A stretch of 64,000 bases of DNA from a virus. Lineage: Duplodnaviria > Heunggongvirae > Uroviricota > Caudoviricetes. Under the pieces are notes generated by a model. The model ran no database searches, was not told the origin of the DNA, and saw nothing but the letters and a program-made list of their open reading frames with translations. The DNA is taken from positions 1 through 64,000 of IMG/VR virus record IMGVR_UViG_3300048838_001248. One strand, given 5' to 3'. Both the position numbers and the translations under genes were made by a program. Within the stretch, counting starts at the first letter, position 1. Each line of letters starts with the position of its first letter. This document shows, one piece after another, positions 1 through 64,000 of the stretch.

Positions 1-324
1 AGATTTGTTTTTGATACTTCATTTACATATGATGTAGATAATAATCTGATTAATCCAGAGTATCAAACCTTGCAACCAAAAAAGAAAAGAAAAAACGCTC
101 CAGTAATTGAAATAAATAAGCCACAAAACCTAATGACCATATACCTTGGTGAAAACAGAACTTTCAATAACGTAGAATTGCTCAAGCAATATGTTAAAAA
201 AAGCAAGAGAGGGATTGTTATTCTTGCTTGCAATGAAGATGTTGAAGATGTTATGTGGTTTACCAATCTCGATGATGCAGCAGACTACTATTTTCAGAAA
301 CAAATTTTTGAATACGAAACATAA
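1..324 (+). CDS. hypothetical protein, 5' partial (frame open from window start)
   Basis: Frame of track ORF 70..324 stays open back to nt 1; Lys-rich stretch. Confidence 0.4.
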   Translation, partial: RFVFDTSFTYDVDNNLINPEYQTLQPKKKRKNAPVIEINKPQNLMTIYLGENRTFNNVELLKQYVKKSKRGIVILACNEDVEDVMWFTNLDDAADYYFQKQIFEYET

Positions 325-326
325 TT

Positions 327-1040
327 ATGGAAACAATAATTGCAATATCAGTAACAGTGCTTATCTTGTCATTCATTATAACAATGATAACACCAATATC
401 TCTTGATTTGTATTTCATGACACTTAACATTGAAAGACATCCGGTCTTAAAAGCAATGGTTGATGATGTTCTGACAAACATATGTAAGGAAGAAGATATT
501 ACTGTTTTACATAAAACTTACGAAGAAATTAATGTGAATATTGAGGATGATAGGGAAAAAGCATTGGGTATGTATGTCTATACGTTGGATGAAGACCACA
601 GAATTAAACTAAAACAAACATATCTTGAGGTAAAAGATTTGGAGCATAAACACGGCATTCCATATAAGGAAATTTGTAAACTTCAAGGTATAGAAACTAC
701 CCATAGTGCGGAAGATTTTGCACTTCCAAAAATTCTGTTGTGTAAAGAAAAACTAATGAAATTCGGATTGAATAGCTATTATAGCACATATTTTCATGAA
801 ATAGGTCATCATTTTGCCATTAAAAACATGGGAAAACATACCGAAGAAGATGCAAATAAATTTGGTCATAAAATTATAGTTGAAAGACTTCCATTATTTT
901 TCCAACTATTTCCCGATTTTAGTTTTAGATATCGTGATGGAGTGCAGGAAGAATTAAAGAATAAAGAAAAAAGAATTGCAATGTTGGGATATTTGAAATA
1001 TTATATAAAGAATTGGAAAACAATTAAAAGGAAAAAATAA
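327..1040 (+). CDS. HExxH zinc metallopeptidase-like protein (ImmA/IrrE-like)
   Basis: 237-aa ORF with HEIGHH motif (YFHEIGHHFAI); tight operon spacing. Confidence 0.4.
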   Translation: METIIAISVTVLILSFIITMITPISLDLYFMTLNIERHPVLKAMVDDVLTNICKEEDITVLHKTYEEINVNIEDDREKALGMYVYTLDEDHRIKLKQTYLEVKDLEHKHGIPYKEICKLQGIETTHSAEDFALPKILLCKEKLMKFGLNSYYSTYFHEIGHHFAIKNMGKHTEEDANKFGHKIIVERLPLFFQLFPDFSFRYRDGVQEELKNKEKRIAMLGYLKYYIKNWKTIKRKK

Positions 1041-1342
1041 TGGCACATAAATTTATAATAAATGATGGCTACCTTATCCTTGGTGATGTTGAATTTCATG
1101 AAGATTTAGTGTGTAAAGGAAGGGATAAAAGCAAAACAGTTGGTGGTGGCAGATGGCACGTAGACAGGGAACGCAACGTTATTTTTTTCTTTGGCAAGAG
1201 TATTGATTTCGGCAAGGTCACACAAAAAGATTTCGATGAAGCATTCAAACAACCAAGTGTTGAAAGGATGGGGGTTTTCTTTAGTGAGAAAGAAAATTTC
1301 GAAGAAGTTTTAATTGAATTTGAGGAAAAAAATAAGTCATAA
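1040..1342 (+). CDS. hypothetical protein
   Basis: TAATG stop-start overlap with upstream ORF. Confidence 0.5.
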   Translation: MAHKFIINDGYLILGDVEFHEDLVCKGRDKSKTVGGGRWHVDRERNVIFFFGKSIDFGKVTQKDFDEAFKQPSVERMGVFFSEKENFEEVLIEFEEKNKS

Positions 1343-1345
1343 TTT

Positions 1346-1376
1346 TTGTAACATTTTTAAACACTTTTCGTATAAT
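1346..1376 (+). promoter_or_regulatory. phage ECF-type promoter
   Basis: TTGTAAC-N16-CGTATAAT. Confidence 0.6.
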
Positions 1377-1394
1377 CAAAAAATAATAATAATT

Positions 1395-1901
1395 ATGAAC
1401 AGACTGGTTGAAATTTTCAAGAAACACAATCCCGGCACTCAAATGAGTGAGGAAGAAACAAGGATTGCAATGAATCTCATGTTATCAAAAGAACAGGAAT
1501 TTCAAACCCCAATCGAAGAACTTGATAAAACCACAGAACTTTACAAGCACTTCAAACCACTTATTGAAGCATTTCAAATGCAGGTCTTTCTTTCAAGACT
1601 CAAACATATGACCAGTCTTAGAATTACATTGGGTGCATTTATAATGATTGCACAACATTTGAATTCTGCTGGTTCTGCGGTAATGCATGTGTTTTATTTA
1701 CATCATAAACTCCCTGCAAACACATTGGTGGATATCAATGTGATATCAATGAAATTGTTTCCTTTTGGATTCTTTTCAGATAAACAACTCAAAGAGATTT
1801 GGGACGAGCAGAAGGTTAGACCGGAAGATGGTCTGGATGATTGCACATGCGTTGGTGCATACGATAATTTAATTGATTACGCTGAACTCTGGAAGCTATG
1901 A
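1395..1901 (+). CDS. hypothetical protein
   Basis: First ATG 19 nt after phage promoter -10 at 1369-1376; track ORF 1314..1901 trimmed. Confidence 0.55.
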   Translation: MNRLVEIFKKHNPGTQMSEEETRIAMNLMLSKEQEFQTPIEELDKTTELYKHFKPLIEAFQMQVFLSRLKHMTSLRITLGAFIMIAQHLNSAGSAVMHVFYLHHKLPANTLVDINVISMKLFPFGFFSDKQLKEIWDEQKVRPEDGLDDCTCVGAYDNLIDYAELWKL

Positions 1902-2170
1902 GACTCAATATACTACTTACACCGGAAATAAGGGCAACACTACCACAATCAGTAGTTATTTTAGTTGATTTTGGAAGAATAGATGTGAGGTTCTCCGCAC
2001 TTGACCCCAAAGAAAATCCAATGATTCTAACTGGTGATAACGTGGTAATTGAAGGGGAACAGGATGATATTGTGAAGTGGTTAAAACCTTTTGATGCAGT
2101 TGCTGTTGGTGTGGGTGGTAGTCCACAATTTGAACAGTTTGAAATCATGCACATAAAAGATGAAATATAA
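1898..2170 (+). CDS. hypothetical protein
   Basis: ATGA overlap with upstream gene. Confidence 0.5.
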   Translation: MRLNILLTPEIRATLPQSVVILVDFGRIDVRFSALDPKENPMILTGDNVVIEGEQDDIVKWLKPFDAVAVGVGGSPQFEQFEIMHIKDEI

Positions 2171-2326
2171 ATGGGAAAACTGAAAAAATATTCTACTTTT
2201 GAGGAACTGAAAGAATCTGAGACTTCTAAAGAGGTTCGTTCTAAGGAAGAACAAGAAAAAATTGAAAAAAGACACGAGGAAGTTTTAGAGTTTTTAAAAG
2301 AACTGAGAAAAAATATAAAAAAATAA
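2171..2326 (+). CDS. small Lys/Glu-rich protein (51 aa)
   Basis: Fills the gap between 2170 and 2330; not in track (<60 aa). Confidence 0.35.
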   Translation: MGKLKKYSTFEELKESETSKEVRSKEEQEKIEKRHEEVLEFLKELRKNIKK

Positions 2327-2329
2327 GTC

Positions 2330-2695
2330 ATGGCAGTCTACGGAATAAATTATGATGAAGGAAATAAGAAAGACTTGGGTTACGAGTCGGTTCAAGTTTC
2401 CTACGGTGAAAATCAGAAAAAGATTTTCAATTCAGGAAACTTTATTAAAGATTGGTTTGACCTTATAAAGTTTATTATAACCGAACTCAGTGAAACCGAA
2501 TTTCATTTCACAGGTTCATCAAGTGTTGACCATTTCTTTATGGATGGTGCTGACTATGATGAAGCATATATTGTAACAGATGAAGCAGGTGTTTCTGAAT
2601 TATGTTACGGTAATTTTGAAGACATGGGTATTAAACTATATGTACCTGCTGGTACAAAACCAACTTGGGTAGAACTTAAAGAAATGTGTAAATGA
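2330..2695 (+). CDS. hypothetical protein
   Basis: 121-aa ORF in operon. Confidence 0.5.
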   Translation: MAVYGINYDEGNKKDLGYESVQVSYGENQKKIFNSGNFIKDWFDLIKFIITELSETEFHFTGSSSVDHFFMDGADYDEAYIVTDEAGVSELCYGNFEDMGIKLYVPAGTKPTWVELKEMCK

Positions 2696-2907
2696 TAGCA
2701 ATAAAAGTAATAATATTTTTTCTCGCAATGTGGTTAACGTTTGCATTTATTGAAGATGTGATTGAGAAAATCATACTGCATAATAAAAAAGATGCCGATG
2801 AACTCGATGTATTATATACGACAGGAATACTTTCAACATTTGACGGCTTTTTATGGATTTGTGTGTTGGTTATTTGGACTGCATTTTATTTTGTAAATCA
2901 ATTATGA
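2692..2907 (+). CDS. small membrane protein
   Basis: Two hydrophobic segments. Confidence 0.45.
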   Translation: MIAIKVIIFFLAMWLTFAFIEDVIEKIILHNKKDADELDVLYTTGILSTFDGFLWICVLVIWTAFYFVNQL

Positions 2908-3353
2908 TGTTTGAACTACTACTCGGACACCTTGTTGGAGACTATCTTCTCCAAAATGAATGGATGGCAATGAATAAATCCAAAAACACTTGGATTGGTT
3001 GGCTATCAGCATTAATTCATTGTGTATTATATACTTTAGCTGTATGTTTATTCATACAGAACTTTGACTTTATTTGGATTGCGGTTGTATTTTTATCACA
3101 CTTTCCAATTGACAAATTCAGTCTGGCTGAAAAGTATATGCATTTCATTAAAGGTAAGGGAATGAAAGACTATGTTTTGAAAGACCTTCGAGATATAGAA
3201 ACTCAGGGATTATTATATCCACCTAAACTACCAAAGCACGTGCTTAATCGTTACGATATGCTTGAGGGTGGATTTACTTCAATTGTTTATACAGTGACAG
3301 ATAATACACTTCATCTGGTTTTAATGTATGTTTCATATAATTTAATTTATTAA
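2904..3353 (+). CDS. DUF3307-like membrane protein
   Basis: Starts MMFELLLGHLVGDYLLQ (HxxGDYxLQ motif); multiple TM helices; trimmed from track 2853..3353. Confidence 0.45.
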   Translation: MMFELLLGHLVGDYLLQNEWMAMNKSKNTWIGWLSALIHCVLYTLAVCLFIQNFDFIWIAVVFLSHFPIDKFSLAEKYMHFIKGKGMKDYVLKDLRDIETQGLLYPPKLPKHVLNRYDMLEGGFTSIVYTVTDNTLHLVLMYVSYNLIY

Positions 3354-3364
3354 AAAATAAAGAT

Positions 3365-3715
3365 ATGCCATTTTTTTTCAGCAGTTTTGACGAAGGGGAT
3401 TTTTATCCCGGAAATGAACCGAAACGTGATACATATTTCATGTACGGAATATTAGTTCCATTTAATAGATATAAAGAATGGGAAGAAGGGACTGGTAGAA
3501 AATTTCCTGTTGGTATATATGGTGATATCTTTTGTTCATTTCGTAGTCGGGATGAAAAATTTCTCATCATTGGCAAGAAAATCAAATTAAATAGTTATAA
3601 TAGTCCAGTACGTGTTCCTGAATTAAATGAGGTTGAACAGAAGGAAGTTGAATCCTCAGTAGAAGAAAAGTTTGGATTTAAAGGAGATTTTCATTATTAT
3701 TTTATAACAGAATAA
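3365..3715 (+). CDS. hypothetical protein
   Basis: 116-aa ORF. Confidence 0.5.
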   Translation: MPFFFSSFDEGDFYPGNEPKRDTYFMYGILVPFNRYKEWEEGTGRKFPVGIYGDIFCSFRSRDEKFLIIGKKIKLNSYNSPVRVPELNEVEQKEVESSVEEKFGFKGDFHYYFITE

Positions 3716-3716
3716 A

Positions 3717-4526
3717 ATGAGAAAAGAAAACAATAAATTGGGACATCAAGCACCAAAACGTTGGAGATATAATCGTTATTTTAACTATATTGTGATTAGA
3801 GGTGACTATCATTATTGTCAAAGTCATAACTTTGTTTATAATTGTGTTGAAGAAGAACGTAAACTCTATAATGGGGAAGCATGTTACTATACTGATGGAA
3901 GATATTTAGATAGTAAACACAACTACTATAAAGACTGTTATCTCTATTGGACACGTTCAAGATGGAATAAAGATATTAGTTTAAAATCTTGCATTCGTAG
4001 AACACTGAAATGTAGAAACATTCCGGTTGGAACTATTGTGGATTTCACTCATGACTGGTATTTTGCTGGCAAAAAAATTGATATGAGTTATCGATTTAAA
4101 ATAAGAAAAGAAAATAATTTCGACCCTAAATATGAAATTAATCTCATAAAATATACAAGGAATTTTGACAATGACCAATGGGCGCAGGAACTTACGGAAG
4201 AACTTCGTGCGAACGGATTTATTGTTGGTGTGAGTCAGGGCAATACAAACTTTTTATCCAACATGATAAGTACTGCTGCTGCATACACCGGAAAATTTAT
4301 TGAAGCCAGTGAGGAAGAAGGACAGACTGCCATTGCTTATGGTCACGGAATGAAGATTGGTTTCAGTTCAGGAAGAAATAATTTCATGGGATATTCTTGT
4401 GGTTGTGATAGCGTGTTGTTCGATTACTTTGAAGAATTTGATAAATGGAGCAGGTGTAATGAAATCAGTAAAGACCTTTCACCAAAAGAAATTGTTCAAG
4501 AACTACTAAAACCAAGGGAAGAATGA
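3717..4526 (+). CDS. hypothetical Cys/Tyr-rich protein
   Basis: 269-aa ORF. Confidence 0.5.
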   Translation: MRKENNKLGHQAPKRWRYNRYFNYIVIRGDYHYCQSHNFVYNCVEEERKLYNGEACYYTDGRYLDSKHNYYKDCYLYWTRSRWNKDISLKSCIRRTLKCRNIPVGTIVDFTHDWYFAGKKIDMSYRFKIRKENNFDPKYEINLIKYTRNFDNDQWAQELTEELRANGFIVGVSQGNTNFLSNMISTAAAYTGKFIEASEEEGQTAIAYGHGMKIGFSSGRNNFMGYSCGCDSVLFDYFEEFDKWSRCNEISKDLSPKEIVQELLKPREE

Positions 4527-5077
4527 AAATACCGAGAACCGAAATACAATTCTATCGTTACGAAGCACGTGAATATAGTGCTGGGACTGATGAATTTGGA
4601 GACCCAATACATAAAATTGTACCAGACCCAAAGGTAAGTCTTATGACTTTTAATCTACATAAAGAAACTCCAAAAGGATATTGGATTGGGCATGGGTTTC
4701 ATTGTCCTGATAATTTACGTGCTAATGCAAGATGGGTTAGTAAAACTGGTAGAAAACGATACGCCTATCCAACCAAGGAAGAGGCACTTGAGAGTTTTAT
4801 TAAACGCAAGGAAAAACAGGTAAAGATATTGAAACATCAAACATGGTCAGCAGAAATTGCGTTAAAATTAGCACAAGAACTAAAAATAAAACACGAAAAA
4901 TTTAAACCCAGAGATAAAGTAAATCTCCCATTTAATGAAGAAGGTGAGGTTGTTGAATATCTTGATTTATTGTGGGGAAGTCGCTATAATGTCAGAATCA
5001 CAAAATCCAACGGATTTAATGATGTTGGAGAAGTTGTGGATTTTTTTGAAAAAGATTTGGAATTAATAAACAATTGA
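4523..5077 (+). CDS. hypothetical protein
   Basis: 184-aa ORF, ATGA overlap. Confidence 0.5.
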   Translation: MKIPRTEIQFYRYEAREYSAGTDEFGDPIHKIVPDPKVSLMTFNLHKETPKGYWIGHGFHCPDNLRANARWVSKTGRKRYAYPTKEEALESFIKRKEKQVKILKHQTWSAEIALKLAQELKIKHEKFKPRDKVNLPFNEEGEVVEYLDLLWGSRYNVRITKSNGFNDVGEVVDFFEKDLELINN

Positions 5078-5085
5078 CTACATTT
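5055..5085 (+). promoter_or_regulatory. host-type Bacteroidota sigma-A promoter
   Basis: TTTG-N19-TACATTTG before the small membrane protein / SPFH operon. Confidence 0.5.
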
Positions 5086-5113
5086 GCACGAATATTAATT
5101 TAAATTAAATAAT

Positions 5114-5281
5114 ATGATTATTCAAATCGTTTTTTATCTTTTGGTCTTCTTAGTATTCATTTACTATGTGACTGTTGCTATTCACCTATTGGGAACGCAG
5201 GTTTTTCAATCCGCAGACATTTCAATAGGTCGTGCTCTCATTCCCTTTTACTATTGGTTTAAAAAGGAAGTAATTAAGTAA
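5114..5281 (+). CDS. small membrane protein (possible NfeD-like partner of SPFH protein)
   Basis: 55-aa hydrophobic ORF directly after host-type promoter, upstream of SPFH gene. Confidence 0.4.
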   Translation: MIIQIVFYLLVFLVFIYYVTVAIHLLGTQVFQSADISIGRALIPFYYWFKKEVIK

Positions 5282-5375
5282 TTTATTAACAAACAATTTT
5301 ATTAACAATTAAAAACAAATTTTTATAAAAAACAAGAAAATTTTTGCAATTGCATTTGGTGTTCTCGCCATTATC

Positions 5376-6515
5376 ATGTTAATCATGATGGGTAGTATTT
5401 TGGAAACAAACAGAGCAGGTTATTTCCAGATTAAACAGGCTGCTATTACTGGTAAGATGAGTGTAAGGTTCAATCCCGGTACTTATTTCCAGAATTTCGG
5501 CACAATCAGCGACTATAAAAACGTAGCAACTGTTGGTATCGGTGAACATCACATTGGTGAAGGTACTGCTGATATTGAAGCTGTTGATGTAATTTTTAAT
5601 GATGGTTCTAAAGCCAAGATTTCAGGACTTATTCGAATAAAATTACCATATAGCGTTGAAGGTGCTCTTAATTTGAAAAACGAATATTCTCAGGGTTTTG
5701 AACATTTTATTCAATCTGGTGTCGTACCTATTGTAAACAATGCCATTAAACTCTCAGCGAACCTACGTAGTGCACAGGATGCATATACCACACTGGCTCT
5801 TTTCCAACAGGCAGTTGAAGACCAATTAAAACATGGTATATATGTAACGAAGTCCGATAAAGTAGAAAAAACCACATCCACTGGTGATACTGAAGAACAG
5901 CGTGTAACTGTACTTGTTTACGGTGATGACGGTCAACCACTGAGAACACCAAATAGACTTCAACAGTTGGGTTGTGAAGTACTTGAATGTGTTATTGATG
6001 TCCCACAATTTGATTCTAAGGTTGAAGAAATGATTTCACTCCGCAAAGATGAAGCCATGAAAACCGAACTTGCCAAGCAGTCAGCAATCCGTGCAAAACA
6101 GGATGCTCTTACCGCAGAACAGCAGGGTTTGGCAAACGTAGCAACCGCTAAATACAAACAAGAAGTTGTTAAGGTTGAAGCTGTGACTATCGCTCAGAAA
6201 GAATATGAAGTAGCTGCACTCGCTGCTAAGAAAGAAGAAGAAAATAAGAAAGCCACAATCTTCAAAGGTCAGGCAGAAGCCGAAGCAAACCGTTTAAAGG
6301 TTGCAGCAGGTCTTTCTCCACAGGAAGCTGCCGAATGGCATTATAAAACAACCGTTGGTGTTGCAGCAGAAATGGCAAAAGCACAGCCAAACGCATTTGT
6401 ACCACAAATAATGATTGGTGGTAGTGGTTCTGGCGCAAACAATAATGCAATGGAAGCTGTTGGTTTAAAAATGATGCTCGATGTTGTGAATCAACTTGAG
6501 ACTAAAAAGAAATAG
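5376..6515 (+). CDS. SPFH/band-7 (flotillin/stomatin-like) protein
   Basis: SPFH-like core then long Ala/Glu/Lys/Gln coiled region (AKQSAIRAKQDALTAEQQ...). A hydrophobic in-frame extension from about 5313 lacks an ATG. Confidence 0.65.
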   Translation: MLIMMGSILETNRAGYFQIKQAAITGKMSVRFNPGTYFQNFGTISDYKNVATVGIGEHHIGEGTADIEAVDVIFNDGSKAKISGLIRIKLPYSVEGALNLKNEYSQGFEHFIQSGVVPIVNNAIKLSANLRSAQDAYTTLALFQQAVEDQLKHGIYVTKSDKVEKTTSTGDTEEQRVTVLVYGDDGQPLRTPNRLQQLGCEVLECVIDVPQFDSKVEEMISLRKDEAMKTELAKQSAIRAKQDALTAEQQGLANVATAKYKQEVVKVEAVTIAQKEYEVAALAAKKEEENKKATIFKGQAEAEANRLKVAAGLSPQEAAEWHYKTTVGVAAEMAKAQPNAFVPQIMIGGSGSGANNNAMEAVGLKMMLDVVNQLETKKK

Positions 6516-6517
6516 TC

Positions 6518-6697
6518 ATGAAAGAACTCTGGAGTATCCTAATGGAAAAACTCAGATTGGTTGAACCAATTGAAGCATTAGTTGCAATAGGTATTATGGG
6601 TTTGTTCACAATAGGAATGATAACCATTGTTTCCAGTAAGTTATTCACAATGATAACCGAAATAGTGTTAGCCTTTGCAGGACAACCACTCAAATAA
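6518..6697 (+). CDS. small membrane protein (59 aa)
   Basis: Hydrophobic; followed by terminator. Confidence 0.4.
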   Translation: MKELWSILMEKLRLVEPIEALVAIGIMGLFTIGMITIVSSKLFTMITEIVLAFAGQPLK

Positions 6698-6702
6698 TTA
6701 AA

Positions 6703-6728
6703 GGGGGAAAATTTATTCCCCCTTTTTT
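6703..6728 (+). terminator. intrinsic terminator
   Basis: GGGGGAAAATTTATTCCCCC then T6. Confidence 0.6.
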
Positions 6729-6739
6729 AAACTTATCAT

Positions 6740-6889
6740 TATGAAAGATAAGAAAAAATCTAAAAACAAGAAAAAAAAGAAGTCGAAAGACAAGAAGAAA
6801 CACTCCGGTGTTATGTGTGAACCAATTGTAAAACAAGAATCGTTCACAGCAAGTCTCTGGAGAAAATTTCAGATTTGGTTAAGGACATA
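6740..6889 (+). CDS. small lysine-rich protein (49 aa)
   Basis: Sits between two intrinsic terminators. Confidence 0.3.
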
Positions 6890-6897
6890 AAATTAAA

Positions 6898-6922
6898 CCC
6901 GAAGAAATTCGGGTTTTTTTTT
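6898..6922 (+). terminator. intrinsic terminator
   Basis: CCCGAAGAAATTCGGG then T9. Confidence 0.6.
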
Positions 6923-6929
6923 ATAAGTA

Positions 6930-6960
6930 TTTGTATTTAAATTTAAAAATATTATATTTG
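6930..6960 (+). promoter_or_regulatory. host-type Bacteroidota sigma-A promoter
   Basis: TTTG-N19-TATATTTG, 18 nt before ATG 6979. Confidence 0.5.
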
Positions 6961-6978
6961 TTATCTAAATTTATAATT

Positions 6979-7179
6979 ATGGAAGCAGTAAAAGTATTCT
7001 CACCTATCGAAGACAAAGAAATTCGTAAAAACCTCAATGATTCACCAATTTGGAAACAAGCATATCATGAAGAAGAACTATCCCGTGTTGATAAAAAATA
7101 TGCCACGATGTTTGAATATACCATTAAGTTTGAGGGTTTAAAACCTGTCATGGTTAATGGCGTTAAAAAAATTAAATAA
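6979..7179 (+). CDS. hypothetical protein
   Basis: ATG 18 nt after host-type -7 box; track ORF trimmed. Confidence 0.45.
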   Translation: MEAVKVFSPIEDKEIRKNLNDSPIWKQAYHEEELSRVDKKYATMFEYTIKFEGLKPVMVNGVKKIK

Positions 7180-7181
7180 TC

Positions 7182-7394
7182 ATGTGTTACAGTGGTAAAT
7201 GTAGATGGGAAGGTTTCATGGGAGATTGTAACTTCCCAAACATTAAAGCAGTGAGGGATAAGTATCGGTTTCCGGTTTGTGAAATTGGTGATGAAAATGA
7301 GGAAGAACAGCAAAGAACACAAGAAGCGATTGCAGACATAATTGACATTTTAGCAAATGAAAGCCTACGGACTTCGCAGCAAACTAAGGATTAA
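7182..7394 (+). CDS. hypothetical Cys-containing protein
   Basis: 70-aa ORF. Confidence 0.45.
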   Translation: MCYSGKCRWEGFMGDCNFPNIKAVRDKYRFPVCEIGDENEEEQQRTQEAIADIIDILANESLRTSQQTKD

Positions 7395-7515
7395 TTTACC
7401 GGATAATCATCCAAAGAAAGGTTGGATTAACTGGTGGGAAGCTGAATGGCATACGGTTAAGAGTAAGAAATCTGCAAGACAACAAGCAAAGAAAATAATA
7501 AAAAAGTCTATAAAT

Positions 7516-7546
7516 TTGTAACATATTTCTATTTGTATCGTATAAT
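7516..7546 (+). promoter_or_regulatory. phage ECF-type promoter
   Basis: TTGTAAC-N16-CGTATAAT. Confidence 0.6.
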
Positions 7547-7564
7547 GTAGAAAAACAGAAACAA

Positions 7565-7990
7565 ATGAGAATGTGGGGGATAAATCCTAAGTTACTTTGT
7601 CGGCAACACTTGCTTGGTGAACACAATGAAATTCACAAACACAGGCATAATTTCGTAAAGCATCATAGCATTGCCAAACGTATCGCTCCTGTTGTTCAAA
7701 TTGAACCAGAAAATATGATGGCAAGACATGATGCACTTGTTGAAGAAATGCTTGCACGTGGATATAATCACAATTCTCCGTATGAACAACCCGACCTTTC
7801 TCATTTATCACATGATGAGAGATATGCGGAAATCGATATTTATCTTTCAATTGCCGATTTAATAAATCGTTGCCCCGAATGTAGTAAAAGAATATCGGAT
7901 GTTATCGCTGAAACTGGTAAGGAAACTTTAAAAGAAATGATATGTATATTAGAATCGGAAGGTATATATACTATGACGACCCCAACATGA
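7565..7990 (+). CDS. pyrimidine-dimer DNA glycosylase (T4 endonuclease V / DenV-like)
   Basis: N-terminus MRMWGINPKLLCRQHLLGEHNEI resembles endoV MTRINLTLV..DQHLMAEYRE; later EEMLARGYNH. Promoter at 7516-7546. Confidence 0.5.
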   Translation: MRMWGINPKLLCRQHLLGEHNEIHKHRHNFVKHHSIAKRIAPVVQIEPENMMARHDALVEEMLARGYNHNSPYEQPDLSHLSHDERYAEIDIYLSIADLINRCPECSKRISDVIAETGKETLKEMICILESEGIYTMTTPT

Positions 7991-8080
7991 TTGGTGGTGA
8001 GATGAACTTGTGTGGTGAGGTTGTTATGGGTATTGATGGCGAATATATTCAATGGTTTGCATGAAAATATCTATAAAAAT

Positions 8081-8111
8081 TTGTAACATTTTTATTTAGT
8101 TTCCGTATAAT
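8081..8111 (+). promoter_or_regulatory. phage ECF-type promoter
   Basis: TTGTAAC-N16-CGTATAAT. Confidence 0.6.
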
Positions 8112-8127
8112 AAAAAAACGATAAACA

Positions 8128-8613
8128 ATGAAAAGCGAAAAATTAAATGATTTTAAAGAAGTTCTGAGGAACGGAATGATTGCAAATTTTGAAAAAGACG
8201 GATATGTTGCCCCTATTGTCTTCTTTTTTAAAGACGATAGACCAATTATGAGTGTAGTACCTCCTGAATATATATCAACACCTGAAGGAAAAGCAATGCT
8301 TGCTCAAATGATTAAGAGTTTTTGTGCCCAACCAAATGTTCTTGCTGCAGGTCTTATTATTGAAGCCAATGGTGCAAGAATGGATGCAGATAGTGAAATG
8401 ACAAAACTCGTTTTAAACGGCAGCGTTAAAATATCTGAACTTAAAGACAAAATTGATATTATTGTTATGATATTCAGCACACCTGAAAGCGAAGAATTAA
8501 TTGCATATGAGGTTGATTGTGAAAATTTTAAGGTTGGTGAAAAATTTAGTGATGAAGCAGCAAAAGCAATGGGTAGCACATTTTCTAATTTCTTTAATTG
8601 GAGTAAAAATTAA
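8128..8613 (+). CDS. hypothetical protein
   Basis: Promoter at 8081-8111. Confidence 0.5.
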   Translation: MKSEKLNDFKEVLRNGMIANFEKDGYVAPIVFFFKDDRPIMSVVPPEYISTPEGKAMLAQMIKSFCAQPNVLAAGLIIEANGARMDADSEMTKLVLNGSVKISELKDKIDIIVMIFSTPESEELIAYEVDCENFKVGEKFSDEAAKAMGSTFSNFFNWSKN

Positions 8614-8954
8614 TGCAAAACGAAACCATCATACAATTTTTTGACAGACTTAATCTTTTTATGAAAGGAAAATTAAGAAATGAGTGGATTGTTGTTGATG
8701 GTTTCAAAATGTATGTGAGGAAATCCAAAAGATTTTACGACAATAAATTCGTTGACTGTCTCGATATCGCTTCAATGGAAGCTGAAGTACAGGGAACTGG
8801 AATTTTTACAAAAATATTGACGAAAATATTATCTGACTATCCCAAAACAAACATTTTTGTTGAATCAATACTTAATCCAAGATTAAAACCATTTTTAGAA
8901 AAATTTGGATTTATTGAATATAGAACCGATGACATGATTTTAATTAGAAACTAA
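8613..8954 (+). CDS. hypothetical protein (possible GNAT fold)
   Basis: VQGTGIFTKIL resembles GNAT motif A; weak. Confidence 0.35.
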   Translation: MQNETIIQFFDRLNLFMKGKLRNEWIVVDGFKMYVRKSKRFYDNKFVDCLDIASMEAEVQGTGIFTKILTKILSDYPKTNIFVESILNPRLKPFLEKFGFIEYRTDDMILIRN

Positions 8955-8955
8955 C

Positions 8956-9279
8956 ATGGGAAATTTTTTTAAAACGGATAGTGAGAGGGAACTCTGGATT
9001 AAATTAAATGCGGAGCATATTCAATATGGTGAAAAGGTTATAAATAATATGGATAAAGAACTTGGAGATGTTGATAAACCATATTCACCAATGTGGGTTT
9101 CTAAGAACCAATTGGAATATGATGAAGCAAATAAGGATGCACCACGTTTTAGTCTTGAAGAACTCCTAACCGAATCACCAATGGAATTGGTTAGACTCAC
9201 ACGTGAGAGGAATAAAGATACTATTAAGAAACTATTTGAAGGCTTTAAATTAATAAATCCATTAGATAATGACTATTAG
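8956..9279 (+). CDS. hypothetical protein
   Basis: 107-aa ORF. Confidence 0.5.
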   Translation: MGNFFKTDSERELWIKLNAEHIQYGEKVINNMDKELGDVDKPYSPMWVSKNQLEYDEANKDAPRFSLEELLTESPMELVRLTRERNKDTIKKLFEGFKLINPLDNDY

Positions 9280-9404
9280 AAAATCTCACTGGCGTACAAC
9301 CACCAGTAAATCTGGTGCAAAGAAAAGTGTTAAAGTACAAACAAGTTTTGTCAAAAGACCTAAAAGTGGTTTGGCAAGAAAGAAAAGTAAATAAATTTAA
9401 AACT

Positions 9405-9701
9405 ATGAAACGTAATTTTTTATTATTCGCAGTATTTGCAATCATTGTGTTATTAATTTCAAGCTGTGCGCATGTTGTTGATGTCAGCACTTGCGTTGAA
9501 GGCACAAAAGAATATGGGTTTTGGAACGGACTCTGGCACGGCATAATTGCACCGTTCACGTTTATCGGACACTTGTTTAATCATGACATCGCTGTATTTG
9601 CCACCAATCTCAAAGGAAGTGGTGGTTGGTATTACTTCGGTTTTCTTTTGGGTGTTGGTGCATATAGTGGTGGTACTAAAATTACCTATAAAAACAAATA
9701 A
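9405..9701 (+). CDS. putative lipoprotein
   Basis: MKRNFLLFAVFAIIVLLISSC signal with lipobox Cys; Gly-rich C-terminus. Confidence 0.5.
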   Translation: MKRNFLLFAVFAIIVLLISSCAHVVDVSTCVEGTKEYGFWNGLWHGIIAPFTFIGHLFNHDIAVFATNLKGSGGWYYFGFLLGVGAYSGGTKITYKNK

Positions 9702-9703
9702 TT

Positions 9704-10033
9704 ATGATAGGAGAAATTAATCCAATAAAACCTTCAGAGGTTGTAGAAAAAAAATTGGCAGCGATTCCCAATGAAATGATTCAGGCTGTTAATGAAATGA
9801 TTGTTAAACATTGGGATGGTCATGAGGCAACATTTAAACAGGATGAACTTATTGAACGATATTTTGTGATAATAGATAAACCAAATTCTCAAAGTAATCG
9901 TGAAATACTTTTTGAGAATCGTTTCTTAAATTTCGAACCTATTTTCGAAAAAGAAGGCTGGAATGTTAAATATGACAAACCGGGGTTTAATGAAAATTAT
10001 CCTTCTACTTTTACATTTAAAGTAAAAAAATAA
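9704..10033 (+). CDS. hypothetical protein
   Basis: 109-aa ORF. Confidence 0.5.
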   Translation: MIGEINPIKPSEVVEKKLAAIPNEMIQAVNEMIVKHWDGHEATFKQDELIERYFVIIDKPNSQSNREILFENRFLNFEPIFEKEGWNVKYDKPGFNENYPSTFTFKVKK

Positions 10034-10041
10034 TAAAAATA

Positions 10042-10072
10042 TTTGTATATTAAATAAATTGAATTATATTTG
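10042..10072 (+). promoter_or_regulatory. host-type Bacteroidota sigma-A promoter
   Basis: TTTG-N19-TATATTTG before gene 10111. Confidence 0.5.
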
Positions 10073-10110
10073 CAGTCTCTAATTAATTGTTTAACTTAAA
10101 ACCTGTAGTT

Positions 10111-11049
10111 ATGAAGAAGAATTCTTTAACCCCGAATAAAGGTCTTAGCCTTTCACAAGCACAGTCAATTTCTAACCTCTGTCACCAGAGTGCACTTGAG
10201 ATTGCTGCTCAACTTATTGTTGTAAACAACCTCAAGAAAACCGTAAAGGTTGAAGGCGAGGATAAGGTACTTGTTACCCCTAAACCACTCCCTGCTGACG
10301 TGGTTGTTCTGTTAAAGAAAAAGGCAGGTCTTCATGCTTGTCAGGCATTCCTGATGGAAAACATTAAAGCAAAGGATGCTATGCTGAAAAAGGCACGTAC
10401 TGAAAGTGCCGATGTATCAGCCATTATATATCCTGAAAGACCTAAATTCGTTGACCCGGTTGTAGGTTCTCTGGCAGATGTTGACGAGAATTGGGGTTGG
10501 GAGCAACTTAGTGCTGCTGAACTCAATGAGTTCATGGAAGCCGAAGCATTTGCTGCTCACATTGGTCAGTTCATTCACAAGGATGGTATTCTGACTGGAT
10601 TGAGGAACGAACTTCCTAACATCCCTGCCATTGAGTGGATGGTGATTAAGGATGGTGTGAAGACTCCTGTTGACATCACAGTGCATCATGAATCAATCAA
10701 ACTGCTTGAGATTCACAATGAACTTGCACAGGCTCACCGTGAGTATGAGCAGCGTGTGAACTACTTCAAAGCAAAGGTGAAAAACCTTACCACTGCCGAG
10801 AATGCACGTATTGCAAAGCATAATGCTGACATTCAGAATGCTGCTGCAAAAACCAACAATGATTTGCAGGTTACATACGAAACCCAAACGAAGAAGGCTA
10901 ATGAGCAGGTCAACGATATTCGTGCTGAGTTTGAAAAAACTCGTCAGGCGAAAATCGCAGAAATCGCAGCAATGCGTATCTCAATTGACCCACGCTTTCA
11001 GGCAACCATTGATGAGTTTCTAACAAAACTCCCTGACAGTCAGGAATAA
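10111..11049 (+). CDS. hypothetical protein (host-promoter-driven)
   Basis: Follows TTTG-N19-TATATTTG promoter and precedes a strong terminator; GC slightly higher than surroundings. Confidence 0.55.
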   Translation: MKKNSLTPNKGLSLSQAQSISNLCHQSALEIAAQLIVVNNLKKTVKVEGEDKVLVTPKPLPADVVVLLKKKAGLHACQAFLMENIKAKDAMLKKARTESADVSAIIYPERPKFVDPVVGSLADVDENWGWEQLSAAELNEFMEAEAFAAHIGQFIHKDGILTGLRNELPNIPAIEWMVIKDGVKTPVDITVHHESIKLLEIHNELAQAHREYEQRVNYFKAKVKNLTTAENARIAKHNADIQNAAAKTNNDLQVTYETQTKKANEQVNDIRAEFEKTRQAKIAEIAAMRISIDPRFQATIDEFLTKLPDSQE

Positions 11050-11061
11050 AAACTAAGGTAA

Positions 11062-11098
11062 GGGACAGATAGAGCACAAGCCGAGTCTGTCCCTTTTT
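11062..11098 (+). terminator. intrinsic terminator
   Basis: GGGACAGA..TCTGTCCC then T5. Confidence 0.6.
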
Positions 11099-11099
11099 A

Positions 11100-11400
11100 C
11101 GCTTAGTGATAGGTTCTTTTACATATATATGAAAGTTATATAAACTAACATTCGTTGTTGTATCCTTCGGGGTATGACGACTCCTTGGTAAACCGCTTCT
11201 CCAGCAAACCCAATAGTCTTTTTGGCTTCCTACATAAGAAGACCAAGACGTGGAATAAGTTACACACACCTTCGGGTAGATAATTAGTCCACAAAACAAG
11301 ACATGGATTTTGCCTTTGACCTTGTAGCTGGAGAAGGTCTTTGCTCTTGACGTTGGTTTTGACCTCGACTATATAAACCTATCACTAAGCGACTTTTTTT
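11100..11400 (+). ncRNA. structured RNA / inverted-repeat-bounded element
   Basis: 16-bp perfect inverted repeat (11100-11115 / 11376-11391) closing about 260 nt, then T-run; internal 10-bp pairing and two UUCG-type hairpins. Confidence 0.4.
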
Positions 11401-11408
11401 ATTATATT

Positions 11409-11439
11409 TTGTAACATTTTCAATTTATTTCTGTATAAT
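11409..11439 (+). promoter_or_regulatory. phage ECF-type promoter
   Basis: TTGTAAC-N16-TGTATAAT. Confidence 0.55.
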
Positions 11440-11467
11440 TTTTTTATGAAAGCATGCGATATTTGTG

Positions 11468-11770
11468 ATGAGCAGGGAAGAAATTAATGAATTATTATTG
11501 GTAGAATTACCGGAAGCCAAGCAAAGTAATGTGCTGAGTGATGCGCTCAAATCTTTATTTTATGTGATATGTAGAAGAACTGTTGAATCCGATAGATATA
11601 AATTTCTTAACGATGACCGGAAATATGATTGTGTTTTAAATGCTTATGAAGCATGCACAAAACATGCAATCAAATTCAATCCAGAAAAATCCAATGATGC
11701 GTATAGTTACGTCAATATAATAATAAGAAGTTCAATTGCTGGAACAATAATTAAATTGAAAAAATCATGA
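11468..11770 (+). CDS. hypothetical protein
   Basis: Promoter at 11409-11439. Confidence 0.5.
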   Translation: MSREEINELLLVELPEAKQSNVLSDALKSLFYVICRRTVESDRYKFLNDDRKYDCVLNAYEACTKHAIKFNPEKSNDAYSYVNIIIRSSIAGTIIKLKKS

Positions 11771-12090
11771 AAAAGTTATTAGTGTTATTATCAATTTTCT
11801 TTCTTGTATTATCATGTACAACAAACGAAAAACCTGTGGTTAAAGAAAAGGATGATTTTCTTAAAGTTTACGAACATCATGATACTCCCACAACCCAAGA
11901 AACAACCAGCGAAAATGTATCGTATTGGTTTGTTGTTGTTGAAAGGAAAAATGGCGAGGGTAAATTAAATGCATTCATTAAACAAGAACATAGATATTTT
12001 TCACAGAGTGAAGCCAAAGCTGCTTTTGGTGGTGAAGTGTTCATTTTGAACATGGTCAAAATTGATAAAGAAACCTACGAAAAAAATTAA
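11767..12090 (+). CDS. putative lipoprotein
   Basis: MKKLLVLLSIFFLVLSC lipobox. Confidence 0.5.
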   Translation: MKKLLVLLSIFFLVLSCTTNEKPVVKEKDDFLKVYEHHDTPTTQETTSENVSYWFVVVERKNGEGKLNAFIKQEHRYFSQSEAKAAFGGEVFILNMVKIDKETYEKN

Positions 12091-12093
12091 ATT

Positions 12094-12381
12094 ATGAATA
12101 CACTCATTTGGATATTTGAAAATTTAAGAGGAATTGGATTCCCGATTGGTTGGATGTTTGGAATGTTAATTCAATTAATATTATTTCCATTATTTTTGGA
12201 AAAATTTAAAGCCGATGCATCGTGGTGGACTCCACAATTAATTGGACTTACAATAACATTTATTATTGTCGGAGTTCTAAATAGAAAAATTGTTGTTCCT
12301 TGGTTTAAGAAAACATTAAGCCTTTTTATCCTCTGGATTAAGAAACAATTAAATTATTTCATAATTTGGCTGAAAAAATAA
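12094..12381 (+). CDS. membrane protein
   Basis: Two to three TM helices. Confidence 0.5.
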   Translation: MNTLIWIFENLRGIGFPIGWMFGMLIQLILFPLFLEKFKADASWWTPQLIGLTITFIIVGVLNRKIVVPWFKKTLSLFILWIKKQLNYFIIWLKK

Positions 12382-12400
12382 TAACATTTTGATTTTATAA

Positions 12401-13441
12401 ATGGAAACACTATTAGATAGAGACACTTTCCGTGAGTCCGTCTTCGAAAGAGACGGGCATCTTTGCGTTATCTGTGGTGAACCTGCGAAAGACGCTCACC
12501 ACATAATAGAACGCAGACTCTTTTCTAATGGTGGTTACTTTATTAATAATGGTGCAAGTCTCTGTGAAAAGCACCATATTCTTGCAGAACAAACAACACT
12601 TACTTGTGATGAAATCAGAAAAGCAGCAAAAATCGAAACAGTCGTTCTCCCCGAACACTTCTATTCGGACGTTGAATATGATAAATGGGGGAATGAAATT
12701 CTTCGAAATGGCACAAGAATCAAAGGCGATTTATTTGATGACCCGTCAGTACAAAAAATATTAAAACAAGGAAATGTTTTAAATCTTTTTGCTGACAGGG
12801 TTAAATATCCCCGAACTTTTCATCTACCTTGGTCTCCCGGAATGAATAGGGATGATAGACAAATGACTGACGTATCAATATTTGAGGGTCAACAAGTCAT
12901 GATTTGTGAGAAACTTGATGGCGAAAACACCACATGGTATCGGGATTATATGCATGCAAGGTCTTTAGATAGTGATAGTCATCCCAGCCGTACTTGGGTT
13001 AAGAACCTCTGGGCACAACATGGTTACGAAATTCCCGAAGGTTGGCGTGTTTGTGGCGAAAATATGTATGCCAAGCATGCAATTCATTATACCAAAGAAA
13101 ATAAAAATGCACTACAAACGTATTTTTATATGTTTAGTATTTGGAACGAAAAGAATTTTTGCTTATCTTGGGACGAAACTGAAGAATGGGCAGAACTTCT
13201 CGGACTTACACTTGTACCTGTTTTTTATAAAGGTATTTGGGATATGAGTGTTATTGAAGAACTTAATAAAAGAATGGAAGGAAGTCCAAATATTGTTGAG
13301 GGTTATGTTGTTAGACTTACAAGAGAATATCATTATAGCGAATTTAGAAATGTTTGTGGAAAATATGTACGCAAGAATCACGTACAGAATAATCACGGAC
13401 ACTGGAGTACACAAAAAATAATAAAAAATGAACTTGTTTAG
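12401..13441 (+). CDS. HNH endonuclease fused to ATP-dependent RNA/polynucleotide ligase
   Basis: N-terminal HNH (C..C..HH..N..LC..HH); ligase motif I KLDGEN, motif IV EGYVVR, motif V KYVRK. Confidence 0.65.
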   Translation: METLLDRDTFRESVFERDGHLCVICGEPAKDAHHIIERRLFSNGGYFINNGASLCEKHHILAEQTTLTCDEIRKAAKIETVVLPEHFYSDVEYDKWGNEILRNGTRIKGDLFDDPSVQKILKQGNVLNLFADRVKYPRTFHLPWSPGMNRDDRQMTDVSIFEGQQVMICEKLDGENTTWYRDYMHARSLDSDSHPSRTWVKNLWAQHGYEIPEGWRVCGENMYAKHAIHYTKENKNALQTYFYMFSIWNEKNFCLSWDETEEWAELLGLTLVPVFYKGIWDMSVIEELNKRMEGSPNIVEGYVVRLTREYHYSEFRNVCGKYVRKNHVQNNHGHWSTQKIIKNELV

Positions 13442-13640
13442 TAAGAAAATAAAAAGGGAAAGCCGATTGTTTAATGCAATTAAGGCTTTGATTGAAGAAG
13501 CCAACCCGGATTTTAAAATTCCTACAAATCAACCGGAATTAAAAGTAGTTCATATAAACGAAGAACCGGAATTTTTTCCTTCTACGGAAGAAGAATTGTT
13601 CATGCATATTAAACGTGACGAACGAAATGACGAAATTTGA
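13428..13640 (+). CDS. hypothetical protein
   Basis: 70-aa ORF. Confidence 0.4.
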   Translation: MNLFSKKIKRESRLFNAIKALIEEANPDFKIPTNQPELKVVHINEEPEFFPSTEEELFMHIKRDERNDEI

Positions 13641-13812
13641 ACTATCTCCAAAAGAAGTGGAAGCCTATGAAAAATTCGTAAAGGGTCTTCCAAAAAAATA
13701 CCGTAGTATGCCAAAACAAATGATTTTTTCGTTTGGAAACGGAATCGGTGTTGGCGTAAAAATAAAAGTTGGTGATAAGGAAAAAGACATAACAGATTAT
13801 AATACATGGTAA
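13615..13812 (+). CDS. hypothetical protein
   Basis: 65-aa ORF overlapping upstream gene end; start uncertain. Confidence 0.35.
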   Translation: MTNEMTKFELSPKEVEAYEKFVKGLPKKYRSMPKQMIFSFGNGIGVGVKIKVGDKEKDITDYNTW

Positions 13813-13813
13813 T

Positions 13814-14236
13814 ATGAATAAGATTGAAGAAATATTTATAAAGCATCGCTTTAATACCGGAAGAATGATAAGCGGTTCAAAATCTGGATACCGTCATAGA
13901 CATCCTGAGAATGAAGTAATTTTTAACGCCAGAATTTTTACACCAAAAAAACATCTTATCTGGTGGGGTGATTTAGATATCACACTTGATTATAAAAAAT
14001 TACAAGAAGTCTGCAATGAAATCAATGAGGAATTGCTTATAACTACAGAAAGTATCAGTTGGTATGCTGAAACAAAAAAATATTCAGAAATTGAAAAATA
14101 TGGTAGTTTTAAGTTTAAACCAAAATCTGAAACATATTTAAAGAGACTGTATGATGGTTATGATAGCGTTATGGCAGGTAATATGACCATTATTACAAGC
14201 AAAGGTATTGATTGGCAGGAAGTTAAAATAGTATAA
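13814..14236 (+). CDS. hypothetical protein
   Basis: 140-aa ORF. Confidence 0.5.
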   Translation: MNKIEEIFIKHRFNTGRMISGSKSGYRHRHPENEVIFNARIFTPKKHLIWWGDLDITLDYKKLQEVCNEINEELLITTESISWYAETKKYSEIEKYGSFKFKPKSETYLKRLYDGYDSVMAGNMTIITSKGIDWQEVKIV

Positions 14237-14237
14237 A

Positions 14238-14807
14238 ATGGAAAGAAGAAATTTTTTAAGAAATCTTGGTGGATTATTTGCAGTTTCATTGATGTCACCA
14301 AGCATCCTCAAAGCACTTGATAGGTCGAGTGGTACTGAGAGTACGTTAAAAATTGACGAAAAAACCACAGTTAAGTCACTCAGTGGCTCATTGGATATGC
14401 TGGATGCCGAACAAAAGGAATGGACGGAAGCATTTTTTAAATACTTGAAAAACAACAACGTTGGCTTTAAGTGGGAGAGAGTCTATTCTCCGATATTTGA
14501 AACAAAAGTTGGTCGTCTGTACGAATGTAGAGCACATAAAGTTGCAAATTTTCAAACATTTTGGGAGTTAAATGGCGTTCATGAAGTTCATATGCAAAGT
14601 TTTAGCGGTGGTACTTCAACGTATTACAGTCCTAAAACATTGGAAGAATATCGTGAAAAAATTTTTGCTGAAATCTGTATGGGCGTTAGAAACAGGAAAA
14701 GAGAAAGAGTATATGTGTATTCAATCATGCTAACTCCACAGATTTATGACCCGATGGGGGGTTTCCAAGCAATAAGAGGCGTTTGCATCAAAGGCGTTGA
14801 AATATGA
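14238..14807 (+). CDS. secreted protein with twin-arginine (Tat) signal
   Basis: [21 protein letters not shown] = RRxFLR Tat motif plus hydrophobic core. Confidence 0.5.
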
Positions 14808-15361
14808 AAAATCAGTTTGAAATAATTCCAGATGAACAGACTCCATTGGTAATTGAAGAACCTTCAATTAAAGAACACGGTGACTTGTATCGGGAATTCC
14901 TTGAGTTTGCAGAAAAACAGTATAATGCTGTGGGTTTAGCTGCAAACCAATGTAATTTGAATGGCAAGAGGTTTAATCATCGAATATTTGCTCTCAGAAA
15001 CGTAAAGGAAGGCACGTGGCGACTTATTATTGACCCGGTAATAACAGAATACATCGGGATAAATGAGAAGAAATTAGAGGGTTGTTTGACGTGGTTTGGC
15101 AGGGTAGTTCTTGCAGATAGATATCGTGCAGTTAAGGTTAAATATTACGATATTGAAGGAAATCTACATAGCGATGAAGTATATGGTGGATTCTCAGGAC
15201 AAATTTGGCAACATGAAATTAATCATCTCAATGGAGTTCCCGAAATAATTGTAGATATTAACTATAATTTAGCACACTCTAAAATTGGAAGAAATGACTT
15301 ATGTCCCTGTGATTCAGGTAAAAAATATAAACAGTGCTGTCTAAAATACGAAAATACTTAA
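14804..15361 (+). CDS. def: peptide deformylase with C-terminal SEC-C zinc motif
   Basis: PDF motifs [20 protein letters not shown]; C-terminal [13 protein letters not shown]. Confidence 0.75.
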
Positions 15362-15367
15362 TATTTT

Positions 15368-15398
15368 TTGTAACATTTTAAAATATATTACGTATAAT
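15368..15398 (+). promoter_or_regulatory. phage ECF-type promoter
   Basis: TTGTAAC-N16-CGTATAAT. Confidence 0.6.
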
Positions 15399-15429
15399 CG
15401 ACAAAATATGTGTAACTAAAAACAAAAAA

Positions 15430-15999
15430 ATGAAAAGAATTATTGGATTACTCTCGATTTTTGCCTTGATGTTGGTTGTAGTACCTACACAGGCACAGAC
15501 CCCCAAACAGGTTGGCGACCCTACGTCTTATATGACTGCAGACCAACTGGCAAAGTATTACAGTGACATCAAAGTTGCTGAACTCGAAAAGAAACTCGAA
15601 ACCTATGGAAATTGGGTAGGTGTTGGTGGAGAAGTGGGAAATGCAATTAAAGAAGGTTTGACTGCTGTTGTTGATGTTGCAGATAAATTCAGTGAAACAA
15701 ATGTCGGCAAGTTTACAATGGTTTTGGTTGCATGGAAAGTCGTGGGAAAAGATTTTGTGAGAATTGTTTTGGGACTATTATTTATAATTGCATATACATT
15801 TCTAACATACAGGATTTACCAGAACATGTTTGTACCTAAACGAATATTAGTTGAAAATCCGGGTTTTCTTAAATATCCAAAAAAATATGAAGTGAAGACT
15901 CCTGACGATGGTTGGGATGGATATCAGTTCACCAAAGTACTGTTCCTATTGCTCTATATCGGTTCATTTGGAATAACATATGCCATCATGTTCGGGTAA
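15430..15999 (+). CDS. signal-peptide membrane protein
   Basis: N-terminal signal peptide, C-terminal TM helices; promoter at 15368-15398. Confidence 0.5.
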   Translation: MKRIIGLLSIFALMLVVVPTQAQTPKQVGDPTSYMTADQLAKYYSDIKVAELEKKLETYGNWVGVGGEVGNAIKEGLTAVVDVADKFSETNVGKFTMVLVAWKVVGKDFVRIVLGLLFIIAYTFLTYRIYQNMFVPKRILVENPGFLKYPKKYEVKTPDDGWDGYQFTKVLFLLLYIGSFGITYAIMFG

Positions 16000-16021
16000 T
16001 CACACCCTGAAATAAACCAAA

Positions 16022-16047
16022 CCCCACCCAAAAAGTGGGGTTTTTTT
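16022..16047 (+). terminator. intrinsic terminator (T-run continues into next promoter -35)
   Basis: CCCCACCCAAAAAGTGGGG then T7. Confidence 0.6.
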
Positions 16048-16076
16048 GTAACATTTCTACTTGGTTTACGTATAAT
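16046..16076 (+). promoter_or_regulatory. phage ECF-type promoter fused to the upstream terminator
   Basis: Terminator T-run runs into the TTGTAAC box. Confidence 0.6.
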
Positions 16077-16081
16077 CACAT

Positions 16082-16693
16082 ATGAAAATACCACGACAAC
16101 ATATTGAAAGTCAAAAAAGTTTTGTTGAAAAACTTGAGAGCACTAAATTTATTCACTATCGTGACCTTTATAAGAATATCGACAGAAGTAACTTTCAGGT
16201 CTGTACTAAAGTAGATTTCAAAGCAATTGAAATGAAACCGGAGCACAAAAGTATTCACGAAACTTGGGGTAGATTAAAGCACGAAAGTGTTCTTACCTAC
16301 GAACATACAAGTAAAACTGGTAGCCAGTACTTCATTGATGATAACGATAATGTTTATAGGTTTTCAAACCATTGGGGTGCTGTTGCAAGCTGTGAATGGA
16401 CACGTGAAGGCAAGGGTCAGTTAATGATGAGCATATTTGAATCTGGTGATTGGGAAATTGGTGTTGCAAACCTCAAAGATTTTAAGATTTTCAGAAGGAA
16501 AAACGATAGAAGGGTTGATGTTATTTTGAATCCAGAATGGATTAATCAAATGAAGAAGGTTATTCCCACCAGAAAAAAATTGGCAACATTAAAAGGTAGT
16601 CCAGATTTTTTAAATCTACCAGTTGAAGACAAGAAATTTATTGGAGAAAATTACGGTTTTTTTAATTCACGATTTAAAGAAATAGAATCATGA
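16082..16693 (+). CDS. hypothetical protein
   Basis: Promoter at 16046-16076. Confidence 0.55.
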   Translation: MKIPRQHIESQKSFVEKLESTKFIHYRDLYKNIDRSNFQVCTKVDFKAIEMKPEHKSIHETWGRLKHESVLTYEHTSKTGSQYFIDDNDNVYRFSNHWGAVASCEWTREGKGQLMMSIFESGDWEIGVANLKDFKIFRRKNDRRVDVILNPEWINQMKKVIPTRKKLATLKGSPDFLNLPVEDKKFIGENYGFFNSRFKEIES

Positions 16694-16905
16694 AAAAATT
16701 TACTGAAACAATGAAAAGATATTTTACCGATTACAGGTATTGGGTAAAACTCATTTTATGCGGGATTGTGATTTTTTCTATTCCACAGTTTTGGATAGTA
16801 CTAATTGCAATAGGTTTAATTTGGTCACTATAAATGTGTGACTTAAAAATAAATTTGGAGATTATAAAATAATTACTTATTTTCGTAACGTAAATACAAA
16901 TCAAA

Positions 16906-17316
16906 ATGGATAAGTTCACAGTATATGATAGGTATCAAAGCAAAAAGGGTCGTAAGATTGCTTACAATCCACTGAAACATATTTCAAATAAAGACGAAGC
17001 CAAAGCGTTGAGAAGAATTATGTCGAGAACCGGAATGAGTGAAGAACAAATTAGACTTCATCCAAAATTCCGTAAAGAACTTTCCGAAATACAAAAAGAT
17101 GGTCAGATTGCCAAAAAAAGCGAGACCGAAAAATTTTATCAGGAACTCATAAAGGAAGCCTGTAAGAAAACCGGACTTGTTCCACAGCATCCAGATACAT
17201 TGAAGGTTCTTAATGAAATAATTAAAGAAAGAAGTGGAAGAAGTTGGGGAAAGCGTTTCTTCACATATCGACACCTGAGTACCGCAGAAAGTATAGTCAA
17301 ATACTATTCAAAATAA
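16906..17316 (+). CDS. hypothetical basic protein
   Basis: 136-aa ORF. Confidence 0.5.
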   Translation: MDKFTVYDRYQSKKGRKIAYNPLKHISNKDEAKALRRIMSRTGMSEEQIRLHPKFRKELSEIQKDGQIAKKSETEKFYQELIKEACKKTGLVPQHPDTLKVLNEIIKERSGRSWGKRFFTYRHLSTAESIVKYYSK

Positions 17317-17334
17317 GAAAAAATTAGAAAAAAT

Positions 17335-17664
17335 ATGAAAAGAACACCGGAAGAACAGCATCTACATGAATTCGTAGAGTCATATTTGACTCCACTTAGA
17401 GAAGAAATTAAAGAACTTCGCAGTAAACTCAAAGAGATTCAAAAGGAACATGATGCAACACAGCAGAGGGTTTATGATAGAACCTTGGATATGGTGGATG
17501 ACCATATCATGACCGTTGAAGAGTGGCAAAATGCTGTTGAAGATGGTTATTTTGAAAATGAAGACGGTAGTGGGTATTGGGTTAAGAATAATTTGGCTTG
17601 CAGGGATGAAGTTTTTAACTCTGAACCATTAGATGCGACACATATGGTTTGGTATAACAAATAA
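17335..17664 (+). CDS. hypothetical protein
   Basis: 109-aa ORF. Confidence 0.5.
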   Translation: MKRTPEEQHLHEFVESYLTPLREEIKELRSKLKEIQKEHDATQQRVYDRTLDMVDDHIMTVEEWQNAVEDGYFENEDGSGYWVKNNLACRDEVFNSEPLDATHMVWYNK

Positions 17665-17673
17665 ATTGAAGAC

Positions 17674-17883
17674 ATGAACAGTAAGATAAGCAGTATTATC
17701 GCCATTGGCATGCATTTCATGAATGAGATGGAAACTCGCTCTGAAAACTGGAAGGATAGGATTCGTGCTGAATGGGAGAACAGCAAAAATTACCCAAGAA
17801 AGAAAAAGAAAAGAGTTAGAAAAGAACTGGTAGTGGAATGGAGTATTGCATGTTGGAGTCCTTTTGATGACCTTAAATTTTAA
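17674..17883 (+). CDS. hypothetical protein
   Basis: 69-aa ORF. Confidence 0.45.
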   Translation: MNSKISSIIAIGMHFMNEMETRSENWKDRIRAEWENSKNYPRKKKKRVRKELVVEWSIACWSPFDDLKF

Positions 17884-17889
17884 ATAAAA

Positions 17890-18111
17890 ATGAAAGAAGA
17901 GGAATTAAAAAATCAGAATACGTTCTTTAAATATGGAGAAAATGTTTGGTATGACCACCAATTCGACTTCCAGATAACCTTTACTAAGGGAATGGCAGTC
18001 CTATCACATCATTGTGAAGTTAAGGGCGATACTTGGTTTATTAAGTATCTTAAAAATCTGGAAGACCTCAAGAAAGTTTATGAAGCAATAAATGATACAG
18101 AATTCAAATGA
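17890..18111 (+). CDS. hypothetical protein
   Basis: 73-aa ORF. Confidence 0.45.
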   Translation: MKEEELKNQNTFFKYGENVWYDHQFDFQITFTKGMAVLSHHCEVKGDTWFIKYLKNLEDLKKVYEAINDTEFK

Positions 18112-18500
18112 TGCCTTACGAATATATTGTAAATCTTATTGTGTCAGGTGTTAAGTTCAAGTACCTGAGTTATGACCATCGTGCTGCAGTCGAAGAATTA
18201 AAAGGTAATCCAAGTAATTTGAACGTAGGTCACTTGGGAAATCACATGTTTTCACCACCAGAAGAACACTGGATTATTCCTGATGAAATAAAACAAAACC
18301 ATTTGGTTTGGCGTACCGGAAAAATAAGAGATGTGTCATTCAATCCCAATGGGAAGATGTTTAAATTCAGAATTGGAGCACGAAGAGCCAAAGCGTTCTA
18401 TCTCAGTGATTTCGGTGTAAACGTCAAGCCAATAATTTTTAAATCTGACGATAACTTGAATTTAATTAATCAAGGACTTGCAATAGAGGATAAGATATGA
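18108..18500 (+). CDS. hypothetical protein
   Basis: 130-aa ORF. Confidence 0.5.
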   Translation: MMPYEYIVNLIVSGVKFKYLSYDHRAAVEELKGNPSNLNVGHLGNHMFSPPEEHWIIPDEIKQNHLVWRTGKIRDVSFNPNGKMFKFRIGARRAKAFYLSDFGVNVKPIIFKSDDNLNLINQGLAIEDKI

Positions 18501-18655
18501 AAGAAGAAAAGAAACAAAAGAGGGAAGAAGATATAAAATTAGGCTATATCTGTAAATCATGTCTCGAACCAATCAGAGATAAAAGCAAGTGGGGAAAACC
18601 TACTCTTTGTCAGGGTTGTGAAGATGCAGTTGAGCATGGAATTTCATGGCATTAA
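18497..18655 (+). CDS. small zinc-ribbon protein (52 aa)
   Basis: CxxC...CxxC; ATGA overlap; not in track. Confidence 0.4.
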   Translation: MKEEKKQKREEDIKLGYICKSCLEPIRDKSKWGKPTLCQGCEDAVEHGISWH

Positions 18656-18669
18656 TTAATGGTAATATT

Positions 18670-18700
18670 TTGTAACATTTTCAATTTATTTCCGTATAAT
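18670..18700 (+). promoter_or_regulatory. phage ECF-type promoter
   Basis: TTGTAAC-N16-CGTATAAT. Confidence 0.6.
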
Positions 18701-18706
18701 AGAAAA

Positions 18707-18922
18707 ATGACAATAATGAGAAAGCCGAGAAAAAAAACAAGTGTAGAAAGCATAGCACTGACAACACTAAAGTCAGGCGAATCCTTTTACACACATAAGC
18801 ACGATAAGGATATTACCGCAATTGCCAGTTATTACGAAAAGAAAGTAAAAACTGAAAGACTATTACTTTTAAATACACAAACAGAAACCGTAGAAAAAAT
18901 CGTTAAAGTAACAATTCTATAA
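18707..18922 (+). CDS. hypothetical protein
   Basis: First ATG after promoter 18670-18700. Confidence 0.45.
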   Translation: MTIMRKPRKKTSVESIALTTLKSGESFYTHKHDKDITAIASYYEKKVKTERLLLLNTQTETVEKIVKVTIL

Positions 18923-18924
18923 TT

Positions 18925-19425
18925 ATGAAAAAACTATTTACATTACTGTTAGTGACATTCGTTGTCAGTTGTTGTAATATCATTAATACTGAAACGTATT
19001 ATGTGAACGAAAAATTCCTGCTCATAGATAAAACCCAAAAAGAAATGGTTATTGAAGGCAATACCAAAAATGTTCGAACATGGGTGGTTCAAAGAGTTGT
19101 TGTTGAAGGTGACAGTATTATGACCGCAGAAATTGATGACAGAGGTTGTGGCTGTGGAATTATAACTGACGAAAAGTGGAAAGAAAGAAATGTTGGTGAC
19201 ACCTTGTTTTTCGAATATATAAGAAAAGAAAGGTTTGTTTTGTCGAACAGTATGTGGTGGGGTGATTTGACAGCCGAACCTATTGAGACACAGGAAGCAA
19301 GTACAGTAACACAGGAATCAATAATTAATCTCAACAGTCTCGAAATAGAAAGACGAATTTTGGAAATCGAAAGACAAATATTGTCATTGGAAAGAGAATT
19401 GGAAAAACTAAAACAAATTAAATGA
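18925..19425 (+). CDS. putative lipoprotein with C-terminal coiled coil
   Basis: MKKLFTLLLVTFVVSCC lipobox; LEIERRILEIERQILSLERELEKLK heptads. Confidence 0.5.
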   Translation: MKKLFTLLLVTFVVSCCNIINTETYYVNEKFLLIDKTQKEMVIEGNTKNVRTWVVQRVVVEGDSIMTAEIDDRGCGCGIITDEKWKERNVGDTLFFEYIRKERFVLSNSMWWGDLTAEPIETQEASTVTQESIINLNSLEIERRILEIERQILSLERELEKLKQIK

Positions 19426-19622
19426 AAACTTTAAAAGACGGAACAGAGGTAAGTTCAAGAAGTTATTACTTCTTACTGGATTTCAACGATAGGGATGGTT
19501 GGAAAACACTGGTTGAAAATTTCGGTGTAATGAAACTCCATGACCTGAATCTTGAACAGTATACCCGTTTATTTGAAATAGCAACACAAAGAGAAATTGA
19601 AAATCTTAAAAATAAAAAATGA
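19422..19622 (+). CDS. hypothetical protein
   Basis: 66-aa ORF. Confidence 0.45.
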   Translation: MKTLKDGTEVSSRSYYFLLDFNDRDGWKTLVENFGVMKLHDLNLEQYTRLFEIATQREIENLKNKK

Positions 19623-19918
19623 AAGTCTTTCACGCAAATATAATCTACAGAGGTAGAAGTCTCGATGTGAGGTTCTGTGCTAAAACAATTAAAGAAGCTG
19701 CAGAAATACTTGATTGCAGTGTTCATCACGTAAGAAATTATGTTCACTACAGAAAAATAGATGAACCATTCACCGGAGTATTCGCCACACCATATGGGCA
19801 TGAGGCAAATAAAGTACTTGAACCCCGGAAAGAATATGATTTTGAGGAAGCAAAAAAACTTATCAACGAATATGCTGATAAAGCATGGTCGGAATATTTA
19901 AAAACAATTAAAGAATAA
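19619..19918 (+). CDS. hypothetical protein
   Basis: 99-aa ORF. Confidence 0.5.
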   Translation: MKVFHANIIYRGRSLDVRFCAKTIKEAAEILDCSVHHVRNYVHYRKIDEPFTGVFATPYGHEANKVLEPRKEYDFEEAKKLINEYADKAWSEYLKTIKE

Positions 19919-19920
19919 TT

Positions 19921-20232
19921 ATGGAAGTTAACGGAAAATTTTACTCTCTTTGGGGACAGTTTGTTGAAAAACAACAGGAATTTATTGGTGGAACTCTTGA
20001 AGACACTGGTGATAACATGGACAGGAGCATGGGTTTTAATCCAATGACTACAACAATCACAGGTATTGAATTGAAACCAAATGGTGATGATTCTGCATTC
20101 TTTAGTGTAAGGGGTAAAGACTTTGATTGTGGTTTTGATGTGCAGTATGGTGGCATTGTAGGTGGGGAAAAAGGTTGGTTGACCTTTAGTGGTTATGGTG
20201 GTCACACATGGAGAATAAAAAAGAAGGAATGA
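19921..20232 (+). CDS. hypothetical Gly-rich protein
   Basis: 103-aa ORF. Confidence 0.5.
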   Translation: MEVNGKFYSLWGQFVEKQQEFIGGTLEDTGDNMDRSMGFNPMTTTITGIELKPNGDDSAFFSVRGKDFDCGFDVQYGGIVGGEKGWLTFSGYGGHTWRIKKKE

Positions 20233-20513
20233 ATTGGAAAGAGACAAAGCTAAAGGCAGGTGAAACCTTTATCACATCAGAAAAGGGTAATTCAATGACA
20301 CCCATCATCAAATCAGGACAAGACCATAAACTTGCTCCGGTTAAGATTGAAGAAGTAAAAGTTGGTGATATCGTTTTTTGTAAGGTAAGAGGGAAGTATT
20401 ATACACATTTTGTTAAAGCTAAGAGTGACAAAGGTTGTTTAATTGGTAATAATAAGGGTGGAATTAATGGTTGGAGTAAACAAATCTTTGGAAAAGTTGT
20501 TGAAGTATTGTAA
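20229..20513 (+). CDS. S24-family (LexA/UmuD-like) peptidase domain protein
   Basis: GNSMTPII..GDIVFCKV..GKVV pattern parallels GDSM..GDIV..K of LexA/UmuD C-domain; no HTH. Confidence 0.5.
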   Translation: MNWKETKLKAGETFITSEKGNSMTPIIKSGQDHKLAPVKIEEVKVGDIVFCKVRGKYYTHFVKAKSDKGCLIGNNKGGINGWSKQIFGKVVEVL

Positions 20514-20536
20514 TATCTAATTTTTTATTATATTTG
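20508..20536 (+). promoter_or_regulatory. host-type promoter (weaker -33)
   Basis: ATTG-N18-TATATTTG before gene 20541. Confidence 0.4.
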
Positions 20537-20540
20537 TCTT

Positions 20541-20780
20541 ATGAAAGAACAGTATTTTATTATCAGTAATTCAGATGGTGACACACATGTTGAAGCCGTT
20601 GACAAAGAAACTCTTCTTGAAAGAATAGAAGAAGGATATTATGGTAGAGACAGGGGTGTTTTAGAAGGACTACCGAAAGAAAGTGATACCAACTATTGGG
20701 GTGAAAACATCCTTGTTATTAAGGGTAAGATAGTAAGTCCTGTAGCCGAACAGGTTGTAACTAAATATAACATCGAATAA
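20541..20780 (+). CDS. hypothetical protein
   Basis: Follows host-type -7 box TATATTTG. Confidence 0.45.
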   Translation: MKEQYFIISNSDGDTHVEAVDKETLLERIEEGYYGRDRGVLEGLPKESDTNYWGENILVIKGKIVSPVAEQVVTKYNIE

Positions 20781-20781
20781 C

Positions 20782-21315
20782 ATGAACCATTCCAACGAAA
20801 TCGTAAAAATGTGTGAGGAAGCCAGTAAGACCACTGTGAACAATGAAAAACCATACGAACTATCAATGGTGAAACATTTCATTGAATTGATTGGTGAAGA
20901 AAATTTCAATTGCAAGTTTGAAAATTATTTCATCTATAAAGATGAAGATTTCGATTCTTGCTTCTACGATTTTCATAAATCTATGCGCCAAACCGATTTT
21001 TATGAAATAGGTGAAGGTCATCTTGATATGCTGTTCTGGAACTTTATCCAGATTTCTGATACCACATATGAGGTATTGAAAAAGTATTACAATAAATATA
21101 AAATGCTTGAACAGTACCTGCAGAACATCGGCAAGAAGGTTATGAAATGTAGCATAGGTGAACAAGAAAAAAATCATAAACCATTTAAATCCGGTTTTCA
21201 AACCAACACAATTAAAGATGTGGTCATGCACGAATTCATTGATGAACCCGCATATGTTTTCAATGAAGACGATTCATATGTTGAATGCAGGAGATGTAAA
21301 ATCATAAACGAATAA
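20782..21315 (+). CDS. hypothetical protein
   Basis: 177-aa ORF. Confidence 0.5.
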   Translation: MNHSNEIVKMCEEASKTTVNNEKPYELSMVKHFIELIGEENFNCKFENYFIYKDEDFDSCFYDFHKSMRQTDFYEIGEGHLDMLFWNFIQISDTTYEVLKKYYNKYKMLEQYLQNIGKKVMKCSIGEQEKNHKPFKSGFQTNTIKDVVMHEFIDEPAYVFNEDDSYVECRRCKIINE

Positions 21316-21317
21316 TA

Positions 21318-21506
21318 ATGGCACTCTCACACACAACCCAAACATCGGAAGATATTCTCAAATATCTTAAAGACAGAAAATTTGAACTCAATGATGAAGA
21401 TAAAGAATTCATAAGGAAAACAACTTATGATGCAATTGTCAGTGCTGTTGAATGGGAGTCGAATGGTTGTGATTGTGGACAGATGAGTTGTCCAATTTGT
21501 GGCTAA
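21318..21506 (+). CDS. hypothetical protein
   Basis: 62-aa ORF, C-terminal CxC..CxxC. Confidence 0.4.
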   Translation: MALSHTTQTSEDILKYLKDRKFELNDEDKEFIRKTTYDAIVSAVEWESNGCDCGQMSCPICG

Positions 21507-21518
21507 ATAATAAATATT

Positions 21519-21758
21519 ATGTCAAGAACAACAGTTATAAACGAAAGAACCGGAGAAGAGTTTCCCCGTAAATCCAGAGGTAAGAACGGAAAGGGAAAGA
21601 AATTCTTTGGTTATAGATATGGTGATGCAACCAGTCCCAATGCTAAAAAAGGCGAGGACTTCATCAATGATGGTTATCCCTTTGAAACAAGACATAAGTC
21701 AGTCATTGAACAAAAAATAGCTGACGACTTGACAAAAGAAATGCTTGAAGAAATATAA
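21519..21758 (+). CDS. hypothetical protein
   Basis: 79-aa ORF. Confidence 0.45.
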   Translation: MSRTTVINERTGEEFPRKSRGKNGKGKKFFGYRYGDATSPNAKKGEDFINDGYPFETRHKSVIEQKIADDLTKEMLEEI

Positions 21759-21780
21759 TATTAACTTAAAAACAGAAATC

Positions 21781-22161
21781 ATGACAGGATTATTTTTAGT
21801 AATTTTTGGTATGCTTGGAATATTATTCTTTGCAATATCATTTCTTGATGACTATAACGAAGAAGAATGGAAATTAGCTTCTATAGTTGCATTCGCACTT
21901 ATGGCAATCTGGATAATCGCAATTCCAATCAGTAGAATTGATAGCAAAACAAATGCTGAATACGTGAAGATTCTGCAGGAAACCATTGACGAGAACCGGA
22001 TAAATCAACAGGAGTTTAGCGTGTTGGAGAGAACAGCAATTATCGAAGAAATTAATTCCTGTAATCAGAAAATTACCACATGGAAGACCAAAGGTCAAAA
22101 ATGGTACAACAACAAATGGTATTACCATCCTTCCGTAAAAGAAGCAAAATACTTGAAGTAA
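21781..22161 (+). CDS. membrane protein
   Basis: Two TM helices; start set at MTGLF after upstream stop. Confidence 0.45.
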   Translation: MTGLFLVIFGMLGILFFAISFLDDYNEEEWKLASIVAFALMAIWIIAIPISRIDSKTNAEYVKILQETIDENRINQQEFSVLERTAIIEEINSCNQKITTWKTKGQKWYNNKWYYHPSVKEAKYLK

Positions 22162-22376
22162 TGACACACGAAGAAAGAAGAGCAAAACGTGTTGCGGATT
22201 GCATTGAAGTTGAAATGCGATTCAATGGAGATTCATTCTTGGGTTATAATGATTATAATAGTGACTTTAATGTTCACCATACTGAGATGTTATGTAGTAG
22301 CGATGAACAGTGGGATAAGATTATTAATAGTCTCCGTGAAGAACTCCAGAGAAGAAAAACTCAATTGATTAAATGA
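22161..22376 (+). CDS. hypothetical protein
   Basis: Internal ATG of track ORF 22080..22376. Confidence 0.45.
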   Translation: MTHEERRAKRVADCIEVEMRFNGDSFLGYNDYNSDFNVHHTEMLCSSDEQWDKIINSLREELQRRKTQLIK

Positions 22377-22663
22377 AACTTCATACAGATAGAATTCCGA
22401 AATGGGCAGAAGTCATGGCTGAGTATCCCGCAATACAGGTAGAGAGGTATGCTTATGTTAGACCGTTTAAAGAAGGTGTGAATGCTAATTCACCGGATGA
22501 AATCACAATTAGGGTTGTAGCAAAATACAATAATCAAATCTTCGAGGAAACTTATATCTTTCAGGGTGACGAATATGACATAGCCAAAGAAATAAAGATA
22601 GTAAGAAAGTTAAGAAAAAAAATTACTGAAAAGAAACAACTAATTGAACCTGAACAAGAATAA
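22373..22663 (+). CDS. hypothetical protein
   Basis: 96-aa ORF. Confidence 0.45.
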   Translation: MKLHTDRIPKWAEVMAEYPAIQVERYAYVRPFKEGVNANSPDEITIRVVAKYNNQIFEETYIFQGDEYDIAKEIKIVRKLRKKITEKKQLIEPEQE

Positions 22664-22667
22664 AACA

Positions 22668-23072
22668 ATGAGAAAACAAAAACTTTTGATTTATCTAAGA
22701 CAAAAGGGTTTTGAAATTAAATTCGACCCCCTTTTTATTACATGTACTGATATTAATCAGGCTGTGATTCAAATCAAAAGAAAGAAGTACGTCAGAATTG
22801 ATTACGATAAAATAAAACATCTACTGGCTACTTGGGGTTATGATGTTTCAGACTTCGATGAAATAACAAAGAAACGAGAACGTAGTTTCAAAAGCAAAGC
22901 GGAAATAAAAGACCGTATTAATGGTCTCGAAGAAAAACTATTAGTAGATATTGAAACCTACAAAAACCTGTCACAAATCGACATGTTAAGTAGTACCGGA
23001 AATCAAACACAGATAGTAATTAATAATACCAAGGGTGAAATTAATGCGCTTAAATGGGTATTGGGTGAATAA
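22668..23072 (+). CDS. hypothetical protein
   Basis: 134-aa ORF. Confidence 0.45.
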   Translation: MRKQKLLIYLRQKGFEIKFDPLFITCTDINQAVIQIKRKKYVRIDYDKIKHLLATWGYDVSDFDEITKKRERSFKSKAEIKDRINGLEEKLLVDIETYKNLSQIDMLSSTGNQTQIVINNTKGEINALKWVLGE

Positions 23073-23085
23073 TAAATTTAATAGC

Positions 23086-23304
23086 ATGAATACAAAGCAA
23101 AATTTAGGTACTGATGACAAACCAGTATTAATTAAAGGTACTGAGTTAACAGATGAACAGAGGTCAAAATTAAAGTTTAATGGCATGCAGAATCCCGATT
23201 GGGTTAACAGTCATTCTTTTTACTTCATTAATAACAAACCTGCACCGGAAGACAGTGATTATTATTATCCAGTAATGAATTCCGCATCGTGGCTTCCTTA
23301 TTAA
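23086..23304 (+). CDS. hypothetical protein
   Basis: 72-aa ORF. Confidence 0.4.
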   Translation: MNTKQNLGTDDKPVLIKGTELTDEQRSKLKFNGMQNPDWVNSHSFYFINNKPAPEDSDYYYPVMNSASWLPY

Positions 23305-23448
23305 ATGTTTATTAAGAGAAAAATAAGAAATAAATGCTACGCAATGTATCTTAATAGCGTATGTCTTGAGAATATCTCAACTGAACTTAATCTTAGTATG
23401 GAGGAAGTCGAAGAAATTATTGATTACATGAACGAAATTTATGTCTGA
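23305..23448 (+). CDS. small protein (47 aa)
   Basis: Fills gap before promoter at 23454. Confidence 0.3.
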   Translation: MFIKRKIRNKCYAMYLNSVCLENISTELNLSMEEVEEIIDYMNEIYV

Positions 23449-23453
23449 TAAAT

Positions 23454-23484
23454 TGTAACATTTTCAGATATTCTACGTATAACG
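23454..23484 (+). promoter_or_regulatory. phage ECF-type promoter
   Basis: TTGTAAC-N16-CGTATAAC. Confidence 0.55.
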
Positions 23485-23498
23485 AAAAAACGGAAAAA

Positions 23499-23885
23499 AT
23501 GATTGTCTTAGAGAAATACGAAAAAAAATGGATTCTGCTCTGCAAAGGACAGCTACAAGAAAAATATCCATTCAAAGGCAGATGGCACGAAACCCTCAAA
23601 CCATTATTTATTGAAATATATGGCTGGAATCCAGATACAGATAATAACTATCGTGATTATCTCAATTGTATTTTTAATAAACTCTTAGACACATACTTGA
23701 AAATCAAAGACCAGTGGAGCAGCGAAAATGCACAACTTAAAGAAATCTTCGAAGCTGCATTCTACAAGGGAATCAGTTGCGATGAAGAACTGCCAATTGA
23801 AAGAGCAATTCATAAACTCTGTGGATTGATTCAATGCAATACAGTAGTTAATCCCGATGGCACAAAAAGATACGAACTCTTTTAA
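23499..23885 (+). CDS. hypothetical protein
   Basis: ATG 15 nt after promoter -10. Confidence 0.5.
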   Translation: MIVLEKYEKKWILLCKGQLQEKYPFKGRWHETLKPLFIEIYGWNPDTDNNYRDYLNCIFNKLLDTYLKIKDQWSSENAQLKEIFEAAFYKGISCDEELPIERAIHKLCGLIQCNTVVNPDGTKRYELF

Positions 23886-23894
23886 TTAAAAAAC

Positions 23895-24149
23895 ATGTGG
23901 AAAAGATACAGATTTAAAACCTATGCTGTAGAGGACAACAGACCTCTGGTATTCAACCCCAAATATCCTTGGTGGTGTAGTGGAAGTGGTGAAGATAATA
24001 ATGGCGAATTTGCCGTAATTATAGCCTATCTACCTAAAGACGAAGACCTGTTAAAGTATTGGGACGATGCATTTGATATTGATGCAGAAGACCGGGATGA
24101 AATTACGTTCACAGATAGATTTCCAAAACCAGATTATTTTGAAAAATAG
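23895..24149 (+). CDS. hypothetical acidic protein
   Basis: 84-aa ORF. Confidence 0.45.
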   Translation: MWKRYRFKTYAVEDNRPLVFNPKYPWWCSGSGEDNNGEFAVIIAYLPKDEDLLKYWDDAFDIDAEDRDEITFTDRFPKPDYFEK

Positions 24150-24190
24150 AGAAGCAGTGGATATCGAAATCAAAGAAAGAATTTAAATCA

Positions 24191-24718
24191 ATGTTAATAA
24201 ACCTAACCCCAAACCAAGAAGAAATCGAAAGGCGCAAAGCAATTGCTGCTGAACATAATTTCGAATATATTCCACAATCCGACCCCAAGTGGTTACAGGA
24301 AACCGGAATATACCAAAGCAGTTTTCCATTTAACTTCCCCAAGGAAGAATTTATTGAAGAACTCGATGGCTGGCATTACAACGAAAGCAAGAAAAAGCCA
24401 GATGAAACCGATTTACAATGCTATGCCCGAACCTATAAGAATTGGGTAAGCCAATACGGTGTCGCTGATAATATAGAACAGATTAAGAAGTTCTATAAGA
24501 AACAAATCAAAAGTAAAAAAGAGAAATTCTGCATAGCACTGTCTCCTGTGTGGCAGGACAGAGAAAACCGAGGCAAAGGCGGTGGATGGCGTTGGCATAA
24601 ATGGGGAACTTATATCGGTGAACTCAATCCACAACACGAATATCTGGATGACGAAGACTTCGGAGAAAACTTCGAATACGTTATTTGTTTTCATTTGTAT
24701 TACGTGAAAGATAATTGA
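24191..24718 (+). CDS. hypothetical protein
   Basis: 175-aa ORF. Confidence 0.5.
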   Translation: MLINLTPNQEEIERRKAIAAEHNFEYIPQSDPKWLQETGIYQSSFPFNFPKEEFIEELDGWHYNESKKKPDETDLQCYARTYKNWVSQYGVADNIEQIKKFYKKQIKSKKEKFCIALSPVWQDRENRGKGGGWRWHKWGTYIGELNPQHEYLDDEDFGENFEYVICFHLYYVKDN

Positions 24719-24726
24719 ATTCTTTT

Positions 24727-24757
24727 TTGTAACCTTTTTACTTGATTTACGTATAAC
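24727..24757 (+). promoter_or_regulatory. phage ECF-type promoter
   Basis: TTGTAAC-N16-CGTATAAC. Confidence 0.55.
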
Positions 24758-24772
24758 GAAAAAACTATAACT

Positions 24773-25297
24773 ATGGGATTAGGAATACATAGTGACGGAA
24801 TTCACACAGTTTATGAAATACCACTTAATTCAGGACATGATGAAAAGTGGAATGACCGTTCGTGGCTCATAGAACACTTACGTCAACTTGCAGATAAACT
24901 CGAAGAAACAAAATTTGAAGTCTATGTTGTGGGTATTGAAATGGATGCTCAATATAAAACACCAAAATTATTTATCAAAGGTTGGGAACATAAAGAAGAT
25001 GTTCTGGCTGATATTATTGATGGTGGTGGAGAATTATTCACAGATTGGATACCAGAAGCACATATTTCATTGAGTCAATTTCAAGGACTTCCAGATAAAC
25101 AAAAATGGGAAATATTTGAAAGTCTTCTTAATATTGAGTGGACTTGTCCTGAGTGTGGAAACGTCATGGATAAACCCCATACAGTAATTCAAGGTGGTCT
25201 ATTCTGCAGTCATTGTGATGAACTACTTACAAAAAGAACTGGTGGTGGTCAAAATAATCCTTTTAATTGGTCATTCAGAAGAATAAATGAAAAATAA
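24773..25297 (+). CDS. zinc-finger protein
   Basis: CPECG..CSHCDE; promoter at 24727-24757. Confidence 0.5.
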   Translation: MGLGIHSDGIHTVYEIPLNSGHDEKWNDRSWLIEHLRQLADKLEETKFEVYVVGIEMDAQYKTPKLFIKGWEHKEDVLADIIDGGGELFTDWIPEAHISLSQFQGLPDKQKWEIFESLLNIEWTCPECGNVMDKPHTVIQGGLFCSHCDELLTKRTGGGQNNPFNWSFRRINEK

Positions 25298-25300
25298 ATT

Positions 25301-25819
25301 ATGAAAAAATCTGATATAACACCACAGATGTTTGAAGACTGGAAAGCAGAAATGCGTGAAGTTTTTAAAAATGACCCGAATTCAATGAACTTAATTGCAG
25401 TGGGACTCAGAGTTATTGCTGACGAAAGTAAAACCGAATTGCATGAAAACTGGAATAAACAACTATTGCAGTTCTTCGAAAACGAATTATCACGTAAAAA
25501 TGAATTGGTTTGTGAACACTGTGGTAATAAACTTGAAATTTATTACACCGCTCAGTGTTTTCATTGCCTACCATGTAAACCCAAAATAGAAAATCACGAG
25601 GGTAACTATCTTTGTGCCGTCAAATGGATAAAGAACCAAGAACCGGAATTTAATGAAGACGTGATTTGGAATTATATCTGTAATTACGATATTCTCAGAG
25701 GCAATGACACATATATGGTACTGCCGGAAGAAACCCAAGATGAAAAATATAATGAGAATATCAAAATATTTCTCAAACACTATCCCGAAAAAAATATTAA
25801 ATGGTTTGTAAGTTGGTAA
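25301..25819 (+). CDS. zinc-ribbon protein
   Basis: CEHCGN...CFHCLPC. Confidence 0.5.
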   Translation: MKKSDITPQMFEDWKAEMREVFKNDPNSMNLIAVGLRVIADESKTELHENWNKQLLQFFENELSRKNELVCEHCGNKLEIYYTAQCFHCLPCKPKIENHEGNYLCAVKWIKNQEPEFNEDVIWNYICNYDILRGNDTYMVLPEETQDEKYNENIKIFLKHYPEKNIKWFVSW

Positions 25820-25835
25820 TATAAAAATAGATAAA

Positions 25836-26747
25836 ATGAAAGAGATTATTCTTGACAACACCCTGACAATTGATGGCAGAGATTTTAATGAATTTGATGC
25901 CAAGTACTTCTTCAAAGATAACCAAGGTTATGAGGCTGTAACCACCATGAACACCAAAATAGTACACCGGAATTATTTGGACTACCTGACCCTATGTTGG
26001 AAACGTCATTATGGCGTTATCGTAAGTCCAACAATTCTTTGGAATATGGTGTTAAATAACCTTGCATATAAAGTTAACCAGACACCAGATGTGTTTCGTA
26101 AATACTTTACGGACTCCGATGAAAAACAAGAAATCTGTATAAAACAAGGCGGTAATCTTATTGATGTCAAACTACTGGTTGAAGGTGTTATGGGTAGAAT
26201 ACCCACTGATATTGTTGTACCATGCTTCGTTGTCGGATATTCAACAGATACACAGAACTCCAAGATTGCAAACTACACGGCTTTTCTTGATATGGTAAGT
26301 CCATATTATAATTATTCCATGTATCTCTGTGGCATACCAAAGGTCAAAGTGCTTGGCACTGATGAAGATTGGGAAAAATTCTGTGATAATACCACGGCAA
26401 TTGCTAAAATCATACCGGAATTTGAAACCTATCTGACTGCGGTAAGACTTAAAATATATTCATTACGTAACGACACTCTCGACTTTTCTAATATGTTCAG
26501 ACTTGACAGGTGTGGTTCAGGTAGCCAAGTAGAAGTTGCTGGTTGGATTCGTGATTTTTATATTGAACAACCACATGTTTCATACCCGGAGAATTTCATA
26601 TCATGCATGGCAAAAATTGATTACCATAATTATAATGATGGTCAGGACTATCGTATGTTTGCAGGATTGTTTAATTCCGAAATACAAGATGGTTACTTAA
26701 TGCCGTATTTTGACAAAATGTATTTTCAAAAGTCAAAAAACTCTTAA
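25836..26747 (+). CDS. hypothetical protein
   Basis: 303-aa ORF. Confidence 0.55.
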   Translation: MKEIILDNTLTIDGRDFNEFDAKYFFKDNQGYEAVTTMNTKIVHRNYLDYLTLCWKRHYGVIVSPTILWNMVLNNLAYKVNQTPDVFRKYFTDSDEKQEICIKQGGNLIDVKLLVEGVMGRIPTDIVVPCFVVGYSTDTQNSKIANYTAFLDMVSPYYNYSMYLCGIPKVKVLGTDEDWEKFCDNTTAIAKIIPEFETYLTAVRLKIYSLRNDTLDFSNMFRLDRCGSGSQVEVAGWIRDFYIEQPHVSYPENFISCMAKIDYHNYNDGQDYRMFAGLFNSEIQDGYLMPYFDKMYFQKSKNS

Positions 26748-26757
26748 ACGAACTATC

Positions 26758-27054
26758 ATGATAGACAGACAGAAATTCTTAGAACCAACAAAGAAATATA
26801 CAGAAGAAAATTCTTTGTTATCGAATAGAACACCCGAAATAGCCAAAGATTGGTTCAATGCAGACCTGATATTTTTTGCCGTTCAATATAAGAACGCTGA
26901 TTATCAACAATCAGTACTCGTGCAAATGGCTTTTGATAAATTCCAAAAGCATTATGAAATAAGCCAGACTTATGCAGAAATCAGCGAACTATTTGGTGAA
27001 TATTCCAAAGAAAGTTTTGATGAACTCATGATAGAACTTGTAAGACAGGGATAA
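26758..27054 (+). CDS. hypothetical protein
   Basis: Internal ATG of track ORF 26710..27054. Confidence 0.45.
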   Translation: MIDRQKFLEPTKKYTEENSLLSNRTPEIAKDWFNADLIFFAVQYKNADYQQSVLVQMAFDKFQKHYEISQTYAEISELFGEYSKESFDELMIELVRQG

Positions 27055-27058
27055 AGAT

Positions 27059-27319
27059 ATGAACTCATTCTTAAATAAAAACATGATGAAAGCAAGTGAA
27101 GCAAATATTAAGGCAAAAACTTATTTAAGTACTGTTGTTCCAAAAGAGCAATACCATACAATTATGACAAGTATTAATTACTTGACCACACAGGGCGAAT
27201 TCAATTTGTGGGAAGAATGGCTGCACGAAGATGTTATTGCCAGACTTCGTAATGAAGGATATACAGTAAAAAAATTGTGGAATGGTGGTTATAATATATC
27301 ATGGAAAAACTGTTCTTAA
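27059..27319 (+). CDS. hypothetical protein
   Basis: 86-aa ORF. Confidence 0.45.
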   Translation: MNSFLNKNMMKASEANIKAKTYLSTVVPKEQYHTIMTSINYLTTQGEFNLWEEWLHEDVIARLRNEGYTVKKLWNGGYNISWKNCS

Positions 27320-27423
27320 ATAAAAACAGATGGATGTAAATGCGAAAATAGCGTTGTGGATTATTTTGACTGTGGTTCTGACATGGATAGTTAGTAATTT
27401 AAAGCATAAATCGAAATAAAGAT

Positions 27424-27858
27424 ATGGAACTCAAATTAGGAAACTCCTGCGGGTCTTGCATACATAGCAATAGACCAAAAACACCAAGAGAACATGCAGC
27501 ACACTACGAAGTAGCAAAAACAGAACGCTGGTGCTTTAAACACAATCAACACATAACAAGGGAAAGTAGTTGTGATGACCATGAAGGCGTAAGTCGTGCA
27601 GCAAAAACTGCATTCACCAGACTAATAAAATATAATGCCAGACGGAAAGCAATATTAGAACTCGCTGAACTAATGACCAACAAACCCGTTATAACCAGAG
27701 ACCGTATTTATTTTGCTAAAAACAATTGGGTGTATTATGTCTATGGTAATGATTTAAAAAAATTAAATGAATCAAACAACTATTACCATTATTCTCTGAG
27801 GTCAAAAGAAAGTAGCACAGATAGAAAAATTAAAGAAATTAAAGAATACTTAAAATAA
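27424..27858 (+). CDS. hypothetical protein
   Basis: 144-aa ORF, N-terminal CxxC. Confidence 0.5.
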   Translation: MELKLGNSCGSCIHSNRPKTPREHAAHYEVAKTERWCFKHNQHITRESSCDDHEGVSRAAKTAFTRLIKYNARRKAILELAELMTNKPVITRDRIYFAKNNWVYYVYGNDLKKLNESNNYYHYSLRSKESSTDRKIKEIKEYLK

Positions 27859-28052
27859 TGGAAACCGGAATAAAACAATTCAGGTGTGGTTCATGTGGAG
27901 AAAAAAAGCACGAACTATATATTAAACCCACAGGAGAAATACTTGTGGAATGCTGTAATCCTAAATGTAAAAACGTAAGCATGATTGCCGTAAGTATACC
28001 TAAAATTACCGTGAGTAATTATAGCGGTGATGGATGCATAGCAGTGTTTTAA
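27858..28052 (+). CDS. zinc-ribbon protein
   Basis: CGSCGE...CCNPKC. Confidence 0.45.
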   Translation: METGIKQFRCGSCGEKKHELYIKPTGEILVECCNPKCKNVSMIAVSIPKITVSNYSGDGCIAVF

Positions 28053-28056
28053 AACC

Positions 28057-28446
28057 ATGAGTAAAAATATTAAAATAAAAAAACTGGTTGACCTTAAAAA
28101 AGGAGATAAATACTATTCACACGATTGGGAAGATGATTCAGTTTATGAACTACTGGAACTTATTATCATTCACGGTGACAATAACAGAATAATCTATAAG
28201 GAAAGAAAAATTGGTACTGATGTAATTATCAGTCATGAGGTACAAGGCTTGGAAGTAGTTAATCATGCCGGAGTTTGTATGTATCGTGGCAGAGATAAAG
28301 GAAGTTTTATTTCAGGATTTAAAGCAGCAATGCGTCTTTATCAAAAATATATGCAGGTCTTCGATAAAGAAAATGCGGGTCTTAATAACCATTTCTTAAT
28401 ATGGAAAACAATGCATGAAGAATATGAAAAGTGGAAAGTAAAATAA
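28057..28446 (+). CDS. hypothetical protein
   Basis: 129-aa ORF. Confidence 0.5.
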   Translation: MSKNIKIKKLVDLKKGDKYYSHDWEDDSVYELLELIIIHGDNNRIIYKERKIGTDVIISHEVQGLEVVNHAGVCMYRGRDKGSFISGFKAAMRLYQKYMQVFDKENAGLNNHFLIWKTMHEEYEKWKVK

Positions 28447-28892
28447 GCTATGTAAATTTAAGTAAATCAGTTACTTAGTCTTATACTGGCATTGCTTCAT
28501 GACATCAGTAATTCCTTATATGTACTATAACTATGGTTTATGTGTACCTAAAACTTATGTTTTTACAGTTTTTTGTACCTTTTTATAATCCCTGTGGGAT
28601 ACTGATTATCAGGTAGTTATACGCTGGCAAATAAATGTTGGTGGTTTATGGTGGGACTTTTTGGGGTATAGTGGGAGAAATTCATATGAAAACAGCCGAA
28701 ATGTAGTCCCGGCACACGCAACTTCCCAGCAGATTATTTTTTATAGAAAATCGATTTTATAATTTTTTATAATTTTTAAATAAAGTTCATATCCCCGGAC
28801 TCAGGATGTGCATAAACTGTATTATTCATATAAATTTACATATGTTTTTGACAAACGGAAATAAAACTATTGCTTTCCGGTTAAGAACTATT

Positions 28893-28900
28893 TATATTTG
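28893..28900 (+). promoter_or_regulatory. host-type -7 box
   Basis: TATATTTG 25 nt before ATG 28925; -33 element unclear. Confidence 0.35.
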
Positions 28901-28924
28901 CAGTGAATAATAAATTGTTGCACA

Positions 28925-29155
28925 ATGAATTTAGTATTACAGATTTACTTAATAGGGGTGTTGGTCGCCTTTATTGAATCAGTCTATATCATGAGAGATA
29001 GAGAGACCAGACTGATATTATTAAGCGACCTCACGATAAGTTTTATTTTATCATTATGTAGTTGGGTTACAGTATTTGCGCTTTGGGTTGGCAGCAACAT
29101 AAAGCGTGCTGAAGATAAAATGATAGACAATAAAAATAAAAAGTATTTTAAATAA
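28925..29155 (+). CDS. membrane protein
   Basis: Two TM helices; host-type -7 box 25 nt upstream. Confidence 0.45.
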   Translation: MNLVLQIYLIGVLVAFIESVYIMRDRETRLILLSDLTISFILSLCSWVTVFALWVGSNIKRAEDKMIDNKNKKYFK

Positions 29156-29161
29156 AAGATT

Positions 29162-29557
29162 ATGCCAAGATTTGATAATATTAATGAGTTGCCTTACACA
29201 TTTGAGCAGCTTGATTATTTTGAAAGGGAGATGAAGAAGTATCGTTTACCCAAGTACGTTCAGTTCTGGAAGAAAGCCGGAGTATGGTTTATCAGGAACA
29301 CATTTTTACCAGCATTAATAATTATTGCTGTGTTTGGTTTTCTGTATATGTCTGATAGAAATTATGGTCAACGGGATTGGATGTGGACATTGGATAAGAC
29401 CATTGCATTATTTTACATTATTGGTTTTGGACTCTGGACATTATCATCACATCTTCTGGAATTATATTCAACGAATAAATTGCGTAGACGTTTAGGATTA
29501 CCCAAGTGGCATTTCCAAGTTCTGGTTATTGCATTCCAGATAACAGGTATGGATTAG
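29162..29557 (+). CDS. membrane protein
   Basis: Several TM helices; last gene before convergent terminator. Confidence 0.5.
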   Translation: MPRFDNINELPYTFEQLDYFEREMKKYRLPKYVQFWKKAGVWFIRNTFLPALIIIAVFGFLYMSDRNYGQRDWMWTLDKTIALFYIIGFGLWTLSSHLLELYSTNKLRRRLGLPKWHFQVLVIAFQITGMD

Positions 29558-29574
29558 TGTACAATGGTGCATAT

Positions 29575-29606
29575 AAAAAACCCGGACATTGCTATCTGGG
29601 TTTTTA
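29575..29606. terminator. bidirectional intrinsic terminator between convergent blocks
   Basis: A6-CCCGGACATTGCTATCTGGG-T5. Confidence 0.55.
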
Positions 29607-29625
29607 ATTAAAAGCTGTACATTGA

Positions 29626-29934
29626 TTACATGAACAAACTATAAATCAACCAGCCAACAAATAGTGTAAACCAAGGTGCGATTATGCTAACAATTGCTCC
29701 TGTGGTATTATCTTTATATTCTTTCTTGATAACCTGTCCGTCTCCAATACGAAAGAAACCAATGAATAAGAATAATCCCACTGCATGCCAGAAATTTATT
29801 TCAGGTAGACCGGGGAAGACTGGTATTACGAACCAGTACCAGAACTTGTACAATGCGTAACCCCATGAGAGGCTACCGTACATTAATAAAACAAAAGCTA
29901 ATGCTAAGAAGCCTAATAGTGCAAGTAATTCCAT
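29626..29934 (-). CDS. membrane protein
   Basis: Hydrophobic 102-aa ORF. Confidence 0.5.
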   Translation of the reverse strand: MELLALLGFLALAFVLLMYGSLSWGYALYKFWYWFVIPVFPGLPEINFWHAVGLFLFIGFFRIGDGQVIKKEYKDNTTGAIVSIIAPWFTLFVGWLIYSLFM

Positions 29935-29944
29935 AATTTAAATT

Positions 29945-30199
29945 TTAAAATAATTGAATATAATTTTTGTATTCCGGGTATTTGTTTTTAAGATAATCGA
30001 AAGCCAGTTTATCACCTGACTTTTTGGACAATGCGGTTATCTGGAATTCATCCAGCCATTTGATTCTATCACCACAGATAGTCATACCATTTTCATCGAA
30101 TTGCACCATGCCTTGTGGACAATATGTTTTGGTGTACAATCTCTGAATGAACATTGGTAAATTGAGTAGCCAGTGTTTTTGTTTGAGTTCAACTTTCAT
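29945..30199 (-). CDS. hypothetical protein
   Basis: 84-aa ORF. Confidence 0.45.
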   Translation of the reverse strand: MKVELKQKHWLLNLPMFIQRLYTKTYCPQGMVQFDENGMTICGDRIKWLDEFQITALSKKSGDKLAFDYLKNKYPEYKNYIQLF

Positions 30200-30612
30200 A
30201 TCTTCCAGTTTGGTGGGTATTTCTTATGTCTTTTAATATATTCCGCATCCAGTTCTTCGAGCATTCTGAAGCATCTGTTCTTCAGCAAGCTATAAGGATG
30301 GTGGATTTTATCGTAGTGGTCGAGCCAGAGTTTCTTTCCGAGTTCCGGTGTATGGATATATTGTTTGGTGTACAATCTCTCAAGACCTTCTTGCATATCG
30401 AATGCTGACTGTGATAGTCTACCAACGTAGTCCAGAATTCTGATAATTTCTTCATAGGTTTCAGTATGTGTTTTATCATCTATTCTTTTTTGGGTTTGAA
30501 TTATTTTTAATCTGTTTTTGAGTTTTTCAATAATCTCTTCTGCCTTACTTAGTTCGTTTTTATGGTCTGGGGTTATGAGATTATTATCGATTAGGATTTG
30601 TTCACTTAACAT
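30196..30612 (-). CDS. hypothetical protein
   Basis: 138-aa ORF. Confidence 0.5.
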   Translation of the reverse strand: MLSEQILIDNNLITPDHKNELSKAEEIIEKLKNRLKIIQTQKRIDDKTHTETYEEIIRILDYVGRLSQSAFDMQEGLERLYTKQYIHTPELGKKLWLDHYDKIHHPYSLLKNRCFRMLEELDAEYIKRHKKYPPNWKI

Positions 30613-30634
30613 GTGTTAAAAAGTTACATAGCTG

Positions 30635-31015
30635 TTATTTTTTTCTGATGGTTACGCCATCAACGTTACCCTTGACATTACCACAGTTAATTGTAGTACC
30701 GTCAACATCACCTCCTACATCTCCATTGATATTAATGCTTGTGCCATCAACGTCTCCACGTACATTGCCGTTAATGGTAGCACTTGTACAATCAAGATTT
30801 GCGAGGTCGCCTTCGAATGTGATGCGTACATTGCCATTAAGATTTTCTTTAATAACATCACCATCAACAATTACCTTACCGTTTCTCACCACGATATTTC
30901 TACCACGGACTTCGAAGGTCTCATTGTCAATACTGATTTTATTTAAAGCCTTCTTCATAGATTTGAATGCATCATCTAAGGTTTTTTCCATGTCATCGAA
31001 GATACTCATAGGCAT
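30635..31015 (-). CDS. Gly/Asn/Val/Asp repeat protein (beta-helix, bactofilin-like?)
   Basis: Repeats GNVRGDVDGTSININGDVGGDVDGTTINCGNVKGNVDG. Confidence 0.45.
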   Translation of the reverse strand: MPMSIFDDMEKTLDDAFKSMKKALNKISIDNETFEVRGRNIVVRNGKVIVDGDVIKENLNGNVRITFEGDLANLDCTSATINGNVRGDVDGTSININGDVGGDVDGTTINCGNVKGNVDGVTIRKK

Positions 31016-31017
31016 TT

Positions 31018-31266
31018 TTAATTAAAGTTAATACTATTTTCTAATATATATTGTTTCACAATTTTATCTGGGGTTTCGGAATTCGGGATGCCCGTGAAAT
31101 TAGTTTCGATTCCAAAACCCTGACTCCAATCAAACACCAGACCTTCACCTTCTGGGGTCTCGGATACCATTTCTTTATCGAATAGCTGCAGGAATACTCC
31201 TAACATATGGTCGTCACCACCTACAAGAGTTAATCTGTCGTCCTGATATAATGTCTTTCTACTCAC
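31018..31266 (-). CDS. hypothetical protein
   Basis: 82-aa ORF. Confidence 0.45.
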   Translation of the reverse strand: MSRKTLYQDDRLTLVGGDDHMLGVFLQLFDKEMVSETPEGEGLVFDWSQGFGIETNFTGIPNSETPDKIVKQYILENSINFN

Positions 31267-31291
31267 GGGGTTATAGTTTTTAATTAAAGTC

Positions 31292-31750
31292 TTACTTCAG
31301 GTCGTAGACATAAACATCTACAGATGCGCAGTCTTCGATAATTTGTTCGATGGTATTCCAGTCTCCACCTGCAAGACCTGCACCGATTCTCGGCATATGA
31401 AGACTTGCTCCAGTACGATAGGCGACATTATTTACTGCAGCAAGACAAGCACGCAGAGCACCGTATCTTATTGGTGGTTCTCCATTGGGAGATATTCCAA
31501 CACCACGCTGCGCAATCATGTTTGCCACTGAGATATTATCTTCTACCGGGACGAGCATTACTTTACCAAGCATCAATTCTTCTTTAGACATTTCTCTATA
31601 TGCTTCTTCAGGTTCGCTCCAACGTTTGGACAATGCTAATACGAAGCCAGCACCCCATGCACCGATATCGTTACATATGTGACAGATAATCTTGTTGCCG
31701 TCTCCCTGTGGGCGAGTAGCATCGCCTTTTAGATATTTGATTTTTTTCAT
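31292..31750 (-). CDS. macro-domain (ADP-ribose binding/processing) protein
   Basis: KGDATRP..IICHICNDIGAWGAGFV and HMPRIGAGLAGGDW resemble macro-domain glycine-rich loops. Confidence 0.5.
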   Translation of the reverse strand: MKKIKYLKGDATRPQGDGNKIICHICNDIGAWGAGFVLALSKRWSEPEEAYREMSKEELMLGKVMLVPVEDNISVANMIAQRGVGISPNGEPPIRYGALRACLAAVNNVAYRTGASLHMPRIGAGLAGGDWNTIEQIIEDCASVDVYVYDLK

Positions 31751-31756
31751 TTTTAA

Positions 31757-32122
31757 TTAAAATTTATATGTTTTTCTGAGTTCTTTTTTCACATCCAGTC
31801 CTTGGTTGTACATTGAGATGTAATTAAACAACTCAGTAGTACAGTCGTCCCAAGAGCGGTCGCATAATTGTTTCTCATGATACAGTATTTCATTTATGCG
31901 TACATTCTCACCTGTCTTCTCAGATTTCAGTGAGTAAACATAGTTATTACTTCTGAATTTTAAAAATTTCTTTTTCAACTTTGGTAATATTTTTTTATTA
32001 TCTACTACCACAGCGATTTGAAATCTCTTATCAAAGTGTTGAACGACAGTGGGATTATCCACCTCAATGATGGACAATCCCAAGCCATTCGGCAAATCTG
32101 TGTGTGAAGTGATTTTCATCAT
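31757..32122 (-). CDS. hypothetical protein
   Basis: 121-aa ORF. Confidence 0.5.
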   Translation of the reverse strand: MMKITSHTDLPNGLGLSIIEVDNPTVVQHFDKRFQIAVVVDNKKILPKLKKKFLKFRSNNYVYSLKSEKTGENVRINEILYHEKQLCDRSWDDCTTELFNYISMYNQGLDVKKELRKTYKF

Positions 32123-32553
32123 GCCATTTGCTTTTTAAGTTGTGCTTCCCGGTTTCTGGCAAACATTTCTTCCAGTGCATCTTCGCCTTTGATTTTCTGA
32201 GACACGTAATTGATATCAATATTTGCTTCGTATCCAATCCTGTCATCCTGCCATGCGTCACAGAACTTAACCCATGTAAGTCTCACAGAGGTCTTATTGA
32301 CCTTGGTAACCACATATACTGCATAGCTATCTGCATGCGGGAATCTGACTGTGCGTCCCAAGAGTGTGTTATGTGCACGGGCGATGGTTTTGAGTTCATC
32401 CATCAGGGTTTCCTGACGTTCCATGATGTTGTCGAAGTTATTCGGGTCATCACTTACTTTACCAAAAGAACCATAGGTGGGTTCGATTTCATTCATGGCT
32501 TCCAACTCTTTGAGTTTTACCACGATGTCTGAGAACAGATTTTTGTTTTTCAT
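32119..32553 (-). CDS. hypothetical protein
   Basis: 144-aa ORF. Confidence 0.5.
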   Translation of the reverse strand: MKNKNLFSDIVVKLKELEAMNEIEPTYGSFGKVSDDPNNFDNIMERQETLMDELKTIARAHNTLLGRTVRFPHADSYAVYVVTKVNKTSVRLTWVKFCDAWQDDRIGYEANIDINYVSQKIKGEDALEEMFARNREAQLKKQMA

Positions 32554-32582
32554 TTGTTTGTTTTTATTGGTTATTACTATTT

Positions 32583-33089
32583 TTAATTAAAATCAAATGT
32601 CTTTGGGTCGAATTGTTCTCTGATTTTATTGATTCTATTAATACCTTGCTTACGTAATTTTTCATCCCCGGAGTGATAGCAAGCCATGATTAGCATTCCG
32701 TACACATAATCATCCAAGGACTTCTCTGGATACCACTCACATTTGATATATTCATTGATTGCCAGTTGTAATTCATTGTTCTGCAGGTGCTGTAATGTAT
32801 TCAATGCGAATTTGCGTGCACGGTAAACCTGAATGTTTCTTTTATATGTGAGTAGTTCATTTTGACACCAACCTGCAACAATCAGGAGTATTCCACTTGT
32901 CATTAATGAACCTAATAATCCTGTTAGAATAGGTATGATAATTGATAGTTTAGTCCAATCACCATCTGAATAAATTCTAACAATAATTGTGGTTATCAGA
33001 AATACAGCGAAGAATATCAGGCAAGCATATCCAATTTGCATCAGAAGTTTTGTTTGCCTTTTCAGTTTGAATTTTTTCTTGGCTTCCAT
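32583..33089 (-). CDS. membrane protein
   Basis: Three to four TM helices. Confidence 0.5.
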   Translation of the reverse strand: MEAKKKFKLKRQTKLLMQIGYACLIFFAVFLITTIIVRIYSDGDWTKLSIIIPILTGLLGSLMTSGILLIVAGWCQNELLTYKRNIQVYRARKFALNTLQHLQNNELQLAINEYIKCEWYPEKSLDDYVYGMLIMACYHSGDEKLRKQGINRINKIREQFDPKTFDFN

Positions 33090-33112
33090 AGTCGTAGTGT
33101 TTTTAATTAAAA

Positions 33113-33511
33113 TTACTTTACTTCATATCCACATTGGGGACACCAACGTTTTCCTTCTTCAACATATGTTGGCATGTCTCTACCGTCACAATTACAGATA
33201 GGGTCTTGCTTATCATACTTAATTTCCAATTGCTTGTGAGGATGTTGGTCTTCAACATATTTCTCAATGGTTTGAATGTATTCGATTTGCTTCTCGAATT
33301 CCAAGGACTTAATGTATTCTTTGCTTCTATTTGAACCTATGAGTGATTTGGCTTTGAAGACATCTACAGAATTTGTGCTGATTGGTGCTTCGGGATGTAA
33401 GCAAGCAAGTGTGTATAATCTGGTGATGACAATTTGCTTTAGCTTTTCTGTCTCGTTTAAGAGGTCATCCATTTTCCTCTTATAGTCCTGTGCATTTGGG
33501 TTTTTTCTCAT
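33113..33511 (-). CDS. coiled-coil / C-terminal zinc-ribbon protein
   Basis: C-terminal CNCDG...CPQCG; the -10 element sits 4 nt from the ATG, so the transcript may be leaderless. Confidence 0.5.
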   Translation of the reverse strand: MRKNPNAQDYKRKMDDLLNETEKLKQIVITRLYTLACLHPEAPISTNSVDVFKAKSLIGSNRSKEYIKSLEFEKQIEYIQTIEKYVEDQHPHKQLEIKYDKQDPICNCDGRDMPTYVEEGKRWCPQCGYEVK

Positions 33512-33515
33512 GATT

Positions 33516-33546
33516 ATTATACGTAAATCATTTCAAAATGTTACAG
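33516..33546 (-). promoter_or_regulatory. phage ECF-type promoter (minus)
   Basis: Plus strand reads ATTATACG-N16-GTTACAG; 4 nt from start codon. Confidence 0.5.
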
Positions 33547-33608
33547 TTTTACTTGAAATAAAAATCCCTGTACATTGAAGTACAGGGATTTAAGAGAGTA
33601 CACAATAA

Positions 33609-34784
33609 TTATTCGATATCCACCAGTCTTGTCTCAATCATTTTCAGGAGTTCGGACATTGGTCTGCTTTCAGCTTCCGCTTTCATTGCAGTTTCAATTG
33701 GCAGTTGATTTGCCTTAACTTTGGCAATCAGTTCTTCAAGTTCTGCTTCCTCGTATTCCTGATAATCGCTTTCGAAGTACGCTTGTTCAATGATGTCAAT
33801 TTTACCATTGGTATAGGTTGCAACTGCGAAGGGGAAGTATTCACTCACACGCATTTTGCTGTGGTCATAATCCGGCACTGCAACAACATTGGCAGGGTTG
33901 ACGTAGCACACCAGTACTGCATTTCCACTGGAAGCAAACCTTTCAACATAAGTTGTTGCTCCAACATGCAGACCGTATGAACAATCCCTTGCAGGGTCGC
34001 TGTCACATGCATGGCGAGGCATCACTACTGGCTGACCGAGTACAATACTCATGGTCTTAGTGTGCTTGTCAGTGTAAATGGTTTCGGGTTCGTTTTTGTC
34101 ATCATTAAAGATTGACATAAACATGTCTCCGAGTTTGCCAAGGATTTCAACACCCTTTTCTTTTTCATCCCAACTTTCGGCTGTTTCGATTTTGGTAATG
34201 AAATAGTTTGTGGTATCTTCTTCCCTGTACACCACGTACTTGTTAGGACTGCATTTCCAGTCTTTCTTAACGTGAAGGTACTGGTTGCTCACGAATGCCG
34301 GAAGGTCGTTATCGGCTTTCTTTTTGTAATCAACAGCCTTGTACACAACCATATAACCGTTGTCAGTCAGAACAAAGTCATGGGTTGTAATGAAGTCAAA
34401 CAGACTTTCACGTACCCTGACATCCGGGTTAATCATCAGGAGTTTCCAGAAGTTGATAATGGCTTCCAGAGGATAGTTGTTCTCATGATATTCTTTCACG
34501 ACTTCAACCAGTGTTGCGGGAACGGGAGTATTGAAACCTGCAAGGTAAACCAATCCAGTTTCAGGGTCGGCTTCCAGACCTGCTTCCATTGCAATACGTG
34601 TGCGCTCATTGAGAAGCAAACGGACTGCTTTAAAATTATCCTCATTGGGATTTTCTTTTGCTTTCAGAACGGCACGAAACAGTTCATCAGCTTCTTTGGG
34701 TGAACCGCAGTTTTTCTTGTGAAGTTTACCTTCAATCGAAATGTTGACTACGTTACCTGTTTTGATTGCATTAATGTTTTTCAT
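33609..34784 (-). CDS. rIIB: rIIB-like protein
   Basis: CSYGLHVGATTYVERFASSGNAVLVCYVNPANVVAVP parallels T4 rIIB C..GLHV...F.SS..V..V.P..VV.P; directly downstream of rIIA. Confidence 0.7.
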   Translation of the reverse strand: MKNINAIKTGNVVNISIEGKLHKKNCGSPKEADELFRAVLKAKENPNEDNFKAVRLLLNERTRIAMEAGLEADPETGLVYLAGFNTPVPATLVEVVKEYHENNYPLEAIINFWKLLMINPDVRVRESLFDFITTHDFVLTDNGYMVVYKAVDYKKKADNDLPAFVSNQYLHVKKDWKCSPNKYVVYREEDTTNYFITKIETAESWDEKEKGVEILGKLGDMFMSIFNDDKNEPETIYTDKHTKTMSIVLGQPVVMPRHACDSDPARDCSYGLHVGATTYVERFASSGNAVLVCYVNPANVVAVPDYDHSKMRVSEYFPFAVATYTNGKIDIIEQAYFESDYQEYEEAELEELIAKVKANQLPIETAMKAEAESRPMSELLKMIETRLVDIE

Positions 34785-34823
34785 TTCAGTGTTTTTTAAG
34801 TTATTATTGTGTTTCTCTATGCA

Positions 34824-34854
34824 ATTATACGTAAATTATTTCAAATGGTTACAA
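34824..34854 (-). promoter_or_regulatory. phage promoter for rIIB
   Basis: 26-nt promoter-plus-leader block identical to the rIIA one. Confidence 0.6.
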
Positions 34855-34879
34855 AAATAAGTGAAAAAATGATGGTGCA

Positions 34880-37174
34880 TTATAGCACCATCACTTTATT
34901 TAAAATGTCATACAGGGTATCATTTGCATTCTCCATGCTCCAAGGCAGATTAAGATAAGACAAGATTTTCTGATTATTGACCTGTAAATCCTGTATTTCT
35001 TTCATTAAACGCAATATGCGTTTCTGTTCAGGGGTCTGCTTAATATTGGTCAGGTCAAAATGTCTCGAAAGTTCTGATTTCATGTAACCAACATCCTTTT
35101 TACTTGAAGGTAGATTTTCAATGTAGGTTTTAATTTCGTCAACCTTTGCCTGATATTTGGGAGCATTGAGTTTTGAATAGTTAACATCTTTATAGAAGTT
35201 AGTAATACTATCCCACTGCTCGGACATTCCATGTGTCTGAAAATAGGACATTATGAAGTCAGTTTTTCTGTAAAGCATTTTGTTGTAAAACTGGCTGACA
35301 TGATATGCTTTCTTGCAGTACTCAAAGTACTTTACATTACCCTGTGCAACCATGATAAACATAATGCTATTCTTTTCCTTGCCGGAATAACCATTATTGA
35401 ATTTACCATTGTAATCAACATATCTCACAACTGCTTTGTTATCAAAGAGTTCACGAAACATATCACTTGCTCTTCTCAATTCATTTTCATTTTCCTGTGT
35501 GCCATAGAAGATAGGCATGTTATAATCGAATAACATCGACAAACTAATCCTTTCCTTACTATGACCACCTATGAATTTTACAGGTATGGTTAACTTCCTT
35601 AGTTCAGGAGACATTGATTTCTTGTTCTTCCTTGAAGCAATAAAATCTTCCGGTACTTCAAGTGTATCATAATCCTGTGCGTTTTCACGTACAATGCTAA
35701 AGTATTCTTCCTGCATGTCAATCAAAGACTGAACAAAAGCAATTGGTTTGCCGTTATCGTCTGTGGTTTTATCCATGTGTACATTAAACAGTTCGGCAAT
35801 TTCACTGCGCATCCAATTATTGGCAACATTGCGAAGTGTAACAATATGATACAGGTCATATTTATAACCTAAGTAAGCCTGTTTGATAACCTTACGGTTA
35901 AATTCATCGTTGACGTACAATAGATTTGAATTCTTTTTAAGTTCTTCGTAACCACCTTCGAATTCGTACTTTGATGATGAATACCTTGACCTTGCAGGTT
36001 TCTTGCCATAAGACTTGACTTCGAAGAAAAACTTGAACAACTGTCTGTCATTCGGCATTTTCATAAAGCTGTACCGGAAATTCGACAGGTCAACATCTGA
36101 TTGCTTAATGATGTTGCTAACGGTTAAGGACATTCCGTTTTTGAATTCCAATACACCAAAGTTGTGTTTCAGATTAAAGTAATCCTTTAAGTCAACTATG
36201 TTACTGTACTGTTTTACAAGCAGTTCTTTCACTTCTTCCTTTGCAGCTTCCAGTTTCTTTTTGAGAACCTTAATGGTTTTCTCGCTGTAATCCAGTTGTT
36301 CTCTGGAAGCAACAACACCTATGTCACCCACTTCGAGTTTCAAAGCAATAGGTAAACTGTAATCACTTGCTGATAATCCAAGCACACTATAATCAATAGG
36401 GTAAGCAACCCTACCAAGGCATACATGCATGTGATGTGAATACTCATTGCCCCTGTAAAGGAAGTTCTTTCCCCGGACAATCTGATACTCATTTGAGAGT
36501 GTTTGACCATTGTAATAGTCATCTTCAAAACCTTCAAAGACAACATTTTCAAAGTAGTACAATTGCTTTACCATTTCTTTGGAGAAGCTATTCAGGTCTT
36601 TTTCCAGTACTGGTATACGGATTTCAGTACCATTGCGTTCTGTTGTTGCTTCACTATGTAACAAGCTGATTTCAGGTGCTTCCTGACCTTCATAGATACA
36701 GTAATAATAACGTGTACCATTGAAGTTGGTAATAACATAAAAGCTGTTATCGTATTCACCTTCACCATGACCAGTACTGCGTTTGTAAGCCAATGGAGTT
36801 TTGCCACCAATACCGAAACCACCAATCTGTGTGTTGTCGCACCTTTTTGTGCTTTCGAAGTAAACACCATAGATGTTTTCAACCCTGTCAGGAGACATAC
36901 CAACACCATAATCAATGAATGATATATATATGGTATCGGTTTGTGGGTCTTTGGATTTCTTAATGACAACCGGAGAATTCACCTGTGCTTCGACATGTGA
37001 ATCAAAACAGTTACTGGTAATCTCACGGACAACCGTACCTATAGGATTACTGTAAATGTTTTTGGTAAAAAGCTGAAATACCATTGAGGTAGCATTCTCT
37101 GATAAGCGCATTTTCTTTGCACCTGTACTGGCTTCTGTTGCCTGTGTCGAGAGTTGTTTCAAGTTGATTTCCAT
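34880..37174 (-). CDS. rIIA: rIIA-like protein (GHKL ATPase)
   Basis: N box EITSNCFDS, G1 IDYGVGMS, G2 GGFGIGGK match T4 rIIA (ELITNMIDA / RDFGPGMS / GGFGLGSK); 764 aa. Confidence 0.8.
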   Translation of the reverse strand: MEINLKQLSTQATEASTGAKKMRLSENATSMVFQLFTKNIYSNPIGTVVREITSNCFDSHVEAQVNSPVVIKKSKDPQTDTIYISFIDYGVGMSPDRVENIYGVYFESTKRCDNTQIGGFGIGGKTPLAYKRSTGHGEGEYDNSFYVITNFNGTRYYYCIYEGQEAPEISLLHSEATTERNGTEIRIPVLEKDLNSFSKEMVKQLYYFENVVFEGFEDDYYNGQTLSNEYQIVRGKNFLYRGNEYSHHMHVCLGRVAYPIDYSVLGLSASDYSLPIALKLEVGDIGVVASREQLDYSEKTIKVLKKKLEAAKEEVKELLVKQYSNIVDLKDYFNLKHNFGVLEFKNGMSLTVSNIIKQSDVDLSNFRYSFMKMPNDRQLFKFFFEVKSYGKKPARSRYSSSKYEFEGGYEELKKNSNLLYVNDEFNRKVIKQAYLGYKYDLYHIVTLRNVANNWMRSEIAELFNVHMDKTTDDNGKPIAFVQSLIDMQEEYFSIVRENAQDYDTLEVPEDFIASRKNKKSMSPELRKLTIPVKFIGGHSKERISLSMLFDYNMPIFYGTQENENELRRASDMFRELFDNKAVVRYVDYNGKFNNGYSGKEKNSIMFIMVAQGNVKYFEYCKKAYHVSQFYNKMLYRKTDFIMSYFQTHGMSEQWDSITNFYKDVNYSKLNAPKYQAKVDEIKTYIENLPSSKKDVGYMKSELSRHFDLTNIKQTPEQKRILRLMKEIQDLQVNNQKILSYLNLPWSMENANDTLYDILNKVMVL

Positions 37175-37219
37175 AATGTTTGGTTTTTATTGGTTAATAA
37201 TATTGTGTTTCTCTATGCA

Positions 37220-37250
37220 ATTATACGGAATATATTTGAAATGGTTACAA
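37220..37250 (-). promoter_or_regulatory. phage promoter for rIIA
   Basis: ATTGTGTTTCTCTATGCAATTATACG block shared with rIIB. Confidence 0.6.
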
Positions 37251-37335
37251 AATTATTCAATTATTTTTACTTTGCTTTTAAATAAAATTGTTGAGTTTTC
37301 AATCATGCTATTGTTTTTAAATAAAATCATATTGA

Positions 37336-37366
37336 GTTATACGTTTGAGTTGAAGTAAGGTTACAA
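37336..37366 (-). promoter_or_regulatory. phage-type promoter with no gene (about 70-nt transcript?)
   Basis: GTTATACG-N16-GTTACAA. Confidence 0.4.
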
Positions 37367-37375
37367 TCAGGGTCT

Positions 37376-37480
37376 TATTTAGACTGATTCTAACATCAGG
37401 ATATAAGGTAGGTTGGAGTCCACTTGGTTTCAGGTGGTGTGCCTGTTACAACTATTGGCTTATGTGGGTTATACATTCAT
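37376..37480 (-). ncRNA. candidate small RNA, family copy 1
   Basis: Core TTTAGA-N-TCTAAA hairpin plus TCAGGATATAAGGTAGGTTGGAGTC, directly downstream of its own promoter 37487-37517; no ORF. Confidence 0.4.
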
Positions 37481-37486
37481 ATATTT

Positions 37487-37517
37487 ATTATACGGATTCA
37501 GATTAAAATGGTTACAA
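37487..37517 (-). promoter_or_regulatory. phage promoter of sRNA copy 1
   Basis: ATTATACG-N16-GTTACAA. Confidence 0.55.
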
Positions 37518-37560
37518 ACATTTGCCACTAAATTCGTTTTATTGTCAATTGTTTGAAAAG

Positions 37561-37598
37561 AAAAAATCCCCTGCCGTTCTGGTTAAACGGAACAGGGG
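37561..37598 (-). terminator. intrinsic terminator (repeat copy A)
   Basis: CCCCTGCCGTTCTGGTTAAACGGAACAGGGG with T6 on minus. Confidence 0.55.
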
Positions 37599-37632
37599 AC
37601 TAACCAATAAAAACTACAAACAACAAATATTT

Positions 37633-38373
37633 TTATTTAAAACTGAACCTTTTGGGTATTTGGAATTCTACACTTAAACCGTGGATGACATCACCAACCC
37701 TGAAGGTATAGTTTGTATATTCTGGCATGCGGAGCACTGACCGTCTGGGAATAAATTTTGTTGGATACATCAGGAAGTTAAGCACGTGTACCATTACCGG
37801 GATTCTGGGTTTCTCTTCTTTGTCTCCCAGCAGCACAACTACCCAGAGTTTACGCTTGAAGTTCTTCACTGCGTAAGGTGAACCATGCTTATACCTGTAG
37901 AAGTCAAAGAAGTGTGTAACATCATTTACATGTTCTGGGGAACGGTATTGTCTTTCATATATGTTTGCACGCTCGTATTGTTTTGTGTCCCTTAAAAACT
38001 TTATCACGTCATCGACTTTAACCAGATGAGACCTGCCCATGCCCCGGAAGTTGTCTTCTGATACTTCTCCCGTCTCATAATATCTTTTTACTGCCTCTTC
38101 AGTGCCGTAGCAATTTACATAATTCAGTGTAAGCTGTTTTTCAAATTCACTTCTGCTGGGGTCTTCCTTTATCTTGTTTATGCTGCTACCATAACCTATA
38201 GAGAATTCGTAGTTCCTGAAATCTAAATTCTGATTCTTTTCCTTTATAGGATAGCTGCAATCTTCGTTTCTCATCCTAACCAGTTTGGCATTTTGCCCTG
38301 AAGCCAGCGCACGCCTTAAATCCAGCAAGCCAGCAAATATGTTTGTTTTCGGAGATGACCAGTTTGTGTTCAT
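37633..38373 (-). CDS. hypothetical protein
   Basis: 246-aa ORF with own promoter and a downstream terminator. Confidence 0.55.
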   Translation of the reverse strand: MNTNWSSPKTNIFAGLLDLRRALASGQNAKLVRMRNEDCSYPIKEKNQNLDFRNYEFSIGYGSSINKIKEDPSRSEFEKQLTLNYVNCYGTEEAVKRYYETGEVSEDNFRGMGRSHLVKVDDVIKFLRDTKQYERANIYERQYRSPEHVNDVTHFFDFYRYKHGSPYAVKNFKRKLWVVVLLGDKEEKPRIPVMVHVLNFLMYPTKFIPRRSVLRMPEYTNYTFRVGDVIHGLSVEFQIPKRFSFK

Positions 38374-38396
38374 GGTTTTATTTATTGGTTATAGTT

Positions 38397-38427
38397 CTTA
38401 TACGTAAACCCGGTTAAAATGTTACAA
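38397..38427 (-). promoter_or_regulatory. phage promoter (minus)
   Basis: CTTATACG-N16-GTTACAA. Confidence 0.55.
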
Positions 38428-38464
38428 AATTACCTATACTTTGTTTACTCAGTAAAGTAAGTAA

Positions 38465-38715
38465 AAGAAGAAACCCCCTTAACCTCGGCTTGGTATGCTC
38501 TTGTGAGCGGACGTGCGGGGTCTCAGGGGGTTTCTCTACACGGTCTGTTAGGCGTAACAGTCGCCACCGTGCAACCATTGCCGTCAGAGTGTCTTAACAG
38601 TTTCTCCTGCTCTCCTACATACGGTCAGTGCCTTTCAGCCATTTCTGCCAACTTCAGTAGCCTATTAACGGTTGGTTTTCACTTCTTAAATATCTTGGTT
38701 AAAGAACGTTTTCTA
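38465..38715 (-). ncRNA. candidate ncRNA (GC-rich, promoter- and terminator-bounded)
   Basis: Promoter 38720-38750; 10-bp GAAACCCCCT/AGGGGGTTTC stem at 38469-38534 then T-rich tail on minus; local GC far above surroundings; no minus-strand ORF. Confidence 0.35.
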
Positions 38716-38719
38716 TATT

Positions 38720-38750
38720 CTTATACGTAAGTCATTCTGAAATGTTACAA
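38720..38750 (-). promoter_or_regulatory. phage promoter of ncRNA candidate
   Basis: CTTATACG-N16-GTTACAA. Confidence 0.5.
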
Positions 38751-39118
38751 ACAGCTTTCACTTTTTTTCTTGGTCTGTAAATAAATTTGCCGTCATTATT
38801 GTTTTTAATTAAAACGAATCCTTGTTTCCGGTAATAGCCGTACAATCGTTTTATGTCTGCACCATATAAATTAGTGGCGTACAATCTGACTTCAATCTGA
38901 TGGTCATCCGCAAAGTTTATTATGTCGGACAATACAGCAGAACCATATCCCAGATTTCTTTGTGACTTTTTAATTTGAATCAATGCCAGATAAATATATG
39001 GTGGTTCTCCGTTATCGTAACAATATTCTAATTTAAGATTTTGGATTTTGTTGATGTACTTTTGTTTTTTTAAATAAAAAACAAACTCATCGAGTTGTGT
39101 CTGGGTAACGTTTTTCAT
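38732..39118 (-). CDS. GNAT-family N-acetyltransferase
   Basis: Motif A RNLGYGSAVLSDII; start moved to MKNVTQ directly after the upstream terminator. Confidence 0.55.
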   Translation of the reverse strand: MKNVTQTQLDEFVFYLKKQKYINKIQNLKLEYCYDNGEPPYIYLALIQIKKSQRNLGYGSAVLSDIINFADDHQIEVRLYATNLYGADIKRLYGYYRKQGFVLIKNNNDGKFIYRPRKKVKAVCNISE

Positions 39119-39123
39119 AAAAA

Positions 39124-39152
39124 ACCCTTTGACATAAATACTTGTCAAAGGG
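39124..39152 (-). terminator. intrinsic terminator
   Basis: CCCTTTGACA..TGTCAAAGGG then T6 on minus; the ATG of the GNAT gene follows directly. Confidence 0.55.
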
Positions 39153-39191
39153 TTTTGCCTCGCACCAATTGTGGACATTGCCACAATATTT

Positions 39192-39818
39192 TTATGCTCT
39201 GGGGTCGCCTTCGAACATCATGGTTGGTTCTTCAACATCGCCTTCCCAGAGGGTCAACAATCTCCATTGACCTTCGATATCGCTGTTCAGCATTTCATTT
39301 GCCTGAGACAAATTGTACACGCAAAAACTCGCATCCATGTCCGGGTGAATCTCACCATCCTGTTCAGTGCCGTCTTCTCCGACAACCTGAAAGCCTATTA
39401 CCTTTGCACATGTTTTTAGTTCTGCTGTTTGAATAACAGAAGAAAGTTGACAGTCATCACACCAACCGAGTTCATCACCTTCAACCTCATCAACAAATTT
39501 CTGACCATCATTTGGTTTCGTCCATGATTTAACCTGAACATGGTCTCCACCACAATGCATACAAAGGTATACACATTTGGTTTTATCAGGGTCGGGATTC
39601 TCCCGTTCTTCTTCCAGTTCGAAATCAAAAACATGTATTTCAGGTACATCCATTTCGTCAACGGCATAATCCTGAATGGCATCAATGAGAGCCAGAATTC
39701 CTTCCAGTGCCTGTCCCTGTTCAACAGTAGTAACAGTATTCATCACCTCAATCAATGCTGATTTCTGTGTTCTGAGGTCTGTCCAGTCGATTCTTTTAAT
39801 AAATTCGGGTGTTTCCAT
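39192..39818 (-). CDS. acidic zinc-finger protein
   Basis: CMHCGG...CDDC; strongly acidic. Confidence 0.5.
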   Translation of the reverse strand: METPEFIKRIDWTDLRTQKSALIEVMNTVTTVEQGQALEGILALIDAIQDYAVDEMDVPEIHVFDFELEEERENPDPDKTKCVYLCMHCGGDHVQVKSWTKPNDGQKFVDEVEGDELGWCDDCQLSSVIQTAELKTCAKVIGFQVVGEDGTEQDGEIHPDMDASFCVYNLSQANEMLNSDIEGQWRLLTLWEGDVEEPTMMFEGDPRA

Positions 39819-39844
39819 TTGTGTGTGGTTTATTGGTTATAATG

Positions 39845-39875
39845 ATTATACGTAAGCTGATTGAATTTGTTACAA
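39845..39875 (-). promoter_or_regulatory. phage promoter (minus)
   Basis: ATTATACG-N16-GTTACAA. Confidence 0.55.
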
Positions 39876-40076
39876 TTCGTCATCATCAAAATCATACTCG
39901 GTAACCTCACCCTCGAAAGTAAATTCGTTTTCTTCATCGTCATCATCATTAGCAAGTCTGCTGAGTTCTGCAAGACTAAGACTTTCAAGAAATGCGAGTT
40001 CCTGTGGGTTATCATTATCACCATTTTTATTTAAAATGGAGTCGATAAGCTGCTGTCTTTGAGATTTTTTTGCCAT
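39870..40076 (-). CDS. small highly acidic protein
   Basis: 68 aa, C-terminal DDDDEENEFTFEGEVTEYDFDDDEL. Confidence 0.45.
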   Translation of the reverse strand: MAKKSQRQQLIDSILNKNGDNDNPQELAFLESLSLAELSRLANDDDDEENEFTFEGEVTEYDFDDDEL

Positions 40077-40112
40077 TTGATTTAAAGTTAAGGTTTATAC
40101 TATTTTATATTT

Positions 40113-40149
40113 ATTATACGAAAAAACCCCGGAAATGTTACATCCGGGG
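40113..40149 (-). promoter_or_regulatory. fused terminator-promoter cassette
   Basis: Hairpin CCCCGGAAATGTTACATCCGGGG carries the -35; the A6 spacer is the terminator T-tract on minus; -10 ATTATACG. Confidence 0.6.
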
Positions 40150-40157
40150 TCTTACTT

Positions 40158-40328
40158 TTATATCTCTCCAAAAGTTTGTTCAATTTCTTCCTGTAATGCA
40201 ACTGCATCTTCAAGAGTGTCACGATATGCCACACCTATTGGACATTCTTCATCGGTGTATTCTTCATCGTCAGTACCAAAGTTATCAATACGTTCGATTT
40301 CAATCCAGATTTTATATTTTGTTGCCAT
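40158..40328 (-). CDS. small acidic protein (56 aa)
   Basis: MATKYKIWIEIERIDNFGTDDEEYTDEE...; not in track. Confidence 0.35.
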   Translation of the reverse strand: MATKYKIWIEIERIDNFGTDDEEYTDEECPIGVAYRDTLEDAVALQEEIEQTFGEI

Positions 40329-40348
40329 AGTGTTTTTAATTAAAAGGG

Positions 40349-40789
40349 TTAAACATCATCTTCATCAGGATTAAGTTCGTCTTCCCAAACAGCAATTGTG
40401 CCATATTGTTCGTTCTGACCATAGACATCAATAATGAAACCCTCTTCAGTTTTAATTAAAAAGATATTGGCATTTTCACCACCGTGAATTTGAATTTCCT
40501 CACGTTCCAGTTCTTTATCAAAACCTTTCTTGATGATTTTGAAATACGTTTCTTCCTCTTTTTCATCCGGCTGTGTTGCTTGTTTTTCAATCCATCTGCG
40601 GAATGCAATAGCAACATCACCATCTGACCAGTTTACAGGGTCTGCGGTTTCGCAAACATCCTCGTAGCAATCCTGAACAATATCCTCAAAGTTTGAAGGT
40701 ATGTCCATTGCGAGAGTTGCCCACATATTAATTAATATGCGTTCAATCTCGTCTTTCTTTTCAACAGTCCAATTTTTTACTTTTCCCAT
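40349..40789 (-). CDS. hypothetical acidic protein
   Basis: Start at MGKVKNW after promoter 40817-40847. Confidence 0.5.
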   Translation of the reverse strand: MGKVKNWTVEKKDEIERILINMWATLAMDIPSNFEDIVQDCYEDVCETADPVNWSDGDVAIAFRRWIEKQATQPDEKEEETYFKIIKKGFDKELEREEIQIHGGENANIFLIKTEEGFIIDVYGQNEQYGTIAVWEDELNPDEDDV

Positions 40790-40816
40790 TTGTTTGTTTT
40801 TATTGGTTTGTACATT

Positions 40817-40858
40817 ATTATACGGAAAAATGCGGTGAATGTTACAAACAAACACCGC
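40817..40858 (-). promoter_or_regulatory. fused terminator-promoter cassette
   Basis: Hairpin GCGGTG-AATGTTACAAACAAA-CACCGC contains the -35. Confidence 0.55.
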
Positions 40859-40878
40859 ATTTTATGCATTGATTAATT

Positions 40879-41394
40879 TTAAATAAAAACTACTTTTCCG
40901 TTTTCGAATTTGAAATTGGTGTTCAGGAGTTCAACACCATCATGGCAATGTTCGCTGACAATCTTAGCCACATGAAACACCAACTTGGTCATTGGTATTA
41001 TGGACAATGGTTGTTTGAAATTTATGTACCTGTATGAATTGCCATTGGGTTTACCAACAACAATGGAAGTTGCAAACAGCTTCTGCATTTTCTTGTCAGC
41101 TTTGGCTTTGAGATACTTCTCAAACTCTTCGTCAATTGCGGTTTCAAGACTTGGTTGATATTCAAAGTTGAATTCTTCTGACTTAACCTTTGGCAAGGTC
41201 TTGAAGTATGCTTCAGCTTCTGCAATAACCTGATTATCTTCTTTTGAGTTTCCACGATAATCGGTGCAACCACCATGACCATCATTCTTTGCATACCCTA
41301 CTTTCTTACCATTAATATAAAGGTCGGCAACAAAGCAGTTTGTTTCCTCAGACATTCTCTCATTGAAACTGATTTTCTTTAATTCGATTTTCAT
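40879..41394 (-). CDS. hypothetical protein
   Basis: 171-aa ORF, no own promoter. Confidence 0.5.
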   Translation of the reverse strand: MKIELKKISFNERMSEETNCFVADLYINGKKVGYAKNDGHGGCTDYRGNSKEDNQVIAEAEAYFKTLPKVKSEEFNFEYQPSLETAIDEEFEKYLKAKADKKMQKLFATSIVVGKPNGNSYRYINFKQPLSIIPMTKLVFHVAKIVSEHCHDGVELLNTNFKFENGKVVFI

Positions 41395-41418
41395 ATTTGT
41401 GATTTTTATTGGTTTATA

Positions 41419-41610
41419 CTATAAACAAAACAAATCAGGAAAGTCACAGGGTTCACTTTTAAATCCACAGTCATAGCATTGAATTTCTTCTGCTTCAATT
41501 CTGTGAAGTATTACTGAACCACAATTGCCACAGGTAACTATATTAATCTTAGCATTGTTTACGATTTCCTGTGATAAGTCGTATTGCTTTTTTAAAGTAT
41601 TCTTTGCCAT
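41419..41610 (-). CDS. zinc-ribbon protein
   Basis: CGNCGS...CYDCG. Confidence 0.45.
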   Translation of the reverse strand: MAKNTLKKQYDLSQEIVNNAKINIVTCGNCGSVILHRIEAEEIQCYDCGFKSEPCDFPDLFCL

Positions 41611-41636
41611 TGTGTTGGTGTTTATTTGTTATAGTT

Positions 41637-41670
41637 ATTATACGAAAAAAACCCTGTAAATGTTACAGGG
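41637..41670 (-). promoter_or_regulatory. fused terminator-promoter cassette
   Basis: Hairpin CCCTGTAAATGTTACAGGG contains the -35; A7 spacer. Confidence 0.55.
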
Positions 41671-41682
41671 TTCTTAGTTTAT

Positions 41683-42513
41683 TTATGCTACTTCCAGTTC
41701 TTGTACATTGATGTATTCAGCACTGTTATTAACATCATTAGGTTGGATAACGAACACTGAATTAAGTACTTGCTTTTCAGCTTCTCGGTTTGCTATGCGT
41801 TTCCATTTCAGACCTACAATCACACCGTTTGCATCTGCAACCCTGTAGTCTGTTAAGTCACCGTTAACAACCTTATAACCTTTGTACAATGCAGGTAGTT
41901 GTTTTTCATTCTTAACATTGAATACCATTGCAATATTGTGTCCGGCTTCAAGAACTGCTTCACATAGTTCCCAATTACGACCTGTGTATGAGAGTGTTAA
42001 ATGATAGTTCGAAGGCTTGTTGTTGAATTTCAGGGGATTTTTGGTATAATCGTAAAACTGAACATCAGGAAAGATTTCGAAGATATTCTTATTGTCAACT
42101 CTTACATTCTGCCAGTCAACATCAGAGGTACAATTCAAACGAACGCTGAAATAAAAACCTTCTGCCTGTGCTTTGGCTTTGGCAACATTGATTTCAGCTA
42201 TAAGCCATGCCATAAAAAATTCAGGTTTTTCATAAAGCATACGAGTTTTTTTGCTTCTGCTGTCCTGTGTTTTGGTCTTACCTGCAAGAATTTCCATTCC
42301 TGCCCTGCCACTTGTATTAAGGCAACCCATTCTGCATTCCGGTGTACTGAAAGCACAAGTATTATAACCACTTGTACGTGCCGGAGCAAGATATAAACCA
42401 TATGTATGTTGGTTAACCTTGCCGTTTTTTGCGAGTTTTGCACTTGCATTGACTTTACCTAAGTAAGATAAGCCAGTCTGTTTCATTGCTTTGCCGATTG
42501 TTGTAAATGTCAT
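41683..42513 (-). CDS. hypothetical protein (Cys cluster CAFSTPECRMGC)
   Basis: 276-aa ORF. Confidence 0.55.
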   Translation of the reverse strand: MTFTTIGKAMKQTGLSYLGKVNASAKLAKNGKVNQHTYGLYLAPARTSGYNTCAFSTPECRMGCLNTSGRAGMEILAGKTKTQDSRSKKTRMLYEKPEFFMAWLIAEINVAKAKAQAEGFYFSVRLNCTSDVDWQNVRVDNKNIFEIFPDVQFYDYTKNPLKFNNKPSNYHLTLSYTGRNWELCEAVLEAGHNIAMVFNVKNEKQLPALYKGYKVVNGDLTDYRVADANGVIVGLKWKRIANREAEKQVLNSVFVIQPNDVNNSAEYINVQELEVA

Positions 42514-42541
42514 ATCTATGGGGTTTTTATTGGTTATGGTT

Positions 42542-42572
42542 ATTATACGGAAATAAATAGTTTTTGTTACAA
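42542..42572 (-). promoter_or_regulatory. phage promoter (minus)
   Basis: ATTATACG-N16-GTTACAA. Confidence 0.55.
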
Positions 42573-42752
42573 TTTAGCTATAGATAATCCAACCATTTCT
42601 TTACTCCATTTATCTGCAGGGTGTTCACCTGTATGGTCATAATAAATACCACATACTTTACATACAAGTGCCGAATAACCCAAACAACCGTCATAGGCTT
42701 TTGCTTTTTTGGGGTCTGTGTTTCCACAACTGCAAGTGAATTTCGTTATCAT
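42567..42752 (-). CDS. zinc-finger protein
   Basis: CSCG...CKVCG. Confidence 0.45.
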   Translation of the reverse strand: MITKFTCSCGNTDPKKAKAYDGCLGYSALVCKVCGIYYDHTGEHPADKWSKEMVGLSIAKL

Positions 42753-42776
42753 AGTTTTATCGTATTGGTTACAGTA

Positions 42777-42807
42777 ATTATACGGATTTTAATTAAAATG
42801 GTTACAG
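42777..42807 (-). promoter_or_regulatory. phage promoter (minus)
   Basis: Spacer contains TTTTAATTAAAA. Confidence 0.55.
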
Positions 42808-42873
42808 TCCTACACGATAAACTGCATGATAAATTGCATTAAAAATGTTACAATTTTGGTAGTAATACTACCT

Positions 42874-42946
42874 AATTTAGAATAATTCTAAAGTCAGAGT
42901 ATAAGGTAGGGTCGGATTACTGCACCCAAGTTTTACCCTGCCTACT
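42874..42946 (-). ncRNA. candidate small RNA, family copy 2
   Basis: Same core as copy 1 (AATTTAGAATAATTCTAAAGTCAGAGTATAAGGTAGGGTCGGAT); own promoter 42948-42978. Confidence 0.4.
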
Positions 42947-42947
42947 T

Positions 42948-42978
42948 ATTATACGGATTTTAATTAAAATGGTTACAA
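42948..42978 (-). promoter_or_regulatory. phage promoter of sRNA copy 2
   Basis: Spacer contains TTTTAATTAAAA. Confidence 0.55.
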
Positions 42979-43002
42979 AAAAAGTGGTCGAAATTGACCA
43001 CT
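42977..43002 (-). terminator. intrinsic terminator fused to the promoter -35
   Basis: AGTGGTCGAAATTGACCACT with T6 on minus running into TTGTAAC. Confidence 0.5.
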
Positions 43003-43013
43003 TTAATTAAAAG

Positions 43014-43229
43014 TTATGAGTTAGAATCAGCTTGGAGCAATCTGTCTTTTTCTTGAATACATTTTTGGTATTCTTGCAGTCCTTGTCCTTTGTGTTCAAT
43101 ACACCAGCCAATATACACGCTATCAATTGAACTTGCAAATGCAGGTGTGAACACTCGGTAATCGTGTAGGTTTTCTGTCCTGCAAACAGTACAACCAACC
43201 GTTCTGCCGTAGTTATTTGTTACTGTCAT
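43014..43229 (-). CDS. hypothetical protein
   Basis: Start at MTVTNNYG just after upstream stop. Confidence 0.4.
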   Translation of the reverse strand: MTVTNNYGRTVGCTVCRTENLHDYRVFTPAFASSIDSVYIGWCIEHKGQGLQEYQKCIQEKDRLLQADSNS

Positions 43230-43231
43230 GG

Positions 43232-43483
43232 TTAAGAATTTACGGTAAATACCCAATCCGTTACACCATGATTAACCTTAGAGGTTACTGATATGCCTCT
43301 TGAACGGAGTTCTGCAGCAATATCATTCATGTTTCTGTGGAGTTCTCTGTCCCAATTAGGATAGTCACAAGTCGCTAACGTGTCTGTGATTACATTTCTG
43401 CGTACCATTCCGGCAACAATTTTGTCTGCCTCTGCATTTACATAGGCTTTCTTTTGTTCTCTGAGTTCTGATAAAGTGTCCAT
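43232..43483 (-). CDS. hypothetical protein
   Basis: 83-aa ORF. Confidence 0.45.
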   Translation of the reverse strand: MDTLSELREQKKAYVNAEADKIVAGMVRRNVITDTLATCDYPNWDRELHRNMNDIAAELRSRGISVTSKVNHGVTDWVFTVNS

Positions 43484-43507
43484 AGTTTTTATGTTTTGGT
43501 TATACTG

Positions 43508-43538
43508 ATTATACGGATTTTAATTAAAAAGGTTACAA
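43508..43538 (-). promoter_or_regulatory. phage promoter (minus)
   Basis: ATTATACG-N16-GTTACAA. Confidence 0.55.
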
Positions 43539-43880
43539 AAGTCTGACGTGCTTTGAACTGATTTTAAATAAAGTCTTTGTCTTGGGGTCTGCAATGATTA
43601 AATCCTGTTTATATACAGGCGTTGATGTATAACTTTTTTTCAAAACATTTTTTTGTCCGGTATAGCAAACCACATAGAAATCATCAGGTTTTAAATCAGC
43701 AAGCCTTTCATAGTCATCGTATTCAAATTCACAATCAATATGACTCATGCTTGAGTAGTCAATAACAACAACACGGTCGCCAATTTCTTTTTTATTGTTG
43801 TCAATAAATTCATCAATGGTTTTATTATTTTTATTTAAAACCTTTCTTATATCATCATCACTAAATAAAAAGTTTTCCAT
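43533..43880 (-). CDS. hypothetical protein
   Basis: 115-aa ORF. Confidence 0.5.
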   Translation of the reverse strand: MENFLFSDDDIRKVLNKNNKTIDEFIDNNKKEIGDRVVVIDYSSMSHIDCEFEYDDYERLADLKPDDFYVVCYTGQKNVLKKSYTSTPVYKQDLIIADPKTKTLFKISSKHVRLL

Positions 43881-43896
43881 GTTATTTGTTTTTTTT

Positions 43897-43934
43897 ATTA
43901 TACGAAAAAACCCCTGAATTGTTACACTCAGGGG
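43897..43934 (-). promoter_or_regulatory. fused terminator-promoter cassette
   Basis: Hairpin CCCCTGAATTGTTACACTCAGGGG contains the -35. Confidence 0.55.
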
Positions 43935-43942
43935 TTTGCATC

Positions 43943-45085
43943 TTAATACTCGAAGTATTTTTTGTATAATCCAATTATGTCTGTTTCTGCCATATCTTTA
44001 AACCTTATGGCTGACAACCGTTCCATTCTCCAACCAACTTTGAGCATTCCGTTGTGACACAACGCACCATACTCATAGATTTTCTTTATCTGAATTGGTG
44101 TCAGGTCAACATTCTTCCTATTAATCTTTTCATTCAAGCAACCTGCAAACTGTACATTGCTGTCATGTATTTTAACCCAACCTTGCTGTTCAAGCCATGC
44201 ATCAGGATTTACCTCATCACCATCAGGAATAATTCCCTTATCCTGCAATGCACTTGCAATCTGAATGTGAAGCATATTTGCAATCTCACCATTGAGAGCA
44301 TAATAATCGCCTTCCGGTGACAACCAACCCGCACTGTAATTATCCATGATATTAACAGGTTCAATGCCTTCGGACATTATCTTGTCGATTTCCTGTGCAG
44401 CTTCAATATAGTTATCCAATATTTCACTTTCTTTCTGAACTTCGGACAAATCACAACGGAGCAATTCAGTGAGTTTTTCTGTTACAAGCTGTAAAACCCT
44501 ACCACTTTCAGAACGATTGGCAACAAGTTCAACTTCATCAGGATAAGTCTTTTTCATCCAATCCATTACGGACATTATCTTCACTGATTTCTCAATATAA
44601 CGTTTGGTAACGTCAATTAGCAGAGCAAGTTGTGATATTTCCTCACTTTCCATCAGGTCGTCAATGATATGTTTGCTGTCACCTGTGGTGATAAAATCAA
44701 TTATCATTGAGTAGTCATAAGTCCTGTACAGTTTCTTGTACTTCATGTGGTACAACATTTCATCAATGGCTTTTTTCAGTCCATTACCATTGGTAGTGAT
44801 TTCACGAATGTTTCCTATGCACCAATCTTTCACGTCAATTCTTGGATATTCATCATCAATACCTTCTTCCCTTTGACCAACCAAAAGCTGTTGACTTTCT
44901 TCATCAACGTGCATAACATAATCGCCTTTCAAGACTTTGAGTTGAAGTTCAGGGGGCAAATCACTTAGCGTATCAAGTGCTTTCTGAATGTTGTGATTAT
45001 AGAGTAAGTGTTCCTGTGCAATCTGCATGAGTAGTTTACCGAAACCTTCTCCAATTCTGAAATGTAATTCTTTAAGTTCTGCCAT
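43943..45085 (-). CDS. hypothetical protein
   Basis: Start at MAELKEL. The track's upstream extension reads through the promoter and a terminator. Confidence 0.55.
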   Translation of the reverse strand: MAELKELHFRIGEGFGKLLMQIAQEHLLYNHNIQKALDTLSDLPPELQLKVLKGDYVMHVDEESQQLLVGQREEGIDDEYPRIDVKDWCIGNIREITTNGNGLKKAIDEMLYHMKYKKLYRTYDYSMIIDFITTGDSKHIIDDLMESEEISQLALLIDVTKRYIEKSVKIMSVMDWMKKTYPDEVELVANRSESGRVLQLVTEKLTELLRCDLSEVQKESEILDNYIEAAQEIDKIMSEGIEPVNIMDNYSAGWLSPEGDYYALNGEIANMLHIQIASALQDKGIIPDGDEVNPDAWLEQQGWVKIHDSNVQFAGCLNEKINRKNVDLTPIQIKKIYEYGALCHNGMLKVGWRMERLSAIRFKDMAETDIIGLYKKYFEY

Positions 45086-45110
45086 TGCTTTATATGTATT
45101 GGTTATACTG

Positions 45111-45141
45111 CTTATACGGAATTTAATTAAAAAGGTTACAA
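45111..45141 (-). promoter_or_regulatory. phage promoter (minus)
   Basis: CTTATACG-N16-GTTACAA. Confidence 0.55.
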
Positions 45142-45151
45142 GAGATGAAAT

Positions 45152-45176
45152 AAAAAACCCCCGCAACCTTTCGGGG
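45152..45176 (-). terminator. intrinsic terminator
   Basis: CCCCG-CAACCTTT-CGGGG with T6 on minus. Confidence 0.5.
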
Positions 45177-45185
45177 CGAGGGGAA

Positions 45186-45490
45186 AAATCTATTCTGGCA
45201 TATGGTTCGGCTACGGGAAACCGGACTAACATATAACACTCAGGGGTGTCCGGTAGAAACATATAAAGCACCGAGGGCATTTTTGGGTTGGTTACCATTT
45301 ATAGAGCCATAAAGGGTGCGGAATTTTGCCTGAACCTACCTTGCAAGGATTTTGAAGAACGGATTTTTATTATCGTTTATGTCTATTATATTAAGTTATT
45401 AATTAAAAAGTTGGTTTTACGGAGAACCTTTGTTTCGTGCTTCCATGTTAACGGCTGTTTTAGGCATTAATAATTAAGAACTATCTTCAT
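45186..45490 (-). ncRNA. candidate ncRNA or leader unit
   Basis: Promoter 45494-45525; intrinsic terminator 45152-45176; only a 16-codon minus-strand ORF. Confidence 0.3.
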
Positions 45491-45493
45491 GCA

Positions 45494-45525
45494 ATTATAC
45501 GAAAACTTTTTGAATTTTGTTACAG
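45494..45525 (-). promoter_or_regulatory. phage promoter (minus) of non-coding unit
   Basis: ATTATACG-N17-GTTACAG. Confidence 0.45.
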
Positions 45526-45540
45526 TTTTTCAGATTATTT

Positions 45541-45720
45541 TTATTCAACAACCATAAATACCTCACCTTCCAGACCTTCATCGAGTTCTGCTTGAACTTC
45601 TGCTTTGCAGTCCTCAATGGTTTCCAAAATTTTACCTGTTTTGCAACCTTCATCACCAATTGTATAGGTGAACGGAACATTAATGGTTACTTCCTGACCT
45701 TTTACTAATTTCTGTGCCAT
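45541..45720 (-). CDS. small protein (59 aa)
   Basis: MAQKLVKGQEVTINVPF...; ATG 27 nt from promoter -10; not in track. Confidence 0.4.
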   Translation of the reverse strand: MAQKLVKGQEVTINVPFTYTIGDEGCKTGKILETIEDCKAEVQAELDEGLEGEVFMVVE

Positions 45721-45746
45721 TGCTTTGATTTTTATTGGTTATACTA

Positions 45747-45777
45747 CTTATACGGAATTTAATTAAAAAAGTTACAA
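45747..45777 (-). promoter_or_regulatory. phage promoter (minus)
   Basis: CTTATACG-N16-GTTACAA. Confidence 0.55.
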
Positions 45778-45990
45778 GTGTGTGGTATAACCACAACCCA
45801 AACATTCACAATAAGGTTTACCACCTTCACGGACTGCAATACCTGCTTTGGGGTATAACCACCATTCAGTTCCACCACATTCAGGACATGGCTGAATACG
45901 TTCTTCAACCGGAATACCTTTGGTTAACTGACTTACTTCCTTGTCGTCAATAAGTCTTAGTTCTGCCTGATAAAATCTGAGTTTGCTCAT
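45772..45990 (-). CDS. zinc-ribbon protein
   Basis: CPECGG...CLGCG. Confidence 0.45.
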   Translation of the reverse strand: MSKLRFYQAELRLIDDKEVSQLTKGIPVEERIQPCPECGGTEWWLYPKAGIAVREGGKPYCECLGCGYTTHL

Positions 45991-45993
45991 GGC

Positions 45994-46305
45994 TTAATAT
46001 CTTTTAATTAAACTTCTTAATCCTGAACCGCTAATTGGAACTTTGAAACGCTGTTTGTCGGTTTCTGCTACAACTATTTGTATCCACCAATCTGTGTCCT
46101 CAACAACACCTGTAACGAAGTCAAAGAGTGCTTTCTCCAACTCTTTTTTGGTTGCATTCAATGCACGGGCATAAACACAATACTTATATCCGTGTCCTTC
46201 GTCATTTGACTGCCAGTCAAAGAATAGTGCATTCACGTTATTGTCTGACGGGTGACCAGTGTATTTGTGATAACTGGTTCTCTCTATGAAATCTTTTTTT
46301 GTCAT
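45994..46305 (-). CDS. hypothetical protein
   Basis: 103-aa ORF. Confidence 0.5.
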   Translation of the reverse strand: MTKKDFIERTSYHKYTGHPSDNNVNALFFDWQSNDEGHGYKYCVYARALNATKKELEKALFDFVTGVVEDTDWWIQIVVAETDKQRFKVPISGSGLRSLIKRY

Positions 46306-46328
46306 TGCTTTGCGTATTGGTTATAGTT

Positions 46329-46359
46329 CTTATACGTATTTTAATTAAAATGGTTACAT
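46329..46359 (-). promoter_or_regulatory. phage promoter (minus)
   Basis: CTTATACG-N16-GTTACAT. Confidence 0.55.
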
Positions 46360-46425
46360 CCATATGCATGAAAAAACCCGCACCATATCGATGCGGGTAT
46401 TCGAACCAAAACAATGAACGCAAAA

Positions 46426-46773
46426 CTATTTTTTTCCAAAGGAATGACCTGAATCAACAGCACTTTTAAATGTTTCGTCTTCCCGGTACAATACCAATTT
46501 CCTATGTCTTACTTCAACCAAATCATCATTAAGCCGGGTAAAGAAACCAAAGTAACTGCCGTCTGTAAGTATGTCGGTTTTGTTTTTCTTCATGAGTTGA
46601 ACAATCTCTTTCTCCTGCTCCTTGGACATTGGCATACCACTATTGTGGTCAATATGTAATTCTTCGAAGGGAATAACATTAGGGTTGTTTTTCTGCCGGG
46701 TTCTCCACTTAATGGCAAACTTGCCAAAGGGTTCAAGTTTGAATGTTTTCGATTTTGTTAGCGTGATTTCCAT
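46426..46773 (-). CDS. hypothetical protein
   Basis: 115-aa ORF. Confidence 0.5.
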   Translation of the reverse strand: MEITLTKSKTFKLEPFGKFAIKWRTRQKNNPNVIPFEELHIDHNSGMPMSKEQEKEIVQLMKKNKTDILTDGSYFGFFTRLNDDLVEVRHRKLVLYREDETFKSAVDSGHSFGKK

Positions 46774-46800
46774 TGGTTTGTGTTATTGGTTTGTACATTA

Positions 46801-46839
46801 GTTATACGTAATGAACCCGGAAATGTTACAATCCGGGTT
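46801..46839 (-). promoter_or_regulatory. fused terminator-promoter cassette
   Basis: Hairpin AACCCGGAAATGTTACAATCCGGGTT contains the -35. Confidence 0.55.
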
Positions 46840-46846
46840 CAATTTT

Positions 46847-47083
46847 TCATACTCCTGTGAGCCTTACCACAATATTGGGTTCAACCTCAAATTCATCATT
46901 AAATGGGTCGGGAATCCAACACTCATCACCTTCTTCCGGCAACACCTGTTCAATAAAACTACTGTCAAGTGCGAACATTCCACCGTTGTCATGTTTGAAT
47001 ACGGACAATGATACTTCACCTTTGGAATCCGGGTCAATAACTGTTATCTCCCGGACGAACTTTGCTGTTTTCATGACTGACAT
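46847..47083 (-). CDS. hypothetical protein
   Basis: 78-aa ORF. Confidence 0.45.
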   Translation of the reverse strand: MSVMKTAKFVREITVIDPDSKGEVSLSVFKHDNGGMFALDSSFIEQVLPEEGDECWIPDPFNDEFEVEPNIVVRLTGV

Positions 47084-47619
47084 CTTTTTTCGGTTTTCAA
47101 CATATCGGCTTCATACTCTTCAACGATTTCCAGAATTTCATCAATGATTTCATCTGGCAGTTCCTCATAGGAATAGTTGTTGTAACTCAATGTGATTTCA
47201 TCCTGATACACAACGGTTTCAACACTATCTGCATAGAACTGTTCAACTAATTCGCTGACGTTATTCTTACCACTACCAATGGAATTCAGGCAAGGTGAGT
47301 GGTCACGTTCACGTTCACAAACACTGGTTGAACCCCATTCGGTAATGATTGCTTTGATTTTGCCAATCTTAATTGCCTTACTGTGGTAATGAACACCATC
47401 CATGTTAGTACCTGTCAGGTCTTCTTTGGTTTCAATGTCAATCAGGAACGACCAATGCAATAGGTCAATGTCGCTATTGTTCTGCGCCTGAAAATAATCT
47501 GTCAGGGCAAACAATTGGGTTTCAGGACAATTGAGAATTTCCTCAACTGTGCTTCTTTGGTCAATGCCATTTCCGGTTTCGGTTGGCACGACTGCAACTC
47601 TTAGATTTTTTACATTCAT
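47071..47619 (-). CDS. hypothetical acidic protein
   Basis: 182-aa ORF. Confidence 0.5.
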   Translation of the reverse strand: MNVKNLRVAVVPTETGNGIDQRSTVEEILNCPETQLFALTDYFQAQNNSDIDLLHWSFLIDIETKEDLTGTNMDGVHYHSKAIKIGKIKAIITEWGSTSVCERERDHSPCLNSIGSGKNNVSELVEQFYADSVETVVYQDEITLSYNNYSYEELPDEIIDEILEIVEEYEADMLKTEKRCQS

Positions 47620-47643
47620 TTTAATTAAAGTTTTGGTTCTCTT

Positions 47644-47674
47644 ATTATACGTAAATCAGGACATTATGTTACAA
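47644..47674 (-). promoter_or_regulatory. phage promoter (minus)
   Basis: ATTATACG-N16-GTTACAA; terminator hairpin just upstream at 47679-47700. Confidence 0.55.
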
Positions 47675-47719
47675 AAAAAAGGGGTGAACATTCACCCCTT
47701 TTATATCTCAGTACATTGG

Positions 47720-48610
47720 TTATGCATTGGCAAGCAAGTACTCAAATACTTTGCTGTCGGTTTCCATTCGGGTTTCCGGTGCAGCTATGGTTCTGTCGCT
47801 GAACATATATTGGTTTATTCCGTTATATATCAGCCAGTCATTTACCTTACCGTTGTAACCAAGTGATGCGTTCTGTGCTTCGGTCATTATCCGGTTGGTT
47901 ATGTCATTCAGGGTGTTGAACTTTGAAGTGTCAACCATTGCTATCTTTGTAGCTTTCAGTACCTCAGTAAGCCTGTCCTGAACATTCTCAACCCATCTGC
48001 CACCAAGCATTTCGTACTTTGCAGTCAGAGCGTTGGTTATCTCTTTTGCGTTCTCGCCAAAGTTCTGCAACATTGTGTCAAGTTCGTCAAAGCTATGCAG
48101 AATTTGTTCTGTGTGCTTACCAACAATTGCAAGATTGAATTCCTTCATTTCTTCAACTGCGATAACAAGACCATTGGAGCAAACCAAACGGAAGTAACCA
48201 AACACAATCCGGTATTTGGTAAGACCGTTGTAACTGTGCTGAACTCTGAGCATTGGCTGAATAACGTCATTACTACCTTTCATTTTGTAGCCATAACGCT
48301 TGTCATCAATAGCATAGTCAGCATAAAACCTGACGTTGTTGATATGCTTGTACTCAGGGGTGAAATTAATCCTGTGTGCATTCAACACGTTTTCAATCTG
48401 CGGGAAAATGTTAGCATTCGGTACAAGTGCGTACCTGTCAGAGCAGTAGTTCAAATCCATTTCCTGACCACCAATGACACCTGTTACAACCTTGCAATAC
48501 TCAGGGTTGGTGTTTCTTGGGTTGTCAATCAATTCGACCGGGAAAAGCAAGTCATTCAGACTGCAAATCTTGGTTTCGGCTTTTTGTTTTTTTTCAGTTG
48601 CTGTTTCCAT
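47720..48610 (-). CDS. DUF932-like phage/plasmid protein
   Basis: HSYNGLTKYRIVFGYFRLVCSNGLV resembles the DUF932 signature. Confidence 0.45.
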   Translation of the reverse strand: METATEKKQKAETKICSLNDLLFPVELIDNPRNTNPEYCKVVTGVIGGQEMDLNYCSDRYALVPNANIFPQIENVLNAHRINFTPEYKHINNVRFYADYAIDDKRYGYKMKGSNDVIQPMLRVQHSYNGLTKYRIVFGYFRLVCSNGLVIAVEEMKEFNLAIVGKHTEQILHSFDELDTMLQNFGENAKEITNALTAKYEMLGGRWVENVQDRLTEVLKATKIAMVDTSKFNTLNDITNRIMTEAQNASLGYNGKVNDWLIYNGINQYMFSDRTIAAPETRMETDSKVFEYLLANA

Positions 48611-48635
48611 TTTATTTTATGTTTTGGTTATACTG

Positions 48636-48666
48636 ATTATACGGACTTTAATTAAAAAGGTTACAC
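48636..48666 (-). promoter_or_regulatory. phage promoter (minus)
   Basis: ATTATACG-N16-GTTACAC. Confidence 0.55.
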
Positions 48667-48708
48667 GAATATACAATTATTTTTAATTAAAAGCGAAAAT
48701 TGTTTCTT

Positions 48709-48796
48709 TATTTAGACTAAATCTAAACTCAGGATATAAGGTAGGTTGGAGTCTACCCTCTGCGCACCTTCGGAGTGCGAACCTCCTTTCTTTACT
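48709..48796 (-). ncRNA. candidate small RNA, family copy 3
   Basis: TATTTAGACTAAATCTAAACTCAGGATATAAGGTAGGTTGGAGTC core plus UUCG-type hairpin; own promoter 48798-48828. Confidence 0.4.
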
Positions 48797-48797
48797 T

Positions 48798-48828
48798 ATT
48801 ATACGGTTTTTAATTAAAAAGGTTACAA
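48798..48828 (-). promoter_or_regulatory. phage promoter of sRNA copy 3
   Basis: ATTATACG-N16-GTTACAA. Confidence 0.55.
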
Positions 48829-48848
48829 GAAAATCAAAGTATTTTAAA

Positions 48849-48887
48849 TAAAAAAACCCCTGCCGTTCTGGTTAAACGGTTCAGGGG
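48849..48887 (-). terminator. intrinsic terminator (repeat copy B)
   Basis: Near-identical hairpin with T7 on minus. Confidence 0.55.
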
Positions 48888-48927
48888 CATTACCAACAAA
48901 GATATGAAACAACGCAACAACTATATT

Positions 48928-49275
48928 TTATTCACCATCGGTTTCAACTGTTTCTCCGGTTTCCTTGCAGAATGAAGACAAAAGAAATTCTTCACACTCA
49001 AAATCACCGTCTTCAACCTTCTGCCAGAATTCCTGTGCATTCTCCAGACTTCCGTTTGAACCTGCTTTAATGTCATTCCGGCTTGGCACGGTATTGCCGT
49101 AGTAATCTCTTTTCCTGTCTTCCGGCAACACACATACACCTATTCTCAGACAATCTGCAGCGAATCTTCCAACACTGCCTTCCATTAGCCAACACTGACC
49201 ATTGTTTATCATTTCCTGTGTCTGTGTCACTCCGTATGACTTCTGCATTTCGATTATATTCTCAAGTGTTATCAT
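48928..49275 (-). CDS. hypothetical protein
   Basis: 115-aa ORF. Confidence 0.5.
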   Translation of the reverse strand: MITLENIIEMQKSYGVTQTQEMINNGQCWLMEGSVGRFAADCLRIGVCVLPEDRKRDYYGNTVPSRNDIKAGSNGSLENAQEFWQKVEDGDFECEEFLLSSFCKETGETVETDGE

Positions 49276-49299
49276 TGCTTTGCGTTTTTGGTTATAGTT

Positions 49300-49330
49300 A
49301 TTATACGGATATCAGGGTAAAATGTTACAT
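49300..49330 (-). promoter_or_regulatory. phage promoter (minus)
   Basis: ATTATACG-N16-GTTACAT. Confidence 0.55.
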
Positions 49331-49650
49331 TAACACTCAGAATAAACTTCATCCATTACCTGCTTACAAATTGCTTTAATCTGGTCGTCCGGCATCCTGT
49401 TCCAACGGTTATAAAATTCGTTCTGCATTGCAAGTCTGGCATGAATACCACAAGTCCACGATACAAACATTTCAACACCCTTAACCCATTGTTTGAGTTC
49501 TGCAATAGTCCAACCCAGACCATTGCGCTGTTTCCGTTCTTCTTCTGTGCAAGCACTTGCAGCGAATTCAACTATGTTACCCATAAACTTTTGCAGATAA
49601 GGTTCAATGAATTCTGATGGTATTTCTGGTAAATCTGCTGTTGTTTTCAT
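49330..49650 (-). CDS. hypothetical protein
   Basis: 106-aa ORF. Confidence 0.5.
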   Translation of the reverse strand: MKTTADLPEIPSEFIEPYLQKFMGNIVEFAASACTEEERKQRNGLGWTIAELKQWVKGVEMFVSWTCGIHARLAMQNEFYNRWNRMPDDQIKAICKQVMDEVYSEC

Positions 49651-49792
49651 TTCTTCGGGTGTTTTGGTTTACGAATATATTGTTTCTTTGACTTGTGAAT
49701 CTTATGCTTGGCTTTCCAACCCATTTCGCTTTCAAGTTCAGCCTCTCTGCTGCCCTTCCGGTTTGCTTTTATGTAGTCATCGGTTTTCATGC
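49647..49792 (-). CDS. small basic protein (47 aa)
   Basis: MKTDDYIKANRKG...; ATGA overlap with upstream. Confidence 0.35.
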
Positions 49793-49924
49793 CTTGCTTT
49801 TTTTCTTCCTCGCCTGTTGTCTTAATTGAATGTTCATCCAATTGCGTTCTGCAAATGTTGTGGTCTGTCCTGTTGCAACCCTGTTGCGAATATCTTTCAG
49901 CGATTCATAACATTTTTTGTCCAT
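49787..49924 (-). CDS. small basic protein (45 aa)
   Basis: MDKKCYESLKDIRNR...; ATG after promoter 49950-49980. Confidence 0.35.
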   Translation of the reverse strand: MDKKCYESLKDIRNRVATGQTTTFAERNWMNIQLRQQARKKKSKA

Positions 49925-49949
49925 TGCTTTATCTGTATTGGTTATAACT

Positions 49950-49980
49950 CTTATACGGTTTTTAATTAAAAAGGTTACAT
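49950..49980 (-). promoter_or_regulatory. phage promoter (minus)
   Basis: CTTATACG-N16-GTTACAT. Confidence 0.55.
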
Positions 49981-50232
49981 CCAACCCTGTTTAATTATAA
50001 CAGGTTTGCGTTCAGCGTTATATTGCCAATATTCAAACCATTCACCCCATTCGCCACGTCTGGAACGTGAAACCCTGACTTCCGTGTTCATGTAGTCATA
50101 CAACCTTCTTTCCTGAATATCCCTATCAAGCAAGAGTTTCATGTTTTTCTTTACTTCCCGGTAGGTTGAAAATCTGGTTGTTTTACCGTTGATTGTCACC
50201 TGTGGTTTCCATTGTGTAATTGTGTTTGCCAT
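49975..50232 (-). CDS. hypothetical protein
   Basis: 85-aa ORF. Confidence 0.45.
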   Translation of the reverse strand: MANTITQWKPQVTINGKTTRFSTYREVKKNMKLLLDRDIQERRLYDYMNTEVRVSRSRRGEWGEWFEYWQYNAERKPVIIKQGWM

Positions 50233-50235
50233 TGC

Positions 50236-50340
50236 TTAACGAATTATCAGTATTAATACTATCCAGAATGATATGGAAAATCCTACTGCTATGTGCCATA
50301 CTACTGGTCTGAAATAAGGTGAATCCATAATTTTTTTCAT
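50236..50340 (-). CDS. small membrane peptide (34 aa)
   Basis: MKKIMDSPYFRPVVWHIAVGFSISFWIVLILIIR after promoter 50364-50394. Confidence 0.25.
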   Translation of the reverse strand: MKKIMDSPYFRPVVWHIAVGFSISFWIVLILIIR

Positions 50341-50363
50341 TGTCGTGTGTTTTGGTACATTCT

Positions 50364-50403
50364 ATTATACGAAAACTGCCCCAGATTGTTACAGTCTGGA
50401 GCA
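50364..50403 (-). promoter_or_regulatory. phage promoter with overlapping hairpin
   Basis: ATTATACG-N16-GTTACAG; imperfect hairpin CTGCCCCAGAT..GTCTGGAGCAG around the -35. Confidence 0.5.
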
Positions 50404-50428
50404 GTTCTTTTTAATTAAAAACGCAAAA

Positions 50429-50764
50429 TTAAACGTGACCGCCTGACTTAATTTTGTCAATGACTTCCTGCAGACTTATGGACATTGGCTTAAAGTGCAT
50501 ATCTCTCTCAATGCCTAATCCAAACCTGCCCCTGAATGCCTGTAACTCGGACATTGAAACCGTGCCACATTCTGCACAATCTCTGTCGCCAAGGTTCACA
50601 AATGCCCAATAAATATCCTCGTCTTCCTTCTCGTACAAATACCATGTACCTGCACCTGCCGGATTAAAGAGTTTCATTACAATCTTAATATCTTTAGGGT
50701 CTTTGTCACCTGTGTAACCCTGTTTAGCAAAAGCTGCTTCGATTTCTTTGGTTATGAGTTTCAT
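50429..50764 (-). CDS. hypothetical protein
   Basis: Start at MKLITKE after promoter 50789-50819. Confidence 0.45.
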   Translation of the reverse strand: MKLITKEIEAAFAKQGYTGDKDPKDIKIVMKLFNPAGAGTWYLYEKEDEDIYWAFVNLGDRDCAECGTVSMSELQAFRGRFGLGIERDMHFKPMSISLQEVIDKIKSGGHV

Positions 50765-50788
50765 ATCTTTAATGTGTTGGTTATACTT

Positions 50789-50819
50789 ATTATACGTTTT
50801 AAATAAAAAAAGGTTACAG
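50789..50819 (-). promoter_or_regulatory. phage promoter (minus)
   Basis: ATTATACG-N16-GTTACAG. Confidence 0.55.
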
Positions 50820-50855
50820 AAACCTGCAACCCTTTTAATTAAAAACGCAATGTTA

Positions 50856-51230
50856 TTATTCGACAACTTTGAAACTCCAAAACATATCTTCTCCCATGCC
50901 CTGACGGATTGTTGCATACCTGTTCTGACCGCCTGTAAAGTCTTTGTAATTCTTTGCAGTCCGGTACAATAATTTACCCATGCAAGACTGGTTCAGACAA
51001 TACTCCATGCCTCTGACATCGGACAATGAGAAATACCATGCCTGACCATTGATAGTACAGAAACCCGATACGTAAAAGTGTCCACGATTGAACACTATAT
51101 CAGTTGCACCCTGAGACTTCAGTTCCTTTGTAAACTCAGATTTGAAAGTTCTGTAAAACTGTGCAAACTCAGGTGTTAATCCTGATGAACTTTCGAAACC
51201 TGCCTGTAACATTTGAATTGCTTTTTTCAT
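50856..51230 (-). CDS. hypothetical protein
   Basis: 124-aa ORF. Confidence 0.5.
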   Translation of the reverse strand: MKKAIQMLQAGFESSSGLTPEFAQFYRTFKSEFTKELKSQGATDIVFNRGHFYVSGFCTINGQAWYFSLSDVRGMEYCLNQSCMGKLLYRTAKNYKDFTGGQNRYATIRQGMGEDMFWSFKVVE

Positions 51231-51256
51231 TGCTTTGTTGTGTTGGTTTGTACATT

Positions 51257-51287
51257 ATTATACGTAGGTTTTAAATAAAAGTTACAT
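51257..51287 (-). promoter_or_regulatory. phage promoter (minus)
   Basis: ATTATACG-N16-GTTACAT. Confidence 0.55.
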
Positions 51288-51746
51288 ATTATTAACTGAT
51301 TTTAGATAGTCCTCATAATATTTACAATTGTCGTAAACAATTATACTGTCCTGTGAATAATTACTAACAGGTGGTTGACTGTACAATACAAACTTACTGG
51401 CATCAATTGACTTACCAATATGGTATTTTATGTACATTGGATTGTGTTTAAGGCAATTTCTTATTGCTTGCTTGTTATCCCTGCCAATGAAATACATATT
51501 CTTAGGCTGAAAAGCATACCACGAATAAACATTAACACTTCTGCTCATGCCATACTTTTTACTCATTGGTACATTACCTGCAAGTACTTCCAGATAACCG
51601 TACAAATTGTTTCGCCTTACTCCCAGAATGACAAATACATTGCTGTTATGCCAATTGAATAACTTGCCAATCAATATCTTTTTGATTGTCTTGTTTACTG
51701 GTATGTGTCCATAATATCCGAACATTGCGTTTTGGTTTTGGTACAT
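51282..51746 (-). CDS. hypothetical protein
   Basis: Start probably the internal MFGYY ATG at 51725, since the first ATG is only 3 nt from the -10. Confidence 0.5.
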   Translation of the reverse strand: MYQNQNAMFGYYGHIPVNKTIKKILIGKLFNWHNSNVFVILGVRRNNLYGYLEVLAGNVPMSKKYGMSRSVNVYSWYAFQPKNMYFIGRDNKQAIRNCLKHNPMYIKYHIGKSIDASKFVLYSQPPVSNYSQDSIIVYDNCKYYEDYLKSVNNM

Positions 51747-51749
51747 TAT

Positions 51750-51780
51750 ATTATACGGTTTTTATTTAAAAATGTTACAT
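51750..51780 (-). promoter_or_regulatory. phage promoter (minus)
   Basis: ATTATACG-N16-GTTACAT. Confidence 0.55.
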
Positions 51781-51838
51781 TCCGGCAAATAAAAACGGAG
51801 TACATTGCTGCACTCCGTTTCATTGGACATTGACCGAA

Positions 51839-52099
51839 TTACTTTATTCCTGCCAGCTTTTTGAGTTCTGCCTTAATCCGTTTGGCTGTTTCGCCCTTCC
51901 ATGTTCCGGCATTGGCAAGGAAGTACAATACAATTGACTTGCCGGAGTCCATTCCGTAATTGTCATTGATTGAGTTCAGGCACTCCATTGCATCAAGATA
52001 AGGTTTTGCACCAAAATAGATACCGTTCTTACTTGTTGCTTTCCAGTCCTTGCGAATTTCACTTGCAATCTGGTACAAAGGTCTTGTCGTTGTTGTCAT
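51839..52099 (-). CDS. hypothetical protein
   Basis: 86-aa ORF. Confidence 0.45.
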   Translation of the reverse strand: MTTTTRPLYQIASEIRKDWKATSKNGIYFGAKPYLDAMECLNSINDNYGMDSGKSIVLYFLANAGTWKGETAKRIKAELKKLAGIK

Positions 52100-52123
52100 A
52101 ATTTTTGCGTTTTGGTTATACTT

Positions 52124-52154
52124 ATTATACGTTGGTTTTAATTAAAAGTTACAT
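52124..52154 (-). promoter_or_regulatory. phage promoter (minus)
   Basis: ATTATACG-N16-GTTACAT. Confidence 0.55.
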
Positions 52155-52367
52155 TCTGGACAAACTATTTTCCATATCTGCAATTAATTTTTTCTGTATC
52201 TTAATTGCCCTGTACAATCCAAACGAAAAACCTATTGCCTTGCGCATACCCTGAAGTTTTTCAAGTGCATTTTTAGCATTCTGTAACTCACTTGTCGTTG
52301 TGCTTGCACAATAACAGACTGTTGATAAAATTACGTTTGCGTTCATTGCTTTGTCGTTTTGGTACAT
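52149..52367 (-). CDS. hypothetical protein
   Basis: Start probably the internal MNANVIL ATG at about 52346. Confidence 0.45.
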   Translation of the reverse strand: MYQNDKAMNANVILSTVCYCASTTTSELQNAKNALEKLQGMRKAIGFSFGLYRAIKIQKKLIADMENSLSRM

Positions 52368-52370
52368 TAT

Positions 52371-52401
52371 ATTATACGGAATTTAAAGTAATTTGTTACG
52401 T
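52371..52401 (-). promoter_or_regulatory. phage promoter (minus), -35 variant
   Basis: ATTATACG-N16-GTTACGT. Confidence 0.45.
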
Positions 52402-52469
52402 TCTGAACATTGTATCTGAACATTGTAACAATAAAACGGAGTACATTTCTGCACTCCGTTTCTATTGCC

Positions 52470-53024
52470 TTATGCGTTCACTAACTGTGCCTGTAACATT
52501 GTTCTGCACCTGTTTATCATTCCTTTGACAGTTCCAAGCGGTACATTGCAAATCTCTGCAATTTCGCTATATTCTTTTTCATGCATAAAATACAGGTTTG
52601 CAATACGTCTGTATTTAGGTTTCAGACTTGCAAATGCTTTCAAAATTGCTTCCCTTAGTTCTCTGTTGTTTGAAACATCATTGCCGTCAGTACCAACAAA
52701 TTCAAACATTTCTTTTCCGGTTTCATCAACAAAATCAGAAACATGAACATCTGTTGCATGGTATTTGTTTGCCCTGAAAAAATCAATAACTGCATTGTTA
52801 GCAATAAAATGTAACCATGTAGTCATTTTTGATACACTTTCATTATACTTGTCAAAGTGTTTGTATGCGTTAACAAATACCTTTGCTGTTATATCCTCTG
52901 CATCATTGATATTGTTAACTTTCGTATTTACATAGTGCAAAATTTGATTGTAAAACTTTGCGTAAACCTGATTAAAATTCATTGTTTCAGTCGTTTTCAT
53001 ATCTTTGCGTTTTAAGTTAAACAT
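52470..53024 (-). CDS. ECF-type sigma-70 family RNA polymerase sigma factor
   Basis: Region 2 DAEDITAKVFVNAYKHFDKY..TWLHFIANNAVIDFFR; region 4 YRRIANLYFMHEKEYSEIAEICNVPLGTVKGMINRCR. Track start is GTG at 53033; ATG at 53024 is more likely. Confidence 0.75.
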   Translation of the reverse strand: MFNLKRKDMKTTETMNFNQVYAKFYNQILHYVNTKVNNINDAEDITAKVFVNAYKHFDKYNESVSKMTTWLHFIANNAVIDFFRANKYHATDVHVSDFVDETGKEMFEFVGTDGNDVSNNRELREAILKAFASLKPKYRRIANLYFMHEKEYSEIAEICNVPLGTVKGMINRCRTMLQAQLVNA

Positions 53025-53037
53025 ATAATTCACGTAT

Positions 53038-53063
53038 CAAATGTACTATATTTAACGTTACAA
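53038..53063 (-). promoter_or_regulatory. promoter region of sigma factor gene (host-type -7 box overlapping a degenerate phage-type motif)
   Basis: Minus strand TTTGTTTGTAACG..TACATTTG-ATAC-GTG: TAcaTTTG -7 box plus upstream TTTG; the phage-like -10 is degenerate (TACGTGAATTAT). Confidence 0.4.
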
Positions 53064-53236
53064 ACAAACAAAAGTTTCATTATTTTGTATCAAAGTTACA
53101 AAGTTACCCTAATTTATATTCATTCTAAATAAGCCAATACTATACCATATATATAGGAATTATTTTTATTCATAACTTGCTGATAATCAGAACAGAATAA
53201 AATAAATGCAATTTTAATTAAAAATAGTGTACCCAA

Positions 53237-53267
53237 AATGTAACCAAAACAATTTTTTACCGTATCA
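53237..53267 (+). promoter_or_regulatory. weak phage-type promoter
   Basis: ATGTAAC-N16-CGTATCAC upstream of gene 53297. Confidence 0.3.
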
Positions 53268-53296
53268 CTATATATAAACCAATAAATTTTAAAAAC

Positions 53297-53866
53297 ATGG
53301 AAAACGCAAAAAAATTCTTCGGTCAGTTTGAAAACCTCAAAGGTGCTTCATTCATTGCAATTAACAAGTATTTTGCCAAAACTACGGGTGAAGTTGCTAA
53401 CCACGTTGTTAACGTCAATATTAGTGTGCAGAATGCAAAAGAAACCGATTTTAACAGGTTGAAAAATTGCAATGATAATGACGTTCAGGCAATTAGTAAG
53501 GCTTCCGGTATTGATGCTGAAACCGTTAAACTTGCACTTTCTGAAATGCTTGTAAGTGCAGAAAAAAACCTATCTGCAAACATTGAGGACAGGACAAACC
53601 AAAGCAAAGGACAGACAGATGCATATATCAATTTGACCCCTGCAATACGTCTGCATAAGGAAACCCTTGAAATTCACGTATTTGGGCAGTCAATTTCAAA
53701 GGTTGTTTTGGTCAAAGGTGAATACAAAACCGTTAACAGTTCAGCCAAAACCCTTGCAAAACAGGCAATTACCAAACACCTTGATTTGAGAGCCGGAAAA
53801 TTCAGGGACTTCATTTGTGGCAGAATTGATACCGTAAAAGTGAACGGTGAAACCATTGAGTTGTAA
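53297..53866 (+). CDS. hypothetical protein
   Basis: 189-aa ORF followed by terminator. Confidence 0.5.
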   Translation: MENAKKFFGQFENLKGASFIAINKYFAKTTGEVANHVVNVNISVQNAKETDFNRLKNCNDNDVQAISKASGIDAETVKLALSEMLVSAEKNLSANIEDRTNQSKGQTDAYINLTPAIRLHKETLEIHVFGQSISKVVLVKGEYKTVNSSAKTLAKQAITKHLDLRAGKFRDFICGRIDTVKVNGETIEL

Positions 53867-53884
53867 TTCAGAATCAGTCTAAAT

Positions 53885-53912
53885 AAGGGAGTAAAACTGC
53901 TCCCTTATTTTT
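53885..53912 (+). terminator. intrinsic terminator
   Basis: AAGGGAGTAAAACTGCTCCCTT then T-rich tail. Confidence 0.55.
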
Positions 53913-54000
53913 AGGCTGTTTTTAGCCTGTTTAAGACACTCACATAAGAAATAATAGCAGTACACCAACACGAAAAGATAAGCCAGCCATGAAGCTATAA

Positions 54001-54075
54001 CACCCCTTCCCCCCACCGTATCCCCCCCTGACACCCCCCACCCAGACCGCCCTCCGGGAAGGCGGGGGTGCTACA
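54001..54075. other. poly-pyrimidine C-rich tract with G-rich complement
   Basis: CACCCCTTCCCCCCACCGTATCCCCCCCTGACACCCCCCACCCAGACCGCCCTCCGGGAAGGCGGGGGTG in an otherwise AT-rich genome. Confidence 0.5.
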
Positions 54076-54181
54076 TGAGTAACTTATAAATGGTCGTAAA
54101 AAATTCCCAAAAAAAATTTTATGATTTCCTGAAAATCAAGTACTTACCTAAAAATCAGAACCATAAAAAATTCTGGAAAAA

Positions 54182-55072
54182 TTATTTTCGTTTTCTATTA
54201 ATGGGTTTTACTGTATATTTGGGTTTAACTATATCTATGGGTTGCAATTCTTTCTCACCGTATCTCAGCGTGTAACTCTTGGATTTAATTACACCCCTAC
54301 AGATTCTCCCAACAGATGTGGGACTTATTTTAAGGGCAAGACCTGCTTCAAAGATATTAGAATACCTGATTTCGTTACCTCTTTTGTCGGTATATATGAT
54401 TGTGTATCTCCGGTATGTAGAAGGTCTTCTATATTTACTTTTCTCTCGTTTTTCTTTTTTCTGGTTTTCTATTATCAAGCCAATATTTATTCTATTGGGA
54501 ATACCACCAAAATTCTCAATCAGTTCTTCTTCTTTCAACCAGTACGAACCATATCTGAATCTTGTTTTAATATTATTACTTGTAAGCATGGAATACAGTC
54601 TTGTACAACCACTACCATTTTTTATTCTATAATCTTTAAAGACATGTGTTGCCACTTCTTTACCACTTTCCCAGACTTTAACAAGATAACCCAAGATATC
54701 GTATTGCACGACACGTTTATATTTACTTTCCGAAAGTTGTTTAAGGGTATTAACATCTCTTTCTTTACCTTCCCAGAAACCTCGTTTACCATCGAGCATC
54801 CACTGAGAATTAAGTAATGGATGTTGGTCTTTATGTTTATCTACGACTTCCAGAAGTTTTTCATCGTACCAGTCTTGCAGTGCAATAGTTTTAAGCACCA
54901 CCATATTCACATCTGGGTTTTCGATTAAGAAATTTTTAATATCATTATTTTTATATCGAGCACCAACATCTGATTTTCTTAAATCTCGATTTCCTTTAAT
55001 TGATTTAATAGTTTTACCAATGTAATTAAAACCTCTATCTGTTTTTACACCATAAATTATTGCTTCTTCCAT
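54182..55072 (-). CDS. GIY-YIG homing endonuclease
   Basis: N-terminal IYGVKTDRGFNYIGKT (GIY..YIG); basic C-terminal DNA-binding region; antisense to flanking genes. Confidence 0.7.
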   Translation of the reverse strand: MEEAIIYGVKTDRGFNYIGKTIKSIKGNRDLRKSDVGARYKNNDIKNFLIENPDVNMVVLKTIALQDWYDEKLLEVVDKHKDQHPLLNSQWMLDGKRGFWEGKERDVNTLKQLSESKYKRVVQYDILGYLVKVWESGKEVATHVFKDYRIKNGSGCTRLYSMLTSNNIKTRFRYGSYWLKEEELIENFGGIPNRINIGLIIENQKKEKREKSKYRRPSTYRRYTIIYTDKRGNEIRYSNIFEAGLALKISPTSVGRICRGVIKSKSYTLRYGEKELQPIDIVKPKYTVKPINRKRK

Positions 55073-55170
55073 TGTTATAAATTAAAGATTATTTGCCCAA
55101 AAATAGACATAATAATATTATTATACAAGAAGTTTTTTAGTCTCAATATAAAAACACAGTATTTATATAC

Positions 55171-55683
55171 ATGGACATCAAGACAATCATAGACTCCGAA
55201 ATACAGGATTTCAAAACACCCAAAGACCAGAGAAAACTCAAATGGGATGGTATTGAGGATGATATTCAACACCGTAGTCAGAAGAAAGACCCCAGATTCA
55301 AGTTAAGTGGTAAGTGGAAGACCTTCAAAGAAAATCGTGAGGGTTATAAGGTATTTACGGTGGATGGTGAATGGGTTAGAAATAATCTCAGCATAATTTT
55401 CGGACATGGTGGACATGGTTTAGTACATGAGTTTATTCCCCACGATGAAATCTGGATTGCCAGCCATCACTATAAAATCAAGGGTCTTGATGGAGAAAGT
55501 TTTGAATGTGGATGTAATTTCGGTAATCAGAAAGTCAGTGATGAATATTATCTAAGTTGTACTATTCATGAAATTGCAGAAAACATAATGATGAAGACCA
55601 AAAAAATGAATTACTGGACTGCACATAATTTAAGTCTGGATATTGAAGAAGACCTTGGCATTTTACCAAAAGACGAGATTTAA
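55171..55683 (+). CDS. hypothetical protein
   Basis: 170-aa ORF; HGGHGLVHEF motif. Confidence 0.5.
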   Translation: MDIKTIIDSEIQDFKTPKDQRKLKWDGIEDDIQHRSQKKDPRFKLSGKWKTFKENREGYKVFTVDGEWVRNNLSIIFGHGGHGLVHEFIPHDEIWIASHHYKIKGLDGESFECGCNFGNQKVSDEYYLSCTIHEIAENIMMKTKKMNYWTAHNLSLDIEEDLGILPKDEI

Positions 55684-55758
55684 ATCAAAAAATTTTCTAC
55701 CCACTTAAAATCATTAAAGCATTGATTTTTAATTGTTTTTCTACCCACCCATCTACCC

Positions 55759-56415
55759 TTAGTAAGTAAATTGTGTCAAGATATTATAAGGTTTATTTAG
55801 TGCCATTAAAGCTATTTCCACTTCTCTCAGGCATTCATTGATACCACCACCAGTTAGATATAGTTTTCCACTATAATTTTGTAAGTAATCCATTAGTTCT
55901 GGTATATTAATCATATCACCTGCTGACTCCAATAAGTCTCTGACATCAGATTGGTCTGCTCCGGTTTCTTTCATGAAGCCATTCCACATGTCTTCGTCAA
56001 TATCTCTGCTATCGTTTATATTGTGTTTAATCATGTACTGCACGAGTTTAACCACGTCATCATCATCAATTCCTTCGTCCATGCAATATCTGAAGAACGC
56101 ATAGCCTTTATCATAGAATTTACTGTAATCAAGATTTTCTTCTTCGAAGCCGTTTTCCACAAGCCAGTACTTATATTCGTTTTCGCTGACACCACCGACA
56201 GTATCAGTGCCATTATATAAAAATGTCAAAGAGTTAAGGTTGTCAAAATTCTTATTAAGGAAGTCAAGATAATCTTTTATATAGAATCCAAATCCTTTTT
56301 CGTATTCCGGTTGTATGTCTACACTGATAAGGTTTGCTCCCCGTAGGTAATCAACACCTGCTGTTTCCAACATTTTATGTCGTTGTTGTTCTTTAAGGAA
56401 AGCTGGTTTTCTCAT
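55759..56415 (-). CDS. hypothetical acidic protein
   Basis: 218-aa ORF. Confidence 0.5.
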   Translation of the reverse strand: MRKPAFLKEQQRHKMLETAGVDYLRGANLISVDIQPEYEKGFGFYIKDYLDFLNKNFDNLNSLTFLYNGTDTVGGVSENEYKYWLVENGFEEENLDYSKFYDKGYAFFRYCMDEGIDDDDVVKLVQYMIKHNINDSRDIDEDMWNGFMKETGADQSDVRDLLESAGDMINIPELMDYLQNYSGKLYLTGGGINECLREVEIALMALNKPYNILTQFTY

Positions 56416-56753
56416 TATTTCTTTCTGATATTTCTGATATTCATTACAAGCAATACGACACCATTAATTGCACCAATTACCCAGCTTATCATTTCTTTCC
56501 AGTCGAAAGGTTTTTCTTTCTCTATGATTTCAATTTGTATTGGTGTAGATTTTGGTATTTGTAAATCAATTGCGGTACTATCATAGATTTCCATTCTCTG
56601 GATTTCCTGCATTGGCATTTCTATTGGTTGCAGGTCATGTTGTTTTATGTCGGGGATTACCGATAAGCCAATAACAATTACAATGGATACCATGAGCATG
56701 GTTTTAATCCATTTATTTTGTAATTGAAATACTTTTCCTATTGTGAGTTTCAT
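56415..56753 (-). CDS. membrane protein
   Basis: Two TM helices. Confidence 0.45.
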   Translation of the reverse strand: MKLTIGKVFQLQNKWIKTMLMVSIVIVIGLSVIPDIKQHDLQPIEMPMQEIQRMEIYDSTAIDLQIPKSTPIQIEIIEKEKPFDWKEMISWVIGAINGVVLLVMNIRNIRKK

Positions 56754-56773
56754 AAATGTTTTAACATAAATAC

Positions 56774-57109
56774 TTAGTACTTATGACTTGCAACAAGTAC
56801 ACCATTTTTATCGTACATCAAGCATTTTCCTACTTTCTTATTATTACGGTATTTCATTACATATGCAAGTTGACCATTATCATGCCAGACTTTCCAAGTT
56901 CCGGTTTTACTACCATTAAAATAATAGGCTTTAGCAATTAATTTACCATCGGTATTCCAAGACTTACAGACACCATCTAATTTCAGACTGTCATTATAGG
57001 TATTAATCTCTCTTAGTTTACCGTTATCGTGATAGTATTTTCTCACGTTTTGTGCACTACAATAAAGAGTTGCAAGCATAAAGCTGATAATCAGGATTAA
57101 TTTTTTCAT
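56774..57109 (-). CDS. secreted MORN/YwqK-like repeat protein
   Basis: Signal peptide; repeats YxNGKL...W..DGKL...YY.NG..TG.W..W..NGQL. Confidence 0.45.
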   Translation of the reverse strand: MKKLILIISFMLATLYCSAQNVRKYYHDNGKLREINTYNDSLKLDGVCKSWNTDGKLIAKAYYFNGSKTGTWKVWHDNGQLAYVMKYRNNKKVGKCLMYDKNGVLVASHKY

Positions 57110-57220
57110 TGTCTTAGGTATTAAGGTTAATGCAAATGTAACAATTATTAATACAAATGTAACAATTATTTAATATAAATAGCCAGAATTTCGAGTAATT
57201 ATATATGAAAAATCATTTAT

Positions 57221-57460
57221 ATGAAAAATTTAACATTGGTATTGGCAGTATTATTTCTTTTCGCCATAGTGGAAGGGAAAGACAGAAATAAAAAACAAAA
57301 TAAGAATAATACAAATATTGAGGTCATAAAAACTGACAGCATTAATATTAGTGCTACAGATGTAGATTTTTTTCAGAACGAACTCCGGGAATCCGTTTTG
57401 GAATTCATTATGGATGTTGGCATGAATCCCGATAGTTGTTACGTACCTTTTAAGAAGTAG
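57221..57460 (+). CDS. small secreted protein
   Basis: Signal peptide MKNLTLVLAVLFLFAIVEG. Confidence 0.4.
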   Translation: MKNLTLVLAVLFLFAIVEGKDRNKKQNKNNTNIEVIKTDSINISATDVDFFQNELRESVLEFIMDVGMNPDSCYVPFKK

Positions 57461-57734
57461 GCTTATTATTGAGTCTATCGATTTCTGCTGCGATTAATGC
57501 TCCTGCAATAACCAGTCTTTCCTTATAGGATTTTTTTGCCATTTTCTTACAAATTGCAACATCCCAATTCATGGGCATTTCTTCCCAGAAACCCCGGTGT
57601 TCTGCTCTAATTAATGAGATAGCACCGCTAACCAGTTGTCCGGTTCTATTATACTTAACATCGGCTTCAATACTTCTGCCGTGTTTTTCGATTTGTTCTT
57701 GCCTTTCGGCTGCGATTAATTCAATTCCTGTCAT
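57450..57734 (-). CDS. hypothetical protein
   Basis: 94-aa ORF. Confidence 0.45.
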   Translation of the reverse strand: MTGIELIAAERQEQIEKHGRSIEADVKYNRTGQLVSGAISLIRAEHRGFWEEMPMNWDVAICKKMAKKSYKERLVIAGALIAAEIDRLNNKPTS

Positions 57735-58060
57735 GGTTTTATTTTAAATTTTTGTGTTGTTAGGTGATAAACGCCTTGTTTGGCTCTCTTTTTTCTCAGA
57801 GGTTTGCATTTCTTACATTCTGTTTGGTATTTTTCATGCACACATACCACTTGTTCATATAAAGGGTCATATGTGACAAATACATATTTCTGTCTTTCTT
57901 TATATTCGACAACAATTGCCAGAAGTTCTATGAGATTATCGTATGCCTGTTGTTTTGTTTCGCCCTCCGCAATAACATTTGGAATATTCTTGAAATACGC
58001 AGTATATCCACCAATTTTTGGGTCTTCAACAAACACTATTTTTAATTCAAGATTTTCCAT
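57731..58060 (-). CDS. HicB-like (UPF0150) domain protein
   Basis: GGYTAYFKNIPNVIAEGETKQQAYDNLIELL resembles HicB N-domain; C-terminal CxxC. Confidence 0.4.
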   Translation of the reverse strand: MENLELKIVFVEDPKIGGYTAYFKNIPNVIAEGETKQQAYDNLIELLAIVVEYKERQKYVFVTYDPLYEQVVCVHEKYQTECKKCKPLRKKRAKQGVYHLTTQKFKIKP

Positions 58061-58293
58061 TATTCCTCCAATTTTTTTATAAGTTTCTTTAATGCTTTGA
58101 ATTCTCCGAATGTCAACTGGAATCTTTGTCCAAGTTTTCCAGAAACCTCAACATCGAAACCCTCACCATTTCTCCATTCACAGACTTCCATGAAGTCATG
58201 TTCGCCAGCAAAATAACAATGAGGTTTTAAATGTGTAAAAACAGTTTTTCTTTCATAGCTGTCAATCTTAACGTTTTGTTTATCAGTGCTCAT
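58060..58293 (-). CDS. hypothetical protein
   Basis: 77-aa ORF. Confidence 0.45.
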   Translation of the reverse strand: MSTDKQNVKIDSYERKTVFTHLKPHCYFAGEHDFMEVCEWRNGEGFDVEVSGKLGQRFQLTFGEFKALKKLIKKLEE

Positions 58294-58511
58294 ACTTGGT
58301 TTATTTGAACCTTTACATCATATGTTTTAACATATTCCCAGCAGTCGTTTATGCAATCTTCGCAGCTATCGAAACCCTCAGAGGTTTTAACGCCTTCATG
58401 AGTCCAGAAGCATTTAATATCCCAGAGGTAATCATCTTGAACTGGTTTGTTAAAGAATCTGAATTGCAAGCCTGATTGCATGATTTCATCGAGTTTTTTT
58501 ATTGCTGTCAT
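58290..58511 (-). CDS. hypothetical protein
   Basis: Start at MTAIKKLDEIM, internal ATG of the track ORF. Confidence 0.4.
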   Translation of the reverse strand: MTAIKKLDEIMQSGLQFRFFNKPVQDDYLWDIKCFWTHEGVKTSEGFDSCEDCINDCWEYVKTYDVKVQINQV

Positions 58512-58692
58512 TGCTTTTTGTTTTACTATATTCTTTTGCATATGCTTCGCTGGCTTTCTTCACATTTTCCATAAGTTTTTCCACAGCTTTAATTTCATCT
58601 GGTGTCAATTCTTCTTGGTGTGCATTCATGAATTCACAATATGCTCTTCTTGTTTTAATTTTTGCTGCCTGTAGTTTTTCTAACTTAGTCAT
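58486..58692 (-). CDS. hypothetical protein
   Basis: Start at MTKLEKLQAAK. Confidence 0.35.
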   Translation of the reverse strand: MTKLEKLQAAKIKTRRAYCEFMNAHQEELTPDEIKAVEKLMENVKKASEAYAKEYSKTKSNDSNKKTR

Positions 58693-58702
58693 ATTTTTAT
58701 AA

Positions 58703-58876
58703 TTCATCGGTATTATATGTTTTGGGGTCATTGATATCACGTCTCCCAATTTCTTTTTTTGCCATAATATCCAGTGCTTTCAACAAGTCTTTATCGTTTC
58801 GAAGTTCTTCTTCTCGGATTGCTTGTTGCAAATAATGAATTGATTTTCTCAAGTTGCTTATTGCTGGCATTATATT
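58703..58876 (-). CDS. small protein (about 57 aa)
   Basis: MPAISNLRKSIHYLQQAIREEELRN...; not in track. Confidence 0.3.
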
Positions 58877-58983
58877 TTTATAAATTTTTATAAAACGTTC
58901 GGATACCCGGTTTGTGTGCTATTCAGAATTTCTGTCAAATGTATTGAAATAAAATTAAAATAGCAATAAAAATATTGATAATT

Positions 58984-59014
58984 TTGTAACTATTTATGAG
59001 ATATTACGTATAAT
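58984..59014 (+). promoter_or_regulatory. phage ECF-type promoter
   Basis: TTGTAAC-N16-CGTATAAT. Confidence 0.6.
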
Positions 59015-59036
59015 CAATAAATTTAAACCCAATAAC

Positions 59037-59930
59037 ATGGATATAATTGATAAAAGAACTGACAAGGAAAAAGCGATTTCATTATTAGAGAGAATCAGCA
59101 GTGTCGCACATCCTTATAGTCTTGCACTTCGTGGTGGTGGCAGGTCGGGGATTTCTTCAGCAACTGCGTATCAGACAAAAATTCTTGTAGATTTACTACC
59201 TAAATTAAGTCCTGAAGACCTTCAGGAAATCAGGGAAATGTCAATTACCACTCGCACAGGCAGGGTTGTTAAATTCGAAGATTATGTGAAAAAAATTGAA
59301 AGTCTTGGTGGACAGAAGAAAGCCAAGGAAGACCAGAAAAATATATCAACAACTGGTGACCAATATGCTGCACTCGTATTAGAAATTCGTGGAAAGATTG
59401 AAGACTTTCTTGTTGACCAAGAAGCCAAGATTGACAGCAGCATAAAAAGAGATTGGCAATATATTCACGAGCAATACAAAACATTATCACAGGATGAATT
59501 TCAGAGGAAATTCGGTGAAAAGAAATATCAAAAAGGATTTGCAGGACAGCCACCGAGAGAATATTATAGTCTTAATATGTTCTGGAATACACATTATGGT
59601 GTTTTACTTAGAATGAAAATCGAGAATTTACCGGAATTCATTGTTAAAGCACAGAAGGCATATCGTGAAAAAGAATATGGTAAGATTGATTCTTTGATTT
59701 ACAAATTAAAAGCCAGATATCCGAGTTTGGTAGATTTCACCATGACTAATTTCATTAAGGGTATTAATGGTATTGAATTCACATTAAATGCCAATAGTCC
59801 TGATGGTAATGTTGTGATTTACACACAAACCATTTATGCTGGTGGTTATAACATACAGAAACTACATTTGCGTTGGCTAATGCATGTGAGTGATAGTAAA
59901 GGTAATAGGTTTAAGATTGAGCAGGGTTAA
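59037..59930 (+). CDS. hypothetical protein
   Basis: 297-aa ORF; promoter at 58984-59014. Confidence 0.55.
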   Translation: MDIIDKRTDKEKAISLLERISSVAHPYSLALRGGGRSGISSATAYQTKILVDLLPKLSPEDLQEIREMSITTRTGRVVKFEDYVKKIESLGGQKKAKEDQKNISTTGDQYAALVLEIRGKIEDFLVDQEAKIDSSIKRDWQYIHEQYKTLSQDEFQRKFGEKKYQKGFAGQPPREYYSLNMFWNTHYGVLLRMKIENLPEFIVKAQKAYREKEYGKIDSLIYKLKARYPSLVDFTMTNFIKGINGIEFTLNANSPDGNVVIYTQTIYAGGYNIQKLHLRWLMHVSDSKGNRFKIEQG

Positions 59931-60396
59931 GTCTTGATTTAATAAGCCTTCCGAGATTTCTACTTGCACGCATATCAACTGGAATTCCATTATTTCTAAG
60001 GTCTTCTGAATACGGTATTAGCACAAGATTTTTATTGTGTGTTAATCCTTCTTTTCTTTTGAAATTATCCAAGATGTTTTTTTGTTCTCCGTCACAATCT
60101 ATATAAGTATTATTTGGAGTTTTAACAACAAAATGGTCTATTTGGTTTCTACCGTAGTCATAAATAACATATATATCATATCTAAATATCATATTAAGTG
60201 CATGTGCGAGAATTGCACAGCCACCAGCACACCAAGTAGATTCACCAGCAGTGCTGTTATCAAGAATTTCATATGCTTCTTTAGAATTAAGTATTGGTTT
60301 AATACTGTTTTCATTAATGAAATTTTCAATAACTTCGTTAACCAATGAAATAATTGTATGGTTAGGATACCAGTTTTCGGCTTCTGACATTTTCAA
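59911..60396 (-). CDS. hypothetical protein
   Basis: 161-aa ORF. Confidence 0.5.
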   Translation of the reverse strand: MKMSEAENWYPNHTIISLVNEVIENFINENSIKPILNSKEAYEILDNSTAGESTWCAGGCAILAHALNMIFRYDIYVIYDYGRNQIDHFVVKTPNNTYIDCDGEQKNILDNFKRKEGLTHNKNLVLIPYSEDLRNNGIPVDMRASRNLGRLIKSRLNPAQS

Positions 60397-60402
60397 ATTA
60401 CA

Positions 60403-61311
60403 TTAATTTCCATGTAAGTCTCTTTCAATAACCTTTGCCATATCGTGGAGTTTACGAACCAACGAATTTTCATATAGTTTTTCAACCACTGCATTTCCAT
60501 GCATAGATTCGATGATTGAGTCACCATACATTTCCAGAACTTTTGAATCTTCGTCCATGAAATTAATTCTGGCATTATCAAACATTTTTTCTACAATTGT
60601 CCAATCCCACATTTCTTCGATTACTGAATGATTATGCATTTCATCTACCTTGCTCATATGTCTTAATCTATCGGCTTGAGAAGTATCACGCATTTCCAAT
60701 ATATTTGCATCTCCTTTAAGTACAGCAATACGTGATTGGTCGAACATTTTTCCAATTTTAGCTTGTCCAAACATTTTCATTACTTTACTGTAATCATACA
60801 TTTCTACAATTTTACTGAAACCAAGCATATCAATAATTTTGGTATTGTCACGGGTTTCATCTATTTTTGTTTCATCTGTCATCTCACAAACAATTGAATT
60901 ATAGTCAAGGACTTTTATTCTTGCATTATCATACATTGCAAAAATCATTGAATGTTTTGCTACATCGACAACCGCATCACCATTTAGTATAACACCATCA
61001 TGTAATAATAATTGTTTGTGTCCGGTAATAATCATTGATTCAATAATTGTCTTTAGTTTATTATTTACTTCTTCGGCAAATTCTCCATAGAACCAATCTG
61101 GAATATAGGTTTCATCCACAATAATTCTATATTCTTCGACATTATCAAATCGTTGACCTTCATGTGGAGAAAATCTGGCTTTAAAATATGTTTTTTCTGC
61201 CACATCTCCATGAGTTAAATATTTCTCAACTAAATCTTTGTGTGATGTCGCATATATATTATGTACGATATCACCGTTCTTTTTTATAATTACTAAATAA
61301 AACTTTTCCAT
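60403..61311 (-). CDS. nonapeptide tandem-repeat protein
   Basis: About 18 consecutive 9-residue repeats of type [ST]K[IV]xEMxDx. Confidence 0.55.
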   Translation of the reverse strand: MEKFYLVIIKKNGDIVHNIYATSHKDLVEKYLTHGDVAEKTYFKARFSPHEGQRFDNVEEYRIIVDETYIPDWFYGEFAEEVNNKLKTIIESMIITGHKQLLLHDGVILNGDAVVDVAKHSMIFAMYDNARIKVLDYNSIVCEMTDETKIDETRDNTKIIDMLGFSKIVEMYDYSKVMKMFGQAKIGKMFDQSRIAVLKGDANILEMRDTSQADRLRHMSKVDEMHNHSVIEEMWDWTIVEKMFDNARINFMDEDSKVLEMYGDSIIESMHGNAVVEKLYENSLVRKLHDMAKVIERDLHGN

Positions 61312-61420
61312 ATTGTTATGTTTATTGATAAATACTTACGGGGATTATTTTGGAATTTTTAAAAACTCTTTGATGTTAAATTTAAAATTATTATATTAGC
61401 AACCTAATATAATAAAAATC

Positions 61421-61765
61421 ATGTATGATAGCGATATTGATGACGAAAGAATGCGGGTAATTGATTACGCAATCTGTCATAAGAAGGGGAGTAAGGAAGA
61501 AATAGAATTATATGAACAGCTTTCTCTGGCATTGGAATTAAAACAAGATAATAGTTTTAGAGTTGAGGGCAGTATAATTTGTAATGGAATCAATTTTAAT
61601 ATTGTCACACAATATCCAGATGGGTTACCAGTTGATATAGGTTCTATGTTTTTCAATATAGACACTTCGTATGCAGTAAGCATTAAAGAAGATAATTTAT
61701 TTACAAACGGTATTCATGTTGACCCCGGTGAAAGAAATTTTAGTATTACAATAAAAAAATATTGA
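61421..61765 (+). CDS. hypothetical protein
   Basis: 114-aa ORF. Confidence 0.5.
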   Translation: MYDSDIDDERMRVIDYAICHKKGSKEEIELYEQLSLALELKQDNSFRVEGSIICNGINFNIVTQYPDGLPVDIGSMFFNIDTSYAVSIKEDNLFTNGIHVDPGERNFSITIKKY

Positions 61766-61770
61766 TTTTT

Positions 61771-61801
61771 TTGTAACAAATTAAAAAATTATACGTATAA
61801 T
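61771..61801 (+). promoter_or_regulatory. phage ECF-type promoter driving the tRNA-like RNA operon
   Basis: TTGTAAC-N16-CGTATAAT; no ORF downstream for about 1.2 kb. Confidence 0.6.
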
Positions 61802-62032
61802 TGCACAGAAGAAGTTCTTTGAATGTAGTCGAGTGTAAACTCCACATGTTGCTCGAAAGGTAGGCTAATCACTCATACCCAAACCATTGGGAACGAAGTG
61901 TTAGGTATTGAGATGCCGAGATATAGGGTATAATATGTAAGGTGTAGATTCAGACCAGATAGATGCATCCCAAGGAGAGCATGACACCCGCTATGGTTAG
62001 GTGGGAAAAGACTATTTTTTGTTAGCATGGAC

Positions 62033-62057
62033 GCAGGTTCGATTCCTGTGACCCCGA
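62033..62057 (+). other. orphan tRNA T-arm-like motif
   Basis: GCAGG-TTCGATT-CCTGT then GACCCCG-A; no complementary 5' acceptor strand found within 150 nt. Confidence 0.25.
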
Positions 62058-62114
62058 TGGAAACTCGGAATAAGGTGTACGACTCAGCAAGGATGAGCGG
62101 TTGCTAACAAATCT

Positions 62115-62210
62115 GGTGTTGTATGCCGATGATGGCAAGGCAACTTGTTGGTGAAGGGTCGAACCGAAGTACCACAAGACATCACGCTGGTTCAATTCCA
62201 GCCAGCACCA
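62115..62210 (+). tRNA. tRNA-like element (96 nt, anticodon arm not resolved)
   Basis: 7-bp acceptor GGTGTTG/CAGCACC with one G-U; D-stem TGCC/GGCA; perfect T-arm GCTGG-TTCAATT-CCAGC; discriminator A. Confidence 0.35.
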
Positions 62211-62315
62211 CAAAACCCTGAGTAGTGTCGTAGTACTTAGAGTGAAAACTTAACTATGCTGTAGAGGTAACACGCAGTTATGGGATGAAAGGGGTTTACG
62301 TTCTTTAAAATAAAT

Positions 62316-62443
62316 GGCTCAATCATCGCTGAAAATCAGAGGAAAAATGCATGAAGTATCCTGATGGAAAGTTGGAGATGGGGTTGTGCGGGGAGTGATA
62401 TCCGAAGCGCATGTATCAGGGGGTTCGACTCCCTCTTGAGCCA
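62316..62443 (+). tRNA. tRNA-like element with long internal insertion (128 nt)
   Basis: Perfect 7-bp acceptor GGCTCAA/TTGAGCC; T-arm GGGGG-TTCGACT-CCCTC; 5' half not a canonical cloverleaf. Confidence 0.25.
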
Positions 62444-62541
62444 CAAAGTGTAAAGTGAGAAGTCCATGTCGATATGATTTGATTCAGGAAGTACAGGACT
62501 AATATGGTGACAACACCTTTATACTATGTTCTTTAAAATCT

Positions 62542-62702
62542 GGGGGTATAAACAAACTGGTAAAGTTGCTTCCTGTTTTGGGAAGGTCAGACGGTAAGTG
62601 TACACTTATACTGTCGGAAGGTTGACAATAGTGGTACGTGGGTTCGAAACAGCGTATCATGAAGATAGACTGACTCTGGGGGTTCGATTCCCTCTATCCC
62701 CA
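62542..62702 (+). tRNA. class-II-like tRNA-like element with about 95-nt insertion before the T-arm (161 nt)
   Basis: Acceptor GGGGGTA/TATCCCC; 3-bp D-stem AAC/GTT with GG-containing loop; anticodon arm CTTCC-TGTTTTG-GGAAG; T-arm GGGGG-TTCGATT-CCCTC. Confidence 0.35.
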
Positions 62703-62792
62703 CATTATGTGTCGGAAGGCACATATAAGTGCCTGTCGTATTAAGGGTGCGTGAATCTGCAGATAACACACACTATATAGACTTCCGGTGCT

Positions 62793-62865
62793 TGCGATAT
62801 GACGCAGTTGGTTAGCGTGCCCTCGCTCAAGAGGGAAGTCACGGGTTCGAATCCCGTTATCGCAA
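62793..62865 (+). tRNA. tRNA (73 nt) with non-canonical 6-nt anticodon loop GCTCAA
   Basis: Perfect 7-bp acceptor TGCGATA/TATCGCA; D-arm ACGC-AGTTGGTTA-GCGT; anticodon stem CCCTC/GAGGG; T-arm ACGGG-TTCGAAT-CCCGT; discriminator A. Confidence 0.55.
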
Positions 62866-62930
62866 CAAATTTGTTTGGGGTCTGCTTCGGCAGACAGGTG
62901 GTTTACAATTAGGATGCTTAACCTAACCCA

Positions 62931-63002
62931 AAGGCATGAAAGTCTGGTCTTATATAGAAAGCATAACTGACCGATATACTTTCATGCCTTCCCAAACTTT
63001 TT
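62931..63002 (+). terminator. large stem-loop / terminator closing the RNA operon
   Basis: 13-bp stem AAGGCATGAAAGT/ACTTTCATGCCTT then T5 a few nt on. Confidence 0.45.
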
Positions 63003-63015
63003 AAATAGAAAAATT

Positions 63016-63657
63016 ATGGATAACTTAGGTGAAAATGTAAAATTCGAAGCATCCCATGTAATTAAATTGGGAAGTATTGAACGTAAAAACGCAATTGAAG
63101 AGATTGCATGGCAAGTCTTTTTAAATAGACTTGGTTTGAGTTTTAAAAGAGAACTCACTGACGAAGAAAAGAAATCAATCACCGATGATGAAAGTTATGA
63201 ATACTATCGTCAAGAAGCCGAGAAAATCTACGAAAAAAAGCAACGTGCAGTTTTAAATAAAAAGTATCCTATCATTGATATTCCGGCAGATGGTAGAGCC
63301 AAATGGTATGGTGGTGCTTATTGCCTGTGCTTTGTTTATTCAAAACATAATGGGAATTTTGTTCTCCGGGGTTATATTCGTGAAGTTGAAGAATATCTGA
63401 AAAAGAATTACACCCATTATTTCTGTAATAAAAGTCTTTGGTATGCTGGTCAAAACAGGGACATCTGGAGTTTCTGGAAATCAAATGTAGGAATTTCACT
63501 TCCAAGTATTCGTGAAAGAAAAAAGGGAAAAAAGGTTCAAGTTTGGGCATATCGTAGTTGGTTTGACGAAGATTCAACAAAAGAAGAACGTGAAGAAATG
63601 ACTTTTAAATTCAGACGTATGCCAAAACGTTGGATTTCAGAATTCGATAAATTTTAA
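63016..63657 (+). CDS. hypothetical protein
   Basis: 213-aa ORF after the RNA operon terminator. Confidence 0.5.
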   Translation: MDNLGENVKFEASHVIKLGSIERKNAIEEIAWQVFLNRLGLSFKRELTDEEKKSITDDESYEYYRQEAEKIYEKKQRAVLNKKYPIIDIPADGRAKWYGGAYCLCFVYSKHNGNFVLRGYIREVEEYLKKNYTHYFCNKSLWYAGQNRDIWSFWKSNVGISLPSIRERKKGKKVQVWAYRSWFDEDSTKEEREEMTFKFRRMPKRWISEFDKF

Positions 63658-63659
63658 TC

Positions 63660-64000
63660 ATGGAAGATACACGAGTTTCATTCGAAACAGCAAAATTTGC
63701 CAAAGAAATTGGCTTTGATGTTATTCAGAGATATGGACAAGAAGCCTCATTATATAATAAATTTGGAAAGCATACATATTATATGAATTATGGCTTCATG
63801 TATTCCGGTTTGTCTGATGGGTACATTAGTGCGCCAACTCAAACATTACTTGCTAATTGGGTGAGAAAGAATCATAATATTCATGTTGAAATATATGCTA
63901 ATGCAAGTGGTTGGGGTTACATTCTAACTAAAACCAATGGAACAACAATTAAAGAAATTGATGATGATATTTTCTTTGAATCCCCGGAAGAAGCACTTGA
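63660..64000 (+). CDS. hypothetical protein, 3' partial
   Basis: ORF open to window end (MEDTRVSFETAKFAKEIGFDV...). Confidence 0.45.
   Translation, partial: MEDTRVSFETAKFAKEIGFDVIQRYGQEASLYNKFGKHTYYMNYGFMYSGLSDGYISAPTQTLLANWVRKNHNIHVEIYANASGWGYILTKTNGTTIKEIDDDIFFESPEEAL

What the first reader, a model, noticed from the sequence alone, without database searches (positions are those of the whole stretch)
5055..5085. Minority of host-type Bacteroidota promoters (TTTG-N19-TAnnTTTG), including one on the sigma factor gene: a two-stage transcription cascade and a host clue
Clean TTTG-N19-TA(c/t)ATTTG elements precede five units. These are the SPFH operon (5055-5085), gene 6979, gene 10111, gene 20541 (N18) and gene 28925 (only the -7 box). 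A TACATTTG -7 box, overlapping a degenerate phage-type motif, also sits 4-10 nt upstream of the sigma factor start (53038-53045). This is the distinctive Bacteroidota sigma-A promoter architecture. Together with lipoprotein lipoboxes, the absence of SD sequences and the low GC content, it points to a Bacteroidota host. Host RNAP would transcribe the sigma gene and a few others first, and the phage sigma would then switch on the roughly 44 ECF-type promoters.
Basis: partly seen in the sequence, partly recalled or inferred. Interest (0 to 1): 0.6.

Follow-up and report, generated by a model that had tools for sequence, protein, structure and literature searches.

The report
Host-type promoters in a Bacteroidota jumbo phage
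About ten genes of this uncultured giant phage, including its own sigma-factor gene, carry the two-part promoter signature of Bacteroidota bacteria, which points to the host and fits an ordinary host-first, phage-sigma-next gene relay, with no expression data yet.

Summary
TTTG-N19-TAYATTTG sits at 5056-5086, 6930-6960 and 10042-10072 (+) and at 53038-53068 (-). Weaker versions lie at 20507-20536 and 28869-28900.

Window-wide counts are at chance. Placement is not: 9 of 15 TAYATTTG lie within 65 nt upstream of a same-strand start codon, against 0.67 expected. TTG sits 18-20 nt upstream in 8 of 10 sites.

A Bacteroidota host is supported only indirectly. Shine-Dalgarno motifs are absent (3 of 107 genes). 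Adenine peaks at -3, -6, -12 and -13. Twelve of 14 cellular relatives of a phage MORN lipoprotein are Bacteroidota.

The cascade is plausible but needs amending:
- The sigma gene also carries an overlapping SigW-like promoter, TGAAAC-N16-CGTTAAAT. It is kept in about 10 of 11 related lineages; the host-type -7 box is kept in only 4. The host-first step is therefore not general.
- Gene 11468-11770 is a T4 gp55-like late sigma sitting behind a phage-type promoter. This implies three tiers, not two.
- The sigma gene probably starts at 53000, giving a leader of about 33 nt.
- The 'SPFH' label has no Pfam match, only weak prohibitin matches.

Verdict: a new member or variant of a known kind, of moderate interest.

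The parts
5056..5086 (+). Host-type promoter TTTG-N19-TACATTTG. The box ends 27 nt before ATG 5114, a 55-aa membrane ORF, followed by 5376-6515 and two small ORFs. The -33 lies inside the 3' end of gene 4523-5077.
6930..6960 (+). Host-type promoter TTTG-N19-TATATTTG, 18 nt before ATG 6979. It follows directly after an intrinsic-terminator-like hairpin at 6895-6924.
10042..10072 (+). Host-type promoter TTTG-N19-TATATTTG, 38 nt before ATG 10111 (312-aa coiled-coil protein). The leader carries TGTTTAACTTAAAAC, which is identical to a stretch of the sigma leader.
20507..20536 (+). Weaker host-type promoter ATTG-N18-TATATTTG. The box ends 4 nt before ATG 20541, so the predicted mRNA is leaderless.
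28869..28900 (+). Weaker host-type promoter ATTG-N20-TATATTTG, 24 nt before ATG 28925. It lies at the end of a 478-nt non-coding stretch.
53038..53068 (-). Host-type motif TTTG-N19-TACATTTG upstream of the sigma gene, 37 nt before ATG 53000. It overlaps the ECF-type promoter listed next.
53050..53079 (-). SigW-like ECF-type promoter TGAAAC-N16-CGTTAAAT of the sigma gene, with a T-tract after the -35. Probably autoregulatory. It is conserved in about 10 of 11 related lineages.
52470..53000 (-). Phage ECF sigma factor gene (176 aa). It is the first gene of the minus-strand block.
55098..55129 (-). Host-type promoter CTTG-N20-TATTTTTG, 25 nt before ATG 55072 (296-aa protein).
57133..57161 (-). 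Two TACATTTG boxes created by a 21-bp tandem duplication, 23 and 44 nt before ATG 57109 (MORN_2 lipoprotein). One copy is conserved in relative L009.
58936..58967 (-). Host-type promoter ATTG-N20-TACATTTG, 65 nt before ATG 58870. It heads the operon 57450-58870 and diverges from the phage-type promoter at 58986 (+).
29626..52400 (-). Gene block downstream of the sigma gene. It carries 32 phage-type promoters (TGTAAC-N16-CGTATAAT) and no host-type promoter. It includes rIIA (34880-37174) and rIIB (33609-34784).
11410..11439 (+). Phage-type promoter TGTAAC-N16-TGTATAAT in front of the gp55-like gene.
11468..11770 (+). T4 gp55-like minimal (region 2 only) late sigma factor, 100 aa.

Best explanation
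The window is part of an uncultured T4-like jumbo phage that carries rIIA, rIIB and a gp55-like factor, and whose relatives lie on contigs of 88-357 kb. Its host is most likely a member of Bacteroidota. About ten transcription units carry the bipartite promoter of the Bacteroidota primary sigma factor: a -33 (T)TTG, a spacer of 18-20 nt, and a -7 TAYATTTG. Unmodified host RNA polymerase can read these from the moment of infection.

One of these units is the phage's own ECF sigma gene, which sits at the head of the minus-strand block. Once made, the phage sigma binds host core polymerase. It would then boost its own synthesis from the overlapping SigW-like promoter TGAAAC-N16-CGTTAAAT. It would also fire at least 44 near-identical TGTAAC-N16-CGTATAAT promoters. 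Those promoters drive rIIA, rIIB and many small genes, and also the gp55-like late sigma gene. That late sigma would in turn run late genes that lie outside the window.

What is shown: the motifs, their placement statistics, their conservation in relatives, the protein families and fold, and the Shine-Dalgarno-less translation-start context.

What is inferred: which sigma reads which promoter, the temporal order, and the host phylum.
For: **Placement**
- Nine TAYATTTG lie within 65 nt upstream of same-strand start codons, against 0.67 expected (0 of 500 shuffles).
- TTG lies 18-20 nt upstream in 8 of 10 sites (P about 3e-6), and TTTG at exactly N19 in 4 of 10.
- TACATTTG and TATATTTG are the first- and fourth-ranked de novo 8-mers in upstream regions that lack the phage-type motif.
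- All ten boxes fit TAHHTTTG. Box-to-ATG distances of 4-65 nt (median about 25) fit the transcription start 4-5 nt after the box and the mean 33-nt leader reported for F. johnsoniae (PMC6847099).
- E. coli-type sigma-70 promoters are not enriched (32 found against 28.9 expected).

**Host**
- Shine-Dalgarno motifs occur in 3 of 107 genes, against 6.7 at random.
- Adenine reaches 0.62-0.68 at -3, -4 and -6 and 0.65 at -12 and -13. These match the positive determinants A-3, A-6, A-12 and A-13 (PMC6847099).
- Twelve of 14 cellular relatives of the MORN lipoprotein are Bacteroidota.
[quoted passage not shown] The hits also include 14 Pseudomonas and 2 Listeria phage records.

**Conservation**
- The sigma -7 box is kept in L009 (TAGTTTTG) and L020 (TATATTTG). 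TA and TTTG are invariant and only 'nn' varies.
- The MORN-gene box is kept in L009.
- Bipartite hits in related loci number 8 in sense against 1 in antisense.

**Sigma and its promoters**
- The sigma has Pfam regions 2 and 4_2. Its nearest solved structure and NCBIfam family are SigW.
- SigW promoters have the form tGAAACnTTTt ... CGTA (PMC5758882), the same form as the phage motif.
- The GTAAC-N16-CGTA motif is found together with this sigma family in 19 of the 20 loci first scanned.

**Third tier**
- The gp55-like fold has TM 0.83 and rmsd 2.0 to chain 7d7c_F.
- It sits behind a phage-type promoter.
Against: - There are no transcription-start or time-course data.
- Host assignment is indirect: no CRISPR spacer match, no cultured close relative, and no megablast hit to any phage record.
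- The host-type -7 box upstream of sigma is absent in 7 of 11 related lineages, which keep only the ECF-type promoter. The host-first step therefore cannot be the general way this clade starts its sigma.
- At the sigma site the -33 TTTG is also the T-tract of the ECF promoter. The whole intergenic region is 87% conserved among close relatives, so conservation of the box is not specific evidence.
- L009 and L023 have G at an 'nn' position, which is nearly absent from F. johnsoniae promoters.
- Several host-type units encode membrane, lipoprotein or endonuclease-like genes. These could be autonomous morons rather than a temporal class.
Confidence: 0.62

Rival explanations
1. The TAYATTTG elements are real host-type promoters, but they are not the trigger of the cascade. 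They drive autonomous 'moron' or mobile genes such as lipoproteins, membrane proteins and homing-endonuclease-like genes. The sigma gene is started mainly through its conserved ECF-type promoter. That start could come from basal transcription plus positive autoregulation, from a host ECF sigma, or from sigma protein delivered with the virion.
For: - The ECF-type promoter upstream of sigma is kept in about 10 of 11 lineages, against 4 of 11 for a -7 box.
- In relatives, host-type bipartite promoters precede genes with NUMOD or HNH domains (L017 926-2068, L019 4692-5189).
- In the window they precede a MORN lipoprotein whose cellular relatives are Bacteroidota.
- They also precede small membrane proteins.
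Against: - In this phage and its two nearest relatives a well-placed -7 box with the right spacing to TTTG does sit upstream of sigma, with a predicted leader of about 33 nt.
- Some route independent of the phage sigma is logically needed to make the first sigma molecules.
- No virion proteome is available, and no host ECF regulon is known for this host.
Confidence: 0.22
2. TAYATTTG is the late promoter read by the phage's gp55-like factor, by analogy with T4 TATAAATA. It would not be a host-sigma promoter at all.
For: - A gp55-like protein is encoded.
- TATATTTG shares its first four bases, TATA, with T4 TATAAATA (own knowledge of the T4 late promoter).
- T4-type TATAAATA itself is not enriched in the window (1 copy against 1.8 expected), so the late motif of this phage is unknown.
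Against: - T4-type late promoters have no -35 element, yet here TTG sits 18-20 nt upstream in 8 of 10 sites (P about 3e-6).
- The composite matches the Bacteroidota consensus exactly (PMC6847099).
- It would create a circular dependency. The gp55-like gene sits behind an ECF-type promoter, while the ECF sigma gene would depend on gp55.
- No structural or lysis genes follow these boxes.
Confidence: 0.08
3. The matches are chance products of AT-rich intergenic DNA and have no function.
For: Window-wide counts are at chance level: 5 against 2.7 expected, with 15 of 100 shuffles reaching 5, and 15 against 12.7.
Against: - Positional and orientation enrichment is strong: 9 against 0.67 expected, 0 of 500 shuffles, and only 1 copy in the wrong orientation.
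- The -33 spacing shows a sharp peak.
- Boxes are conserved in relatives.
- The box comes out top in an unbiased motif scan.
Confidence: 0.03

Closest known systems
Bacteroidota primary-sigma (sigma-A Bfr) promoters: -33 TTTG and -7 TAnnTTTG, refined to TAHHTTTG in Flavobacterium johnsoniae (PMC6847099 and references therein)
   Same: - The same two elements are present, with a spacing of about 19 nt.
- Neither 'nn' position is G.
- The boxes sit a few tens of nt upstream of start codons.
- The genes lack Shine-Dalgarno motifs and show adenine peaks at -3, -6, -12 and -13.
   Different: - These elements are on a phage genome, and only about 10 units in 64 kb carry them.
- The box is narrower here (TAYATTTG).
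- Recognition by the host holoenzyme and the transcription start sites are untested.
- In F. johnsoniae the -33 element is weak genome-wide, whereas here TTG is present in 8 of 10 sites.
Phage T4 temporal programme: early promoters read by host sigma-70, middle promoters by MotA/AsiA, late promoters by gp55/gp33/gp45
   Same: - The gene content is T4-like: rIIA, rIIB and a gp55-like minimal sigma with matching fold.
- A set of host-type promoters is present.
- rIIA and rIIB sit behind the second-tier promoters.
- The late sigma gene sits behind a second-tier promoter.
   Different: - The middle tier would be run by a full ECF sigma with its own -35/-10 promoter class, not by sigma appropriation.
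- No MotA or AsiA was seen in the window.
- gp33 and gp45 were not looked for.
- Timing is untested.
Bacillus phage SPO1 sigma cascade (gp28, then gp33/34). Stated from my own knowledge.
   Same: Host polymerase reads the early genes, including a phage sigma gene. The phage sigma then redirects host core polymerase to a distinct promoter class.
   Different: The sigma family is different (ECF, SigW-like) and so is the host phylum. Here the sigma gene also has an apparent autoregulatory promoter of its own class.
Bacillus subtilis SigW-type ECF promoters and autoregulation (PMC5758882)
   Same: - The -35 (T)G(A/T)AAC is followed by a T-tract, the spacer is 16 nt, and the -10 is CGTA.
- A promoter of the same class lies upstream of the sigma's own gene.
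- SigW is the nearest solved structure and the nearest NCBIfam family.
   Different: - The phage sigma scores far below the SigW equivalog cut-offs (88 bits against 209).
- The usual -35 is GTAAC, and the -10 extends to CGTATAAT.
- No anti-sigma gene was identified.
- There are at least 44 promoters on one phage fragment.
Group 2 jumbo phages, which have no RNA polymerase of their own but encode sigma factors and include Bacteroidetes phages (PMC7824862)
   Same: This is a jumbo-size clade with T4-like markers. It encodes both a minimal sigma and a fuller sigma, and is predicted to recruit host core polymerase.
   Different: That survey reports gene content only. Here the two promoter classes, and the wiring between the sigma genes, can be read directly from the sequence.

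Membership tests
Bacteroidota primary-sigma promoter (-33/-7 type) | -7 element TAnnTTTG, with no G at either 'nn' position (TAHHTTTG) | tested here: met
   Ten boxes are TACATTTG, TATATTTG or TATTTTTG, and 'nn' is never G. Nine TAYATTTG boxes are in promoter position against 0.67 expected.
Bacteroidota primary-sigma promoter (-33/-7 type) | -33 element TTTG about 19 nt upstream of the -7 element | tested here: met
   TTTG lies at exactly N19 in 4 of 10 sites. TTG lies at N18-20 in 8 of 10 (P about 3e-6). At the sigma site this TTTG is also part of the ECF promoter's T-tract.
Bacteroidota primary-sigma promoter (-33/-7 type) | Transcription starts 4-5 nt downstream of the -7 element, with a leader typically of tens of nt | not testable with these tools
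   Only distances to start codons can be read. They are 4-65 nt, and 37 nt for sigma, which is compatible with PMC6847099.
Bacteroidota primary-sigma promoter (-33/-7 type) | The host is a member of Bacteroidota and its holoenzyme initiates at these sites | tested here: inconclusive
   Indirect support only: no Shine-Dalgarno motifs, adenine at -3, -6, -12 and -13, and 12 of 14 cellular MORN relatives in Bacteroidota. The sigma's distant phage-database relatives include crAss-like phages and two metagenomic phage records above 634 kb, but also Pseudomonas and Listeria phages. There is no spacer match and no cultured relative.
ECF (group IV) sigma-70 factor | Only regions 2 and 4 are present, about 170-200 aa | tested here: met
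   Sigma70_r2 at 1.2e-12 and Sigma70_r4_2 at 5.6e-10. The protein is 176 aa. Best solved-structure match is SigW at 6.5e-18.
ECF (group IV) sigma-70 factor | Cognate promoters with an AAC-type -35 and a CGT-type -10 about 16-17 nt apart | tested here: met
   43 strict sites, plus 11410 and the sigma gene's own site. The pairing of this sigma with this motif is inferred from co-occurrence and family resemblance, not shown.
ECF (group IV) sigma-70 factor | Autoregulation: a promoter of the same class upstream of its own gene | tested here: met
   TGAAAC-N16-CGTTAAAT at 53050-53079. Equivalent sites are present in about 10 of 11 lineages. This is evidence at motif level only.
ECF (group IV) sigma-70 factor | A cognate anti-sigma factor encoded next to it | not tested
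   The downstream gene 52149-52367 and the conserved divergent gene 53297-53866 have no family hits. They were not examined further.
T4-type late transcription (gp55 family) | A minimal sigma consisting of a region-2-like helical domain | tested here: met
   PHROG 234 at E 1.2e-6. AlphaFold pLDDT 93.8. Foldseek top hit is 7d7c_F (gp55) with TM 0.83 and rmsd 2.0. There was no sequence-level Pfam or PDB hit.
T4-type late transcription (gp55 family) | gp33 and sliding-clamp partners, and a simple -10-only late promoter in front of structural genes | not tested
   There are no structural genes in the window or in the 10 kb beyond its right end. TATAAATA is not enriched here.
   No Pfam hit at E up to 1 and no NCBIfam hit. 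PHROG 11908 has unknown function. Only weak prohibitin matches appear in the coiled-coil part, E 0.04-0.3.

The most novel reading that the evidence does not exclude
A clade of T4-like jumbo phages of Bacteroidota has replaced T4's MotA/AsiA 'sigma appropriation' with a self-amplifying ECF sigma as the middle-gene switch. This would give a three-sigma relay wired in cis: host sigma-A, then phage ECF sigma, then a gp55-like late sigma. The sigma gene would carry a dual, overlapping host-type and ECF-type promoter.

In most members of the clade only the ECF-type promoter remains. In those phages the relay might be ignited by a host ECF (envelope-stress) sigma or by sigma protein carried in the virion, rather than by the housekeeping sigma.
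Probability: 0.3. Interest if true: 0.6.

Novelty: new member of a known kind. Interest (0 to 1): 0.4.

Why it matters
- The motif gives a sequence-only way to assign uncultured jumbo phages to Bacteroidota hosts. The promoter type and the Shine-Dalgarno-less start context agree with each other.
- It lays out a fully readable regulatory wiring diagram for a phage group that has no cultured member. There are two promoter classes and two phage sigma genes, one placed behind each class.
- The phage ECF sigma and its roughly 45 near-identical promoters could also be useful as an orthogonal expression pair for Bacteroidota, where strong orthogonal parts are scarce.
- Scientifically it is an expected architecture: host-type early promoters plus a phage sigma. 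The value lies in the detail and in testability, not in surprise.

Tried and rejected
- **Close phage relatives by DNA.** Megablast of 24 kb against 50,697 phage records gave no match, so no cultured relative or host could be read off.
- **Protein searches for host clues.** rIIA, sigma and RNA ligase were searched by tblastn against the phage records. rIIA and RNA ligase are generic jumbo-phage genes found across many host phyla, so they say nothing about the host. The sigma hits are distant.
- **Genome-collection scan with rIIA.** It found nothing.
- **NCBI cluster names for sigma homologues.** They carried no organism names.
- **Fetching the sigma gene of relative L002, which uses a GCAAT-type -35.** The DUF932 neighbour found no locus, and the sigma alignment found only three loci. 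The test of co-variation between sigma sequence and the -35 motif was dropped.
- **Extending the window to reach structural genes.** The right flank holds nucleotide-metabolism genes only. The left-flank protein is not on record. The question of whether TAYATTTG precedes late genes could therefore not be tested.
- **'GAAAC' as a -35 variant unique to the sigma gene.** This was considered and rejected. In other lineages GAAAC also occurs at the divergent neighbour gene.
- **L002's TATATTTG hits.** They are part of its phage-type -10 (ACGTATATTTG), not host-type boxes.
- **TACGAC enrichment in upstream segments.** It did not hold up window-wide.
- **E. coli-type promoters.** They are not enriched.
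- **Rfam.** It found only two tRNAs.
Full report
**What the window is**

GC content is 32-38%. Genes run on the + strand to about 29.6 kb and on the - strand from 29.6 to 53.0 kb. Orientation is mixed beyond that.

The 764-aa protein at 34880-37174 (-) is rIIA-like. Its neighbour at 33609-34784 is rIIB-like. Relatives of rIIA lie on IMG/VR contigs of 88-357 kb. No phage record matches at the DNA level.

Most proteins have no known function. No structural or replication genes are present in the window or in the 10 kb to its right. The window is therefore an accessory and regulatory region of an uncultured T4-like jumbo phage.

**The observation**

- The first site is 5056-5086, not 5055-5085.
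- The 20541 site has ATTG at N18.
- The 28925 site does have a TTG, at N20.

Four further boxes were missed: 55098, 57133, 57154 and 58936, all on the - strand.

Counted over the whole window, the motif is not above chance. The full pattern occurs 5 times against 2.7 expected. TAYATTTG occurs 15 times against 12.7 expected.

The signal lies in placement:
- Nine of the 15 TAYATTTG sit 4-65 nt upstream of a same-strand start codon in intergenic DNA. Shuffles of those same segments give 0.67, and 0 of 500 reach 9. Only one copy lies in the other orientation.
- A TTG lies 18-20 nt upstream in 8 of 10 sites (P about 3e-6). TTTG lies at exactly N19 in 4.
- In upstream regions that lack the phage-type promoter, TACATTTG and TATATTTG are the first- and fourth-ranked 8-mers in an unbiased scan.
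- An intrinsic-terminator-like hairpin (6895-6924) immediately precedes the 6930 promoter.

**The phage-type promoters and the sigma factor**

TGTAAC-N16/17-CGTATAAT occurs 43 times under a strict pattern. Thirty-two of these copies lie on the - strand between 33.5 and 52.4 kb. One more lies at 11410-11439.

The gene at 52470-53000 (-) has sigma-70 regions 2 and 4_2 only. Its nearest solved structure and nearest NCBIfam family are B. subtilis SigW. SigW promoters have the form tGAAACnTTTt ... CGTA (PMC5758882), which is the architecture of the phage motif.

The motif was found in 19 of the 20 loci first scanned. The exception is L002, which uses TGCAATATT ... ACGTATTAT instead. That this sigma reads these promoters is a strong inference. 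It is not shown.

**Host phylum**

Only 3 of 107 genes have a Shine-Dalgarno-like motif, fewer than the 6.7 expected at random. G is depleted upstream of start codons. Adenine peaks at -3, -4, -6, -12 and -13. These are the positions shown to stimulate translation in F. johnsoniae, a phylum that lacks Shine-Dalgarno use (PMC6847099).

E. coli-type promoters are not enriched.

The MORN_2 lipoprotein at 56774-57109 is itself behind a host-type box. It has 14 detectable cellular relatives, and 12 of them are Bacteroidota.

The sigma's only relatives in the phage database are distant. crAss-like phages are the largest named group among them. [quoted passage not shown] The hits also include 14 Pseudomonas and 2 Listeria phage records.

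Bipartite host-type motifs also occur in more distant relatives: 8 in sense against 1 in antisense over 513 upstream regions.

All of this is indirect. I put a Bacteroidota host at about 85%.

**The sigma gene's upstream region**

The probable start codon is ATG 53000. It matches the JGI gene call P0001. The upstream ATG at 53024 is out of frame in L009. The -7 box then gives a leader of about 33 nt, equal to the F. johnsoniae mean.

In the two closest relatives (L009 and L020, 61-65% sigma identity) the TA and TTTG of the box are invariant and only 'nn' varies. The GTAAC inside the spacer is not kept.

Two caveats apply. The whole region is 87% conserved among these relatives. L009 also has G at an 'nn' position.

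More important, the same stretch contains a well-formed SigW-like promoter, TGAAAC-N16-CGTTAAAT (53050-53079). Equivalent sites are present in about 10 of 11 lineages. A -7 box is present in only four: the window, L009, L020 and, separately, L023. The -33 TTTG at this site is also the T-tract that follows the ECF -35.

The sigma gene therefore has a clade-wide promoter that is probably autoregulatory. In this phage and its nearest kin it also has a host-type promoter laid over it.

**A third tier**

Gene 11468-11770 matches the PHROG 'late sigma' family. It folds with pLDDT 94 into four helices. Its best structural match is T4 gp55 in the late open complex, with TM 0.83 and rmsd 2.0. Sequence-level Pfam and PDB searches miss it.

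It sits behind a phage-type promoter. The wiring therefore reads: host sigma, then ECF sigma, then gp55-like sigma.

This also raises a rival reading, that TAYATTTG is the gp55-type late promoter. The -33 spacing signal argues against it, since T4 late promoters need no -35. So does the exact match to the host consensus. So does the circular dependency the rival would create.

**What the host-type units encode**

They encode a small membrane protein plus a 379-aa protein with only weak prohibitin similarity. The 'SPFH' label is thus unsupported by family searches. They also encode a coiled-coil protein, several small ORFs, the sigma factor, a MORN lipoprotein and a 296-aa protein with no family.

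In relatives, such promoters precede genes carrying NUMOD or HNH domains. Some of these promoters may therefore belong to autonomous moron or mobile genes rather than to a coordinated 'early' class.

**Verdict**

Supported:
- The host-type promoters are very likely real.
- A Bacteroidota host is likely.
- A sigma relay is the best reading.

Needing amendment or still untested:
- The relay probably has three tiers.
- The sigma gene has a second, better conserved promoter.
- The temporal order is untested.

This is a new member, arguably a new variant, of the classic phage sigma cascade. It is of moderate interest, mainly because the wiring is so legible and testable.

Noticed in passing
window 11468-11770 (+), promoter 11410-11439: A 100-aa protein with the fold of T4 gp55, the late sigma (Foldseek TM 0.83 to 7d7c_F). 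It sits behind a phage-type ECF promoter, which implies a third transcription tier.
   Followed up: yes
window 53050-53079 (-): A SigW-like promoter TGAAAC-N16-CGTTAAAT overlaps the host-type motif upstream of the sigma gene. It is conserved in about 10 of 11 related lineages and is the only intergenic GAAAC-type site in the window.
   Followed up: yes
window, - strand, -35 elements at about 40117, 41641, 43901, 46805 and 50368: Compact terminator-promoter fusions. A G+C-rich hairpin carries the -35 TGTAAC in its loop, and its T-tail forms the spacer before CGTATAAT (for example CCCCGGA-TGTAACATT-TCCGGGG-TTTTTT-CGTATAAT). The same design is seen in relative L002.
   Followed up: no
window 11063-11400 (+): A non-coding stretch of about 400 nt. 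A terminator-like hairpin comes first, then about 260 nt bracketed by a perfect 16-nt inverted repeat (CGCTTAGTGATAGGTT ... AACCTATCACTAAGCG). This may be a structured RNA or a mobile-element scar. Rfam found nothing there.
   Followed up: no
window 10088-10102 (+) and 53009-53023 (-): An identical 15-nt TGTTTAACTTAAAAC lies in the predicted leaders of gene 10111 and of the sigma gene. A related 'CACTTAAAACC' element precedes the sigma ATG in nearly all relatives. It may be a shared translational or regulatory leader element.
   Followed up: partly
window about 28596-28620 and about 53165-53190: A shared palindrome-containing motif, CTGATTATCAG-N-AGTTAT, occurs in the 478-nt non-coding region before 28925 and in the divergent sigma intergenic region. 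Similar sequences occur at the same place in L016, L019 and L020. It may be an operator.
   Followed up: no
window 53297-53866 (+): A 189-aa protein with no family hit lies divergently next to the sigma gene in all ten sigma loci where the upstream flank was read (174-190 aa in nine of them; a 92-aa ORF was called in L009). It sits behind an ECF-type promoter and is a candidate partner or regulator of the sigma.
   Followed up: no
L002 (IMGVR_UViG_3300042991_000632), whole locus: The closest rIIA relative (61% identity) has no GTAAC-type promoters. It uses TGCAATATT-N15-ACGTATTAT instead, which suggests co-evolution of the sigma and its -35 element within the clade.
   Followed up: partly
window 57133-57175 (-): A 21-bp tandem duplication (AATAATTGTTACATTTG[T/C]ATTAA) doubles the -7 box upstream of the MORN lipoprotein gene. 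Relative L009 has a single copy.
   Followed up: yes
window 62115-62210 and 62793-62865 (+): Two tRNA genes. One is 96 nt long, and ARAGORN could not assign an anticodon to the other. ORFs called across this region are probably spurious.
   Followed up: no
window 31292-31750 (-): A macrodomain protein with weak similarity to the DarG antitoxin (ADP-ribosyl glycohydrolase) and to a PHROG annotated as 'phosphatase'. It may counter a DarT-type host defence.
   Followed up: no
window 37224-37516 (-): Three tandem phage-type promoters (at about 37224, 37340 and 37491) lie in the 458-nt region upstream of rIIA.
   Followed up: no

What the first reader, a model, noticed from the sequence alone, without database searches (positions are those of the whole stretch)
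29600..53300. Phage-encoded ECF sigma factor and a genome-wide family of about 44 cognate ECF-type promoters (TTGTAAC-N16-CGTATAAT)
The ORF at 52470..53024 has clear sigma-70 region 2 and region 4 and no region 1 or 3, so it is ECF-like. Almost every transcription unit in the window is preceded by the motif TTGTAAC-N16-CGTATAAT: 12 copies on the plus strand and 32 on the minus strand. The spacer is 16 nt in 42 copies and 17 nt in two. This matches the AAC / CGT architecture of ECF sigma promoters (Bacillus sigW TGAAAC-N16-CGTA; sigX TGTAAC-N17-CGAC) and does not match the Bacteroidota sigma-A consensus (TTTG / TAnnTTTG). The simplest reading is that the phage brings its own ECF sigma to redirect host RNA polymerase to more than 40 promoters. 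These include the rIIA/rIIB promoters, several small-RNA promoters and the tRNA-like RNA operon. A phage ECF sigma with such a dense regulon is not, to my knowledge, a described paradigm.
Basis: partly seen in the sequence, partly recalled or inferred. Interest (0 to 1): 0.85.

Follow-up and report, generated by a model that had tools for sequence, protein, structure and literature searches.

The report
Phage ECF sigma and its promoters
A large uncultured phage, probably of Bacteroidota, carries its own SigW-like ECF sigma factor and about 45 matching promoters in 64 kb; this is a real, conserved and apparently undescribed example of a familiar trick, a phage sigma that redirects the host RNA polymerase.

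Summary
TTGTAAC-N16-CGTATAAT occurs 18 times exactly and 44 times with up to 2 mismatches (12 plus, 32 minus; spacer 16 in 42, 17 in 2), against 0.25 expected. Sites are co-oriented with the genes and usually lie 16-46 nt before an ATG. The ORF at 52470..53024 lies on the minus strand and probably starts at 53000 (176 aa). It is a two-domain ECF sigma, and its closest solved relative is B. subtilis SigW. The promoter reproduces the SigW type: AAC, a -35-proximal T-tract, N16, CGTA. In ten loci chosen only because they encode a homologue of this sigma (38-65% identical), a dense co-oriented array of TGTAAC-N16/17-CGTAT sites begins just downstream of the sigma gene. Across lineages CGTA stays fixed while the "TAAT" tail drifts, which argues against a sigma-70 reading. 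The sigma gene lacks the consensus motif. It has a Bacteroidota sigma-A-type promoter (TTTG-N19-TACATTTG) overlapping a conserved variant, TGAAAC-N16-CGTTAAAT. The novelty claim is overstated, because phage sigma cascades are classical (SPO1 gp28, T4 gp55, phiEco32 gp36). This is a new member of that kind.

The parts
52470..53000 (-). Phage ECF sigma factor gene. It is 176 aa from the ATG at 53000.
   Evidence: Sigma70_r2 and r4_2, TIGR02937 84.8 bits against a 42.9 cutoff. P0001 is 100% identical and 176 aa; best PDB match is SigW 5wuq, 7e-32. The leader AACTTAAAAC before the ATG at 53000 is conserved as non-coding in relatives.
53038..53068 (-). Bacteroidota sigma-A-type promoter of the sigma gene: TTTG-N19-TACATTTG.
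   Evidence: The closest relative, L129, has TTTG-N19-TAGTTTTG at the same place.
53050..53079 (-). Variant ECF-type promoter upstream of the sigma gene, TGAAAC-N16-CGTTAAAT. Candidate autoregulatory promoter.
   Evidence: Read. The same [TC]GAAAC-N16/17-CGT[AT]AAA-type box precedes the sigma gene in L129, L130, L131, L133, L134, L119 and L016, with related AGTA variants in L117 and L118. It scores below 8 bits with the consensus PWM.
53238..53268 (+). Weaker ECF-type promoter, ATGTAAC-N16-CGTATCAC. It precedes the conserved divergent 189-aa gene 53297-53866.
   Evidence: 17.7 bits. The gene is conserved next to sigma.
1346..1376 (+). ECF-type promoter, 0 mismatches. ATG about 19 nt downstream.
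7516..7546 (+). ECF-type promoter, 0 mismatches. Precedes ORF 7565-7990.
8081..8111 (+). ECF-type promoter, 0 mismatches. Precedes ORF 8128-8613.
11409..11439 (+). ECF-type promoter, 1 mismatch. Precedes ORF 11468-11770.
15368..15398 (+). ECF-type promoter, 0 mismatches. Precedes ORF 15430-15999.
16046..16076 (+). ECF-type promoter, 0 mismatches. Precedes ORF 16082-16693.
18670..18700 (+). ECF-type promoter, 0 mismatches. ATG 7 nt downstream.
18972..19002 (+). Doubtful copy: 2 mismatches, inside ORF 18925-19425.
23453..23483 (+). ECF-type promoter, 1 mismatch. Precedes ORF 23499-23885.
24727..24757 (+). ECF-type promoter, 1 mismatch. Precedes ORF 24773-25297 and the long plus-strand operon that runs to about 29.5 kb.
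58984..59014 (+). ECF-type promoter, 0 mismatches. Precedes ORF 59037-59930.
61771..61801 (+). ECF-type promoter, 0 mismatches. Precedes a non-coding stretch with tRNA-like genes at 62115-62210 and 62793-62866.
33516..33546 (-). ECF-type promoter, 1 mismatch. Precedes ORF 33113-33511 and the minus-strand operon that runs to about 29.6 kb.
34824..34854 (-). ECF-type promoter, 0 mismatches. Precedes the rIIB-like gene 33609-34784.
37220..37250 (-). ECF-type promoter, 0 mismatches. Precedes the rIIA-like gene 34880-37174.
37336..37366 (-). ECF-type promoter, 1 mismatch. No clear ORF follows.
37487..37517 (-). ECF-type promoter, 0 mismatches. Precedes small-RNA copy 3 (about 37374-37486).
38397..38427 (-). 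ECF-type promoter, 1 mismatch. Precedes ORF 37633-38373.
38720..38750 (-). ECF-type promoter, 1 mismatch. Followed by a long leader or ncRNA before ORF 38414-38578.
39845..39875 (-). ECF-type promoter, 0 mismatches. Precedes ORF 39192-39818.
40113..40143 (-). ECF-type promoter, 1 mismatch, with a terminator hairpin wrapped round the -35 box. Precedes ORF 39870-40076.
40817..40847 (-). ECF-type promoter, 0 mismatches. Precedes ORF 40349-40789.
41637..41668 (-). ECF-type promoter, N17, 1 mismatch, with an overlapping terminator hairpin. Precedes ORF 41419-41610.
42542..42572 (-). ECF-type promoter, 0 mismatches. Precedes ORF 41683-42513 (GP88 / phrog_1617).
42777..42807 (-). ECF-type promoter, 1 mismatch. 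Precedes ORF 42567-42752.
42948..42978 (-). ECF-type promoter, 0 mismatches. Precedes small-RNA copy 1 (about 42865-42947).
43508..43538 (-). ECF-type promoter, 0 mismatches. Precedes ORF 43232-43483.
43897..43927 (-). ECF-type promoter, 1 mismatch, with an overlapping terminator hairpin. Precedes ORF 43533-43880.
45111..45141 (-). ECF-type promoter, 1 mismatch. ATG 26 nt downstream, so the true start of the 43943-45085 gene is probably there. A terminator lies at 45176-45159 just upstream.
45494..45525 (-). ECF-type promoter, N17, 1 mismatch. No ORF within about 190 nt.
45747..45777 (-). ECF-type promoter, 1 mismatch. Precedes ORF 45541-45720.
46329..46359 (-). ECF-type promoter, 2 mismatches. 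Precedes ORF 45994-46305.
46801..46831 (-). ECF-type promoter, 1 mismatch, with an overlapping hairpin. Precedes ORF 46426-46773.
47644..47674 (-). ECF-type promoter, 0 mismatches. Precedes ORF 47071-47619.
48636..48666 (-). ECF-type promoter, 1 mismatch. Precedes ORF 47720-48610 (DUF932).
48798..48828 (-). ECF-type promoter, 0 mismatches. Precedes small-RNA copy 2 (about 48706-48797).
49300..49330 (-). ECF-type promoter, 1 mismatch. Precedes ORF 48928-49275.
49950..49980 (-). ECF-type promoter, 2 mismatches. Followed by a short ORF with its ATG about 26 nt downstream.
50364..50394 (-). ECF-type promoter, 1 mismatch, with an overlapping terminator hairpin. ATG 24 nt downstream.
50789..50819 (-). 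ECF-type promoter, 1 mismatch, with an overlapping hairpin. Precedes ORF 50429-50764 (DUF2958).
51257..51287 (-). ECF-type promoter, 1 mismatch. Precedes ORF 50856-51230.
51750..51780 (-). ECF-type promoter, 1 mismatch. Precedes ORF 51282-51746.
52124..52154 (-). ECF-type promoter, 1 mismatch. Precedes the conserved 86-aa gene 51839-52099.
52371..52401 (-). ECF-type promoter, 2 mismatches. It is the first promoter after the sigma gene and precedes ORF 52149-52367.
5056..5086 (+). Sigma-A-like promoter, TTTG-N19-TACATTTG, 28 nt before ORF 5114-5281. Second promoter class.
6930..6960 (+). Sigma-A-like promoter, TTTG-N19-TATATTTG, 19 nt before ORF 6979-7179.
10042..10072 (+). Sigma-A-like promoter, TTTG-N19-TATATTTG, 39 nt before ORF 10111-11049.
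51839..52099 (-). Conserved 86-aa four-helix protein. It lies directly after the sigma gene in most relatives. Possible partner of the sigma; function unknown.
   Evidence: 55-70% identity in 8 loci; phrog_13953; 3437 homologues; pLDDT 92, no PDB fold match.
53297..53866 (+). Conserved 189-aa gene, divergent from the sigma gene. Function unknown.
   Evidence: no family hit; 41-70% identity in L125, L133, L129, L014, L120 and L119, always beside sigma.

Best explanation
The window is the non-structural part of a large lytic phage whose host is probably a member of Bacteroidota. The contig is at least 102 kb, and relatives are 95-366 kb.

Proposed cascade:
1. Host RNA polymerase with the housekeeping sigma-A starts a few units from TTTG-N19-TAnnTTTG promoters. 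One of these is the gene for a phage ECF sigma (52470-53000, minus strand).
2. This SigW-like two-domain sigma binds host core polymerase.
3. The new holoenzyme initiates at about 45 promoters of the form TGTAAC(nTTTT)-N16-CGTATAA(T). Region 4 reads the AAC box and region 2 reads CGTA. The start site should lie about 7-10 nt after CGTA, inside the conserved TATAACCAA leader.
4. These promoters drive nearly every small gene downstream of the sigma gene, rIIA and rIIB, longer operons on the plus strand, a family of small RNAs and a tRNA-like operon.
5. A conserved variant promoter in front of the sigma gene, TGAAAC-N16-CGTTAAAT, probably gives positive autoregulation, as is typical of ECF sigmas.

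Shown here: the motif family and its placement, the ECF identity of the protein, conservation of the sigma/promoter pair across lineages, and the existence of two promoter classes.

Inferred: that this sigma recognises these promoters, the start sites, the temporal order and the autoregulation.
For: Motif statistics and placement: 18 exact copies and 44 copies with up to 2 mismatches, against 0-0.25 expected. Sites are co-oriented with genes, with a median of 29 nt to the next ATG.

Protein identity: it passes the ECF model and covers SigW end to end. SigW is the best PDB hit by a wide margin, 113.8 bits against 79 for the next.

Promoter type: the consensus ttTGTAACatTTT...CGTATAAT reproduces the published sigma-W-type tGAAACnTTTt/CGTA, with the 16-nt spacer and the T-tract (PMC5758882).

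Co-occurrence: all four IMG/VR contigs and all six assembly contigs found solely by sigma homology (38-65% identity) carry co-oriented arrays that begin just after the sigma gene. Site counts are 12, 23, 19 and 15, then 2 (that locus ends 700 nt after sigma), 21, 14, 22, 11 and 18. Conversely, motif-selected loci L014 and L016 turned out to encode a sigma homologue.

What is conserved: across 14 lineages TGTAAC, the T-tract and CGTA are constant. The tail varies by lineage (TAAT, TAAG, TCA., TTAT, TACT) and some lineages prefer N17. This is the pattern expected for ECF-type recognition, not sigma-70-type.

Family distribution: region 4 of the sigma family is its most conserved part. The family is essentially absent from cellular genomes. 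A scan of genome contigs covering 185,579 species found only two small contigs (1.4 and 2.8 kb), both in Bacteroidota MAGs.

Second promoter class: the sigma gene lacks the consensus motif but has a perfect sigma-A-type promoter. Four of the five full TTTG-N17-21-TAnnTTTG matches in the window are intergenic, 14-39 nt before a co-oriented ORF.

Host: only 4 of 119 genes have a Shine-Dalgarno-like 4-mer, and leaders are A-rich and G-poor, as in Bacteroidota.

Precedent: phage sigmas that drive middle or late genes are established (PMC12276001; PMC9429907).
Against: - There are no transcription data. Start sites, timing and dependence on the phage protein are untested.
- Many of the driven genes look early (rIIA/B, small ORFs). 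A purely phage-sigma-dependent class can only be delayed-early.
- In several relatives (L117, L118, L119, L130, L131) I found no convincing sigma-A-type promoter before the sigma gene, only the ECF-like variant. How sigma is first made there is open.
- No anti-sigma or host-sigma inhibitor was recognised.
- The site subset with A after TGTAAC (15 of the 32 minus-strand sites in the 33.4-53.3 kb stretch scanned) can also be read as GTAACA-N17/18-TATAAT, a 10/12 match to the sigma-70 consensus.
- The host assignment rests on indirect evidence.
- Co-occurrence was tested only in loci that contain sigma. I could not examine complete genomes of motif-bearing phages for absence of sigma.
Confidence: 0.77

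Rival explanations
1. The motif is a strong host housekeeping promoter, read as GTAACA-N17-TATAAT and used by the host primary sigma like T4 or T5 early promoters. The phage sigma serves some other class, for example late genes outside the window.
For: The generic sigma-70 scan scores the site subset that has A after TGTAAC (15 in the 33.4-53.3 kb stretch scanned) at 10 of 12 with a 17- or 18-nt spacer and a perfect TATAAT. The genes driven look like early genes.
Against: The conserved bases are TGTAAC and CG. The TTG of a sigma-70 -35 box and the TG of an extended -10 are not conserved. Across lineages the TATAAT hexamer decays (CGTATCA., CGTATTAT, CGTATAAG) while CGTA stays. The host is probably Bacteroidota, whose sigma-A uses TTTG/TAnnTTTG and lacks classical -10/-35 recognition (PMC7366714). 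In the motif, TTTG and TA are 22 nt apart and the TTTG of the -7 box is missing. Genuine sigma-A-like promoters occur separately in the same window.
Confidence: 0.07
2. The promoters are ECF-type but are read mainly by a host ECF sigma, for example an envelope-stress sigma switched on by infection. The phage sigma only reinforces this or has another target set.
For: Bacteroidota encode dozens of ECF sigmas (PMC7366714). The architecture is the generic AAC/CGT type. In several relatives the sigma gene itself has only an ECF-like promoter, GAAAC-N16-CGTAAAA, which needs some ECF sigma to fire first.
Against: The promoter family travels with the phage sigma in every lineage examined, at 38-65% protein identity and in different environments. 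No close cellular homologue of the sigma was found. The simplest cognate of a SigW-like promoter is the SigW-like sigma encoded next to it.
Confidence: 0.1
3. The repeat is not primarily a promoter. It might be the binding site of a phage regulator, a recombination or cassette-boundary element, or a terminator module that happens to lie between genes.
For: Sixteen sites have an AT-palindromic spacer (TTTTAATTAAAA). Six have a GC hairpin plus T-run around the -35 box. Intergenic repeats at the boundaries of small gene cassettes are known in other large phages (own knowledge).
Against: The element is bipartite with a rigid 16-17-nt spacing. It is strictly co-oriented and sits 16-46 nt before start codons. 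It also precedes non-coding RNAs and tRNA-like genes. The variable part is the spacer, not the boxes, so hairpins and palindromes are add-ons.
Confidence: 0.03
4. The promoters are used by a phage-encoded RNA polymerase rather than by host core enzyme.
For: Relatives are jumbo phages (200-366 kb), and some jumbo phages encode their own polymerases (PMC7824862).
Against: No polymerase-sized or polymerase-like ORF is in the window; the largest ORFs are rIIA (764 aa), a 451-aa unknown and rIIB. According to PMC7824862, jumbo phages with their own multisubunit polymerases carry no sigma factor, while sigma-encoding jumbo phages lack a polymerase. The -35/-10 geometry is that of a sigma-dependent bacterial enzyme.
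Confidence: 0.03

Closest known systems
Bacillus subtilis SigW (ECF sigma) and its regulon promoters, tGAAACnTTTt-N16-CGTA
   Same: Two-domain sigma2-sigma4 architecture with full-length alignment. SigW is the best solved-structure match (5wuq, 7e-32) and the best NCBIfam model. The promoter shares the AAC -35 box, the -35-proximal T-tract, the 16-nt spacer and the CGTA -10 box (PMC5758882). Some sites in relatives are literally TGAAAC.
   Different: It is not a SigW orthologue: 89.7 bits against the 209 equivalog cutoff. It is phage-encoded with no recognisable RsiW-type anti-sigma next to it. The -35 box is TGTAAC rather than TGAAAC, and the -10 box is extended to CGTATAA. The regulon is phage genes rather than envelope-stress genes, and the host phylum is different.
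phiEco32 gp36 (with its cofactor gp79)
   Same: A phage-encoded two-domain sigma-like protein that joins host core polymerase and transcribes the middle and late genes from phage-specific promoters, while early genes use the host primary sigma (PMC12276001).
   Different: gp36 is described as only a distant sigma homologue. Its promoters have a single AATGTA element near -11.5, and it needs gp79, which also displaces sigma-70. Here the sigma is a clear ECF member, the promoter is canonical and bipartite, and no gp79-like factor was recognised. The conserved 86-aa neighbour has no detectable relation to any known protein.
SPO1 gp28 and gp33/34, and T4 gp55 (classical phage sigma cascades)
   Same: A phage-encoded sigma replaces the host sigma to switch transcription to a new promoter class (PMC9429907; own knowledge).
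   Different: They are unrelated or highly divergent sigma proteins with promoters that lack the AAC/CGT signature. T4 gp55 needs gp33 and the sliding clamp and recognises only a -10-like TATAAATA (own knowledge).
Sigma factors annotated 'sigma-W' in crAss-like and huge uncultured phages
   Same: They are ECF-like sigmas in phages of Bacteroidota and in very large metagenomic phages, and they are the best phage-database hits.
   Different: Identity is only 25-32%. To my knowledge their promoters have not been described, and I did not analyse them.
Bacteroidota sigma-A promoters (TTTG at -33, TAnnTTTG at -7)
   Same: They are present in the window as a separate minor class, including in front of the sigma gene (PMC7366714).
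   Different: The 44-copy motif lacks the TTTG of the -7 box. Its TTTG-to-TA spacing is 22 nt, outside the N17-21 range I used for sigma-A-type promoters, every co-oriented intergenic example of which in the window has N19.

Membership tests
ECF (group 4) sigma-70 family | Sigma region 2 and region 4 are both present. | tested here: met
   Pfam Sigma70_r2 1.2e-12 and Sigma70_r4_2 5.6e-10, both above the gathering scores.
ECF (group 4) sigma-70 family | Regions 1.1 and 3 are absent, and the protein is small (about 170-200 aa). | tested here: met
   The protein is 176-184 aa. The profile aligns positions 6-176 to SigW residues 16-186 of 187. There are no r1 or r3 hits.
ECF (group 4) sigma-70 family | It passes a curated ECF family model. 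| tested here: met
   TIGR02937 sigma70-ECF, 84.8 bits against a 42.9 cutoff. The narrow Pfam Sigma70_ECF model (PF07638) is not passed: 14.5 against 21.1.
ECF (group 4) sigma-70 family | Cognate promoters have an AAC-containing -35 box and a CGT-containing -10 box, 16-17 nt apart. | tested here: met
   The sequence pattern is met at 44-45 sites and in 14 lineages. Recognition by this protein was not tested.
ECF (group 4) sigma-70 family | Autoregulation: an ECF-type promoter in front of the sigma's own gene. | tested here: inconclusive
   A conserved variant, [TC]GAAAC-N16/17-CGT[AT]AAA, precedes the sigma gene in the window and in most relatives. It scores below 8 bits with the consensus PWM, and its activity is unknown.
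ECF (group 4) sigma-70 family | A co-encoded anti-sigma factor. This is common but not universal. | tested here: not met
   The neighbours (72 aa, 86 aa, 154 aa and the divergent 189 aa) have no Pfam or PHROG anti-sigma hit. The 86-aa model has no PDB fold match. Many ECF groups lack anti-sigmas (PMC8999054 title, not read in detail).
SigW orthologues (NCBIfam NF007223 / TIGR02948) | Score above the equivalog cutoff. | tested here: not met
   89.7 against 209 bits, and 84.3 against 243 bits. It is SigW-like, not SigW.
Phage sigma takeover cascade (SPO1 gp28 / phiEco32 gp36 type) | The sigma is encoded by a phage. | tested here: met
   The window carries rIIA/rIIB, an RNA ligase with an HNH domain and PHROG families. 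Homologous IMG/VR viral contigs exist. The sigma family is virtually absent from cellular genomes.
Phage sigma takeover cascade (SPO1 gp28 / phiEco32 gp36 type) | The sigma gene itself is expressed from a host-type promoter. | tested here: inconclusive
   A perfect TTTG-N19-TACATTTG is present in the window and in L129. TAnnTTTG boxes occur in L014, L120 and L020. No clear one is found in L117-L119, L130 or L131.
Phage sigma takeover cascade (SPO1 gp28 / phiEco32 gp36 type) | A distinct phage promoter class precedes the later genes and depends on the phage sigma. | not testable with these tools
   The distinct class exists. Dependence and timing need transcription experiments.
Phage sigma takeover cascade (SPO1 gp28 / phiEco32 gp36 type) | The sigma binds host core RNA polymerase. 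| not testable with these tools
   This is inferred only from ECF homology.

The most novel reading that the evidence does not exclude
In a widespread clade of large and jumbo Bacteroidota phages, the whole pre-late programme (host-takeover genes, rII, nucleotide and DNA metabolism, small RNAs, tRNAs) runs on a single orthogonal ECF sigma/promoter pair and largely bypasses host sigma-A. In many lineages the sigma gene has only a GAAAC-N16-CGTAAAA promoter. It would then be ignited by a host envelope-stress ECF sigma triggered by the infection itself, or by virion-delivered sigma, and amplified by positive feedback. The ultra-conserved 86-aa neighbour would act as a new polymerase-binding cofactor, in the way gp79 or AsiA do.
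Probability: 0.12. Interest if true: 0.7.

Novelty: new member of a known kind. Interest (0 to 1): 0.45.

Why it matters
If confirmed, this would be a clean case of a bona fide ECF sigma used as a phage takeover factor. The promoter code is unusually sharp and information-rich, and it is conserved across at least 14 lineages of large uncultured phages linked to Bacteroidota.

It would allow transcription units, small RNAs and temporal classes to be annotated directly from sequence in a big, uncultured phage group.

It would also offer a compact sigma/promoter pair that should be orthogonal to the unusual Bacteroidota sigma-A, which is attractive for engineering Bacteroides or Flavobacteria.

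Phage ECF sigmas were explicitly left out of the current ECF classification (PMC7826278), so the family would fill a gap there. Conceptually it extends a classical paradigm rather than overturning it.

Tried and rejected
- Near-identity DNA search of 20 kb against 50,697 phage records: no match. No cultured relative is available.
- Extending the window. Edge proteins 327-1040 and 3717-4526 are not on record. P0001 and the right-edge protein gave only 35- and 33-kb contigs from another sample. The 102-kb contig and any late or structural genes could not be examined. The 9.6 kb beyond the right end holds one more site and nucleotide-metabolism genes.
- Broadening the co-occurrence test. The alignment of divergent sigma paralogues was too variable for the search for related loci. 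Single-protein scans returned essentially only the query contigs.
- Second sigma in the window: none. An HMM of the family against all six-frame ORFs found only the one gene.
- Anti-sigma or cofactor. Pfam and PHROGs on 20 neighbouring proteins gave nothing relevant. The 86-aa neighbour folds confidently (pLDDT 92) but has no PDB fold match (best E 1.6).
- Small RNAs: no Rfam family, even at E up to 1.
- Linker length against spacer preference (N16 or N17). Inspection of alignment A1 against one search showed no simple correlation, so I dropped it.
- Literature searches for this motif or for ECF sigmas of Bacteroidota or jumbo phages found no description.

Full report
**1. Observation**

The pattern TTGTAAC-N16/17-CGTATAAT occurs 18 times exactly in the 64-kb window, and no shuffle gave a single copy. 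With a fixed 16-nt spacer and up to two mismatches there are 42 copies against 0.25 expected. Two more copies have a 17-nt spacer.

Aligned on the -10 box, TGTAAC and CGTATAA each carry about 2 bits per base. The leading T and the final T are weaker. A T-tract follows the AAC, and a further box (TATAACCAA or TGTACCAA) lies 3-4 nt after the -10 element.

The sites follow gene orientation. They are on the plus strand at 1-25 kb and 59-62 kb, and on the minus strand at 33.5-52.4 kb. Most have an ATG 16-46 nt downstream. A few have no ORF behind them and are followed instead by small RNAs or tRNA-like genes.

One copy, 18972-19002, is intragenic and doubtful. A PWM scan adds one weaker site at 53238-53268(+).

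The ORF at 52470..53024 is open only on the minus strand. The database protein (P0001, 176 aa) and the conserved non-coding leader in relatives put its start at 53000.

**2. The protein**

It has sigma-70 regions 2 and 4 only. It passes the NCBIfam ECF superfamily model, and its best specific models are SigW, though far below the orthologue cutoffs. It belongs to PHROG 1740, annotated RNA polymerase sigma factor.

A profile of 38 homologues finds B. subtilis SigW (5wuq) as by far the best solved structure, at 7e-32 over the full length. The next hit is 3.6e-21.

Homologues at 38-65% identity are almost all from metagenomes, and identity then drops to below 30%. A scan of genome contigs covering 185,579 species found only two small contigs (1.4 and 2.8 kb), binned in a Lutibacter MAG and a Prolixibacteraceae MAG. 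The family therefore looks phage-specific.

In the reference phage collection the nearest proteins are only 25-32% identical. They are 'sigma-W' annotations in crAss-like phages and unannotated genes in 630-640-kb phages.

**3. The genomic setting**

No cultured phage resembles the window at the DNA level. Its recognisable genes are:
- rIIA-like
- rIIB-like
- an RNA ligase with an HNH domain, and a peptide deformylase-like protein
- DUF932, DUF2958 and GP88 families

The rest are small ORFs of unknown function. No structural genes and no RNA polymerase genes are present.

Only 4 of 119 genes have a Shine-Dalgarno-like 4-mer, and leaders are A-rich and G-poor. This fits a Bacteroidota host, as do the two MAG bins. 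Many IMG/VR contigs of 95-366 kb share 65-75% DNA similarity with parts of the window, so this is a clade of large and jumbo phages.

**4. Is the promoter the cognate of the sigma?**

Four independent lines point the same way.

(a) *Architecture.* Published ECF promoters of the sigma-W type are tGAAACnTTTt ... CGTA. CGTA is the sigma-W-selective -10 box, and the -35-proximal T-tract is a general ECF promoter element (PMC5758882). The phage consensus ttTGTAACatTTT-...-CGTATAAT with N16 reproduces all three features, and the sigma is SigW-like.

(b) *Co-occurrence.* I retrieved loci purely by sigma homology: four IMG/VR contigs (L117-L120) and six assembly contigs (L129-L134). In all ten, a co-oriented array of TGTAAC-N16/17-CGTAT sites begins just downstream of the sigma gene. 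With at most 1 mismatch the counts are 12, 23, 19 and 15, then 2 (that locus ends 700 nt after sigma), 21, 14, 22, 11 and 18. In the reverse direction, the motif-selected loci L014 and L016 turned out to encode sigma homologues.

(c) *What is conserved.* In 14 lineages TGTAAC, the T-tract and CGTA are constant. The bases after CGTA drift by lineage (TAAT, TAAG, TCA., TTAT, TACT), and some lineages prefer N17. The perfect TATAAT of this window is therefore a lineage feature, not the recognised core. This weighs against the sigma-70-like reading GTAACA-N17-TATAAT, which a generic scan scores at 10/12. Region 4 is the most conserved part of the sigma family, in line with the invariant -35 box.

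(d) *Two promoter classes.* The Bacteroidota sigma-A consensus is TTTG at -33 and TAnnTTTG at -7 (PMC7366714). The full pattern occurs five times in the window, which is no more than chance overall. However, four of the five are intergenic and 14-39 nt upstream of a co-oriented ORF that lacks the phage motif. They lie at 5056-5086, 6930-6960, 10042-10072 and 53038-53068. Intergenic DNA is 14% of the window, so by my own binomial estimate the chance of at least four of five falling there is about 0.002. The last of the four sits directly in front of the sigma gene. Further TAnnTTTG boxes lie before the motif-less units at 53-59 kb.

**5. The sigma gene's own promoter**

The consensus motif is absent upstream of the sigma gene. 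Overlapping the sigma-A-type promoter is TGAAAC-N16-CGTTAAAT (53079-53050, minus strand). Equivalent boxes precede the sigma gene in relatives:
- L129: TGAAAC-N16-CGTTAAAA
- L130: CGAAAC-N17-CGTAAAAG
- L131: CGAAAC-N16-CGTAAAAA
- L134: CGAAAC-N16-CGTAAAAG
- L133: TGAAAC-N16-CGTACAAT
- L119: CGTAAACT
- L016: TGCAAC-N16-CGTACACA

From base frequencies, my own estimate for a chance match to GNAAC-N16-NGTA within 60 nt is about 0.004 per locus. The element is therefore real.

It is best read as a weaker autoregulatory ECF promoter, which is a hallmark of the family. In relatives without a visible sigma-A-type promoter, it leaves open how the first sigma molecules are made. Possibilities are read-through, a host ECF sigma, or delivered protein.

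**6. Proposed mechanism**

1. Host sigma-A holoenzyme fires a handful of immediate-early units, including the sigma gene.
2. The phage ECF sigma then captures core polymerase.
3. It activates about 45 promoters in this window. In the 19 kb downstream of its gene there is one promoter every 590 bp on average.
4. Targets include rIIA, rIIB, longer operons, three copies of a small RNA and the tRNA-like operon.
5. The sigma boosts its own synthesis.

In relatives, genes behind the motif include DNA ligase, a PurZ-like synthetase, an RNA-binding protein and rII. These are early or middle functions, and no structural genes appeared among them. The class is therefore probably delayed-early or middle, and late control is unknown.

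What is shown: the motif family, its positions, the ECF identity, the cross-lineage pairing and the two promoter classes. Everything about recognition, start sites and timing is inference.

**7. Rivals**

- Host sigma-70-type promoter: disfavoured by the conservation pattern, the cross-lineage drift of TATAAT, and the probable Bacteroidota host.
- Host ECF sigma as the main reader: not excluded, and perhaps relevant for ignition. It is less simple than the phage sigma that always travels with the motif.
- A non-promoter repeat: disfavoured by the rigid bipartite geometry and the placement.
- A phage RNA polymerase: there is no such gene here. According to PMC7824862, sigma-encoding jumbo phages lack their own polymerase.

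**8. Comparison and novelty**

Phage sigmas that redirect host core polymerase are classical. SPO1 gp28/gp34 and T4 gp55 are essential for middle or late genes (PMC9429907). phiEco32 gp36 with gp79 transcribes middle and late genes from an AATGTA element (PMC12276001). Many jumbo phages encode sigma factors (PMC7824862). The paradigm is therefore described.

What appears undescribed is this particular family: a bona fide, SigW-like ECF sigma with a canonical AAC/CGTA promoter code, conserved across a clade of large Bacteroidota-associated phages at very high promoter density. My literature searches found nothing on it. The ECF reclassification paper states that phage ECFs were not captured (PMC7826278).

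I rate it a new member of a known kind. It is solid and useful, with moderate surprise.

**9. Side observations**

- Six promoters have the terminator of the preceding gene wrapped around their -35 box, with its T-run forming the spacer. The same occurs in relatives.
- Sixteen promoters have an AT-palindromic spacer.
- A small-RNA family with a conserved 3' half is driven by the promoter in this phage and in three relatives, with no Rfam match.
- An 86-aa protein directly after sigma in most lineages is more conserved than sigma itself. It has 3437 database homologues and a confident four-helix model with no known fold relative.
- A 189-aa gene always lies divergent to sigma.

The last two proteins are candidates for cofactors, but nothing supports that beyond synteny.

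Noticed in passing
window about 42865-42947(-), 48706-48797(-), 37374-37486(-); also L118 about 16800 and 19140, L120 about 6955, L119 about 18195: A family of roughly 80-110-nt non-coding RNAs, each starting right after an ECF-type promoter. The 5' half is variable. The 3' half is conserved: ...CCAACCTACCTTATATCCTGA-TTTAGAnnnnnTCTAAATAAG, ending in a hairpin. There is no Rfam match, even at E up to 1.
   Followed up: partly
window 40113-40155, 41637-41680, 43897-43937, 46801-46845, 50364-50410, 50789-50836 (all minus strand): Combined terminator-promoter modules. A 10-14-bp GC-containing hairpin encloses the -35 TGTAAC box, and its T-run forms the 3' part of the promoter spacer. One 45-nt element therefore ends one unit and starts the next. 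The same design is seen in L118, L119 and L120.
   Followed up: partly
window 51839-52099(-): An 86-aa protein (phrog_13953) lies directly after the sigma gene in most relatives. It is 55-70% identical where sigma is only 38-50%, and it has 3437 homologues in the large protein database, all unnamed. The AlphaFold model is a confident four-helix protein (pLDDT 92) with no significant PDB fold match. It may be a cofactor of the sigma or a polymerase-binding protein.
   Followed up: partly
window 53297-53866(+): A 189-aa protein of unknown function is always encoded divergently next to the sigma gene: 41-70% identity in six relatives, with a second, very divergent 175-aa form in others. It is preceded by a weak variant of the phage promoter, ATGTAAC-N16-CGTATCAC.
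   Followed up: partly
window: 3-4 nt after most -10 boxes, e.g. 43488-43500(-): A conserved box, TATAACCAA(T/A)A or TGTACCAA / TGTACAAACC, lies at the predicted transcript start. It has lineage-specific versions (L120 TATAACCACTTAA, L014 CTTAAACAAACAC). It is probably an initiating sequence or a G-free leader for Shine-Dalgarno-independent translation. rIIA, rIIB and three other units instead share the leader TGCA(T/C)AGA(G/A)AA.
   Followed up: no
window: 16 of the 44 promoter spacers, e.g. 42948-42978, 43508-43538, 48798-48828: A subclass of promoters has a nearly identical AT-palindromic spacer, CCTTTTTAATTAAAAT. It could be the binding site of a dimeric regulator or a DNA-bending element. 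It is also present in L118 and L119.
   Followed up: no
window 62115-62210(+) and 62793-62866(+): Two tRNA-like genes lie downstream of the promoter at 61771-61801. ARAGORN could not assign an amino acid to the second (two-base anticodon call, 'tc'). The first passes Rfam tRNA only weakly (33.6 bits).
   Followed up: no
window 57120-57165(-): A tandem duplication, AATAATTGTTACATTTG x2, gives two sigma-A-like -7 boxes (TACATTTG) 21 nt apart. It lies upstream of ORF 56774-57109, a MORN_2-repeat protein with a weak DUF6705 hit.
   Followed up: no
window 12401-13441(+): A 346-aa protein combines an N-terminal HNH-endonuclease-like segment with an RNA ligase (phrog_24030, 4.6e-133).
   Followed up: no
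L057 9638-10801(+) (IMGVR_UViG_3300001533_002237): In a motif-bearing IMG/VR contig (homology to the window not shown), a gene behind an ECF-type promoter matches the PurZ-type adenylosuccinate synthetase family (phrog_1211, 1e-58). This hints at a 2-aminoadenine (Z) genome in part of the clade.
   Followed up: no
L014 7613-8161 and 10981-11499; L080, L031, L020, L021: Some related contigs carry two sigma paralogues or a more distant paralogue (27-31% identity). In L080 and L031 that paralogue is itself preceded by a full consensus TGTAAC-N16-CGTATAA promoter, which suggests a sigma cascade in those phages.
   Followed up: partly
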